A stretch of 34,866 nucleotides of DNA, taken from IMG/VR virus record IMGVR_UViG_3300045988_063005, positions 1-34,866 of that record. The stretch is one strand, 5' to 3'. Source of the stretch: a virus. Both the position numbers and the translations under genes were made by a program. Positions within the stretch are counted from its first letter, which is position 1. Every line of letters begins with the position of its first letter. The notes under the pieces were generated by a model. That model had not been told where the DNA came from. It did no database searches and was given only the letters and a program-made list of their open reading frames with translations. This document shows, one piece after another, positions 1 through 34,866 of the stretch.

Positions 1-85
1 AACGGCAAAACTAATTATTAATCGAAAGGGTGGGTAGGGTTGATTACCCTATCTACCCTTTTTTCATTTTAAAAAAAAAAAAAAC
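1..85. repeat. Terminal direct repeat, copy 1 (identical to 34782..34866)
   Basis: Base-by-base comparison: aacggcaaaactaattatta...cattttA14c occurs at both window ends. It contains the capsid-gene terminator. Confidence 0.95.
28..66 (+). terminator. Rho-independent terminator (duplicate of the one after the capsid gene)
   Basis: GC-rich imperfect hairpin gggtgggtagggt-tgatt-accctatctaccc followed by TTTTTT. Confidence 0.8.
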
Positions 86-94
86 AAAAGCAAT

Positions 95-610
95 ATGGGA
101 AAAAATTGTTTAACAAATGCGGTGGACTTATCTGTAACGTATAACTGTTCGTTGCCATTACATGGGGTTAAAGCTCTGCATTTAGTACCGTTCGAAGAGG
201 TGGCAAGTTATACCACAGACCCGAGCGGAGCGAACGTCTTAACGTTTTCTTTGGTTTCGGGCGGACATAATTATAAGATAGAGGGTTTTAAACAGAATAT
301 CCAGTACACAGAGGAGCTGGTAGAGGGTGATTACTCCAACTTCGTGAAACCTACGGTGACTTTCAGAAAACCCGCCAATGTAGACTTTAACGGGGTGCTT
401 TATTCGAGCGGCTTGATTAACAGACGGTTCGTAGCATTCGTTGTGTTTAACGAGCCCAACAAGAAACTCTGTTTAGGACTTCTTAACCCTATGGTTGTGC
501 GCGCTATGGAGCGGGACAGTAATGCCAACGGTGGTTCTACGATGTACACCCTTTCTACCGAGGACGGAAACACAGCGCAGGCTATCCACGATGCGGGAGC
601 TTTAGCGTAA
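95..610 (+). CDS. Virion-associated protein, paralog 1 of 3 (function unknown)
   Basis: First ORF after the capsid terminator. Shares an N-terminal Cys pair, YKIEGFK/YKIDTVK and NGGSTMYTLSTEDG/NGGWTQFTLSTPEG with 641..1219. Confidence 0.6.
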   Translation: MGKNCLTNAVDLSVTYNCSLPLHGVKALHLVPFEEVASYTTDPSGANVLTFSLVSGGHNYKIEGFKQNIQYTEELVEGDYSNFVKPTVTFRKPANVDFNGVLYSSGLINRRFVAFVVFNEPNKKLCLGLLNPMVVRAMERDSNANGGSTMYTLSTEDGNTAQAIHDAGALA

Positions 611-640
611 TAGTATTAACAAAAATTAGAGAAAATAGAT

Positions 641-1219
641 ATGGCATGTATTAAGAAACTAACAAGCGCCTTGGCGTTTGATTGCGAAAGCGGTGTTACA
701 GGTTTCAAGTCGGCTTTGTTCTTTAACAAATCGGACTTAACCAGTTTTTCCGTTACGGACAATAAAGCTACTATCGTAGTGGCCGCGGCCAACACATATA
801 AGATAGATACGGTTAAACGTTCTATCGTGTTGAACGAAACTTTGAAAGTCAACGAAGCAGCACCAAATGCCTTTACCCACGAGGCTATTATAAACATCTT
901 CGCAAAGGGTGACCGCGTTATTCAGAATGACCTCAGAAACGCGCGCATAGTTATTTGCGCGCTGGGCAATGATAATAATGTGCGTGTGTACGGCTTGTTT
1001 TATGGATTGAAAGCAACAGCAAGTACTGAGAGCTCACACGATAACGGCGGTTGGACACAATTCACACTTTCTACACCCGAGGGCGTTGTAGGTGAGGATA
1101 GCTTATATATGGATAAAGCCGCATACGATACCCTGTACACAGGTGCGAACCCGTCCGTATCGGGTGACGGTTTTGCTGGTACCAGTACTGGCGGTGAAGA
1201 AATAGACTCTTTGGGATAA
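641..1219 (+). CDS. Virion-associated protein, paralog 2 of 3
   Basis: Protein-level similarity to 95..610. Its upstream spacer and first codons (tattaac..agatATGGCAt) resemble those of 1245..1751. Confidence 0.6.
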   Translation: MACIKKLTSALAFDCESGVTGFKSALFFNKSDLTSFSVTDNKATIVVAAANTYKIDTVKRSIVLNETLKVNEAAPNAFTHEAIINIFAKGDRVIQNDLRNARIVICALGNDNNVRVYGLFYGLKATASTESSHDNGGWTQFTLSTPEGVVGEDSLYMDKAAYDTLYTGANPSVSGDGFAGTSTGGEEIDSLG

Positions 1220-1244
1220 TATTAACTAAAAAATTTAATTAGAT

Positions 1245-1751
1245 ATGGCATATTGTTTTTCAATAGGTGATAGGGCCTTTGAGTGCGGCCGCGCAGAGGG
1301 CGTTTTCGATGAAATAATCGAAATGAAAATTATTGATGTTGATTATTTAGTATCGTGGTCTACGTCAAACCGTACGCAAGCCATTTGGAATACCGCAGGG
1401 AATGCGTCCATTATACAGGGCGCTAACAATTCTATTCTGTTAAACATTGCCACCAAGGGTGGTGAAACTTACTCCCTTGCCTACGACCCGACAATTACCG
1501 TAGTTATGCCCACTGACTTCATTACGAGCAGTAATAATACGGGAACCATCGGCGGCAGTACTGGCTGGGTAATCGCCTTGAAATTTGCCAACGGCAAACA
1601 TTTGGTTGTCGGGCTTGGCGCTCCGTTATCTGTCCTGTCGATAGAGGGCGCGAGCAATGCCAACCACAACGTTACCGTTACTTTCGGCGTGGAAGACTGG
1701 CAAACGGGAACTACAATTTACGAAATGATGGAGAGTGCATATAACGGCTAA
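1245..1751 (+). CDS. Virion-associated protein, paralog 3 of 3 (most diverged)
   Basis: N-terminal Cys pair (C4, C14). SNANHNVTVTFGVED matches SNANGGSTMYTLSTED of paralog 1. Duplicated upstream spacer. Confidence 0.55.
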   Translation: MAYCFSIGDRAFECGRAEGVFDEIIEMKIIDVDYLVSWSTSNRTQAIWNTAGNASIIQGANNSILLNIATKGGETYSLAYDPTITVVMPTDFITSSNNTGTIGGSTGWVIALKFANGKHLVVGLGAPLSVLSIEGASNANHNVTVTFGVEDWQTGTTIYEMMESAYNG

Positions 1752-1754
1752 CAT

Positions 1755-2105
1755 ATGGCAGAAAAGAAGAAGAAAACAACTAAGAAAACGGCTACCCCAA
1801 AGGTGGCCGTTTCTGTTCCCGAACTGGATGTTTACGGGAAAATGGAACTATACGAGAAAATGACAGGTCTAAAGCTGGATAAGAATTGTCATTTCGATAA
1901 AGAGTTCGCAACTTTGTGGTATGAAACTAAGTATCTTTCGGGCGTGCATTGTCGCTGGATATTTATACCAAAAGGTTCTATCACCCATTACGGTGACGGG
2001 AAGATATATAGGGGTTCAAACATAACGGACGCAATCGCCGAACGGCTTATGAAGGAGAACCCCGCATATAAAGAATTATTCATTGATTTAACTAAGGAGA
2101 ATTAA
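1755..2105 (+). CDS. Hypothetical protein with Lys-rich N-terminus
   Basis: ORF tightly packed between neighbours in the late operon. No motif recognised. Confidence 0.5.
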   Translation: MAEKKKKTTKKTATPKVAVSVPELDVYGKMELYEKMTGLKLDKNCHFDKEFATLWYETKYLSGVHCRWIFIPKGSITHYGDGKIYRGSNITDAIAERLMKENPAYKELFIDLTKEN

Positions 2106-2108
2106 AAG

Positions 2109-3254
2109 ATGATTGGATACAAACGTATTTCACTATTGGTTGAAAAGGCGCTTAAGCTGTCCGCTAACACAGGCGATAAGGTTCTGAACTATGGCGAGGG
2201 AAATTTGTACCCTCAAAATATTGCCGAACTTATCTATGCTTCCAAAACGGGAAGCGCCGCCGTTGAGAAAATGGGGGAAAACATAGTTTGCGAGGGTTTC
2301 AAGAACCCCGATTTTGCAGCTATGACGAACGGCAACGGTTATAACATGGACGATGTGTTAGAGCAAACAGCAAAAGACGTTGCCCGCTTTAATGGTTGGG
2401 CGTGGATAGTCCAATACAAAGTTACTTTAGAGGGTTACAAACCCGCCGCCATTTACAACGTGCCATTTGAGTATGTGCGCGCCGAGATTAATGACAATTA
2501 TTTGCAAGACCCAACAGTCAAACGCTGGATAGTGTTCAATAACTGGGACAGGCAGAATACAAAGGCTACACAGGTAAAGAAGAACTCAACGATTTACAAC
2601 ACTTACAACCCCGCGACCATTGCGGACGAGATTAACGAGGTTGGCGGTATTGAAAATCATAGAGGACAGCTTCTGTACGTGAACCTTTCAACTACCCGTC
2701 CGTACCCTCTTTCACCGTTCCATGCAGTACGTAACGAAATGGGTGCCGAGGATAAGAACGGTAAATATGTTAACAGGACGTTGGGCCGAGGTTTCCACAT
2801 GTGCAGTATCGTGTCTCATGGTGATTTTGAGAGCGAGCAGGCACAGGACGAGTTCCGCGATACACTGGCGGAAATGATGGGCAGTGAGAACGCTGGCGCG
2901 GTGTTGACGGTACGTGACGAAAATATGATGTCGGATAAACCGTTTATCAAGGTAGACCAGTTAGGCAGTCCTATTGATAGGGAACTTTACCGCGCATACG
3001 TTGAACCTTTGAGAAAGGATATATGTATCGCAGCCTATAACATCCCTATGCCTTTAATTGATAGTTCACTGATTGCGTTCTCGAACGCTTCGGGCGAGGT
3101 TATCAAGGAGCTACAAAAAGTGTACAGACGTTCGTTATCTAAGATTAGGCAGCGGATTCAACGCGAACTGTACCAAGTGTTTGAACTTGACCCGTCTATC
3201 ACAGAGATTAATAACGAACTGGATGAAGAACAACCAACAATTGTAAGCGAATGA
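2109..3254 (+). CDS. Portal protein (putative)
   Basis: 381 aa. The N-terminal pattern NLYPQNIAELIYASKTGSAAVEKMGENIVCEGF and overall layout resemble small portal proteins. Located in the late operon. Confidence 0.65.
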   Translation: MIGYKRISLLVEKALKLSANTGDKVLNYGEGNLYPQNIAELIYASKTGSAAVEKMGENIVCEGFKNPDFAAMTNGNGYNMDDVLEQTAKDVARFNGWAWIVQYKVTLEGYKPAAIYNVPFEYVRAEINDNYLQDPTVKRWIVFNNWDRQNTKATQVKKNSTIYNTYNPATIADEINEVGGIENHRGQLLYVNLSTTRPYPLSPFHAVRNEMGAEDKNGKYVNRTLGRGFHMCSIVSHGDFESEQAQDEFRDTLAEMMGSENAGAVLTVRDENMMSDKPFIKVDQLGSPIDRELYRAYVEPLRKDICIAAYNIPMPLIDSSLIAFSNASGEVIKELQKVYRRSLSKIRQRIQRELYQVFELDPSITEINNELDEEQPTIVSE

Positions 3255-3706
3255 AAAATGAAACATTTAGTTCCGTAGTATATCCGATTGCGGAACTACG
3301 GGAACAGTTCGAGATAGCAGTCGATGTCAAGGATAACGCACTGAATAAGGCGTTCTTTGAGGCCGACATGCTCGATTTAAAGCCGCAAATCGGTATGGGG
3401 TATGATGTACTCCCAGCCAAGTATAAAAACGGCTCGAATGACGTAGTAGGCGGTACGACTATCCTTTGTTACTACGCATTTGCGAGATACTCACAGACGG
3501 CAGACCAAAACAGCACATCTACGGGTCTGAAATTACAAACTTATGGCGGGTCGGTAGTGCTGCCTGACACGAGCAAAACCAAACGAGCAGAGGCAGAACG
3601 GGCTAAAGCTGATTTTATGGTTGAGGGCTTAATAGCGTGGTTGAGACAGGACGGTTTGTTAGCGTGTCCGAAAATACGCAACACCCGCATATCTCTTATC
3701 AGGTAA
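3251..3706 (+). CDS. Hypothetical virion protein (possible head-tail adaptor)
   Basis: ATGA overlap with the portal stop. Adaptor-like size and position. No diagnostic motif. Confidence 0.4.
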   Translation: MKNETFSSVVYPIAELREQFEIAVDVKDNALNKAFFEADMLDLKPQIGMGYDVLPAKYKNGSNDVVGGTTILCYYAFARYSQTADQNSTSTGLKLQTYGGSVVLPDTSKTKRAEAERAKADFMVEGLIAWLRQDGLLACPKIRNTRISLIR

Positions 3707-4173
3707 TGCTTGAACACATAGAGGCCTATTTTAGAATTTTCTTTGCTGTGACCGTTTCCACAGTAATTTCTAATGTATGTGATTTCATTATGCTTGTTAT
3801 ACTTATGAGCATTCTAAACTGGCTGGCAGGTTATCGCGCGGACGCGGTTAAAGGTAAGAAGTATTCGCATAAAAAAACAATGAAAGCAGTTAAGGAAATG
3901 GCGCTTACAAGTGCTATCCTTTTCCTTGTTGCCCTGACCTGTACCATGTTAGAGCCGTCCGTAGACTACTCGATAGTTATTAAGGCGCTCACAGGTATAT
4001 TTGCGATTATATACGCCCGTAACATCACACGTAATTTGCGCATTATCCAGCCGTCTAATGAGTTTGTAAAGTTCCTGAACATGATTGCTAATATCAAGTA
4101 CAAGAACCTCAAAAAACGCATTAAAGAGGATGATTTCGAACTAACTAAGGAAAAAGAAAATGGCGAACAGTAG
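3706..4173 (+). CDS. Holin (multi-pass membrane protein)
   Basis: Start refined to the ATG in the TAATG overlap at 3706. Has 3-4 hydrophobic helices, LNWLAGYRADAVKGKKYSHKK resembling the holin_4-type D.itG..A....S motif, a charged C-tail, and sits directly upstream of the lysin. Confidence 0.7.
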   Translation: MLEHIEAYFRIFFAVTVSTVISNVCDFIMLVILMSILNWLAGYRADAVKGKKYSHKKTMKAVKEMALTSAILFLVALTCTMLEPSVDYSIVIKALTGIFAIIYARNITRNLRIIQPSNEFVKFLNMIANIKYKNLKKRIKEDDFELTKEKENGEQ

Positions 4174-4675
4174 TAAATTAGTTCCCTTTATTCTCCAGTG
4201 GGAGGGCGGGTTTGTAAATGACCCGCTCGACTTAGGGGGAGCAACAAACAAGGGTATAACAATCGGCACGTTTACAGAGTACAAGAGGCGTAAAGGTCTG
4301 AAAGCCCCTACGGTTCAGGACCTCAAAAACATATCTAACGAAGATTGGCACGAGGTTTTCAAGAGCCTGTACTGGGACAGGTGGAAAGCTGACGAGATAA
4401 AAAGCCAAGCCGTAGCAAATATCCTTGTTGATTGGGTTTGGGCTTCGGGTTCGCATGGTATAAAGCGCCCACAACGTCTTTTAGGCGTCACAGCGGACGG
4501 CGTTGTAGGTAGTAAGACAATTGCCGCACTAAATGCCAAAGACCCCGCAGAACTCTTTAAAATGATTAAGGCAGACCGCATTAAGTTCATTGACGAGATA
4601 TGCGAAAAAAGGCCAGCAAACAACAGATTTAAAAAAGGCTGGCTAAACCGTATTAACGCAATCAAGTATGAATAA
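4160..4675 (+). CDS. Endolysin, GH108-type muramidase with PG_binding_3-like C-terminal domain
   Basis: The N-terminus ILQWEGGFVNDPLDLGGATNKGIT is the GH108 signature. The C-terminal LLGVTADGVVGSKTIAALN is typical of the associated peptidoglycan-binding domain. Confidence 0.9.
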   Translation: MANSSKLVPFILQWEGGFVNDPLDLGGATNKGITIGTFTEYKRRKGLKAPTVQDLKNISNEDWHEVFKSLYWDRWKADEIKSQAVANILVDWVWASGSHGIKRPQRLLGVTADGVVGSKTIAALNAKDPAELFKMIKADRIKFIDEICEKRPANNRFKKGWLNRINAIKYE

Positions 4676-5231
4676 GTATCTATTAATAGCAATAGCGGCG
4701 CTCCTCGTATTAGTAATGTGGGGCGCTGATAAAATCGGGGACCAAAAGGCCGAGATAGGCAGACAAGGAAGAAACATTTCCGCGCTTACCTCTGAACAAG
4801 AAACGTATATAACCAAGTTAGGAGATTACGCAGCTAAGAAACAAGCTTTAGAGGTCTCACACAAGGAACTAAAGCAAATCAATAGTGGGTTAAGGGAAGA
4901 TTTGAAAGCCTTGAATATCCGCTTAAAAGACGCTTTATCAGCCTCTCAAATAGTAACCAAGACCGAGATACACGAAACGGTACGAACCGATACTGTTAAC
5001 GGGGTTCTGCACGCTGAATACAGGGATAGCTGGAATACCATAGTAGCAGACCTGTCGAGTGATAGTACGCGTTTATCTTATATAGGAACGGATACTATTA
5101 CGGGCGTTATCTCCATTACTAAGAAGCGATTCCTATTCTTTAGGTACGGTATTAAGTCAGTGGACTACGACATATCAAACAAGAATAAGCGCACAAAAAT
5201 GGCTATTGATATAGCTGTCAAGTTTAAATAA
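4668..5231 (+). CDS. Membrane-anchored coiled-coil protein, spanin-like lysis accessory (putative)
   Basis: N-terminal TM helix LLIAIAALLVLVMW followed by a heptad-like charged region. Last gene of the lysis cassette, overlapping the lysin stop. Confidence 0.5.
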   Translation: MNKYLLIAIAALLVLVMWGADKIGDQKAEIGRQGRNISALTSEQETYITKLGDYAAKKQALEVSHKELKQINSGLREDLKALNIRLKDALSASQIVTKTEIHETVRTDTVNGVLHAEYRDSWNTIVADLSSDSTRLSYIGTDTITGVISITKKRFLFFRYGIKSVDYDISNKNKRTKMAIDIAVKFK

Positions 5232-5243
5232 ATGTTAATAAGG

Positions 5244-5306
5244 GGCCTAAATAGCTATCTAAACAGTACAACACACTGAAAGATAGCTATTTAGGCCTAT
5301 TTTTTA
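5244..5306 (+). terminator. Strong rho-independent terminator closing the late operon
   Basis: Perfect 17-bp stem ggcctaaatagctatct (5244-5260) / agatagctatttaggcc (5281-5297), 20-nt loop, then tattttttag. Preceded by GTTAATAAGG. Confidence 0.9.
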
Positions 5307-5512
5307 GTTACCTTATTCTATTTTCCCCTAACTTTATTTATAAATCTTATTTCTATATTATAAATACCCTATATGCCCTACAACCTATTGTAGAGGGGGT
5401 ACTACTCTCTATAAAAATGAACATACTTTTTTTGATTAATCTTATATAGATTCACAATAAGGTAACTTTTTTCATATATTAAAAAGCTGATTTTCAAGTG
5501 ATTGTACTATAA
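5300..5512. repeat. Inverted-repeat partner A (matches reverse complement of 22648..22838)
   Basis: Hand alignment: tttttagttaccttattctattttcccctaactttat vs rc ttttttcgttgccttattctgattccctataactttat. Also gctgattttcaagtgattgtactat vs rc gctgattttgatatgattgtactat. Block order is colinear. Confidence 0.75.
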
Positions 5513-5613
5513 ATATTCCCGACTGTTAATGAATGGTTTGGTATTTAAAGTATCTAACTACCTGATTTGCTGCGATTTGATAAGTTTTTATAGTTAATTC
5601 TTAGTTAATCAAT

Positions 5614-5653
5614 GTTAATCGCTTTGCCACCTCAAAATAACCCCCTATATTTG
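5614..5653 (+). promoter_or_regulatory. Early promoter, class 1 variant (GTTAAT-N26-TATATTTG)
   Basis: TAnnTTTG box at 5646-5653. Three GTTAAT boxes at 5593, 5603 and 5614 with ~10-11 bp spacing, plus one at 5524. Confidence 0.65.
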
Positions 5654-5775
5654 CATCACGTTCAAAGGGAAACATTTCCCAACGTAAGAAATGAAACGGG
5701 CAGTATCCACATAGCACCGTACCAAAGTGGAAGAAATGAATAGGAGATTTGGATACGAAAGAAAAGGATTTGATT

Positions 5776-5970
5776 ATGGTTGAGCAGATAGTTGACGGTA
5801 TGTTTACTATTACATCATTCCGCTTGTTTTACGGCGATGAAAGTTCTATTTACAATCGTACGTTTGAACGCATAGACTTTAACGGACATTTTGAATATTA
5901 TTCGGTTGAGGGGAACGCATTTTATACACTCAAAGAGGTATTCAACTACCTTATGACTAAAGAATGTTAA
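5776..5970 (+). CDS. Hypothetical early protein
   Basis: First sizeable ORF after the early promoter. ATG at 5776 preferred over the TTG at 5749 given in the track. Confidence 0.5.
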   Translation: MVEQIVDGMFTITSFRLFYGDESSIYNRTFERIDFNGHFEYYSVEGNAFYTLKEVFNYLMTKEC

Positions 5971-5997
5971 ACGCTAAACATTTTCGGTTCGCGTAAC

Positions 5998-6015
5998 GTT
6001 TATACAGTATAACAA
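5998..6015 (+). promoter_or_regulatory. Class 2 cassette (GTTTATAcAGTATAACAA + A-rich leader)
   Basis: Same spacing to the ATG (35 nt) and same leader as class 1, but TTTG is replaced by AGTA. Preceded by the hairpin gtta-aa-cgc...gcg-taac. Confidence 0.45.
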
Positions 6016-6032
6016 TTTAAAAACAAAAGATT

Positions 6033-6206
6033 ATGAAAGCGAAAGAATTTATCTACAAAGAAGTTGAGAACTATTTAAAGAGTAACATGAGTGCTAACCG
6101 TTTTTCCGTAGTGGCGATTGCCGAGGATATGCCGACCTTTGACGGGTTTATTATCCCCCTACTATTTTCAGATGTTAGAGGGCGTGCAATTCCCCGTAGA
6201 TATTGA
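6033..6206 (+). CDS. Small early protein, 57 codons (possibly the 5' part of a frameshifted 93-aa gene)
   Basis: ATG sits exactly behind the canonical leader aaaaacaaaagattATGaaa. Below the track length cutoff. Confidence 0.5.
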   Translation: MKAKEFIYKEVENYLKSNMSANRFSVVAIAEDMPTFDGFIIPLLFSDVRGRAIPRRY

Positions 6207-6312
6207 AGACCTATATATCAATTCAGAGGACTACGAAGAGCAGTACAACGAGATTGCGACCCTGTTAGCGTCTAAACTCATGAGATTAGGAGCAAATCAA
6301 GCATTAAACTAA
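6172..6312 (+). CDS. Small acidic ORF in the +1 frame (separate gene or 3' part of 6033 gene)
   Basis: Track ORF 6118..6312. First ATG at 6172. Overlaps the 6033 ORF, and the two frames meet at the C5 run 6155-6159. Confidence 0.35.
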   Translation: MLEGVQFPVDIEDLYINSEDYEEQYNEIATLLASKLMRLGANQALN

Positions 6313-6327
6313 AAACCAAATAGAGAT

Positions 6328-7464
6328 ATGAAAACAATTGAATTAATCGCAGAAATGCAGAAGAACTTAACGGCCCTAAAAGAGCAACAAGTAAACGAAG
6401 TGTCAGAACTCGAAGCGTACAAAGCTAAGCAGCGAGAAAAGGTTAAGCAGTTAGAAACATCTATTTTAAGCGCGCTGGCGGCATTCTTGCATGAGGACGA
6501 AGTAACTGCACCCGCGTCGGTAGAAAGTCCCGTAGAGGACGCGGAAACGACATCAGCGGAAGCAGAAGCCGCCTTAGAGCAGGCAAAATCACTCGCGGAG
6601 AAAGAAGCCGCAGAGAAAAAACGTAAAGCCGATATTGCGGAAGCGAAAGCACTGGCAGCTAAAGCTAAAGCCGAGCAGGAAGCAAACGGACGGAAAGAAC
6701 TTTCAGCAGCAGCGGAAAAGGCTCTGAAAGAAGCTGCCGACCGTAAAGCCGCAGAAGATGCAGCTAAAGAAGCAGCAGCTAAAGAAGCAGCAGCTAAAGA
6801 GGCAGCAGCTAAAGAAGCAGCAGCTAAAGAGGCAGCAGCTAAAGAAGCAGCAGCTAAAGAAGCAGCAGCTAAAGAGGCAGCAGCTAAAGAAGCGGCAGCT
6901 AAAGAAGCAGCCGAACCTACGGGCGATGATTCCAAATTGGAAAAGCTATTAGATAAGTACCAGCACCCAATCACGTTGCGCGCTATTGAAAACTTGAAAG
7001 CAAACGGACACGAGGCTATGCTGAAGCCGTCTCGTAATAAAATGGGCTGGTTTTGTAGAAGCGTAGAGGCTAATAAACTGATATTAGACGAGACCGAGCG
7101 CATTATAGCAGAGGAACAGAAAGCCCTCTTTGCAGACGGCTCGGGCGCAGAACAGCATCTTAAGGAAATCGGCGCGTTCGCAATGGCGAGAAAGAAAGCG
7201 AGTACGTTCGGCCGTCAGTCGGCTATCATGGATAAGTTCCCCGTAACATTAGACGGAATAGATAAGAGCCAGCACATGGAAAAACTTGGAACAGCAGCCC
7301 GTATGTGTATGCTTGGTAAGTTATTCAGTTCAGACCAATTTAAGGAGTATTTAGAGCCCTACGGACTTACTTCTATGGCACAGCTCCCAATTGACAAGGT
7401 TAATGAGTTTTACCAGCACATGCTAACTTCATGTATGTATAACGTTGATAAAGAACAAGACTAA
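6328..7464 (+). CDS. Coiled-coil / single-helix protein with (AAKEA)x10 repeat and globular C-terminal domain, function unknown
   Basis: 378-aa ORF. The N-terminal half is A/E/K-rich with a perfect tandem repeat and the C-terminal ~190 aa are non-repetitive. Sits directly upstream of the nuclease with a TAATG overlap. Confidence 0.7.
   Translation: MKTIELIAEMQKNLTALKEQQVNEVSELEAYKAKQREKVKQLETSILSALAAFLHEDEVTAPASVESPVEDAETTSAEAEAALEQAKSLAEKEAAEKKRKADIAEAKALAAKAKAEQEANGRKELSAAAEKALKEAADRKAAEDAAKEAAAKEAAAKEAAAKEAAAKEAAAKEAAAKEAAAKEAAAKEAAAKEAAEPTGDDSKLEKLLDKYQHPITLRAIENLKANGHEAMLKPSRNKMGWFCRSVEANKLILDETERIIAEEQKALFADGSGAEQHLKEIGAFAMARKKASTFGRQSAIMDKFPVTLDGIDKSQHMEKLGTAARMCMLGKLFSSDQFKEYLEPYGLTSMAQLPIDKVNEFYQHMLTSCMYNVDKEQD
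6760..6909 (+). repeat. Tandem repeat, 15 bp x 10 (gcagctaaagaRgcR) encoding AAKEA x10
   Basis: Counted directly: 10 in-frame units differing only at synonymous gaa/gag and gca/gcg positions. Confidence 0.95.
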
Positions 7465-8651
7465 TGGAAGAAAAAGTGATAGACCACACAAGTAGGGAAC
7501 ACGCCCTACTTTCCCCGAGTAGTTCACACCGTTGGCTGGTTTGTACACCAAGTGCACGCCTGGAAGATAAGTACGGCGAGGCAAACGGAAGCAGTAGAGC
7601 GTCCGAAGAGGGTACAGTAGCGCACGAGCTGGCAGAAGCCATTCTACAACAGTATCTAAAGGGTGATTTTATGCTATTCATTGACGAGCCTGTAATACCC
7701 AAAGAGATAGCAGAAAGCGAATATTATAGCACCGAGATGCTTAACTATGTACTGGAATACGTTCTTATGTGTGTTAACATCTACGAAAGCTATGAAAAGG
7801 CCGAAATGATTATAGAGGGCAAATTTGATTTAGCAATGTACGCTAAAGAATGTTTCGGTAGTTGCGATTGCGCTATAATAGCAGAAGAAGAGGTGCACAT
7901 CGTAGACCTTAAGTATGGCAAGGGCGTACAGGTTGAGGCCGAGAACAACCCGCAGTTGAAAATGTATGCACTTGGTGCTATCCGTTCATTGCCGCCCGAT
8001 ACACAGTCTAAAATTAAAACAGTGCACATGTCTATCGGGCAGGTACGATTAGGTCACATGCCAACGTTTACCATGTCACATGCTGATTTAACGCACTGGG
8101 CTATTCACGAGTTAAGGCCAAAAGCTACTTTAGCGTTCGCAGGCGAGGGAAAGACCGTAGCAGGCGAGCACTGTAAATTCTGTAAATTCAAGGCACAATG
8201 CAGGGCACAAAAGGACGCGCTATTAGCCGAGTTCGATAACCACGAGGATGCCAACAAACTAACGAATGACGAGATAGGCGACATACTTAACAAGTCGGAT
8301 ATGTTCATCTCTTGGCTCGAGGCGGTAAAAATGCACGCACTAAGTGCAATTAATAAGGGTGAGGCGGTAAAAGGCTGGAAACTCGTAGAGGGAAGAAGTG
8401 TACGCGTAATATCCGACCCCGATAAGGCCGTAGAGACGCTTTCGAACGCCTTGAACGTTGAACCCGATACATTCTATAACAAAAAGATTAAGGGCATAGG
8501 CGACCTTGAAAAGATTGTTGGTAAAAAGCGGTTGGCATTATTGCTTGACGGCAATATAGTGAAGCCCGCAGGAGCGCCCACACTTGCAAAGGAAAGCGAT
8601 AAAAGGGCGGCAATCAGTTCAGCCCTTGATGATTTCGAGGAAACTTCATAA
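7464..8651 (+). CDS. PD-(D/E)XK exonuclease, Cas4/RecB-like (DUF2800-like)
   Basis: N-terminal LLSPSSSHRWLVCTPS. Core CDCAII...VHIVDLKYGKG...NPQLKMYALG. C-terminal CKFCKFKAQC, which with the N-terminal Cys gives the Cas4-type Fe-S Cys set. Confidence 0.85.
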   Translation: MEEKVIDHTSREHALLSPSSSHRWLVCTPSARLEDKYGEANGSSRASEEGTVAHELAEAILQQYLKGDFMLFIDEPVIPKEIAESEYYSTEMLNYVLEYVLMCVNIYESYEKAEMIIEGKFDLAMYAKECFGSCDCAIIAEEEVHIVDLKYGKGVQVEAENNPQLKMYALGAIRSLPPDTQSKIKTVHMSIGQVRLGHMPTFTMSHADLTHWAIHELRPKATLAFAGEGKTVAGEHCKFCKFKAQCRAQKDALLAEFDNHEDANKLTNDEIGDILNKSDMFISWLEAVKMHALSAINKGEAVKGWKLVEGRSVRVISDPDKAVETLSNALNVEPDTFYNKKIKGIGDLEKIVGKKRLALLLDGNIVKPAGAPTLAKESDKRAAISSALDDFEETS

Positions 8652-8656
8652 AGAAT

Positions 8657-8698
8657 ATTAACGAATGAACCAACGTATTAGATAAAGCGTTATATTTG
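8657..8698 (+). promoter_or_regulatory. Early promoter, class 1 (aTTAAC-N28-TATATTTG, 26-nt leader to ATG)
   Basis: Counted spacing: TTAAC ends at 8662, N28 is 8663-8690, box is 8691-8698, ATG at 8725. Confidence 0.7.
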
Positions 8699-8724
8699 CA
8701 TCAACGAATTAAAAACAAAGAATT

Positions 8725-8997
8725 ATGAAAACTAACAAAGGTATTTTATCGGACGAAGAATTGAAAGAACGTGCAGGTTTTTGGAACAAAAAACAGTTCC
8801 GCACATGGACTAAAAAGGAAATGAACCGCGATGCAGCGAAAATGCAAAAGATATTGGCGGCTATCAAGGACTTAACATTAGAAGAAATCTATGCAGAGCG
8901 AAAGAAGTACCGAGGCTCTTTGCGCTGTGCACCCCTGAAAGATATAGAATACGCTATTTCGATAGCCCCAAAAACTTTTAGAGTTAAACAAGGTTAA
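8725..8997 (+). CDS. Hypothetical basic protein
   Basis: ORF behind a class 1 promoter/leader. Its stop TAA lies inside the next GTTAAC box. Confidence 0.6.
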   Translation: MKTNKGILSDEELKERAGFWNKKQFRTWTKKEMNRDAAKMQKILAAIKDLTLEEIYAERKKYRGSLRCAPLKDIEYAISIAPKTFRVKQG

Positions 8998-9034
8998 CAG
9001 AATGAACAACCTACCGATTTAATTGTTATATTTG
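8993..9034 (+). promoter_or_regulatory. Early promoter, class 1 (GTTAAC-N28-TATATTTG)
   Basis: GTTAAC 8993-8998, box 9027-9034, ATG 9061 (26-nt leader). Confidence 0.7.
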
Positions 9035-9060
9035 CATCGCCTAATTAAAAACATAGAATT

Positions 9061-9282
9061 ATGAAAAAAGAGTATTTTAGCTTAGTAGAAATGGTAGACC
9101 GCGAGAACGGAGAACAATTTGATTTCACATTGGAAATCGGGCTGGAAGAAATAGAAATGCGCTTTATCTCCGTATCGGAGTTCCTTAATGATGTTATTTA
9201 TTTGCTACTGAACTACGATACGGATAAGTACATATTAATATTGGAAGATGATGCAAAAAGGATAATGGTAGAGGTTGAATAA
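9061..9282 (+). CDS. Small highly acidic protein, function unknown
   Basis: 73 aa. By my count 19 D/E versus 7 K/R. Has its own promoter. Confidence 0.6.
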   Translation: MKKEYFSLVEMVDRENGEQFDFTLEIGLEEIEMRFISVSEFLNDVIYLLLNYDTDKYILILEDDAKRIMVEVE

Positions 9283-9290
9283 TAAAAGAT

Positions 9291-9332
9291 GTTAATCAAA
9301 TGAACAAAATCAAGTTTCATTTGTTATTTATA
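9291..9332 (+). promoter_or_regulatory. Class 1-like promoter with degenerate box (GTTAAT-N28-TATTTATA)
   Basis: Same N28 spacing and the aatgaacaa core, but the -7 box lacks TTTG. Longer 56-nt leader to ATG 9389. Confidence 0.4.
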
Positions 9333-9388
9333 GAACAAAAACGGAAAGTCTGAACCGATTAGAGGACAAAAAGAAAAACAAAGTTATT

Positions 9389-9931
9389 ATGAAAGCAATG
9401 GTTAAAAACGTGAGATTAAGCTATGTACGTGTATTTGAAGCAGCCCAAGTGAATGGAGTAGGTGAGGCAAATTACAGTGTATGTCTACTCATCCCGAAAG
9501 GCAGCCCTGAAGCGGCAAAACTGAAACAAGAAATTCAAGCAGTAGCCGAGGAAATGAAAACGAAGTTCCCAAAACTTAAGGGTCAGATGCCGAAGATGTG
9601 GGGCAACCCGCTAAGAGACGGTGACGAAGAAAAAGACGGTGCCGAATACCAAGGTATGTACTTTATCAACGCAAAGCGCAAAGAGAAACATGGCGCACCG
9701 CTCGTTATCAACGGAGCAAAGCAGTACATCACCGAAAAAGAAGAACTGTACAGCGGTTGTTATGGTAATGTCTCTATCTCGTTGTTCCCTTATGAGTTCA
9801 CAGGTAAATACGGTGTAGGTGTAGGACTTAATGCCATTCAAAAGACAAAAGACGGCGAGCGCTTGGACGGCGGTGCATCTATTGACGACTTCGATTTCGA
9901 AGATGATTCGGACATGAACCTATTTAACTAA
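9389..9931 (+). CDS. Single-stranded DNA-binding protein, DUF2815-like
   Basis: VRLSYVRVFEA...YSVCLLIPKG resembles the DUF2815 N-terminus. Acidic C-terminal tail DDFDFEDDSDMNLFN is typical of SSB tails. Confidence 0.75.
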   Translation: MKAMVKNVRLSYVRVFEAAQVNGVGEANYSVCLLIPKGSPEAAKLKQEIQAVAEEMKTKFPKLKGQMPKMWGNPLRDGDEEKDGAEYQGMYFINAKRKEKHGAPLVINGAKQYITEKEELYSGCYGNVSISLFPYEFTGKYGVGVGLNAIQKTKDGERLDGGASIDDFDFEDDSDMNLFN

Positions 9932-9950
9932 TCAGCAAAAAAAAGTATTA

Positions 9951-11105
9951 ATGAGTAATAACAGACGGGGCGTAAAAACCCCGTCACAAAGTAAAAAAAT
10001 GGGAAAATCAGATAGCTACATTAACGAAAAAGGTGTTAGAATTTCAAAGGCAACAGGAAAGCCCGTAAAGAGGTACACAAAACGAAATAAAGAATACTGG
10101 GCTGCGCGAATGGGCGGAACGTTTATTGTTCAGAACGCGCAGCAACCAACCGTAGAGGCGAACCCCTTAATAGAGGAACTTCAAAGCCTGTACAGTGATG
10201 AAGAAATACAGGGAATTATTGGCCTAAAGAAAGACAGCGCACCCGTAGAACTCGTTGAGATACCGAACAAGAAGAAAAGCGAACTGGACGAGGGAAACAC
10301 AGGGTTTTTAATTGCATCTGATTGGCACGCTGATGAGGTTGTTAAGGCTTCCACTGTATTAGGTAAGAACGAGTACAACAAGGATATTGCCGAACAGCGT
10401 ATAAAAAACTTCTTCGCGAATGCTGTCTACATGATTAAGAAGAAACCCGTAGATAATTTGGTAGTCGGCTTGATTGGCGATATGATTGGCGGATACATTC
10501 ATGACGAGCTGGCACAGACAAACAGCATGTCGCCAATGCAGGGTGTTAGTTTCGTTAAATCCTTGATTATTTCAGGCTTGAAAAAGATACATGACGAGCT
10601 GCCCGATTTGCAACAAATCACTATCGTAGGTATATGCGGTAATCATTCGCGTACAACTCGGAAGATGCAGTTTAGCAACGGCTTCGCAATGAACCATGAA
10701 TATTTCATGTATAAGGATATTGAACAGACCTTAACTCTTATGGGGCTAACTAAGTTTAAATTCGTTATTCCTGAAAGTGAGTTCGCCTATTTAGATGTCT
10801 ACGGAAAGAAAATTTTGTTCTGTCATGGGCACCAGTTTAGGAGTGCGGGCGGTATCGGAGGTATATACCCGAGTATGTTTAAGTGGTATGCAAAAATGAA
10901 CCAAACCATACAGATAGACAAGGCGTTTATAGGCCATTACCACGCATCTATCTATACTAAAGAGGTCTGTGTAAACGGCTCGTTAAAAGGCTATGACGCA
11001 TTCGCAATGGGCAAGGGACTGGCCTATGAAGTGCCCCAACAGACATACGTAATTTTGAATGAGAAGCGCGGGTTTATTTTCTACTCACCCGTTTTCGCTG
11101 ACTAA
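9951..11105 (+). CDS. Calcineurin-like metallophosphoesterase (putative nuclease/phosphatase)
   Basis: Ordered motifs SDWHAD, GDMIGG, GNHSR, CHGHQF and GHYH match the DxH / GD / GNH / H / GH.H set. Confidence 0.75.
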   Translation: MSNNRRGVKTPSQSKKMGKSDSYINEKGVRISKATGKPVKRYTKRNKEYWAARMGGTFIVQNAQQPTVEANPLIEELQSLYSDEEIQGIIGLKKDSAPVELVEIPNKKKSELDEGNTGFLIASDWHADEVVKASTVLGKNEYNKDIAEQRIKNFFANAVYMIKKKPVDNLVVGLIGDMIGGYIHDELAQTNSMSPMQGVSFVKSLIISGLKKIHDELPDLQQITIVGICGNHSRTTRKMQFSNGFAMNHEYFMYKDIEQTLTLMGLTKFKFVIPESEFAYLDVYGKKILFCHGHQFRSAGGIGGIYPSMFKWYAKMNQTIQIDKAFIGHYHASIYTKEVCVNGSLKGYDAFAMGKGLAYEVPQQTYVILNEKRGFIFYSPVFAD

Positions 11106-11115
11106 CTAATAGACC

Positions 11116-11157
11116 CCCCTTATTTGTTAACAATATACAAATAAGGGGCTTTTCTTT
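11116..11157 (+). terminator. Rho-independent terminator
   Basis: Perfect 12-bp stem ccccttatttgt / acaaataagggg, 9-nt loop, then cttttctttg. Confidence 0.85.
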
Positions 11158-11178
11158 GTTTATCTCAAACCTTTACCC

Positions 11179-11186
11179 TATCTTTG
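11179..11186 (+). promoter_or_regulatory. TAnnTTTG -7 box (TATCTTTG) upstream of the polymerase gene
   Basis: Follows the terminator. 39-nt A/T-rich leader to ATG 11226. Confidence 0.55.
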
Positions 11187-11225
11187 TCGTTATAATTATT
11201 AGAAACCAATAAAAACTATATAAGT

Positions 11226-13241
11226 ATGAAACATTTATTTATCGACTTCGAAACATATTCGGATGTAGACATTAAGAGTAGCGGAAATTACAAGTATTCT
11301 GAGAGTGACAATTTCGAAATAATGTTGTGTGGCTACATGTGGGATACCGACACAAGGGTATCACTCATCGACCTAACCAAAGCTGACGGGTATGGTGAGT
11401 TTATGAAGCTGTTCCGAGAAGTAGCCGAGGACGAGGATACTACGATAGTCGCCCACAATGCCACGTTTGAGCGCGTCTGCTTAATGAACTACGGAATAAA
11501 CATAAGTCCTATGCGCTTCTTCTGTACCGCCAATATGGCGCTCTATTGTGGCCTACCCGCTTCACTTGACGCGGTATCTCAGATACTAAACCTTTCCGAT
11601 AAGAAGTTAGGTACGGGTAAAGCATTGATACGATTTTTCTCTGTTCCATGCAAGCCGACAAAGACGAACGGCATGCAGACCCGCAATCGTTCAGTAGACT
11701 ACCCCGAGAAATGGGAAGAGTTTAAAACTTACTTAGAATATGATGTTCTGTCGGAAAAGGAGATATTTGCAAAACTATCGGTTTTTGAGTTCCCACAGAG
11801 CGAGCAACTTATATATGCAGCCGACCAACGTATAAACGACTACGGCATATTAGCCGATGTCAAGTTTGCAGAACAAGCCGCGCTACTGGATGCGCAGCAC
11901 AAAGAAAAATTAGAGAATGAAGCACTAACCAAGTACGGGATAACATCCCTTAAATCAATGCCACAACTTAAGGACTTTATATTTGATAACACAGGCGTTG
12001 AAGTTACCACTTTGATAAAGGCAGAATTGCCTAATGTAGTCGCTAAAATAAAAGCGTCAACTATGCCCGAGGAAAAGAAGCAAGCGGCTTTAGACGTACT
12101 TTCCATGCGCGTAGAGGTCGGTAAAACTTCGAATGCTAAATATACCGCGATACTTAATTGCGTTGGAAAGGGAAACCGAATACGCGGCCTATTCCGTTAT
12201 TACGGTGCGTCTCGTACTGGCCGTTGGGCTGGTCGCTTGGTACAGTTGCAGAACCTACCGCAAAACCATTTAGAAGACCTTGATAGCCCGCGGGAACTCG
12301 TTAAGCGCGGTGAGTTCGAAGCTATGGGCCTGTTTTACGAGAAGCCGACACATGTTATATCGCAGCTTATACGCACCGCCTTTATTGCGCCTGAGGGCTA
12401 TACGTATTCCGTAGCTGACTTTTCCGCGATTGAAGCGCGTGTAATCGCGTGGGTTGCTAATGAGAAATGGCGGTTAGAATTGTTCAAGGACCCGCACAGC
12501 GATATATATTGCGCGTCAGCCTCTAAAATGTTCGGCGTGCCTGTTCATAAAGGGGATGAATTAAGACAGCGCGGAAAGGTTGCCGAACTCGCACTTGGAT
12601 ACGGTGGCGGTATTAACGCACTCACCACAATGGACACTAAGAAAGCGTTAAAAGAAGAAGAAAAACCCGAAATTTTGTATAAATGGAGAGAAGCTAATAA
12701 AAAAATCGTATCTTTGTGGAAGTCTTTAGAAAACGCTGCAAAAACTTGCATAGGTACACGTAGACCAGTAGTCTACACAATAACAGAAAAGGCGCAAATT
12801 GTTTTTAATTATGAATTTGGTGCAATGACTGTTAAATTACCAAGCGGCCGAAAACTTTTCTACCCGTCCGCGCGTTTATCAAGAAGAACCATAACAACGG
12901 CATCCGATTCATTCGAGGTGCAGGATATTAGTTATAAGGGACAAAACCAAATTACGGGGAAGTGGGAAACACTCCACACGTATGGCGGTAAACTAACGGA
13001 GAACATTGTACAAGCTATTAGCCGCGATTTGCTGGCGCAGGCGATATTCAATGTTTTTGATATGGGTTATAATATCGTGTTGCATGTGCATGATGAGATA
13101 GCCGCCGAGATACCGAAAGACGGTAACGAGGAAAACGTACTGAATGATATGTGCGTAGCAATGGCACAAGCGCCCGATTGGGCCGGGGGTATTGCGCTAC
13201 GTGCCGCAGGATATTTAACTGATTATTACAAAAAGGATTAG
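11226..13241 (+). CDS. polA: Family A DNA polymerase with N-terminal 3'-5' exonuclease
   Basis: Exo motifs FIDFETYS, HNATFERVCL and YLEYDVL. Pol motif A DFSAIEARV, motif B RQRGKVAELALGYGGG, motif C VHDEI. Confidence 0.92.
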   Translation: MKHLFIDFETYSDVDIKSSGNYKYSESDNFEIMLCGYMWDTDTRVSLIDLTKADGYGEFMKLFREVAEDEDTTIVAHNATFERVCLMNYGINISPMRFFCTANMALYCGLPASLDAVSQILNLSDKKLGTGKALIRFFSVPCKPTKTNGMQTRNRSVDYPEKWEEFKTYLEYDVLSEKEIFAKLSVFEFPQSEQLIYAADQRINDYGILADVKFAEQAALLDAQHKEKLENEALTKYGITSLKSMPQLKDFIFDNTGVEVTTLIKAELPNVVAKIKASTMPEEKKQAALDVLSMRVEVGKTSNAKYTAILNCVGKGNRIRGLFRYYGASRTGRWAGRLVQLQNLPQNHLEDLDSPRELVKRGEFEAMGLFYEKPTHVISQLIRTAFIAPEGYTYSVADFSAIEARVIAWVANEKWRLELFKDPHSDIYCASASKMFGVPVHKGDELRQRGKVAELALGYGGGINALTTMDTKKALKEEEKPEILYKWREANKKIVSLWKSLENAAKTCIGTRRPVVYTITEKAQIVFNYEFGAMTVKLPSGRKLFYPSARLSRRTITTASDSFEVQDISYKGQNQITGKWETLHTYGGKLTENIVQAISRDLLAQAIFNVFDMGYNIVLHVHDEIAAEIPKDGNEENVLNDMCVAMAQAPDWAGGIALRAAGYLTDYYKKD

Positions 13242-13246
13242 GAAAA

Positions 13247-15706
13247 ATGGAGATTAGAGATTTAAAAATTAACATTGCAACCGCGGCGAGCGCGGTGTCA
13301 ACGTCTTGGAAAAACAAGGTGTTAACATGGGGCGAGTTCGTAGTTCTCATGTCAAGCGCACGCGTTACGAATGAGACGTACCGCGAGTTTATGTCTATGC
13401 CCAAATCGGAGCAGGGACGAGTAAAGGACGTCGGCGCATTCGTTGGCGGCGAGTTGCTGGGAAGTAAAAGAACCAAAGCGAGCATAGGCGACCGTAGTAT
13501 CGTGGCACTTGACATCGATTTTGGAGAAAAAGACTTCGCAGAACAGTTTGCAGCTGTTATGCAGTGTGCGTTCTTCATTCATGGAACGCACAAGCACAAT
13601 GCCGATAAGGGTGTGTACCGCTATCGTATCCTTATGCCAACAAGCCGCCCGCTTGATAGCGAGGAATACGAGGCAGTTGCTCGAAAGGTTGCCGAGCTAA
13701 CAGGCATGGACTTGTACGACCGCACAACATTCCAGCCCGAACGGTGTATGTTCTATCCGTCCGTATCCAGTGATATGGCGTACTACTTTGAGGACTACAC
13801 CGACAAGTACCCGAACGTGTTAGATGTAGACAGAATACTCGACATGTACGAGGACTGGAGCGATACGACCGAGTGGGCATACCACAAGGACGAAAAGGGC
13901 GAAGCACGCAATCTTGCAAAGGAGCAACAAAGCCCGCTCCTTAAGGTCGGCTCAGTCGGTGACTTCTGTCGCGCCTACACGATTACGGAGGCTATCGAAC
14001 GATACCTACCCGAGATATACCTACCAACGGATAAAGAGGGCCGCTGGACTTATACAGGCGGCTCGACTTCGGGCGGTATGATTGTCTATGATGATTTGTT
14101 TGCGTATTCACATCATAGTACAGACCCGATACAGGGAAGCCACGTATATAACGCCTACGACCTTGTGCGTATCCACTTGTTTGGTAAGTTGGATAAGCGT
14201 ACGGGTAGCAAGGTTTCTGTTACGGAAATGAATAAGCTCGTTTATCAAGACGAGAAAGTCAAAGCTATGTTAGCGAAGAAGAACGGAGAAGAAGCCGCAG
14301 AAACACTCGCGGAGTTTTCAGTTCTAAAGGTTGATGATGTCGAAGTGCTGGACGTGGAAGAAGTTACGAGCGGAGCAAAGAGATTAACCGCGGACGAAAT
14401 AGCCGAACAGATAGCCGAGGTATCCGCCAAATTAGAGGACGACGGCAAGGGGGGCCTGCAAAACTCGTCTAAAAACATCTCTATTATTCTACGTAGCGAC
14501 CCAATGATAGGGAAGTTAATAGCGCGCGACTTGTTTAAGGATAGACGCGTAGTAAGCCGCCCACCACACTGGAGACTGAAAGATACTTCTTTAGACTTTC
14601 AAGATGTAGATTTTGCAGGCATACGTAAACATATAGAGGACATTTACGGCATATCCAGCGTGCAGAAAATAGATGATGCTATCGCACTGGAAGCAGAGCA
14701 TAACGCGTTTCATCCGATACAGGACTACCTTAACGGGCTAAGCTGGGACGGGATACCGCGCGTTGAAAATCTGCTAATAGATTACATGGGTGCAGAGAAC
14801 TGCCAATATAGTAGAGAAGCGATACGGGTTATGCTGGTCGGTGCAGTTAAGCGCGTGTTTGAAAAGGGTTGCAAGTTCGATACTATGTTAGTAATGAAGT
14901 CGGAACAGGGTGCGGGCAAATCTACTCTTATCCGTAGGCTTGGCAAGAACTGGTTTAGTGACAGCTTAACCTCTATGGACGGTAAGGATGCGTTCGAACA
15001 GTTACAGGGTAATTGGTTGATAGAGGTTGCGGAGTTGTCAGCTATGCGTAAATCAGAGGTTGAGAGCATTAAGAACTTTATTTCGAAAACAGAGGATAGC
15101 TTTAGGCCCGCATACGGTCGCGTCACTAAAAATTTCCCCCGCCAGTGCGTGTTCTTCGGAACAACGAACAAGGATGATTTTTTAAAGGACGCAACGGGCA
15201 ACAGACGCTTTATCCCTGTCGAAGTTAAAGCCAACGACAACACACATTTCTTGTTTGAACCCGCATTCGAGGAATATGTCGACATGATTTGGGCCGAGGC
15301 GGTTTCTATGTATAGACGCGGTGTCAGCACATTACTATCTAAGGAATGCGAGGCGGTAGCCGAAGAACGTAGAGAGGCACACTTAGAACGTAGCTCATGG
15401 GCAGGCGAGGTTGAAAAGTACCTTAGTATGCGCGTGCCCGCTGATTGGGACACCATGCAGAGAGACGAACGCGTAATGTACGCTAATAACTATGACGAGA
15501 GCCTAACACCAGCGGATAACAAGCCAATGCAAACCGCGTGTGTGCGTGGTATCATTACAGAGGTCTGCGGAGCGTCACCGACCGACAAACGGATAGTATA
15601 TGAGATTAAAGAGCTTATGTTGAGTGTTCGCGGCTGGGTAATGTCAGACCGTAAAGAAAGTACAACGGCATACGGTTTTCAGCCCACATACGTTAGGGTA
15701 AGTTAA
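13247..15706 (+). CDS. Primase-polymerase (AEP) fused to VirE/D5-like P-loop helicase
   Basis: N-terminal IVALDIDFGE (DxD) and GTHKHN...YRYRILMP. C-terminal VirE-like region with Walker A SEQGAGKST and FFGTTNKDDFLKDATGNRRFIPVEV. Confidence 0.88.
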   Translation: MEIRDLKINIATAASAVSTSWKNKVLTWGEFVVLMSSARVTNETYREFMSMPKSEQGRVKDVGAFVGGELLGSKRTKASIGDRSIVALDIDFGEKDFAEQFAAVMQCAFFIHGTHKHNADKGVYRYRILMPTSRPLDSEEYEAVARKVAELTGMDLYDRTTFQPERCMFYPSVSSDMAYYFEDYTDKYPNVLDVDRILDMYEDWSDTTEWAYHKDEKGEARNLAKEQQSPLLKVGSVGDFCRAYTITEAIERYLPEIYLPTDKEGRWTYTGGSTSGGMIVYDDLFAYSHHSTDPIQGSHVYNAYDLVRIHLFGKLDKRTGSKVSVTEMNKLVYQDEKVKAMLAKKNGEEAAETLAEFSVLKVDDVEVLDVEEVTSGAKRLTADEIAEQIAEVSAKLEDDGKGGLQNSSKNISIILRSDPMIGKLIARDLFKDRRVVSRPPHWRLKDTSLDFQDVDFAGIRKHIEDIYGISSVQKIDDAIALEAEHNAFHPIQDYLNGLSWDGIPRVENLLIDYMGAENCQYSREAIRVMLVGAVKRVFEKGCKFDTMLVMKSEQGAGKSTLIRRLGKNWFSDSLTSMDGKDAFEQLQGNWLIEVAELSAMRKSEVESIKNFISKTEDSFRPAYGRVTKNFPRQCVFFGTTNKDDFLKDATGNRRFIPVEVKANDNTHFLFEPAFEEYVDMIWAEAVSMYRRGVSTLLSKECEAVAEERREAHLERSSWAGEVEKYLSMRVPADWDTMQRDERVMYANNYDESLTPADNKPMQTACVRGIITEVCGASPTDKRIVYEIKELMLSVRGWVMSDRKESTTAYGFQPTYVRVS

Positions 15707-15741
15707 TTTGCAGACTAATTACGGCTTTATTCATAAAGGAT

Positions 15742-15783
15742 GTTAACGATATATACAACCTATTGGATAAAGCCGTATATTTG
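15742..15783 (+). promoter_or_regulatory. Early promoter, class 1 (GTTAAC-N28-TATATTTG) with no ORF behind it
   Basis: Exact consensus and spacing. The position 26 nt downstream, where other copies have ATG, has none. Confidence 0.65.
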
Positions 15784-15789
15784 TAGTGT

Positions 15790-16012
15790 TGAAAGGAACT
15801 AAAGACCCCACCAGCGTACTAAAATGCAAAAGGCTGGTTGAAAGATTAAATTCGTAAGACGAGAAAATAAGCAAACGTATCTCGAAAGGGTTAAATGAAA
15901 GTTCGGTAACCGATTAAATGAAGCTATAAAGCTTAAATCTTTAGAAACCTTACAACAAACAAAAAGAAAGTTAATAAGGCAATCAACGGTGAACCTTTCA
16001 AAGCGTCCGTTG
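15790..16012 (+). ncRNA. Candidate phage small RNA / long structured leader (hypothetical)
   Basis: About 190 nt between the consensus promoter and the GTTAATAAGG-hairpin. Only 3-5 codon ATG ORFs. Several local hairpins (ccagc..gctgg, cgaga..tctcg, aagct..agctt, ggtta..taacc). Confidence 0.3.
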
Positions 16013-16030
16013 TTTATTAAGTATAACAAC
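15971..16030 (+). promoter_or_regulatory. GTTAATAAGG-hairpin plus class 2 cassette (copy 1 of a ~75-bp repeat, partner 20662..20721)
   Basis: Stem caacgg (15984-89) / ccgttg (16007-12), 17-nt loop tgaacctttcaaagcgt, then GTTTATTAAGTATAACAAC. Confidence 0.55.
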
Positions 16031-16049
16031 AAATTAAAAACAAATGATT

Positions 16050-16457
16050 ATGAAAAAGTTAGTAGTATTAGCAGTGTTAGTGTTTGCAAGTGTATCAGTG
16101 TTTTCGCAGATTACAAGTCAAGGTAAACCCGAAGTATTAAAAAGTTTCCGCATGGGCGTATGTAAGTTGATTGATACGAACGGGGCGATTTCAATAGTAG
16201 CAAAAACCAAAGAGGCCGCGGGGCTTGAACTTACTGTTGATTTGGGAACACCACAAGAAGCGGATGCCATTATAAGTTCAATGATTGACTACACCCCGAA
16301 ACGAGGCGAAACAGTGGACTTAAACAACCCGTCAAACAATACAGCGTATTATCAGAAACTTAATGGTACATGGGTTATAGTTAGCGCGGGCGGTGCGGCT
16401 TCCATAGCAGTAAGCAAAGGCGAATTAAAAAAGATGTTAATAGCAATTACCGAGTGA
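16050..16457 (+). CDS. Secreted protein with N-terminal signal peptide, function unknown
   Basis: MKKLVVLAVLVFASVSVFSQ is a classic signal peptide with no lipobox Cys. The second ATG (16050) is chosen by analogy with the leader-ATG-AAA pattern. Confidence 0.65.
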   Translation: MKKLVVLAVLVFASVSVFSQITSQGKPEVLKSFRMGVCKLIDTNGAISIVAKTKEAAGLELTVDLGTPQEADAIISSMIDYTPKRGETVDLNNPSNNTAYYQKLNGTWVIVSAGGAASIAVSKGELKKMLIAITE

Positions 16458-16476
16458 ACCAAATCAATTTATAAAC

Positions 16477-16495
16477 GTTTATATAGTATCAACAA
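16477..16495 (+). promoter_or_regulatory. Class 2 cassette (GTTTATATAGTATCAACAA)
   Basis: 36 nt to ATG 16513. Embedded 12-bp palindrome ATAAACGTTTAT. Confidence 0.45.
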
Positions 16496-16512
16496 TTTAA
16501 AAACAAAGAGTT

Positions 16513-16698
16513 ATGAAACTTACAAAAGTAGAATTTATCGTGAAAGGTGAGAAAGTAAAAGAATATATTAATTTGGAACACGTATCGCGTCTCTTATGGA
16601 TAGACGGAACGCCGTATGTGGGAATGGTCGGACAGACGTTTACAAGGCAATTGGCGGCGGAATACGAAGAGTGTTTCATTGGACTAATAGACCTATAA
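16513..16698 (+). CDS. Hypothetical protein
   Basis: ORF behind the class 2 cassette and canonical leader. Confidence 0.55.
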   Translation: MKLTKVEFIVKGEKVKEYINLEHVSRLLWIDGTPYVGMVGQTFTRQLAAEYEECFIGLIDL

Positions 16699-16702
16699 AG
16701 CC

Positions 16703-16864
16703 ATGATTGAGATACTGAAAGTTAGATACAAGAAACGCGGGGGGTGGGATACCTTTCTACTTTCGGAAAAGCAAATCTTCCCAACAGTGGAGAAAGCAAG
16801 GGAATATTTTAAAGAAAAGTTAGAAACAAATAAAGTAGTTTTGTATTATGCAGAAAAATTATAA
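16703..16864 (+). CDS. Small hypothetical protein (53 aa, below track cutoff)
   Basis: Hand translation MIEILKVRYKKRGGWDTFLL...YYAEKL fills an otherwise empty 150-bp gap and overlaps the next start. Confidence 0.45.
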   Translation: MIEILKVRYKKRGGWDTFLLSEKQIFPTVEKAREYFKEKLETNKVVLYYAEKL

Positions 16865-17108
16865 AGTGAAAAAGGTGGCAAAGCCCGAAGCCGACAACGT
16901 TCGAGCATATAACGTAGGCGCATCCAATTACGCAAAGCATAAGATTCAACCTTGGGACATTTGGTTAGAATATAAGCTTAACCCTTGGGACGCGGATATA
17001 GTCAAGCGGGTACTAAGGGATAAGCCAACGGACGGGCGAAAACTTGACTACGAGAAGATAATACATATTTGCAAAGAACGTATAAGGCAGTTAGAAAATG
17101 GAGAATGA
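16848..17108 (+). CDS. DUF3310-like protein
   Basis: NYAKHKIQPWDIWLEYKLNPWDADIVKRVLR...KLDYEKIIHICKERIRQLE resembles the conserved DUF3310 layout common in phage replication modules. Confidence 0.6.
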   Translation: MQKNYKVKKVAKPEADNVRAYNVGASNYAKHKIQPWDIWLEYKLNPWDADIVKRVLRDKPTDGRKLDYEKIIHICKERIRQLENGE

Positions 17109-17247
17109 GATTACAAGACTTTTGGATAAGCGTATTAAACTTATTAGGACTATCCGAGGAAACCCAAACCCCTCAAAGATGTACAGGGAGCTGGAGCAAT
17201 TGGATAAGCAAATTGAAAAGGCGCTGGGCAATGAAAGAGATAATTAG
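17098..17247 (+). CDS. Small hypothetical protein (49 aa, below track cutoff)
   Basis: Hand translation MENEITRLLDKRIKLIRTIRGNPNPSKMYRELEQLDKQIEKALGNERDN bridges the DUF3310 and VRR-NUC genes with overlaps. Confidence 0.4.
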   Translation: MENEITRLLDKRIKLIRTIRGNPNPSKMYRELEQLDKQIEKALGNERDN

Positions 17248-17533
17248 TGAGAAGTATTTAGAGCGCACCCTATCCGACAAGATAAACAAGGGCGGTAACG
17301 CGTGGTGCATTAAATTGCTATCCACGTTTATAAAGGGCCTGCCTGATAGGATGATACTATGCAATGGCGGATACGTTTGCTTTGCCGAGATAAAGACAAC
17401 AGGAAAGAAACCGACCGCAATACAAAAGTTTATTCATGAGCGATTGAACAATTTAGGTTTCAAAGTGTTTATAGTAGATGGCAAAGAGAGTTTAAACGAA
17501 GTATTAGAACATATTAAAAACAAATCATTATGA
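17231..17533 (+). CDS. VRR-NUC domain nuclease
   Basis: GLPDRMILCNGGYVCFAEIKTTGKKPTAIQKFIHERLNNLGFKVFIV carries the PD...E-x-K core. Start refined to the internal ATG because the upstream part of the track ORF overlaps two other genes. Confidence 0.75.
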   Translation: MKEIISEKYLERTLSDKINKGGNAWCIKLLSTFIKGLPDRMILCNGGYVCFAEIKTTGKKPTAIQKFIHERLNNLGFKVFIVDGKESLNEVLEHIKNKSL

Positions 17534-17778
17534 ACCCAAAGAAAGTAAAAAAAGAAATTGAATACAAGTTAGGATTGTATTTCGGTATTAAGAGCGGTGC
17601 GCTTGGTGTCAAAGAGGGTAATCAGTACGGGACGCTGGACGAGATTAGGGCGCAACTGGAAGAGGAAATAACCGCGGATGTGAAGTACCTTTCAATTAAG
17701 TATCTGCGTACCCCGCCACCCGAAACAGATTTTAAGAGCGTGTGTATTTATTACAAAAATCATCTAATGAACTTATAA
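17530..17778 (+). CDS. Hypothetical protein
   Basis: ATGA overlap with the VRR-NUC stop, preceded by the in-gene leader ttaaaaacaaatcattATG. Confidence 0.55.
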   Translation: MNPKKVKKEIEYKLGLYFGIKSGALGVKEGNQYGTLDEIRAQLEEEITADVKYLSIKYLRTPPPETDFKSVCIYYKNHLMNL

Positions 17779-17779
17779 A

Positions 17780-17959
17780 ATGACTAACTATGTAACTCTA
17801 AACGTGGCCTGCCAATCAGGTAAGACCGAGATAAAGATAAACGGTAAGACAGTTAAAACCGCTAAGGAGATAGAAACCGCGATTAAGAAAGTAGATTCCG
17901 CCGAACATTCGGCCCTACTTCAAAACCTATTAATGTTAGTGAGGACTTTAGAATGTTAA
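17780..17959 (+). CDS. Small hypothetical protein (59 aa, below track cutoff)
   Basis: Hand translation MTNYVTLNVACQSGKTEIKINGKTVKTAKEIETAIKKVDSAEHSALLQNLLMLVRTLEC fills the gap and overlaps the SNF2 start. Confidence 0.5.
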   Translation: MTNYVTLNVACQSGKTEIKINGKTVKTAKEIETAIKKVDSAEHSALLQNLLMLVRTLEC

Positions 17960-19341
17960 AGAGAGAACAATTGCATGCGTATCAAGAAAAGGCCGTTGAA
18001 CTTATACTTGACAATCTTAATTGCGGACTGTTCTTAGATATGGGTTTGGGTAAAACGGTTAGTACCCTGACAGCGATACAGGAACTAAGGTCAATGGGTT
18101 TCATTGACAAGGTGCTAATCATCGCCCCGAAAAAGGTCGCACAGGTAACTTGGAAAGACGAGATAAAGAACTGGGAGCATTTACAAGGTTTACGTATCTC
18201 TGTGATAGACGGAACAGCCGCGCAGCGTAAAGCTGCCATGTTGGCAGACGCTGACATATATACTGTCAGTCGCGATAACGTTGTTTGGCTTGTGGTTGAG
18301 CATGGCGGGGTAAAGTTGCCCTATGATATGGTAGTCATTGACGAGCTATCCAGTTTTAAGAACCCAGCTTCGAAGCGTTTTAAGGCGCTAAGACGCGTCC
18401 GTAAATTTATACCGCGAGTTGTAGGTCTTACTGGTACGCCTGCCCCTAACGGGCTGATAGACCTATGGTCGCAGATGTATTTAATTGACGAGGGTAAACG
18501 GCTGGGCAAAACAATCACAGGTTACCGAGATAGATTCTTTACCGCTGGTAAGCGTAATGGTGATATAGTCTATGAGTACATCCCCAAAGCACCAGCAGAG
18601 GAAACCGAAAAAAAGATAAGCGACCTGATAAAAGACATTTGTTTATCCATGAGTGCCGAGGACTATTTGAAGATGCCCGACAAGCTGATATACTATGACA
18701 AGGTAAGGCTATCAGATAAGGACATGAAAGCTTATAAGGCCTTTGAACGTGAACAGGTGTTAGAGTTTATAGAAAGTGGTGAGACCGTTACGGCCGCGTC
18801 TGCGGCTGCACTCAGCAACAAGTTACAGCAGTTTGCGAACGGCGCTATGTATGACGCAGACCGAAAGGTGTTGCAACTCCATGACGAGAAGATAGAGAAG
18901 TTAAAGGAACTCGTAGAGGCCGCGAACGGGCAACCCGTATTAGTCGCATACTCGTTCCAGCATGACCTATCTAAGATAATGGATGCACTTAAGGAGTATA
19001 AGCCCGTCAAGTTAGAGAAGCCCGAGCAGATAGCCGATTGGAACGCGGGAAAGATTAGCGTACTGATTACGCATCCAGCGTCCGCGGGTCATGGACTTAA
19101 TTTGCAAAAGGGCGGGCACATCGTGATATGGTACGGCCTTACGTGGGCGCTGGAGCTATACCAGCAGTTCAACGCGCGCTTATACCGTCAAGGACAAACG
19201 AAGCCCGTCAGCATACACCACATCATAACTGAGGGTACCGTAGATGAAAAGATAGTCCGAAGCCTTGACGGCAAGGATACTACGCAGCGCAGCTTAATGG
19301 ATGCAATCAAAGAGATTATCGAAATATATAAAAAAGGTTAA
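17953..19341 (+). CDS. SNF2/Rad54-family helicase (superfamily 2 ATPase)
   Basis: Motif I DMGLGKT, motif II VIDELS, TGTPAPN, C-terminal GHGLNLQ and QQFNARLYRQGQ. Confidence 0.9.
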   Translation: MLKREQLHAYQEKAVELILDNLNCGLFLDMGLGKTVSTLTAIQELRSMGFIDKVLIIAPKKVAQVTWKDEIKNWEHLQGLRISVIDGTAAQRKAAMLADADIYTVSRDNVVWLVVEHGGVKLPYDMVVIDELSSFKNPASKRFKALRRVRKFIPRVVGLTGTPAPNGLIDLWSQMYLIDEGKRLGKTITGYRDRFFTAGKRNGDIVYEYIPKAPAEETEKKISDLIKDICLSMSAEDYLKMPDKLIYYDKVRLSDKDMKAYKAFEREQVLEFIESGETVTAASAAALSNKLQQFANGAMYDADRKVLQLHDEKIEKLKELVEAANGQPVLVAYSFQHDLSKIMDALKEYKPVKLEKPEQIADWNAGKISVLITHPASAGHGLNLQKGGHIVIWYGLTWALELYQQFNARLYRQGQTKPVSIHHIITEGTVDEKIVRSLDGKDTTQRSLMDAIKEIIEIYKKG

Positions 19342-19378
19342 CAAAAAGAACAACTTAATGTTTTATTCGTTATCTTTG
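19337..19378 (+). promoter_or_regulatory. Class 1 promoter (GTTAAC-N28-TATCTTTG) driving the paralog array
   Basis: GTTAAC 19337-42 contains the SNF2 stop. Box 19371-78. 27-nt A-rich leader to ATG 19406. Confidence 0.65.
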
Positions 19379-19405
19379 TATTACTAATTAAAAAAAAAGA
19401 AGATT

Positions 19406-19846
19406 ATGAACGATTTAAAGGTTTTGAATTTAGAAAAGTATGTAGGGAGCCGAGTAACCACGTACGAGGTACACAACGCTTTAGTAGTTGGTTATGTAAA
19501 GAATGGTGTAAGTCTACTCATAGTGGAGCGCGAGGGCGGTTGGCGCGAGCCTGATATAAACGACGTAATATTATTAGATGGCAGGGAGGAGGAGTTTTGG
19601 TACGTAACGCTGGCCGAGATAAAGCGCATCACCCTTAAACCTACGCTCCGCGATATGGTAGGTCTCGACGTTATGTATCAAGGAAAGCCACGTAGGTGCG
19701 TAGGATACAACGAGGGCCTAAACGCCGCCATACTGCAAAAGAACGGTGGCTGGGTGAAGTTTTCCAAGGGTGATGTGATAGGTGTCCGAGAGGATTTGGA
19801 TGCGGGTTTTGAGTATGCAGATTATAACGAAGTAGAAGTATTATGA
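19406..19846 (+). CDS. Paralog-array protein 1 (two copies of the VGK..VVGY..GW..DV domain)
   Basis: Copy 1 EKYVGSRV..ALVVGYVKNG..GGWREPDINDVILL..FWYV. Copy 2 RDMVGLDV..RRCVGYNEG..GGWVKFSKGDVIGV. Confidence 0.7.
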   Translation: MNDLKVLNLEKYVGSRVTTYEVHNALVVGYVKNGVSLLIVEREGGWREPDINDVILLDGREEEFWYVTLAEIKRITLKPTLRDMVGLDVMYQGKPRRCVGYNEGLNAAILQKNGGWVKFSKGDVIGVREDLDAGFEYADYNEVEVL

Positions 19847-20067
19847 ATGCAAGGGAGAAAGATTTAGAAAAGTTCGTAGGTAAGACCATATCGGACGGCG
19901 GAAGCAAATCACTTTTTAAGTGCGTGGGCTACAATCTCATAGCAGGGCTGCTCATTACAGAGGCGAGCGAATACGGTTGGCACAGGCTTGATACAAGTGG
20001 TGTGGTATATAGAGAATGTGAAAGTTATTGGTATTTAAACCCTTTAACAGCGAGGATAGTAAAATGA
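19843..20067 (+). CDS. Paralog-array protein 2 (one domain)
   Basis: KDLEKFVGKTI..FKCVGYNLI..YGWHRLDTSGVVY..YWYL. ATGA overlap with the upstream gene. Confidence 0.7.
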   Translation: MNAREKDLEKFVGKTISDGGSKSLFKCVGYNLIAGLLITEASEYGWHRLDTSGVVYRECESYWYLNPLTARIVK

Positions 20068-20423
20068 CAGCAAAGGAAATGATAGGTTTACAGGTAAAGA
20101 CTGTAATCAAGCAAAAAGAAGTAGTAACGCGGGTAGTAGGTTTCGCGAGTGACGTTTGGGCGATTATAGCATGGGACGGCGGTTTCGCCAAAGACAAGCT
20201 AACCCCTGATGATGTGATAGTGTTCGACTGTACGGGTTACTGGTATAGAGAGGTAGACCACTTAATAGTAACAGAGGCTGAAAGATTATCGGCGGGGAAC
20301 TTGCTTAGCGAAGTCGGTACAGTGGAGACACCTCTAACGGATTACATCTACCCAGCAGTGCCCGAGGAGCTGCCAGTGTTACCGCCCGAACCCGAAGTAC
20401 CCGAATTTATTGAAGTATTATAA
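20064..20423 (+). CDS. Paralog-array protein 3 (one domain plus Pro/Glu-rich tail)
   Basis: Start refined to the ATGA overlap. KEMIGLQVKTV..TRVVGFASD..WDGGFAKDKLTPDDVIVF..YWYR. Tail PAVPEELPVLPPEPEVPE. Confidence 0.7.
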   Translation: MTAKEMIGLQVKTVIKQKEVVTRVVGFASDVWAIIAWDGGFAKDKLTPDDVIVFDCTGYWYREVDHLIVTEAERLSAGNLLSEVGTVETPLTDYIYPAVPEELPVLPPEPEVPEFIEVL

Positions 20424-20427
20424 AAGT

Positions 20428-20658
20428 ATGGAAGCAAAAGATTTAGTAGGAAAAAGGATTTGTTCAGACTATTTAGAGGACTCCCTAAACGCGCCCGCGG
20501 GGGCAGAGTTCAAGGTAGTAGGGTACACCACCTACGGGAAATGCATAGTAGACGGGGGTCTGACAGGCTGGCGCTACGTGTGCAAATACGACCGAATAGT
20601 CGAGGAGTGCGATTTCTATTTGTATCTCAGTACCAAGGATATAACCAAAGTGTTATAA
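20428..20658 (+). CDS. Paralog-array protein 4 (one domain)
   Basis: MEAKDLVGKRI..FKVVGYTTYG..TGWRYV..FYLYL. The first 23 nt are identical to the start of 20738. Confidence 0.7.
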   Translation: MEAKDLVGKRICSDYLEDSLNAPAGAEFKVVGYTTYGKCIVDGGLTGWRYVCKYDRIVEECDFYLYLSTKDITKVL

Positions 20659-20661
20659 CAA

Positions 20662-20721
20662 GTTAATAAGGCAATAGCGGCGAACCTTTTAAAGCGCCCG
20701 CTGTTTATATAGTATAACAAC
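20662..20721 (+). promoter_or_regulatory. GTTAATAAGG-hairpin plus class 2 cassette (copy 2, partner 15971..16030)
   Basis: Stem tagcgg / ccgctg with compensatory changes relative to copy 1, loop cgaaccttttaaagcgc, then GTTTATATAGTATAACAAC. 35 nt to ATG 20738. Confidence 0.55.
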
Positions 20722-20737
20722 TTAAAAACTGGATGAT

Positions 20738-21181
20738 ATGGAAGCAAAAGATTTAGTAGGTAAATGGGTAAAAGGCTGGGAGCAGACAAACCCCGAATAT
20801 GCGGATGCGCCCGCGCTGGTTGTAGGATATAACATGCATGGTTTCGCGGCGCCGAACATTATCGTAGAGAACTTGTACGGCTGGGGCTGGGAGAAGCCCT
20901 CAGGCAGCGATGTAGTTAAGATAACTTGTGAGGGTTACAGTTACGCGAACCCCGCATTAGTAACTATCTGTGATACGCCCGAGGGTGAGCTGGACTATGA
21001 TACGGACGGCCAATGTCTGAATGTGCTCATAGACCTACCGCCACAAACGACAATGTCGCAGATACGCGAATTGGAAATGGCGGGGTATAAGTTCACTCGC
21101 GATTCGGGCGGCTGGACTATAAAGAACCCTGAGGGCGCTACGGTTGGTTGGGCGGACACGTTATCAGGAGTGGAGCCATGA
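20738..21181 (+). CDS. Paralog-array protein 5 (one domain plus C-terminal extension)
   Basis: MEAKDLVGKWV..APALVVGYNMHG..YGWGWEKPSGSDVVKI..GYSY. Confidence 0.7.
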   Translation: MEAKDLVGKWVKGWEQTNPEYADAPALVVGYNMHGFAAPNIIVENLYGWGWEKPSGSDVVKITCEGYSYANPALVTICDTPEGELDYDTDGQCLNVLIDLPPQTTMSQIRELEMAGYKFTRDSGGWTIKNPEGATVGWADTLSGVEP

Positions 21182-21738
21182 GGGAAATAATAAGAATAGC
21201 CCGCCAGCGTGCGGGCGAACGGGTAGTTAAGACCTACTCAGAGGGATGCACCCTTAGTGGCTGGATAGTAGGATACGAAGATGATATGCTGGTAGTGGCG
21301 CACAACTGCGACAGGGTTAGGGGGATAACAACCCGCTGCGCAAAGAACCCTGTCCTACTGGCTGAGCCGCCTTGCAAGACGAAGCACACCATTCTAACCG
21401 CGCCGACAGGGTTACGTCCGTATGAGGATAGGAACGAGGATAACAAGTTTTACTCATGGGTCGGTCGGCATATCGGTAGGGTCGCGTTCTTTAAACCGTA
21501 CGGCCCGAAGCAGAAAGGGCTGATAGTAGGCCACAAGGACGGTATGGTAGTTATTAGGGTGATGTACACCAAGGTATCTAAGTTCGCCTGTGAGCCGGCG
21601 GGGGAAGATTACAACAGTATCCTTGACTACAACACACATAAGGCCGCAGGCAAGCTTAAAATGCTATATACGGACGTGTTGGTAAGCAAGAATGATTTGA
21701 GGTTAACAAAATTGGTAGGAATAGAAAATATATGTTAG
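21178..21738 (+). CDS. Paralog-array protein 6 (two diverged domains, weaker match)
   Basis: Start refined to the ATGA overlap. AGERVVKTY..LSGWIVGYEDDMLVV and VGRHIGRVAFF..KGLIVGHKDGMVVI keep the VG..V / (I/V)VG(Y/H) core only. Confidence 0.55.
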   Translation: MREIIRIARQRAGERVVKTYSEGCTLSGWIVGYEDDMLVVAHNCDRVRGITTRCAKNPVLLAEPPCKTKHTILTAPTGLRPYEDRNEDNKFYSWVGRHIGRVAFFKPYGPKQKGLIVGHKDGMVVIRVMYTKVSKFACEPAGEDYNSILDYNTHKAAGKLKMLYTDVLVSKNDLRLTKLVGIENIC

Positions 21739-21956
21739 TTATGTGGATAGATATTTTATTGGTTATATTGGGCATGCTGGTATTCGTTAGTTCGATTGTA
21801 CTCATACTCGGCTCTGCAATGGCAGAAGCGTTCGGCCCGAAGAACAAAGTGAGATTTATAGGTTTGTGTTTCATAAGCGGGGTGGTAGCCGCGGTCGGGT
21901 TCGTCCTATTGGCGAGCATCATTAATGGGGTGTCTAACTTAATAACGGGGGTGTGA
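21732..21956 (+). CDS. Small membrane protein (two predicted TM helices)
   Basis: 74 aa, almost entirely hydrophobic (ILLVILGMLVFVSSIVLILG and FISGVVAAVGFVLLASII). Confidence 0.6.
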   Translation: MLVMWIDILLVILGMLVFVSSIVLILGSAMAEAFGPKNKVRFIGLCFISGVVAAVGFVLLASIINGVSNLITGV

Positions 21957-21957
21957 T

Positions 21958-22365
21958 ATGGATAAAGAACGTGAGATTAGTTTTAAGGTAATCGGTGAGG
22001 CCCTGAACATTCATCAGTTCATTATATGGGAGTTCGTCCGTAGGTACGGATACGATAAGGGAATAACGAAAGACAGGAAAGGCCGCGGGGTAGTCCAGTG
22101 GCATAAGGCAAATCTTTGGATAGACAAGTTAGCTAAGTATCTGAAGTTTCAAGAGTACAGTTATAAGCAGGAAATAAACAAGGGCCAATACACCTATATA
22201 AGTCGGGAACGTTTCCAGCGCGAAAAGGAAAGTGAACAGGACGTTGAAAGGGAGTACGGCGTGAATGATAAAGCACAGGTTATACGGACTACGAAGTTTG
22301 CAAACGGGGGCGTTCAAGTATGGGTTTGGAACTGGCTAACTTATACATGGCAATTGACAAAATGA
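21958..22365 (+). CDS. Hypothetical protein, possibly DNA-binding (last gene of early block)
   Basis: N-terminal ISFKVIGEALNIHQFIIWEFVRRYG is helix-turn-helix-like by eye only. Trp-rich C-terminus. Confidence 0.4.
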   Translation: MDKEREISFKVIGEALNIHQFIIWEFVRRYGYDKGITKDRKGRGVVQWHKANLWIDKLAKYLKFQEYSYKQEINKGQYTYISRERFQREKESEQDVEREYGVNDKAQVIRTTKFANGGVQVWVWNWLTYTWQLTK

Positions 22366-22469
22366 TAGTCAAGTAAGGAGGCTCGATAGCATTTTGATAG
22401 GCCTTAAAACATAAGTAACCGCCTTTTAAAAGTGATACATATAGAGGGTTTTAGGTTACAAAGTGTCAA

Positions 22470-22507
22470 AGCGTACAGGGTAAGAACTACTTTGTACGCT
22501 TTTTTTA
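22470..22507 (+). terminator. Rho-independent terminator closing the early block
   Basis: 12-bp stem agcgtacagggt / actttgtacgct with two G-U pairs, 7-nt loop, then T7. Confidence 0.8.
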
Positions 22508-22647
22508 TGCACCCCCCCGTCAGAACGCTCAGAACGCACTATAATGTAACGTTAAATGGGGGTTATTGACTTATCAATCAAGTGATTGTGCTATTTTTTG
22601 GGGTGCTAAAAGGGCCCTGTTTTTCTTTACCATATTTGACACTCGAA

Positions 22648-22838
22648 ATAGTACAATCATATCAAAATCAGCCCTTTAATATATATTTAACGACACCTCT
22701 TAGTGAATATACATAGAAACATAGGAATGAAATTACTATCTTATTTATAGGGATATTATAGTTAATAACAGTTAAATGGAAAATAAGAGAACATTCTAAA
22801 ATAAAGTTATAGGGAATCAGAATAAGGCAACGAAAAAA
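22648..22838. repeat. Inverted-repeat partner B (reverse complement matches 5300..5512)
   Basis: See partner A. Roughly three quarters identity by hand alignment, with an ~18-nt insertion in this copy. Confidence 0.75.
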
Positions 22839-23067
22839 GGGGGTTAAATGCCTGATTTTTAAATAACTCTACTTTTGGCCCTTTTTACGAATGTTTACAG
22901 ATTTGTAGGGCGCTTGATTTTTGTAAAGAAAAATACGTTAATAGATTGTTAAAATGAAAATGCGCAGATTTGGAAGATTTGTTTTTGACTAAAAATGCGT
23001 GTAAGGAATTTTTGTAGTATTCGTGTGGCGAAACTCAGTTATATTGTGATTAGTTGGAAAAGGTATG

Positions 23068-23075
23068 TACTTTTG
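23068..23075 (+). promoter_or_regulatory. Putative late promoter box TACTTTTG(TGCC) upstream of terS
   Basis: TAnnTTTG match. The extended TACyTTTGTGsC is shared with 23923 and 26126. Followed by the hairpin ctctca-cgtt-tgagag. Confidence 0.5.
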
Positions 23076-23144
23076 TGCCTCTCACGTTTGAGAGAAGATA
23101 AGACCGCGCACCCGCGCGCGTACATTATATAATAGGAAACAACT

Positions 23145-23765
23145 ATGGCAGGCAGAAAGAAAACGGGCTCGGCCGATACAACCGAGAAGATTACTAAGGG
23201 CATGGCGAAAGGAACGCCACCGCCCGTACCTGAGAACGTAGGCAGGTGCAAAGAGCTCTACGAGGTATTGAACGTTCGTGGTATTAAGGGTGTGCAGTTA
23301 AGAACCGCGCAGGAATGTTTAGATTATGTTAGCGAGTACCTACATTGGTGCAGGGCGAACCCTCTAACGAAATACGAAATGATTAAAGGAGGGCAGTCGG
23401 CTGGCGAGTTAATCGCCGTTCCGATGAAACGTTCTCCGAGTGTCGGGGCGTTCTGTCTTTTCATCGGCTGGAGCATTAAGGAGTTCAACAAGAACCGCGA
23501 GAAGCTGGAGAAGACAATCGCAGATAGCGACGAAGCTATCGAACTGTATTACGGTTACTCTCTGATTAAGGAACTGATAGAAACCGATATGGACGAGGGC
23601 GCGCTCGCTGGTTTAGTGGATGCTAACTACATGGCTAAATTGCGAGGACTACGAGACCTTAAGGACGTAACAAGCAACGGTAAAGAAGCAGGCACAAAGG
23701 CTATGCAGGTTAACGTACTGTCTGCCGAGGCAGTAGATAACATCAAGAAGTTAGGGGGTATCTAA
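23145..23765 (+). CDS. terS: Terminase small subunit (putative)
   Basis: Position directly upstream of terL. Basic N-terminus. YLHWCRANPL...PSVGAFCLFIGWSIKEFNK resembles the HTH region of small terminases. Confidence 0.6.
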   Translation: MAGRKKTGSADTTEKITKGMAKGTPPPVPENVGRCKELYEVLNVRGIKGVQLRTAQECLDYVSEYLHWCRANPLTKYEMIKGGQSAGELIAVPMKRSPSVGAFCLFIGWSIKEFNKNREKLEKTIADSDEAIELYYGYSLIKELIETDMDEGALAGLVDANYMAKLRGLRDLKDVTSNGKEAGTKAMQVNVLSAEAVDNIKKLGGI

Positions 23766-23776
23766 CACTTGTTAGG

Positions 23777-23878
23777 TTTGCCATGGCATCACGAGAAACT
23801 AAGAGAGGTTACAACGTTCGTTAGTTTGTGCCGGCACCATGGCAAATTAGTTGAAAGTATAACGCGCCTTAGTTTCTC
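23777..23878 (+). promoter_or_regulatory. Interleaved perfect inverted repeats in the terS-terL spacer (pseudoknot-type topology)
   Basis: S1 tttgccatgg 23777-86 pairs with ccatggcaaa 23837-46. S2 gagaaactaag 23793-803 pairs with cttagtttctc 23868-78. Palindrome gtgccggcac lies at 23828-37. Confidence 0.6.
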
Positions 23879-23902
23879 TGCGCTTAAACTCTATTAAACT
23901 GT

Positions 23903-23937
23903 AATGCCACAAGGGTTTTAACTACCTTTGTGGCATT
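23903..23937 (+). promoter_or_regulatory. Hairpin overlapping late promoter box TACCTTTG (23923-23930)
   Basis: aatgccacaagg / cctttgtggcatt (12 bp, one bulge). The motif TTTTAACTACCTTTGTGGC recurs at 26118-26136. Confidence 0.55.
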
Positions 23938-23953
23938 ATTAATATACAGACTT

Positions 23954-25102
23954 ATGAACGTTACACATACATTTGAGAAGTTATTGGCTGCATTCGTTAA
24001 CCCGCGTTATCGTGGTGTAGCAAGCAAGGGGGGCACGCGTAGCGGTAAAACGTGGGCTACCTTACAAATGCTGTACCTATTAGCGAAGTCAGCGGAAAAG
24101 CCTCTATTCATATCGTGCGTTGCTGCTACTCTTCCAATGGTTAAGCGCGGTATGTTGCGTGACTTTAAATTGATGTTAGCTACGGAGGGCGTTTGGGACG
24201 AGAGTGCATTTAACAAAACCGAAATGACGTATGAACTACCAAACGGTTCGGTGATAGAGTTCTTTGGTTGTGATAACGCCAGCAAGGTTCATGGCGCCGC
24301 GCGTGATGTCCTGTTTGTTAATGAGGCGCAGGGCATCGCCCGCGAGATATTCCGACAGCTTGACATCAGAACACGTAAAAAGGTAATCATTGACTTTAAC
24401 CCCGTTAGAAAGTTTTGGGGCGAGACCGAGTTCGTAGGCGAGCGCTACATCACTATTCACTCAACTTACAAGGATAACCCATACCTAACGCCCGAACAGG
24501 TTGGAGCGATAGAGAAGAATAAGAATGATGCCAACTGGTGGCACGTTTACGGTGAGGGCCTGACTGGTGGCGTAGAGGGTAACGTATATCCCGAATACGA
24601 AGTTATAGAGGACATGCCCGAGACTTATACGGGGCGTTGTTTAGGGCTTGACTTCGGGTTTGTTAATGACCCTACGGCGATTGTAGATGTGCGCTTTGAG
24701 GGCTGGGACTTGTACGTAGACCTACTTTGCTATGAAACGGGGCTGCTTAACAGCCATATCGCCGACTACTTGAACGGTCAAGGGCTTAACCGCGTGATTA
24801 CGGTATGTGACAGTGCAGAACAAAAGTCTATTATGGAGCTCCAGCAAAGGCGCATTAAGGCTATGCCATGCGTTAAAGGTAGGGGCTCTGTATCGGGCGG
24901 TATTGCACAGGTTAAGCAGTTCAAGTTACACGTAACAAAGCGTTCCGTTAAGCTGCTTGATGAGCTGGATAACTACAAATGGATAAAGGACGAGGGTACG
25001 GATACCTATACCAACGTAGCGGTAGACCAGTACAACCACGCGCTTGATGCCCTGAGATACGCAGTAGACTTTTTAATTAGAAAATATAGACCCAAAGGAT
25101 GA
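23954..25102 (+). CDS. terL: Terminase large subunit
   Basis: Start refined to the ATG 24 nt after the promoter box. Walker A SKGGTRSGKT, Walker B-like VLFVNEA, C-terminal nuclease-like LGLDFG...DQYNHALDALRYA. Confidence 0.88.
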   Translation: MNVTHTFEKLLAAFVNPRYRGVASKGGTRSGKTWATLQMLYLLAKSAEKPLFISCVAATLPMVKRGMLRDFKLMLATEGVWDESAFNKTEMTYELPNGSVIEFFGCDNASKVHGAARDVLFVNEAQGIAREIFRQLDIRTRKKVIIDFNPVRKFWGETEFVGERYITIHSTYKDNPYLTPEQVGAIEKNKNDANWWHVYGEGLTGGVEGNVYPEYEVIEDMPETYTGRCLGLDFGFVNDPTAIVDVRFEGWDLYVDLLCYETGLLNSHIADYLNGQGLNRVITVCDSAEQKSIMELQQRRIKAMPCVKGRGSVSGGIAQVKQFKLHVTKRSVKLLDELDNYKWIKDEGTDTYTNVAVDQYNHALDALRYAVDFLIRKYRPKG

Positions 25103-25704
25103 TGAAAAACCCGTTTATTAAATTACTTGAAAAGGGTGTGCGACTAATGAATCGCGCAACCCTTGTTAACGTAGCTAACTTTCCAGCAAGCGGCAAAGTA
25201 CGTATGACTAAGGACGAAAAGCTACTGCTTGACGACTTATGCAAATATCTGCAACCGTCTAACCTTGCTACCCGCAACGGTGTAGTAGTGTACAGGCTTA
25301 AGCCGTTAGAGGATATAACGTTGTGGAGCATGCTCGAAACACGCAGGGCGGACAACTCGTTAGAACGTATTAAGGCATGGACTGATGGTAACTACGAGGC
25401 GGTGAGCATATCAGAGGTTGTGAAGCTTGACAAGTTCATACTTGAAGCACTTAAAGACGCTGATAACTTGGAAAAGATGCTATTCGCACGAGTGCCCAAC
25501 GTAGACAGCGCATTAACTGGTATCGCCGAGGTTAAAGAGGCAAAGAACTTGCTTGGTATCGTGCAGACAACTGCCGACCTGTTTAAGTGTTCGTTCGAAC
25601 AGGCTAAACAAATGAACTATACAGATGTTATTATCGCCATGAGTAAACGGCATGACGAGGTAGAGAAAGAAAAGAAAGAACTTAAAAAACAACAAAGAAG
25701 ATGA
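25099..25704 (+). CDS. Hypothetical late protein
   Basis: ATGA overlap with the terL stop. Lys/Glu-rich C-terminus. No motif recognised. Confidence 0.5.
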   Translation: MMKNPFIKLLEKGVRLMNRATLVNVANFPASGKVRMTKDEKLLLDDLCKYLQPSNLATRNGVVVYRLKPLEDITLWSMLETRRADNSLERIKAWTDGNYEAVSISEVVKLDKFILEALKDADNLEKMLFARVPNVDSALTGIAEVKEAKNLLGIVQTTADLFKCSFEQAKQMNYTDVIIAMSKRHDEVEKEKKELKKQQRR

Positions 25705-26099
25705 TAGATTTTGAAACCATTCTAAACAACGCAGAAGCCCGCGCGGCCGCATTAGGTTGCCCGTTGGTGTTCGGAGATACACAGGTGCAGAACGTAGCGG
25801 CCAACAGTCTCGGTGTTGACTTCTTCACGCTGGACGTTACGGGCGGCTCGTTCACAGACCTAACCAACAAGAACACGCCCAACTACACCATTACGGTGCG
25901 CTGTATGGGCGTATCTGCTTATATGCGGGATGATGCTACGGAGATAGCAACACTTATCCGTACAGACAAGCTATTACGCAATTTCGTAGGCTCGTACATG
26001 TGTTTGTTCGAGACTTCGGGCCTGTCCATACGTAAAGTACAGAACGAGTACGATACGATTAAATCGGGCTGGGAAGCAACGTTTGACATAACTCAGTAG
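25701..26099 (+). CDS. Hypothetical late protein (possible neck/tail-completion component)
   Basis: Overlapping start. The functional guess rests on size and position only. Confidence 0.4.
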   Translation: MIDFETILNNAEARAAALGCPLVFGDTQVQNVAANSLGVDFFTLDVTGGSFTDLTNKNTPNYTITVRCMGVSAYMRDDATEIATLIRTDKLLRNFVGSYMCLFETSGLSIRKVQNEYDTIKSGWEATFDITQ

Positions 26100-26133
26100 C
26101 AGTTCGTTCGCCCGTTTTATTTAACTACTTTTG

Positions 26134-26169
26134 TGGCGTGTTCCTCTAATGGTGCACGCCATTTTTTTT
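26134..26169 (+). terminator. Rho-independent terminator abutting the next start codon
   Basis: Stem tggcgtg / cacgcca, 14-nt loop, T8 run 26162-26169, ATG at 26170. The TACTTTTG box (26126-33) lies immediately 5'. Confidence 0.7.
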
Positions 26170-26508
26170 ATGCTTATAATTAGAAACAACATTATTCCGT
26201 TCAAGGGCTACAACGCCATTAACGTTTGTGGCGTGCTCTTCGTTAGAAAGGGTGTAGAGATTACGCCGAGACGTATTCAACATGAGAAGATACACACCAA
26301 GCAGATGCTTGAAATGTTCATCGTGCTGTTCTGCCTTGTGTATTGCGTAGAGTTCCTATACAGGTACATAAAGCAAAAGCCAAACGGCCGTTCTCGCTGG
26401 AATCAGGCGTACCGCGCTATCAGTTTTGAGCGTGAAGCCTACTTCAACGAAAGCCGTCCTAACTATTTCGCACTACGCGAGCCATACCAGTGGATAACTT
26501 ATATGTGA
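26170..26508 (+). CDS. Small protein with HExxH motif and one hydrophobic helix (possible zincin-like metallopeptidase)
   Basis: Start refined to the ATG after the terminator. RIQHEKIHTKQ contains HExxH. Downstream hydrophobic segment MFIVLFCLVYCVEFL and FEREAYF. Confidence 0.45.
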   Translation: MLIIRNNIIPFKGYNAINVCGVLFVRKGVEITPRRIQHEKIHTKQMLEMFIVLFCLVYCVEFLYRYIKQKPNGRSRWNQAYRAISFEREAYFNESRPNYFALREPYQWITYM

Positions 26509-26509
26509 T

Positions 26510-26944
26510 ATGGATAAACAGGTAGTAGATTTAGTGAGGCAGTTACGCGAGCAGGTAGTTAAGAACTACTACGCTATGCGCTTGAATGCTTCAGGACGTT
26601 TCGACAAGGAAACCGTTGTAACGGACTACGGGTCGGGTGTGAAGATTGAAGCGCCCGCCTACGTTTTCCAAATGGAAGAGGGTCGAGATAGTGGAAGCAT
26701 GCCGCCCATCAAGGCGATTAAACAGTGGATAAAGGATAAGAACGCAAACGCGGGTACGGACATACCCGAGGAAGCGGCCTACGCAATCGCCTACGTAATC
26801 AAGAGGGACGGTATTAAAGTCCCTAACAGGTTTAACAAGGGTGGTGTAGTCAGTACGTTGCTTAATGATGCAGCGGTTAAGAAATTAGCGGCCGAGGTTA
26901 ATAAGATAATCAAGGCTGAGATATTAAGAATTTTAACAAAATAG
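26510..26944 (+). CDS. Hypothetical virion protein (possible head-tail joining component)
   Basis: Late-operon ORF. Weak resemblance by eye to gp10-like neck proteins only. Confidence 0.4.
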   Translation: MDKQVVDLVRQLREQVVKNYYAMRLNASGRFDKETVVTDYGSGVKIEAPAYVFQMEEGRDSGSMPPIKAIKQWIKDKNANAGTDIPEEAAYAIAYVIKRDGIKVPNRFNKGGVVSTLLNDAAVKKLAAEVNKIIKAEILRILTK

Positions 26945-26948
26945 AAAT

Positions 26949-28535
26949 ATGAAGATAACGTTTTTACAACAGGGACGTACATTTACCATTGGGGAATATA
27001 CCGTTTACCCTACGTTTACAGCACCCATCGGGCCGAACATTAAACAACTGGTCAGGTTCACAGAGGTAGGCTCTGATACGTCTCTATCTGTATATGTAGT
27101 GACAGACGTTAACGGAACTACGGAAAGCGGGCGCACCGTCAGCCTTAAAAATGTTTATGACGGGATGCTATTTGACCTTAGCTCACTCGCGCCCTTAACG
27201 GGCAAAGACGTGGTGTCACGTACTATCAATGACCCGTCAGGCGTAGGGGTGAGTTTAACTGTTACCGTCAGGTTTACCACGCCTGCGGGAAAGGCACTCT
27301 CTGTTTATGTGTATCCCTGTGGGAGTGTACGCCTTGGTAATACAGGTGCGGCGAACGCGTTCTCCGAATATAACTACGCACCCGCTGGGCGCAGTCTTCT
27401 ATTAGAGAACTCTACCTTGTTCACTGTCCCAAACCAATCGGTAGGCGGGTTTACGGGCGTGAACGGCTTCGGCGGGCCAGTGACCCCAAACACGTTTATA
27501 GGAGACCTTTACGCAGGCCCGAGCACCGCGAAACTGCAAACCCGAATCCTTGGCGGCACTATTTCTATGCTCGTCAGAAATGCCGAGCCTACCGGCTATT
27601 TAAGGTTCGCACTCGTTAACGACGGTTCTGTATATGCTGATGTGCAGGCTGGAGAAACCAAACTCATAGCCCTACCATACAGTGCAGAGGTGGGTACGCG
27701 TGTGGGCTTCTCCGTATATGGGTATGGGAGAAATTATCAAACCTTTATTGTGGCAAACCTAATGGTTAATACGGGTTCGTGCCCGCAGAGGTTTTCACTG
27801 GGGCGTGTCGAATTGGCTGATACAGCGGAACAATTTAGGCAGTACATAGGCGCACTTACCGATTACCGAGATGAGTGTTTTAATCTGCTGGGTCAAACCG
27901 CCGCGGGCGGCAATGGCGGGGATTACATCTACGCAGGTGACGCGCATCAAATGACGGCTGTCGGCCCACCGTTTTACAACGCTGTGTATTTCCCGCCGAG
28001 GCGAGACCTGACTATGAACGTCTATGCTATGCAGGAGAGCGGAGAACCCACATCTCTCTTATTAGGTGGGTACAAGTCGGGATACCGAATAAGTAATAAC
28101 ATCTTTTGGGCCGAGGACGCCAAAACATACATCATGTCAGACGGTTTGGGGACGAATAGGCAATACGGGTTTGAGAGATACAAGAAAAAATCCCACTACG
28201 AACTACCCCTTGAACAGAAAATAGCGCTTCGCTGGCTTAATTCTCGTGGTGCATGGGATAGCATGTTTTTTGCGAACTATAAACTATCTCCGCAAATAAA
28301 CTCTACGGGCACTGTTGATAGCTACGACTTCAATGTATCCGTAGTGATAGACTGGGATAACGAAGAAGCCCTGTATTACTTGACGCGCTCACCGTACATC
28401 ATGGCATTAACGCCCGCGGATGTCGGGCAGTGGGGCTGGGCAACGTCAGAAAGTAACGGTGTGTTTGCTTTGCAGGGTGGCAACATTGGCAAGACACTTA
28501 ATTTGAAGTTTAACTATAAAATCAATCAAGCATAA
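26949..28535 (+). CDS. Tail/baseplate-like structural protein
   Basis: 528 aa, beta-rich, Gly/Thr/Ser/Val-rich composition. Precedes a second large structural ORF and the tape-measure-like gene. Confidence 0.5.
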   Translation: MKITFLQQGRTFTIGEYTVYPTFTAPIGPNIKQLVRFTEVGSDTSLSVYVVTDVNGTTESGRTVSLKNVYDGMLFDLSSLAPLTGKDVVSRTINDPSGVGVSLTVTVRFTTPAGKALSVYVYPCGSVRLGNTGAANAFSEYNYAPAGRSLLLENSTLFTVPNQSVGGFTGVNGFGGPVTPNTFIGDLYAGPSTAKLQTRILGGTISMLVRNAEPTGYLRFALVNDGSVYADVQAGETKLIALPYSAEVGTRVGFSVYGYGRNYQTFIVANLMVNTGSCPQRFSLGRVELADTAEQFRQYIGALTDYRDECFNLLGQTAAGGNGGDYIYAGDAHQMTAVGPPFYNAVYFPPRRDLTMNVYAMQESGEPTSLLLGGYKSGYRISNNIFWAEDAKTYIMSDGLGTNRQYGFERYKKKSHYELPLEQKIALRWLNSRGAWDSMFFANYKLSPQINSTGTVDSYDFNVSVVIDWDNEEALYYLTRSPYIMALTPADVGQWGWATSESNGVFALQGGNIGKTLNLKFNYKINQA

Positions 28536-30190
28536 TGAGTGATACAGTAATTAGGATAAATGGAGTTAACGTTGAGGGCGTAAAGCCCTCGGGCGTTAAA
28601 CTCACGATTAACAACGTAGACCCGTTTTTAATCGGAGAGCGTACGAACTCATATTCGGCAACTGTCAAGGTGCCGAGGACGCCGAGTAATGACGCGCTGT
28701 TTAAGGCGGAACGCTGGCCCAACTTATATACGAAAGATGATGTGTACAAAGCTACTGTTTACTTTAGTGGGCTGCCGTCCCCGTTCGTAACTGGGCAGTT
28801 CGTTGCACAAGTCAAGGCCGAGAAAACGCAGTACACTATATCACTGGTGCAGAATACAGTCGGGTTTAAGAACATGCTTTCGCCCGTTTCTTTGCGCATG
28901 GGCTCTACCGAAGTAGTGCCGCCCACAGTAGACGGCAAGTATGAGGTTCACTTCATAGACAACTTTTATCGGTATGCTACGCTGGGAGTGTTCAGCCACC
29001 CCGCAATCGCTAACATACCGAGCGAGCCAAATGATGTAAAGTTGGGTTTCGATACTCAGATAAGGGTCGTTGACATTTCAGAGGTTGAGGGCCTGATGAG
29101 CAACTGTGAGTTTCTTGGTGCGGTTAATACGATAGACGGGGCATATTACCCGAGTTATACTTTCAGGCCCTCTAACCCGCTTGTGGAACGCGCGCTAACA
29201 TCATTCAGACCGTCAAGCACGCCGATATACGGCGGCGTAGACTCTGGGAGTGAGGTATATTTTGACGATGCGGGGTTGCCCGAGAAGATATATATGCGCG
29301 CGATGCAGCTAACCACAGACCAGTGTAACATACAATTTGACAAGTGGTCAACAGTAAACGGTGTTTCTAAATACGTGTGCCCTAATATACATGAGTTCGT
29401 GTACCTCGCCAGGGACTTCGACATGCGTTTTTATTTTCAAGGCCCGACTGCTGCGCCCCCAACGGACGCGAATACGTACAGGCCGACAAAGACAATGCCT
29501 GTGGAAAATGCTATGAACGTCGCGCTTGGTATCCGAGATTTTGCAACGGTATCGGGAAGTCAGGAAATATCTACGGAAGCACCGTATGACCCGAAAGATT
29601 TAGTGCTGGGAACATGTCAGGCGTTCGGTTGGCGGTACTCGTATGATTACACAACCTCTAACATTACAGCCACAAACATTATAGCGGGACACCCAACAGG
29701 CACTAAGACGTATATAGATTGGTCGGATAAGATAAACGCGGATACCGCGGTCTACTCTGAAACTACCAATTTAGGTGCAGAAATGGTTGTTAAGGTCGGC
29801 GAAGCCGAGTACATAGCACGAGGAAACAAAGGAAACATTCTAAGACGAACAAACGCTATGAATAGTTCTTTGGCTGTGGTGCAGAACAGGTACGGAGCAT
29901 TCCCGCGCGTGTTTGACGTAAAAATGGTTGGCGGCGGATACGGCGAGGGTGAGTACTTTCGACATCCGAGCGGGTATAGAAAGTACATACAGGAGTATTT
30001 CAAACCCTATGAAAAGTCGTATCAGGTTACCGTTAAAGCTAAATTATCGTACTTCGATATAGTAGCCTTTAAAGATGATGCCTTATACAGATTTGCAAAT
30101 TTGGGCGGTTCGTTCTATCTTCGCACGATTTCCAATTGGGACTTCTCAACAGGAGAATGCACGCTGACGTTAATATCAGTTGACTTATAA
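28535..30190 (+). CDS. Tail/baseplate-like structural protein
   Basis: 551 aa. ATGA-type overlap with the upstream ORF. The N-terminal IRINGVNVEG...SYSATVKVPRTPSND pattern is reminiscent of tail hub or fiber N-termini. Confidence 0.5.
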   Translation: MSDTVIRINGVNVEGVKPSGVKLTINNVDPFLIGERTNSYSATVKVPRTPSNDALFKAERWPNLYTKDDVYKATVYFSGLPSPFVTGQFVAQVKAEKTQYTISLVQNTVGFKNMLSPVSLRMGSTEVVPPTVDGKYEVHFIDNFYRYATLGVFSHPAIANIPSEPNDVKLGFDTQIRVVDISEVEGLMSNCEFLGAVNTIDGAYYPSYTFRPSNPLVERALTSFRPSSTPIYGGVDSGSEVYFDDAGLPEKIYMRAMQLTTDQCNIQFDKWSTVNGVSKYVCPNIHEFVYLARDFDMRFYFQGPTAAPPTDANTYRPTKTMPVENAMNVALGIRDFATVSGSQEISTEAPYDPKDLVLGTCQAFGWRYSYDYTTSNITATNIIAGHPTGTKTYIDWSDKINADTAVYSETTNLGAEMVVKVGEAEYIARGNKGNILRRTNAMNSSLAVVQNRYGAFPRVFDVKMVGGGYGEGEYFRHPSGYRKYIQEYFKPYEKSYQVTVKAKLSYFDIVAFKDDALYRFANLGGSFYLRTISNWDFSTGECTLTLISVDL

Positions 30191-30197
30191 ACAAATG

Positions 30198-30220
30198 GGG
30201 TGGGTTAAGGCCCGCCCTTT
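30198..30220 (+). terminator. Possible weak terminator or RNA hairpin
   Basis: gggtggg / cccgccc (one G-U pair), 6-nt loop, followed by only TTT. Confidence 0.35.
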
Positions 30221-30235
30221 AACAAATTTTAGATA

Positions 30236-32755
30236 ATGGCAAATGAAAAAGTAACACTGTTAGACTTATCTTTCGACACAACCGCGGGCCTTAATGGTCT
30301 CGAGGCGTTGATAGCTAAATCTGTCGAGCTGGCTAAAACCAAGGACCAGTTACAAAAGGCTATGAAAGAGGAAAAGAAGACTTTGGATGAGGCGACAAAA
30401 GCGTACCAAAGCGGAAACCTTTCACAAGCCGATTACAAAGCGTCCGTAGAGGCTAACATGAAAGCACAGGTAGCGCTAAAAACGCAAATGCTTGACAACT
30501 CGAAAGCCATTGCGGATAATAACGCAGCTATCAAGTCAAGTAAAACGTTGTTAGATAGTCAAGCCGATAGCGTGGATGCTTTGCGCGCTCAACTCGCAAA
30601 GAATACTAAAGAGTTAAACGCTATGAGCGCATCGCAGCGCAACAACTCCGAAGAGGGTCAAGCACTGGCCGAGCAGACTAAAGAAATATCCGACCGTCTT
30701 AAGGACATGGAAAAGGCAGTTGGCGACAACCGCAGGAACGTAGGTAACTATTCCGAGGGTGTTGCGGAGGCCATACAGCAAACAACAGGGTTGGGTAAAG
30801 CGAACTCGGCGCTATCCTCTATCATATCGACGGGAACAACGACTTTAAAAACGTTCTTTACCGTCATGAAAGCGAACCCGTTCGTAGCTATCGCTTCGCT
30901 TATCGTGGCTATCGGTTCGGCTGTTATCGGCGTGATGAAACGCAACGACCAACTAATGGACAGTCTTAAGGCTGCATTCGCGCCTTTCGAGGTCATTATA
31001 GGTCGTATTCTTGACGCGGTAGCTAACATGTTAGGCGTGTTGGGAAAGGCTTTAGAGTGGGTTGTAGACGGTGTTACGAACTTCTTGGATAAGCTGGGGT
31101 TGATACCCGAGGAAACCAAAAAGGCGGCAGCCGCTGCTCGTGAACTCGCTAACCAGTCGGTAAGGCTTTACAACTTGGAAAGTGATAACCTTGTTATTGT
31201 GTCGTCCATGCGTAGAGAGCTGGAGCGGCAAAAGGCGATTGCGGCCGACACATTGAAGTCCGAAGCCGAAAGAATAGCCGCCGCTAAACGAGGGTTGGAC
31301 ATCCTTAAGCAGATGGAAGAACGTGAGGTCGCCGTACTCAAAGGGAAGTATGAACAAATCAGGGCACAGAACGATTTGGGGAACTCTACTAAGGAAGATA
31401 TACGAGCCGAGCAACAAGCGTTAGCCGATTTGCAGAACTTGCAAGCACAGTACACATCGCAAAGCAAGGAACTGAACTCGCAGTTGAGCGGTATAGTTAA
31501 GGCTAACCAAGACGCCGCGAAAGCGCGTGCGATAGCTAATCAAGCGGCAGTTGAGAAAGCCGAGCAGGAACGCATACGGAAGTCTATCGAGGAAACCAAG
31601 AGAGCGGAAGAGGCGAAAGCAGCATTACAGGCCGCAACCATTAAGGCACAAGAAGAGGCCTTAATAGCGCTTGATTTGCAAATGAAGCAGCGGGAAGTTA
31701 ACGACAAGTCTTTGGAAACTAAGATAGCGCACCAAAAGGAGTATAACGCTCAGTCGCTGGAACTTGAACGGTACAGGCTGGAGCAGGGGCTTATCACACA
31801 ACAGGAATACGCCAACAAGGAATTAGAGGGGCGCATAGCAGCCGAGGAACTTGAAAAGCAAAGGCAGGAGGAACGTAGGGCACTTGAAGAGGAGCGCGCA
31901 GCAATGGACAAAGCTAACCAGCTGGAAATCAAGATGCTGGACGCGCAAAACGAATGGGACCTTAGGCAATCGCAGTTAGATGCTGCCTATTTACAGGAGA
32001 TGCAGTCGGCCGAGAAAGTTGGCGCGGACACATCTAAGGTAGTAGAGAAGTACGAGAAGTATAAGCGGAAGCTAACAGCCGAACGTATCAACGCAGAACT
32101 ATCAATGGCGGCAGGCGCAGCAAGTCAACTCGGCGACTTGTTAGGCAAAGAGAGTAAAGCAGGTAAAGCGTTTGCAGTTGTACAGGCCGTTATTAATACG
32201 TATTTGGGAGCAACCAAAGCACTTGCATCGGGCGGTTTTCTCGGTATCGCACAGGCGGCTATCGTGATTGCTACGGGTATGAAACAAGTCGCTACGATAA
32301 CCAAGCAGAAAGAGCCCGATACGAAAATCGACGGTTCAGTAAAGAAGTACGCTAAGGGTGGACGGATTACAGGCGCTTCGCATGCAAGCGGTGGCGTAAC
32401 GTTCGTAGGCAGCAACGGTCAAGTCTTCGAGGCCGAGGGTGGCGAGAATATGTATATTCTTAAAAAGACAGCAACGGCCGATATAGAGGCGCTTTCAGCG
32501 TTTAACCAAGCGCATGGCGGCAACTCATTCGGCACATCGGGCCTTTACAAGTTTGCCAATGGCGGACAAATCAACACGCTAACGGGTGGTAGCCCAACCA
32601 GTACGCAGGCATCATTCTCGCAGCAAGCAATCAACCAAATTGCCGAGATTGTTATAGCTGGTGTGTCGGCCTTGCCGAACCCCATTGTTACGGTGGCGGA
32701 TATTAACAGCGGGCAGCAAAGAGTTAATGAGGTTCAAGTTGCATCTATTTCTTAA
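30236..32755 (+). CDS. Tape-measure-like protein (or internal/ejection protein)
   Basis: 839 aa. Long Ala/Glu/Lys/Gln coiled-coil stretches interrupted by hydrophobic segments (PFVAIASLIVAIGSAVIGVM, FLGIAQAAIVIATGM). Gly-rich C-terminus. Confidence 0.6.
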   Translation: MANEKVTLLDLSFDTTAGLNGLEALIAKSVELAKTKDQLQKAMKEEKKTLDEATKAYQSGNLSQADYKASVEANMKAQVALKTQMLDNSKAIADNNAAIKSSKTLLDSQADSVDALRAQLAKNTKELNAMSASQRNNSEEGQALAEQTKEISDRLKDMEKAVGDNRRNVGNYSEGVAEAIQQTTGLGKANSALSSIISTGTTTLKTFFTVMKANPFVAIASLIVAIGSAVIGVMKRNDQLMDSLKAAFAPFEVIIGRILDAVANMLGVLGKALEWVVDGVTNFLDKLGLIPEETKKAAAAARELANQSVRLYNLESDNLVIVSSMRRELERQKAIAADTLKSEAERIAAAKRGLDILKQMEEREVAVLKGKYEQIRAQNDLGNSTKEDIRAEQQALADLQNLQAQYTSQSKELNSQLSGIVKANQDAAKARAIANQAAVEKAEQERIRKSIEETKRAEEAKAALQAATIKAQEEALIALDLQMKQREVNDKSLETKIAHQKEYNAQSLELERYRLEQGLITQQEYANKELEGRIAAEELEKQRQEERRALEEERAAMDKANQLEIKMLDAQNEWDLRQSQLDAAYLQEMQSAEKVGADTSKVVEKYEKYKRKLTAERINAELSMAAGAASQLGDLLGKESKAGKAFAVVQAVINTYLGATKALASGGFLGIAQAAIVIATGMKQVATITKQKEPDTKIDGSVKKYAKGGRITGASHASGGVTFVGSNGQVFEAEGGENMYILKKTATADIEALSAFNQAHGGNSFGTSGLYKFANGGQINTLTGGSPTSTQASFSQQAINQIAEIVIAGVSALPNPIVTVADINSGQQRVNEVQVASIS

Positions 32756-32794
32756 ATCAACTCGTGCAAAGGTGGCGATACTGTATGTATTAGC

Positions 32795-32802
32795 TATCTT
32801 TG
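32795..32802 (+). promoter_or_regulatory. TAnnTTTG box (TATCTTTG) upstream of the scaffold/capsid genes
   Basis: 24-nt leader acaacaaaaacaaatt to ATG 32827. Confidence 0.55.
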
Positions 32803-32826
32803 CACGTGTTACAACAAAAACAAATT

Positions 32827-33807
32827 ATGAAGTTCAAAAAATTACGAATTATCGAAGCAGGTTTAACCGCAAACAGCGCAGAAACGGAGAGCGGCGATTA
32901 CTTACCGCTGTACATCACCGAAGAGGCTGTGCAGAGTGTTGTAACATTGGGCAACGCAAAGCCTATACATTGCCGCCGTACACATAACGGTAGCGACATG
33001 CTCGACGGCTATATAGGCAGCTTCTCAAATTTCGTTTATGAGAATGGTGTTGCTTATGCAGATTTGGAACTATCGGCCGCACTACTGGCCGCATATCCAC
33101 AGGAAGCAAAGTTTATCGAAACCATGATAGAGAAAGAAACTCAAATGATAGGCATATCAATCATGGGAACGAACGACTTAAAAGAAAACAAAGAAAACGA
33201 ACGGTTCGACATTACCGAGTTCTACGAATTATTTTCGTGCGATTTGGTAGGGTTGCCCGCAGCGACTTCGAGTTTATTTAATACTAACCAAAAAGAAAAA
33301 AAGATGAACAAATTTTTTAGCGCGTTCGCGGACATGTTCAAACCAGCCGCAACGAAATTAGCTACTGAGATTGTTAAAACCCGCGAGGGCGGTGAGATTA
33401 CGATTGAAGCCGCTGGCGAAGAAATGGCTATCGGCGATATGGTTTTCGATAGCGAGGGCAACGCAGTAGCAGACGGTGAAATCGTAATTGTTACCGAAGA
33501 TGGTGAAGCAATTATTGTTGTAGAGGGCGGAGCAATTAAAGAGGTTAAGCCCGTTGAACCCGAGGAAGAAAAGAAAGTCGAAGAGGTTATCGAAGAAACA
33601 ACCGCAGTAGTCCCCGAAGAGTTCAGCCAACGACTTGACGCACTGGAAACCGCACTTGCAGCGCAGACCGCAGCTATTAACGACATGGTAGCAAAGTTCA
33701 GTAAGGCAACGAAGCAACCCGTAGCAGCAGCGCCGGGCATTCCTAAAAAGAAAGAAACCAAGCTAAGCAAAGAAGCGGTAAATGCAGCCGCAAAGAGATA
33801 TTTATAA
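32827..33807 (+). CDS. Capsid scaffolding / maturation-protease-like protein
   Basis: Start refined to the ATG behind the leader. The N-terminal KLRIIEAGLTANS...YLPLYITEEAV pattern is seen in protease/scaffold proteins. Acidic, Glu/Val/Ile-rich C-terminal half ending in a helix. Directly upstream of the capsid gene. Confidence 0.6.
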   Translation: MKFKKLRIIEAGLTANSAETESGDYLPLYITEEAVQSVVTLGNAKPIHCRRTHNGSDMLDGYIGSFSNFVYENGVAYADLELSAALLAAYPQEAKFIETMIEKETQMIGISIMGTNDLKENKENERFDITEFYELFSCDLVGLPAATSSLFNTNQKEKKMNKFFSAFADMFKPAATKLATEIVKTREGGEITIEAAGEEMAIGDMVFDSEGNAVADGEIVIVTEDGEAIIVVEGGAIKEVKPVEPEEEKKVEEVIEETTAVVPEEFSQRLDALETALAAQTAAINDMVAKFSKATKQPVAAAPGIPKKKETKLSKEAVNAAAKRYL

Positions 33808-33835
33808 TTAAAAAACAATTCAAAAGAAAAGAATT

Positions 33836-34783
33836 ATGGCAATGACATTTACCGACATGAACAAACTAAACCTTTCAGGTCTTAACGAAGTTATCACGTT
33901 GACTGTTGGTTTGGCTGGAGAAATTTCTAAGGGTATTACCGTTATGAACGGTATCGCAAACAACACACCCGTTGTTTCACTGACAGCATCAGACAAGGCG
34001 TTAAAGCTTTCCGCAGGATGTGGAGATACTACGTACTACGATAAGATTGTAGACAAGGTTAAATACTACGACCACGCACCTATCGAACTTCCCTTGGAAA
34101 TCTGCTTGCAAAGCCTGTGGGGAAAAATGGTAGCTAAGGGCATTAACCTTGACGACGATTTTTCAGAAACCGAATTGGCTGGTTTTATTCAGGCCGAGGT
34201 ACTGAAAGTATTGGAAGCTGACCTGTTGCGCTTAGCTTGGTTGGACAATGATATTAAGGAGGGCAAAGAAGCTGGCTACGGCATCTTTAAAAACGGCGGT
34301 ATTATCGCACAGCATATTGCAAGCGGTGAAGAGCAAGGCGCTTTGACGCTTGACACTGCTGGCGTGCTTGCTGCATTGCGTGCTTGTGTTGACGGACAGC
34401 GTCCTGACCAGTTGGATGGCTCGGAGTTCTTCGTAACATCTAACGTTATGCGTTTGTACAAGAACCTGTTGCAGGACAAAACAAATGACATGGCATTTGT
34501 TACGCTGGTTGACGGTAAACCCGAATATTACTTCGAGGGTTACAAGATTAACGAACTGCGCCACGTATCTAACGCAGCTAAGGTTGACGGTAAGAATGAC
34601 GCGTTTATCGCTTTCACTCCTAAGGGCAACATTCAGATTGCTTTGGAAAGCGCAGCGCCGTCTATTGCTCCGTTCATCCAAGACGCAAAGAGCCGCAACT
34701 ACTACTCTAACACAGTATTTGCAGCCGATGCAATGCTGGTTACTCCTGAATTTATGCAACTGTGGTTGCACGCTTCTGAATAA
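33836..34783 (+). CDS. Major capsid protein (putative HK97-fold)
   Basis: 315 aa. Follows the scaffold-like gene and is followed by a strong terminator. Composition and length are typical of small major capsid proteins. Confidence 0.7.
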   Translation: MAMTFTDMNKLNLSGLNEVITLTVGLAGEISKGITVMNGIANNTPVVSLTASDKALKLSAGCGDTTYYDKIVDKVKYYDHAPIELPLEICLQSLWGKMVAKGINLDDDFSETELAGFIQAEVLKVLEADLLRLAWLDNDIKEGKEAGYGIFKNGGIIAQHIASGEEQGALTLDTAGVLAALRACVDGQRPDQLDGSEFFVTSNVMRLYKNLLQDKTNDMAFVTLVDGKPEYYFEGYKINELRHVSNAAKVDGKNDAFIAFTPKGNIQIALESAAPSIAPFIQDAKSRNYYSNTVFAADAMLVTPEFMQLWLHASE

Positions 34784-34866
34784 CGGCAAAACTAATTATT
34801 AATCGAAAGGGTGGGTAGGGTTGATTACCCTATCTACCCTTTTTTCATTTTAAAAAAAAAAAAAAC
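34782..34866. repeat. Terminal direct repeat, copy 2 (identical to 1..85)
   Basis: Starts inside the capsid stop codon (taa, 34781-83) and runs to the window end, including the A14 tract. Confidence 0.95.
34809..34847 (+). terminator. Rho-independent terminator after the capsid gene
   Basis: Same hairpin plus T6 as 28..66, inside the terminal repeat. Confidence 0.8.

Follow-up and report, generated by a model that had tools for sequence, protein, structure and literature searches.

The window, a stretch of 34,866 nucleotides (positions 1-34,866 of IMG/VR virus record IMGVR_UViG_3300045988_063005), contains two noncoding islands that an earlier note on this DNA described as imperfect inverted copies bracketing the early/replication module. 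The question raised by this locus is what such a pair of elements does in a phage whose genes all point in the same direction. The phage is described as a gut Bacteroides phage belonging to a siphophage family. Since the ends of the window overlap exactly by 85 bp, the genome is a circle of 34,781 bp, on which the two copies (hereafter A and B) lie nearly opposite each other, separated by arcs of 17,337 and 17,444 bp. All long ORFs are indeed on the + strand and the copies are correctly placed just inside both module boundaries, island A leading from the late terminator to the early promoter and island B from the early terminator to the late promoter. The replication module encodes a family A DNA polymerase, a VapE/Rep-like primase-helicase and a Gp2.5-like SSB. 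GC skew does not switch polarity at either island, a result that is uninformative because all genes are on one strand.

Two inverted copies of one element

Copy A (5300-5512, + strand) and copy B (22648-22838, - strand) contain 75.6% and 74.9% of A+T respectively, compared to 55% for the whole genome. The global alignment of copy A with the reverse complement of copy B comprises 139 matches, 47 mismatches and 32 gap columns (74.7% identity) and scores 58 versus 12.4 +/- 6.1 for 500 composition-preserving shuffles (z = 7.5); the colinearity previously read from the sequence therefore withstands a shuffled-sequence control. The local score of copy A reaches 51 against inverted copy B; dinucleotide shuffles score 24.2 +/- 2.8 (maximum 40), copy B in direct orientation scores 29 and none of the 13 other AT-rich intergenic regions of the window scores more than 26. 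The window's two longest inverted repeats lie here (5443-5510/22648-22715, 68 nt, 75%; 5289-5348/22790-22849, 60 nt, 75%), and the longest exact run common to A and B is 12 nt (TGATTGTACTAT). These two noncoding stretches of about 200 bases are confirmed as true inverted copies of one element.

Copy A carries, from left to right, a phage-specific L-box (AGTTACCTTATTCT, 5306-5319, + strand), a core kept in both copies (CTAACTTTATTT, 5328-5339, + strand), an R-box that is an inverted copy of the L-box with one mismatch (5454-5467, - strand) and block 2 (5479-5510, + strand), made of the M motif TTAAAAAGCTGATTT (5479-5493) followed by TGATTGTACTAT (5499-5510). Sites matching the L-box with at most three mismatches number only three in the whole genome, all within copies A and B. 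Together with positions 5307-5318, the R-box makes a perfect inverted repeat of 12 bp whose arms enclose 134 bp of 74% A+T. Copy B shows on the - strand GATTGTACTAT (22648-22658), the M motif (22665-22679), a degenerate R-box (about 22691-22703), the core (22799-22810) and the L-box (22819-22832). Island B also includes extra boxes at the left edge of the copy (22566-22594, + strand), namely the L-box-like TTGACTTAT at 22566 and GATTGTGCTAT at 22584, and a second M motif, TTAAATGCCTGATTT (22844-22876, + strand), which forms with 22647-22679 a 33-nt inverted repeat (25/33) enclosing 164 bp that contain the core. Opposed repeats thus flank an AT-rich centre, L-box (+) and R-box (-) in copy A and M (-) and M (+) in copy B. 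In total, the 14-nt box is found three times plus once in a degenerate form, the M motif three times exactly and TGATTGTACTAT three times. A k-mer enrichment search of the window elements found no enriched non-AT word of 5-7 nt; as A+T-rich words dominate this enrichment, no clean iteron of 5-6 nt can be defined in the clade of the window and of phage BS162P3, whose repeats are few and long, and short iterons are not clearly resolved in the window. A small gene within the elements was also considered and found no support.

Both copies closely follow terminators and lie 110-220 nt upstream of host-type promoters. The late-module intrinsic terminator (5244-5304, + strand) has a 17-bp perfect stem (GGCCTAAATAGCTATCT, 5244-5260/5281-5297), a 20-nt loop and a downstream T run, and the arms of the stem are similar to the M motif. 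The early promoter, of the host (Bacteroides) type (5623-5653, + strand), has TTTG at 5623, a 19-nt spacer and TATATTTG at 5646, and sits outside the repeat element. On the other side, the early-module intrinsic terminator (22468-22509, + strand) has a 15-bp stem in the region 22468-22502 and then a T run, and the late promoter has its -7 box TACTTTTG at 23068-23075 (+ strand). Counterparts of this box, read by eye, are TACCTTTG at the aligned position of BS162P3 and TACCTTTG upstream of terS in a relative of the L007 type. The decamer aataaccccc that had been noticed beside both copies is present there (5635-5644, + strand; 22557-22566, - strand), but it is not conserved in BS162P3 and its meaning is doubtful.

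The element pair across the phage family

Comparison with related phages revealed the element in both islands wherever both were recovered among the Bacteroides/Phocaeicola siphophages examined, and the A and B islands of every such genome have 200-280 bp in common. The second copy is inverted in the window/BS162P3 clade only (the window, BS162P3 and four IMG/VR relatives), whereas it is direct in three other clades. Eight B. uniformis-type contigs have direct copies (local scores of 126-298 compared to 25-30 inverted), as does the cultured Phocaeicola phage BV185P1 (218 compared to 35 inverted); the element is also direct in both islands of the cultured phages BX788P2, EMB1 and BU730P1, and the core is direct in both islands of the L048 clade. 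This orientation is fixed within clades: all genomes of the window/BS162P3 type are A(+)/B(-), and all 29 of the 29 anchors of the B. uniformis clade are (+). Because it differs between clades, the orientation of the element relative to the genes seems irrelevant. Furthermore, most relatives hold both copies in direct orientation, so that the earlier assumption that inversion of one copy calls for an explanation of its own falls away.

The elements are less alike than their surroundings (41-63% identity between the window and BS162P3, compared to 80-95% for flanking genes). The core remains recognisable in the L048-type clade as TAACACTTTATTT and, with a looser likeness judged by eye, in the B. 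uniformis-type clade as TAAAACATTATTTTGG. In relatives, the element consists of 5-8 (up to about 12) short lineage-specific repeats in both orientations with an AT-rich centre, and these repeats cluster in the two islands only, with no cluster downstream of the helicase gene in the relatives examined. CACAG is thus found 7 and 6 times per 300 nt in L007 (0.4 expected), in the order + + - -, AT-rich stretch, + +, then -; GACCAG is found 6 and 4 times in the islands of L024, TGTGCCA 5 and 8 times in those of L048 and TGTTCC/GGAACA about 12 times per island in BV185P1.

The two copies of a genome change in concert. In L024 and L030, every box of both copies has switched from CACAG to ACCAG, and the A- and B-specific flanks have been retained. 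Likewise, in the window and BS162P3, the L-box matches at 19/23 and 17/23 positions within a genome versus 2/23 and 7/23 between orthologues, and block 2 at 32/38 versus 20-22/38 (for copy A of the window, 32/38 with its own copy B and 20/38 with the BS162P3 orthologue). The core matches at 15-19/23 positions in all six comparisons of these two phages, and the middle of the element tracks orthology. Such concerted changes of the boxes imply a sequence-specific factor acting in trans.

The primase-helicase as a candidate binding protein

The candidate for this trans-acting factor is the primase-helicase of 819 aa (13247-15706, + strand), which contains VapE-like and DUF5906 Pfam domains and whose residues 403-744 match the SaPI1 Rep1 initiator-helicase (7PDS; phmmer, E = 2.4e-79). 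A winged helix is predicted at residues about 739-817. The AlphaFold model of residues 620-819 has a pLDDT >92 for about 720-819 and a helix-strand-helix-helix-hairpin topology, and a Foldseek search with this C-terminal model retrieved the 7PDS chains as best matches (probability 1.0), then, weakly, winged-helix DNA-binding domains. Ten substitutions across the early region are specific to L024 and L030; four lie in the primase-helicase, including two in the winged helix (M756T and G794R), and no other early protein stands out in this association test. In the BS162P3 clade, five of the C-terminal differences map to two places, namely positions 778, 779 and 784, which immediately precede the recognition helix or belong to its first part, and positions 800 and 802, which belong to the wing. 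However, the box type does not track the helicase C-terminus in this clade, where three box types accompany an identical wing and recognition helix; differing wing loops are found alongside the same CACAG repeats in the B. uniformis clade, and the wing loops of L024 and L030 differ despite their common box switch. From the homology and the predicted fold, we infer that the phage's own primase-helicase probably binds the arrays through its C-terminal winged helix.

The reading to which we give about an even chance is that the elements are two cis-acting, iteron-type, origin-like arrays bound by this protein. In each, phage-specific boxes of both orientations would surround an AT-rich and easily melted centre with a family-conserved core; the primase-helicase would bind both arrays through its winged helix, and replication would start or stall there. 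A variant, in which one array would be an origin and the other an additional binding site of its initiator, shares with the two-origin form the rank of most likely explanation. Among the possibilities raised by the earlier note, it is accordingly that of shared operator/origin sequences which the evidence favours, namely two family-wide copies, concerted lineage-specific repeats and a clade-dependent orientation. Because the repeats point both ways within an array, the orientation of the array relative to the genes would be irrelevant and the B copy could therefore flip without functional change. The ancestor of the window/BS162P3 clade would have undergone this flip, probably through recombination of the inverted boxes at the ends of B. 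As to position, an operator of transcription would fit a place between terminator and promoter just as well.

Competing readings and known systems

The arrays could instead be operators for a phage transcription factor coordinating the early and late promoters. In phage lambda, OL and OR carry the same protein-binding repeats at two sites, in opposite orientation and next to promoters, and, from one related phage to another, their sequences co-vary with the binding protein. Such a model would fit the location of both copies 110-220 nt upstream of host-type promoters and right after terminators, the sequence-specific trans factor implied by the concerted box changes and the orientation independence expected of upstream binding sites; the fast diversification of boxes among close relatives also resembles immunity specificity. 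We nevertheless consider it unlikely. No repressor-like gene is apparent, a search of 25 early-region proteins (nearly the whole early module) with Pfam, PHROGs and NCBIfam detected neither a helix-turn-helix nor another regulator domain, and the helicase alone stands out in the L024/L030 association test. Moreover, the repeats are many more than in lambda, and 6-12 repeats around an AT-rich centre are commoner for origins than for operators. Finally, unlike lambda, these phages are lytic (PMC13432879, PMC9584325).

Three other readings fare worse. That the copies are recombination joints, either for a flip of the 17-kb early module or as conserved linkers for module exchange, is very unlikely in our opinion. 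In its favour, there is mosaicism at the islands, where c077023 pairs a type-2 box in its A copy with a type-1 box in its B copy. The B copy of L064 bears the A-type L-box of the window, TerS and TerL are 96% identical to those of BS162P3 versus 43-51% for four out of five genes preceding island B, and the B element itself was once flipped. On the other hand, arms with at most 12 exact bases and 75% identity are ill suited to homologous recombination, a scan of 36 proteins detected no recombinase, although a host enzyme might act in its place, and recombination across the direct copies of most relatives would split the genome. The early module is flipped neither in any of nine other scorable assemblies of the inverted-repeat clade (eight distinct contigs), which show the majority form only, nor in other relatives, which does not support inversion joints as a working switch. 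Structured noncoding RNA genes, of which copy B would be transcribed leftward, antisense to the terminal part of the early operon, are most improbable. Long inverted repeats do exist within the elements (12 bp in copy A of the window, up to 39 nt in BS162P3) and their arms co-vary between phages, but unpaired tandem boxes switch together with paired ones, and the mismatches of these repeats (6 G.U on the + strand, 3 G.U on the - strand and 7 non-wobble) show no G.U bias, whereas control terminator hairpins show 8 G.U on + and 0 on -. Folding is no better than that of shuffled sequences (z-scores of -0.7 and -1.0 for copy A; +1.3 and +1.6, i.e. worse, for copy B), neither an Rfam match at E <= 1 nor a tRNA or tmRNA was detected, and no TAnnTTTG (the Bacteroides -7 motif) is present on the minus strand of the islands or inside the elements. 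Lastly, two insertions of a MITE-like miniature transposable element seem extremely unlikely. Perfect terminal inverted repeats of 12 bp, bordered by T runs, are present in copy A, and direct GGGGGTTA repeats lie on both sides of copy B, at 22557 and 22838; against this, the A/B similarity runs past the inverted repeats of copy A into block 2, both positions are conserved across deeply diverged clades, and the block 2 pattern is unmatched in 2.9 million viral contigs and in 185,579 bacterial and archaeal genomes.

The reading as origin-like arrays can be set beside several replicons. The alpha primase-helicase of satellite phage P4 is multifunctional, with a C-terminal DNA-binding domain, and recognises short iterons in two separate cis regions; these regions, ori and crr, are 4.5 kb apart, differ in orientation and are both needed for the firing of one origin. 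The two arrays may resemble ori and crr in this layout. For the SaPIs, the likeness extends to the protein, since the helicase is a clear homologue of SaPI1 Rep1, is joined to a primase, like PriRep5 of SaPI5, and has a predicted winged helix at its end, the domain by which SaPI Reps bind the iterons of their origin. SaPI origins contain 6-12 iterons of 5-6 nt with an AT-rich centre and at least two opposed iterons per side (PMC9371898). The arrays of the relatives match this layout, with 5-12 repeats of 5-8 nt opposed around an AT-rich centre, and their repeat sequence likewise varies by lineage. However, the repeats of the window's own clade are longer and fewer, and the host of the arrays is a lytic siphophage rather than a satellite island. 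Furthermore, a SaPI origin is one array immediately downstream of rep, whereas two are found here, several kb on either side of the helicase gene (7.7 kb upstream and 6.9 kb downstream).

SPP1, a lytic pac-type siphovirus with its genes on one strand, has two similarly organised origins about 13 kb apart that are bound by the same initiator; these regions comprise repeats and an AT-rich unwinding element, and one of them is in an intergenic region bracketed by transcription signals (PMC6316719). The phage studied here, likewise taken to be a lytic pac-type siphovirus, similarly combines one-strand genes and two distant regions with the same repeat/AT-rich organisation. It differs from SPP1, whose repeats are direct, whose oriL lies inside gene 38 and whose gp38 is a separate origin-binding protein acting with a loader and a DnaB-type helicase instead of an SF3 self-loading helicase; no DnaB-type helicase was detected in the replication module of our phage. 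Among the relatives, EMB1 and EMB2 have circularly permuted genomes, and EMB2 is reported to be of the headful type (PMC9584325).

The paired element and its distribution among relatives

This analysis showed that the paired inverted repeat is real and non-random, and that the earlier note had described it correctly: a repeat search returned its two arms, 5300-5512 (+) (copy A) and 22648-22838 (-) (copy B), as the two longest inverted repeats of the genome. Global alignment of copy A with the reverse complement of copy B gave 139 matches, 47 mismatches and 32 gap columns (74.7% identity; z = 7.5 compared to shuffles). The local score of the inverted pair was 51, compared to 24 +/- 3 for dinucleotide shuffles and at most 26 against each other AT-rich intergenic region of the window, so that the colinear similarity withstood the shuffling control proposed in that note. 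The placement of both islands between a terminator and a promoter was also borne out. Copy A lies between the late terminator (hairpin and T run, 5244-5297) and a Bacteroides-type early promoter (TTTG at 5623, TATATTTG at 5646), and copy B between the early terminator with its T run (22468-22502) and the -7 box of the late promoter (23068). It should also be mentioned that GGGGGTTA flanks copy B as a direct repeat (22557-22564 and 22838-22845) and occurs once inverted at 5637-5644 (minus strand), adjoining the early promoter; three of its five near-matches in the genome are inside the islands.

Positions 1-85 of the window are exactly duplicated at 34782-34866. The window is therefore an assembled circle, with a phage genome of 34,781 bp. 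This duplicate is an assembly overlap and not a physical terminal repeat, since the contig ends of relatives fall at differing genome positions and since more distant cultured relatives (EMB1, EMB2) are reported as circularly permuted, with headful (pac) packaging predicted for EMB2 (PMC9584325). Every long ORF runs along the + strand. Genes of the early and replication module (exonucleases, a Gp2.5-like SSB, a family A DNA polymerase, an 819-aa primase-helicase and a SNF2-type helicase) occupy 5749-22365, and late functions (terminase, portal, tape-measure-like protein and endolysin) extend from 23145 through the junction to 5231. At the DNA level, the phage database contains a single relative, the lytic Bacteroides siphophage BS162P3 (PMC13432879). 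Siphophages of this Bacteroides/Phocaeicola group (33-37 kb) occur commonly in human gut metagenomes, one scan having returned 47 related contigs, and many have been cultured. Cultured relatives from Bacteroides, Phocaeicola and Parabacteroides number about 140, and both BS162P3 and HLBST001 are in culture.

The islands were compared in 19 relatives: BS162P3, four IMG/VR relatives (islands stitched across contig ends), nine metagenomic contigs, BV185P1, BX788P2, EMB1, BU730P1 and EMB2 (island B alone recovered). In every genome for which both islands were recovered, they share an element of 200-280 bp. Copy B is inverted in the window and the BS162P3 clade. It is direct in the eight B. uniformis-type contigs (scores of 126-298 direct versus 25-30, with 29/29 anchor matches on the + strand), in the cultured phages BX788P2, EMB1 and BU730P1 and in the Phocaeicola phage BV185P1 (218 versus 35), and the core is direct in both islands of the L048-type relatives. 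Gene order and strand are unchanged across all compared clades. Since both islands share the element in every genome and its orientation varies by clade, these sequence comparisons indicate that the paired element is an old, conserved feature of the family and its inverted state a peculiarity of one clade. Comparison with related phages, as suggested in the earlier note, thus extended the pairing to the whole family but limited the inversion to a single lineage.

Repeat arrays and their sequence change

Outside the window/BS162P3 clade, the element has the form of an array, with short repeats pointing either way and an AT-rich centre between them. The repeats read (T)GCACAG among B. uniformis-type relatives, TGTGCCA among those of L048 type and TGTTCC in BV185P1. 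These short repeats reach 5-8 per 300 nt in the islands compared to 0.2-0.5 expected, and no repeat cluster was found outside the two islands in the 20-22 kb of sequence scanned. In two contigs (L024 and L030), all repeats of both copies read GACCAG/CTGGTC, i.e. CACAG has become ACCAG, and the A-specific and B-specific surroundings have been kept, which rules out that one element was simply copied whole onto its partner.

The window and the BS162P3 clade have a related layout but fewer and longer repeats: a phage-specific L-box, a conserved core (A/T)ACTTTATTT, an AT-rich middle, an inverted R-box and an M motif (TTAAAnnSCTGATTT), whose three exact matches in the window are all inside the islands. 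K-mer enrichment in the window and BS162P3 returned A+T-rich words only. Region-by-region comparison revealed a mosaic. Between copies A and B of the window, the boxes are alike at 19/23 positions and block 2 (a further part of the element) at 32/38; between orthologues of the window and BS162P3, these values are 2-7/23 and 20-22/38. The core is conserved (15-19/23 in all six comparisons) and the similarity of the middle tracks orthology. As a whole, the elements of the window and BS162P3 are 41-63% identical, compared to 80-95% for flanking genes, and relatives with 93-95% identity in island B still differ in their L-box. Together, these patterns suggest that a sequence-specific trans-acting factor reads the sites, with local conversion between repeats as an aid.

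Candidate origins, candidate initiator and alternative readings

To our knowledge, no replication origin has been mapped in this family of Bacteroides/Phocaeicola siphophages. The most likely meaning of the paired element is an ordinary one, a phage replication origin or an initiator-binding array. More precisely, we give even chances to the proposal that both elements are iteron-type, origin-like arrays, to both of which the primase-helicase (13247-15706, +) would bind. Overall, this work yields two candidate origins with precise positions and, in the helicase, a candidate initiator domain.

The primase-helicase matches SaPI1 Rep1 across residues 403-744 (PDB 7PDS; E = 2.4e-79). A protein search with the C-terminal fragment alone gave no matches; one with the full-length query was successful. 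SaPI Reps are self-loading initiator-helicases whose C-terminal winged helix binds iterons of 5-6 nt, six to twelve of which surround an AT-rich centre, with at least two per side in opposite directions (PMC9371898). The AlphaFold model of the last 200 residues has a winged-helix topology (pLDDT > 92 for about 720-819), and in structure it comes closest to the 7PDS chains, with weak matches to winged-helix DNA-binding domains ranking next. Several C-terminal differences within the BS162P3 clade affect the wing and the recognition helix or the residues immediately ahead of that helix. Furthermore, the early proteins of L024 and L030 share 10 unique substitutions, four of them in the primase-helicase, with M756T and G794R in the winged helix, the statistics being weak. 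However, box type shows no correspondence with the helicase C-terminal sequence inside the BS162P3 clade, CACAG repeats coexist with different wing loops, and four additional cultured phages all carry CACAG repeats, with no second specificity switch. A search for co-varying proteins in the BS162P3 clade found that the most variable ones belong to a paralogous small-protein family without link to box type. Taken as a whole, the case for the primase-helicase as reader of the arrays is suggestive and not proof.

Among the other readings, an operator array for some transcription factor fits the position of the islands but is rather unlikely, no regulator-like protein having been found among the scanned proteins. 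The earlier note had also proposed a leftward-transcribed RNA from island B, and we consider any structured or leftward RNA highly improbable: neither Rfam (E <= 1) nor ARAGORN gave a match, folds of both strands of both copies were no better than those of shuffles, the long inverted repeats lack the G.U bias shown by the terminator hairpin controls, and the promoter motif TAnnTTTG is absent from the minus strand of the islands and from inside the elements. Inversion or module-exchange joints, another of its proposals, draw partial support from the mosaicism of the islands; nevertheless, the arms have no more than 12 exact bases in common and the early module is inverted in no assembly examined, which makes this reading very unlikely. 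A MITE would be most improbable of all and was rejected, because its boundaries disagree between copies A and B; moreover, positions of the element are conserved family-wide, and the block 2 pattern has no match in viral contigs or bacterial genomes. A small shared gene was excluded, the same frame being interrupted in copy A. An E. coli-type -35/-10 match common to both copies (5451-5480, +; 22707-22678, -) was set aside because Bacteroides promoters are of a different type. GC skew is positive throughout and uninformative.

If the elements are origin-like arrays, the orientation of copy B would be of little consequence, as an array with repeats in both orientations would function either way round. 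Recombination between the inverted boxes at both ends of copy B in the window (22566, +, versus 22819-22832, -; 22647-22679 versus 22844-22876) would flip a unit of about 250 bp and leave the genes untouched, which would account for the inverted state. For two such regions in a single phage, SPP1 offers the nearest functional parallel: its oriL and oriR have the same organisation and a common initiator, and the second is believed to arrest forks and set off concatemer synthesis (PMC6316719). The element centres (5406 and 22743) delimit arcs of 17,337 and 17,444 bp, i.e. 49.8% and 50.2% of the window circle, and the split estimated from coordinates is about 46-54% in BS162P3, BV185P1, L007, EMB1 and BU730P1. 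This near-antipodal placement may reflect mere equality of module sizes or an ori/ter-like layout. By analogy with SPP1 oriR, the arrays could even be a coupled pair instead of redundant origins, an origin and a helicase-bound fork barrier or terminus that would switch circle-to-circle replication to concatemer synthesis; the orientation of copy B would then set barrier polarity, and the flip in one clade would be a functional change of replication mode and not a neutral one. We regard this extension as a long shot.

The change from CACAG to ACCAG in L024 and L030 is a natural switch of repeat specificity that lends itself to direct test, and the near-antipodal placement is likewise testable. 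If the origin reading is true, a SaPI-type system of self-loading helicase and iterons would extend to lytic phages of another phylum, and the arrays could serve for phage-dependent plasmids or origin-decoy resistance in Bacteroides. For genome scanning, what looks like an inverted regulatory copy can be a both-orientation repeat array flipped in one lineage.

Other features along the genome

The early 5' leader (5643-5742) is 95% identical to that of BS162P3, above adjacent genes, and carries a hairpin (GGGAAACATTTCCC) and a near-consensus DnaA-box-like sequence (GTATCCACA); this leader may have a regulatory role. Units of about 50-85 nt are repeated upstream of early/middle genes (5998-6049, 8645-8741, 8985-9067, 15730-15783, 16010-16066, 16473-16528, 19325-19395 and 20678-20754). 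One type has a Bacteroides -7 box (GTTATATTTGCATC) and another GTTTATAnAGTATAACAA, both followed by the leader AATTAAAAACAAAgaATTATG, and the units resemble promoter-leader cassettes put to repeated use in the early module.

The third early gene (6328-7464) contains about twelve tandem 15-nt repeats (6723-6917) encoding (AAKEA)n. Its product has weak, sub-threshold matches to histone H1-like DNA-binding proteins and is 43-52% identical to its homologues in the BS162P3 clade, compared to 85-88% for neighbouring genes. The paralogous small-protein family encoded by 19406-21738 (six to seven copies, some with double domains; motifs M.A.DLVGK ... VVGY ... IVD.G..GW ... Y.Y) has no Pfam match. Its members vary more than any other proteins among close relatives (42-84% identity) and may act in host takeover or anti-defence.

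The spacer that separates the small from the large terminase gene (23766-23929) is unrelated to that of BS162P3 (8-31% identity, compared to 85-90% for flanking genes at the DNA level) and includes a 26-nt inverted repeat (23777-23802/23821-23846). This spacer has the look of a swapped-in cassette and may be a pac-related site. In 26949-30190, compared with the locus L001, two large late proteins, of 528 and 551 aa, share 37% and 51% identity with those of BS162P3, compared to 82-96% for neighbouring structural proteins, and are probably host-range determinants exchanged by recombination. Lastly, the contig OMGF01000181.1 (64,546 bp), which includes L048 and L057, carries the primase-helicase gene twice, at a distance of about 32 kb, and the coordinates of the flanking genes are identical at both loci; the contig resembles two copies of a relative of about 32 kb joined head to tail, either an assembled concatemer or an assembly artefact.

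What the first reader, a model, noticed from the sequence alone, without database searches (positions are those of the whole stretch)
19406..21738. Tandem array of six genes carrying about eight copies of one unannotated ~60-aa domain
Six consecutive, mostly overlapping genes (19406, 19843, 20064, 20428, 20738, 21178) each contain one or two copies of the same module. The module is [DE]-[LM]-[VI]-G-[Kx]-x-[VI], then a 6-16 aa variable linker, then [VC]-V-G-[YF], then G-[WF], then D-V-[IV], then [YF]-W-Y.

Examples:
- EKYVGSRV..LVVGYVKNG..GGWREPDINDVILL..FWYV
- KFVGKTI..KCVGYNLI..YGWHRLDTSGVVY..YWYL
- EMIGLQV..RVVGFASD..GGFAKDKLTPDDVIVF..YWYR
- KDLVGKRI..KVVGYTTYG..TGWRYV..FYLY
- KDLVGKWV..LVVGYNMHG..YGWGWEKPSGSDVV..GYSY

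Genes 4 and 5 begin with the same 23 nt (atggaagcaaaagatttagtagg). They are separated by a terminator/promoter cassette, so duplication is visible at DNA level too.

About 2.3 kb, roughly 7% of a 34.8-kb genome, goes to diversified copies of one small beta-rich domain that looks SH3/Tudor-like to me. The array sits at the distal end of the early block. This is the pattern expected of an arms-race (anti-defence or host-takeover) gene family, and I do not recognise the domain as a named family.
Basis: partly seen in the sequence, partly recalled or inferred. Interest (0 to 1): 0.8.

Follow-up and report, generated by a model that had tools for sequence, protein, structure and literature searches.

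The report
Amplified small-barrel domain family in phage
Five neighbouring genes of this gut Bacteroides phage carry six diverged copies of one small, uncatalogued beta-barrel domain that Bacteroides phages, including a crAss-like one, have repeatedly multiplied in tandem; it is probably a binding module aimed at host proteins, but its function is untested.

Summary
The repeated module is real, but smaller than claimed: six copies in five genes (g1 x2, g2, g3, g4, g5; 19406-21181). A profile built without any window sequence hits all six at E 4e-10 to 9e-17 against 358 window ORFs. The sixth gene (g6, 21178-21738) is only top of the noise (E 0.1-0.5; hhalign 2-5%; AF2 pLDDT 45), so its two copies are unproven.

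The domain has no Pfam, PHROGs, NCBIfam, PADLOC or PDB sequence match. An exhaustive profile search of 1.84 billion representatives finds only 63 clusters. The AF2 model of g2 (pLDDT 91) is a helix plus a five-stranded small barrel. It resembles SH3-like barrels only generically (CAP-Gly, KOW/L24, PAZ; TM about 0.5, E >= 0.4).

Copy number varies from 0 to 8 among relatives. g4 is present or absent among near-identical genomes. Independent tandem arrays exist in another ~33-kb gut phage and in crAss002-like phages (crAss002 gp64/gp65).

g3-g5 are under strong purifying selection (dN/dS 0.05-0.08). The N-terminal copy of g1 and g2 evolve about ten times faster in relative terms, and dN/dS reaches 2.2 in one g2 loop.

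Best reading: acidic early/middle-expressed binding modules for anti-defence or host takeover. This is inferred, not shown.

The parts
19336..19405 (+). Repeated promoter/leader cassette upstream of g1 (contains TATCTTTG, then TTAAAAA...ATG)
   Evidence: It aligns with cassettes upstream of genes at 8725, 9061, 16044, 16513 and 20738 (D6). A promoter function is inferred from recurrence and position only.
19406..19846 (+). g1, 146 aa, two copies of the domain. The N-terminal copy is about 19427-19624 and the C-terminal copy about 19643-19840.
   Evidence: The window-free profile gives two stretches, 2e-13 and 4e-10. Among relatives the N-terminal copy is hypervariable (dN/dS 0.57-0.65, dS raised). 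The C-terminal copy is conserved (0.21).
19843..20067 (+). g2, 74 aa, a single domain
   Evidence: Profile E 9e-17. The AF2 model has pLDDT 91 and pTM 0.81 and shows a helix plus five strands. The loop around the conserved GW has dN/dS 1.1-2.2.
20064..20423 (+). g3, 119 aa. The domain is about aa 1-70. An acidic Pro/Glu-rich tail follows (20274-20420).
   Evidence: Profile E 2e-11. pI 4.3. dN/dS 0.06.
20428..20658 (+). g4, 76 aa, a single domain
   Evidence: Profile E 4e-12. It is present in L084 but absent from the near-identical genomes L085, L087 and L088. It is amplified to four tandem 254-nt units in BS162P3.
20659..20737 (+). Spacer holding a weak GC hairpin and the repeated promoter/leader cassette. 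It starts a second transcription unit.
   Evidence: D2/D12 (86% identity to 15987-16030). The hairpin is -11.2 kcal/mol with z -0.7.
20738..21181 (+). g5, 147 aa. The domain is about 20738-20971. A second small C-terminal module follows (about 20972-21178).
   Evidence: Profile E 1e-11. The C-terminal module aligns with that of the EMB2 5817-type proteins, the widespread two-module member. dN/dS 0.08.
21178..21738 (+). g6, 186 aa, basic (pI 9.4). It always accompanies the expanded array but is not shown to carry the domain.
   Evidence: Profile E 0.1-0.5. hhalign probability 2-5%. AF2 pLDDT 45. Its family has only 14 clusters, all in the expanded sub-lineage.

Best explanation
**Shown.**
- The locus holds six diverged copies, in five adjacent genes, of a phage-restricted domain of about 65-75 aa that no library catalogues.
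- The domain is a short N-terminal helix followed by a five-stranded small beta-barrel.
- The array arose by tandem duplication of whole gene-plus-leader units. It is remodelled by gene gain and loss, fusion and recombination between paralogues.
- The same domain has been amplified independently in at least three Bacteroides phage lineages.

**Inferred.**
- The genes are transcribed with the replication (early/middle) genes, in two units that start at copies of the phage's own repeated promoter cassette.
- The products are small, soluble, mostly acidic proteins that act as protein-binding modules.
- A conserved barrel core (VG, VVGY, GW, DV, YWY) presents variable loops around the invariant Trp.
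- Different paralogues would bind different host targets, or different variants of one target.
- The most likely targets are host defence or other host-takeover factors, which the proteins would block stoichiometrically.
- g1's N-terminal copy and g2 would be the fast-evolving 'front-line' members. g3, g4 and g5 would hit conserved targets.
For: **Homology.** (E down to 9e-17, clean gap to noise).

**Fold.** (pLDDT 91). One search returns only SH3-like-class barrels.

**Uncatalogued and narrow.** Searches find nothing. One search finds 63 clusters among 1.84e9 representatives. One search finds 1,234 proteins; none of the 120 listed carries a Pfam domain, and the only names given are 'hypothetical protein'.

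**Duplication mechanism.**
- BS162P3 has a 254-nt gene-sized tandem repeat, four units.
- Junction repeats GAAGTATTATGA recur between genes (D11).
- There are fusions (P0001, P0002) and a g4/g2 chimera (P0099).

**Copy-number variation and independent arrays.**

**Functional constraint.** dN/dS is 0.05-0.08 for g3-g5, against 0.04 for the helicase.

**Fast evolution confined to loops.** (g2 loop dN/dS 2.2).

**Charge.** pI is 4.2-5.1 for most copies.

**Context.**
- The slot between the SNF2 helicase and a conserved 135-aa gene varies from 0.4 to 4.1 kb.
- In BS162P3 the slot also holds a C5 DNA methylase, a classic anti-restriction gene.
- The cassette is shared with replication-module genes.

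**Precedent.** Small SH3-like phage proteins inhibit defences: Nip against SpbK (PMC11984713) and the acidic TifA/Orf65 against type IV restriction (PMC11322646).
Against: - There is no functional data and no homology to any known anti-defence protein.
- Three of the five genes are highly conserved rather than fast-evolving.
- In both phage groups the genes lie inside or beside replication genes, which equally fits a replication-linked role.
- The raised dS in g1's N-terminal copy points to exchange of old alleles rather than simple positive selection.
- The dN/dS estimates come from five genomes and 15-codon windows, with no significance test.
- The SH3-like assignment is generic (best Foldseek E 0.4).
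Confidence: 0.45

Rival explanations
1. The proteins are replication or recombination accessory adaptors. The small barrels would bind phage or host replisome components, for example the neighbouring helicase, the polymerase, or SSB tails, and tune replication in different hosts.
For: - The array directly follows the SNF2-like helicase in the ~35-kb phages.
- It follows the DNA polymerase and precedes a helicase in crAss002-like phages.
- Extra copies lie inside the replication module in some relatives.
- The promoter cassette is the one used by replication genes.
- g3-g5 are as conserved as the replication genes.
Against: - Many relatives with the same helicase have zero copies, so the domain is dispensable for replication.
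- crAss002 gp63 is not related to the window's helicase, so no specific partner is conserved.
- Copy number and loop hypervariability are not typical of core replication factors.
Confidence: 0.2
2. The proteins bind nucleic acid or RNA polymerase and regulate the switch from replication to late gene expression, in the manner of KOW, Tudor or Sso7d-like barrels.
For: - Fold-class neighbours include KOW/L24, Sm, PAZ and the integrase C-terminal domain.
- The array lies at the boundary between the replication and packaging modules.
- g6, always linked to the expanded array, is basic (pI 9.4).
Against: - The domain proteins themselves are acidic (pI 4.2-5.1), which is unfavourable for nucleic-acid binding.
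- The structural matches are not significant.
- A regulator would not be expected in 0-8 copies.
Confidence: 0.1
3. The copies are functionless or nearly neutral duplicates, a by-product of slippage or unequal crossing-over at repeated gene junctions.
For: - Repeated junctions and cassettes could drive unequal recombination.
- g4 is dispensable among near-identical genomes.
Against: - All copies keep intact reading frames.
- g3, g4 and g5 show dN/dS 0.05-0.08.
- The orthologous paralogues are retained between the window and BS162P3 at about 74% nucleotide identity.
Confidence: 0.04
4. The hypervariable N-terminal copy of g1 is the target of a diversity-generating retroelement.
For: There is localised hypervariability of about 60 codons next to an almost invariant second copy.
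Against: - No reverse transcriptase appears among the window's larger ORFs.
- No template-like repeat of this region exists anywhere in the window.
- Variation includes indels and raised synonymous divergence, which is unlike adenine-directed mutagenesis.
Confidence: 0.01

Closest known systems
SH3-like small beta-barrels (CAP-Gly, KOW/ribosomal L24, PAZ, Sm, integrase C-terminal domain, PsaE)
   Same: The size is similar and the model has a five-stranded small barrel. These folds make up most of the top Foldseek PDB matches (TM 0.45-0.55). There are weak Pfam SH3_9, SH3_4 and SH3_3 signals for g1 (E 0.02-0.14) and an ABL2 SH3 sequence hint (E 1).
   Different: No match is significant (best E 0.4), and there is no sequence homology. 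The domain has its own N-terminal helix and its own motif set (VG, VVGY, GW, DV, YWY). The CAP-Gly GKNDG signature is absent, as read directly from the sequences; that this motif defines CAP-Gly is my own knowledge.
Nip of Bacillus phage Phi3T (counter-defence against the SpbK NADase)
   Same: It is a phage protein with two predicted SH3-like domains that binds and inhibits a defence protein (PMC11984713). It shows that this fold class is used for stoichiometric anti-defence.
   Different: Nip is 279 aa, carries an HU-like dimerisation domain, and comes from Bacillus phages. The link is an analogy only.
TifA/Orf65 of enterococcal phage (inhibitor of type IV restriction enzymes)
   Same: It is a small, strongly acidic phage protein whose N-terminal domain resembles SH3, and it evolves to overcome a defence (PMC11322646).
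   Different: It belongs to a different host and phage group and does not form a tandem array. Homology was not tested. The link is an analogy only.
Uncharacterised phage proteins in BFVD (A0A9E7MUK5; Siphoviridae sp. ct3r22; uncultured phage cr11_1) and crAss002 gp64/gp65
   Same: The predicted fold is the same: BFVD E 1e-4 to 2e-2, TM 0.6-0.7. crAss002 gp64 and gp65 match the sequence profile at 6e-6 and 1e-4. All are annotated only as hypothetical.
   Different: These are members or near relatives of the same unnamed family, not a characterised reference.

Membership tests
The new domain family itself (profile from BS162P3, EMB2, BV57P1, L089, L091 and crAss002 copies) | A significant match to a profile built without the sequence under test | tested here: met
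   g1N 2e-13, g1C 4e-10, g2 9e-17, g3 2e-11, g4 4e-12, g5 1e-11. A profile from other lineages only still gives 4e-11 to 2e-4.
The new domain family itself, applied to g6 | A significant profile or profile-profile match for either half of g6 | tested here: not met
   hmmsearch E 0.1-0.5. hhalign probability 1.8-5%. The AF2 model is too poor to compare (pLDDT 45). Its helix plus three strands, seen twice, is only a hint.
Pfam SH3 families (SH3_3, SH3_4, SH3_9) | A score at or above the Pfam gathering threshold | tested here: not met
   The score is 12.8-15 bits against cut-offs of 24-30, for g1 only. None of the 43 family members hits an SH3 model at E <= 1.
SH3-like barrel fold class | A five-stranded small barrel superposable on solved SH3-like domains with a significant structural score | tested here: inconclusive
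   The model is confident (pLDDT 91) and the top hits are all of this class. However, E >= 0.4 and TM about 0.5.
CAP-Gly domain | The conserved GKNDG motif and a Pfam CAP_GLY match | tested here: not met
   There is no Pfam hit. The motif is absent from all copies (sequences). That this motif defines the family is from my own knowledge.
Diversity-generating retroelement target | A reverse transcriptase gene plus a template repeat matching the variable region | tested here: not met
   No RT appears in the PHROGs scans of the larger ORFs. There is no repeat of 19440-19640 in the window.
Known anti-defence proteins (for example Nip, TifA, anti-CRISPRs, Ocr-like mimics) | Sequence or structural homology to a characterised inhibitor, or demonstrated inhibition of a defence system | not testable with these tools
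   No anti-defence library was on hand. PDB and BFVD searches returned no characterised inhibitor. Inhibition needs experiments.
Any PHROG, NCBIfam or PADLOC family | A significant hmmscan match | tested here: not met
   The best hit is phrog_11014 at E 0.007 for g4 only. There is nothing for relatives, NCBIfam or PADLOC.

The most novel reading that the evidence does not exclude
Bacteroides phages of unrelated types (35-kb siphovirus-like phages and crAss-like phages) share a dedicated 'binder scaffold'. This is a small barrel whose loops are diversified and whose genes are amplified in tandem. The result would be a repertoire of inhibitors, each neutralising a different host defence protein or allelic variant: in effect a phage-encoded, germline-diversified panel of anti-defence binders.
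Probability: 0.2. Interest if true: 0.8.

Novelty: new member of a known kind. Interest (0 to 1): 0.5.

Why it matters
Gut Bacteroides phages, including crAss-like phages, are abundant in the human gut, yet almost all of their small early genes are unannotated.

This work defines a clean, uncatalogued domain family and provides:
- a confident structural model;
- a usable profile;
- named members in cultured phages (BS162P3, EMB1/EMB2, BV57P1, crAss002 gp64/gp65).

The family shows features often associated with genes involved in host interaction: recurrent independent tandem amplification, presence/absence polymorphism among near-identical genomes, and loop-restricted rapid evolution. That makes it a concrete, testable candidate set for anti-defence or host-takeover screens in Bacteroides, where very few such factors are known.

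If it instead proves to be a replication accessory, it would still annotate several genes per genome in a large phage group.

Tried and rejected
**g6 as a member.** Tested with two profiles, hhalign and AF2. It could not be supported. I ran no further search on the pLDDT-45 model because its matches would be meaningless.

**DGR explanation for the hypervariable g1 N-terminal copy.** Rejected: no RT and no template repeat.

**HicA/YcfA-like reading of the g5 C-terminal module.** This was my own recollection of a pattern. It has no support in Pfam or in the PDB profile search.

**Specific linkage to an SNF2 helicase across phage groups.** Rejected: crAss002 gp63 is unrelated to the window's helicase.

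**P0179, an 800-aa hit with four matching stretches.** The matched repeat lies within a Pfam OB-fold (tRNA_anti-codon) hit, so I read it as a local chance resemblance, not a member.

**ORF 16703-16864 (E 0.045 with one profile).** It lacks the VVGY core and was rejected.

**Scan of bacterial genomes with the domain alignment.** It failed because no stretch is conserved enough for pattern search.

**Sigma-70 promoter scan.** It is uninformative for a Bacteroides phage and found no more sites than shuffles.

**tRNA and Rfam scans of the window.** Both were empty.

**Literature search.** It found nothing describing this family.
Full report
**What the window is**

The window is a complete phage genome of about 34.8 kb, assembled as a circle: bases 1-85 repeat at 34782-34866.

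All long ORFs are on the + strand. PHROGs scans give this layout:
- a replication block from about 7.4 to 19.3 kb: exonucleases, a Gp2.5-like annealing protein, DNA polymerase, primase-helicase, an endonuclease and an SNF2-type helicase at 17953-19341;
- terminase small and large subunits from 23145, followed by structural genes that wrap round to about 5.2 kb.

No integrase or reverse transcriptase appeared in these scans. The closest GenBank relatives are sewage isolates on Bacteroides and Phocaeicola. The best is Bacteroides phage BS162P3, at about 74% nucleotide identity over 62% of the region.

**Checking the observation**

The six genes exist at the stated coordinates, and several share ATGA stop/start overlaps.

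Pairwise BLAST among them is weak, so I used profiles that do not depend on the window.
- A profile from four paralogues of BS162P3 found g4 (3e-22), g2 (1e-11), g1 (two stretches), g5 (4e-7) and g3 (1e-6) among 358 stop-to-stop ORFs of the window. The next ORF scored 0.58.
- A profile of 22 copies from six other phages, with no window sequence, gave g1N 2e-13, g1C 4e-10, g2 9e-17, g3 2e-11, g4 4e-12 and g5 1e-11.
- A profile restricted to other lineages (L089, L091, crAss002, EMB2, BV57P1) still found all six, at 4e-11 to 2e-4.

The shared 23-nt start of g4 and g5 is real.

g6 is different. It is the best of the non-significant ORFs (E 0.1-0.5). hhalign against the domain gives 2-5% probability, and its own two halves align at only 15%. 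Its family has just 14 clusters, and the AF2 model is unreliable (pLDDT 45). That model shows helix plus three strands twice, and the two halves share a 30-nt stretch at 73% identity. A very remote relationship is therefore possible, but it is not demonstrated.

Verdict: six copies in five genes.

**What the domain is**

- Nothing matches in Pfam, PHROGs, NCBIfam or PADLOC, whether scanning the six proteins, 43 family members or distant relatives.
- A profile search of PDB sequences finds nothing.
- The word-indexed search found 1,234 proteins. None of the 120 listed carries a Pfam domain, and the only names given are 'hypothetical protein'. Their longest contigs reach about 30-37 kb.
- The exhaustive profile search of 1.84 billion representatives found only 63 clusters at E <= 1e-3.

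The family is therefore narrow and phage-restricted.

AlphaFold2 on g2 with a 43-sequence alignment gave pLDDT 91 and pTM 0.81: a helix at residues 3-9, then five strands. Foldseek against the PDB gave no significant match. The list is made up of SH3-like-class small barrels (CAP-Gly, L24/KOW, PAZ, Sm, integrase C-terminal domain, PsaE) at TM about 0.5 and E >= 0.4. Against BFVD only uncharacterised phage proteins matched.

The 'SH3/Tudor-like' impression is right as a fold class and no more than that.

Most copies are acidic (pI 4.2-5.1). g3 adds an acidic Pro/Glu tail. g5 adds a second small module, shared with the EMB2-type two-module protein found in most relatives. g6 is basic (pI 9.4).

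**How the array evolves**

I anchored on the helicase and fetched 80 related viral contigs, then counted profile hits.

| Helicase identity to the window | Domain copies | g6 present |
|---|---|---|
| >= 89% (incl. BS162P3) | 4 (truncated contig) to 8 | yes where the slot is complete; none seen on the truncated contigs |
| 67-75% | 0-3, usually 2 | no |
| <= 58% | 0 | no |

- The slot between the helicase and a conserved 135-aa gene ranges from 0.4 to 4.1 kb.
- Four near-identical genomes (helicase 97-99% identical) show g4 present in one and absent in three.
- BS162P3 has four g4-type genes as a 254-nt head-to-tail repeat still visible in DNA.
- Fused pairs (P0001, P0002), a g4/g2 chimera (P0099) and a fusion to a methylase fragment (P0143) occur in metagenomes.
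- A different ~33-kb gut phage (L089) has four genes with five copies in the same slot.
- A 98-kb crAss002-like phage (L091) has three genes with four copies after its DNA polymerase.
- crAss002 gp65 and gp64 are members.
- In a rough NJ tree the L089 and crAss-like copies each cluster by lineage, so those are independent amplifications. The window and BS162P3 copies pair up as orthologues, so that expansion is older.

**Selection**

Across five close genomes:

| Gene or region | dN/dS |
|---|---|
| helicase, terminase small subunit | 0.04 |
| conserved 135-aa gene | 0.05 |
| g3 / g4 / g5 | 0.06 / 0.05 / 0.08 |
| g6 | 0.13 |
| g1 C-terminal copy | 0.21 |
| g2 (whole gene) | 0.52 |
| g1 N-terminal copy | 0.57 |

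- In g2 the 15-codon window around the invariant GW reaches 2.2.
- In g1's variable segment dS is also high (0.8). This suggests swapping of old alleles rather than point mutation alone.
- Variability among 19 g2 alleles is concentrated mainly in the loops flanking the conserved Trp.
- These are small-sample estimates without formal tests.

**Mechanism**

Both g1 and g5 are preceded by the cassette that also precedes several replication-block genes. I infer early/middle expression in two units.

The picture is a conserved barrel, variable loops, acidity, dispensability, amplification, and a slot that in BS162P3 also carries a C5 DNA methylase. This fits best with stoichiometric binders of host proteins, most likely defence or takeover targets.

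Two published SH3-like phage inhibitors show the principle: Nip (PMC11984713) and TifA (PMC11322646). They are analogies only.

The main rival is a replication-linked adaptor role, given the position beside helicase and polymerase genes in two unrelated phage groups. Against it, many relatives have no copy, and no common partner gene is conserved.

**Verdict**

This is a real, uncatalogued, phage-specific small-barrel domain family with recurrent tandem amplification. The count is overstated by one gene. The fold class is roughly right. The arms-race reading is plausible and partly supported by evolution, but it is untested. Interest is moderate.

Noticed in passing
window 1-85 and 34782-34866: There is an exact 85-nt terminal direct repeat. 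The window is a circularly assembled genome of about 34,781 bp (D8).
   Followed up: partly
window 6723-6947 (inside ORF 6328-7464): A 15-nt tandem repeat encodes about ten AAKEA units in a 378-aa protein with no PHROG match, at the head of the replication block (D1, 45).
   Followed up: no
window 5998-6049, 8690-8741, 9021-9076, 16010-16066, 16473-16528, 19336-19405, 20687-20737: A conserved upstream cassette (GTTTATATAGTAT-AACAA-TTAAAAACAAAGAATTATG) recurs before several replication-block genes and before g1 and g5. It is probably the phage's early/middle promoter plus leader.
   Followed up: partly
homologues of g1 (P0022, P0029, P0040, P0053, P0055 ...); window 19448-19645: The N-terminal domain copy of g1 is a mosaic hypervariable cassette with indels, while the C-terminal copy is almost invariant. 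dS is raised as well, suggesting allele exchange.
   Followed up: partly
P0060, P0081, P0088 (g2-type); L085 5450-5698: Some g2 alleles carry an internal 8-aa micro-duplication (KSVFKCVG twice, or KFVD twice) in the linker before the VVGY strand.
   Followed up: no
P0143; L001 2841-3572: A metagenomic protein fuses the first ~35 residues of the C5 DNA methylase (present in this slot in BS162P3) to a domain copy, probably through a deletion at an EKY microhomology.
   Followed up: no
L002 3460-3909 and 3911-4369 (Phocaeicola phage BV57P1): The same slot holds two tandem paralogous ~150-aa genes of another unannotated family (MRTLLIDEKG...), so the slot collects duplicated accessory genes of more than one kind.
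   Followed up: no
L093 9744-10219 (Bacteroides phage crAss002 gp65, gp64): Two adjacent hypothetical proteins of the cultured crAss-like phage crAss002 belong to this domain family (profile E 1e-4 and 6e-6). They lie between the DNA polymerase and a helicase.
   Followed up: yes
window 20972-21178 (g5 C-terminal ~68 aa): This is a second small module (P..T[IM]..[IL]..[LH]E..G[YI] ... G ... P.G). It is shared with BS162P3 5615, P0131, P0165 and the EMB2 5817-type proteins. It has no PDB or Pfam match.
   Followed up: partly
window 21264-21293 and 21522-21551 (g6): The two halves of g6 share a 30-nt stretch (73%) encoding IVGY/IVGH-x-D-x-M-x-V. hhalign of the halves gives 15% probability. This hints at an internal duplication.
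   Followed up: partly
window 5232-6327 and 22366-23144: Two AT-rich stretches (GC 0.34-0.37) have no long ORF, tRNA or Rfam match. They sit at the boundaries of the replication block and before the terminase genes, and could hold origin, pac or regulatory sites.
   Followed up: no
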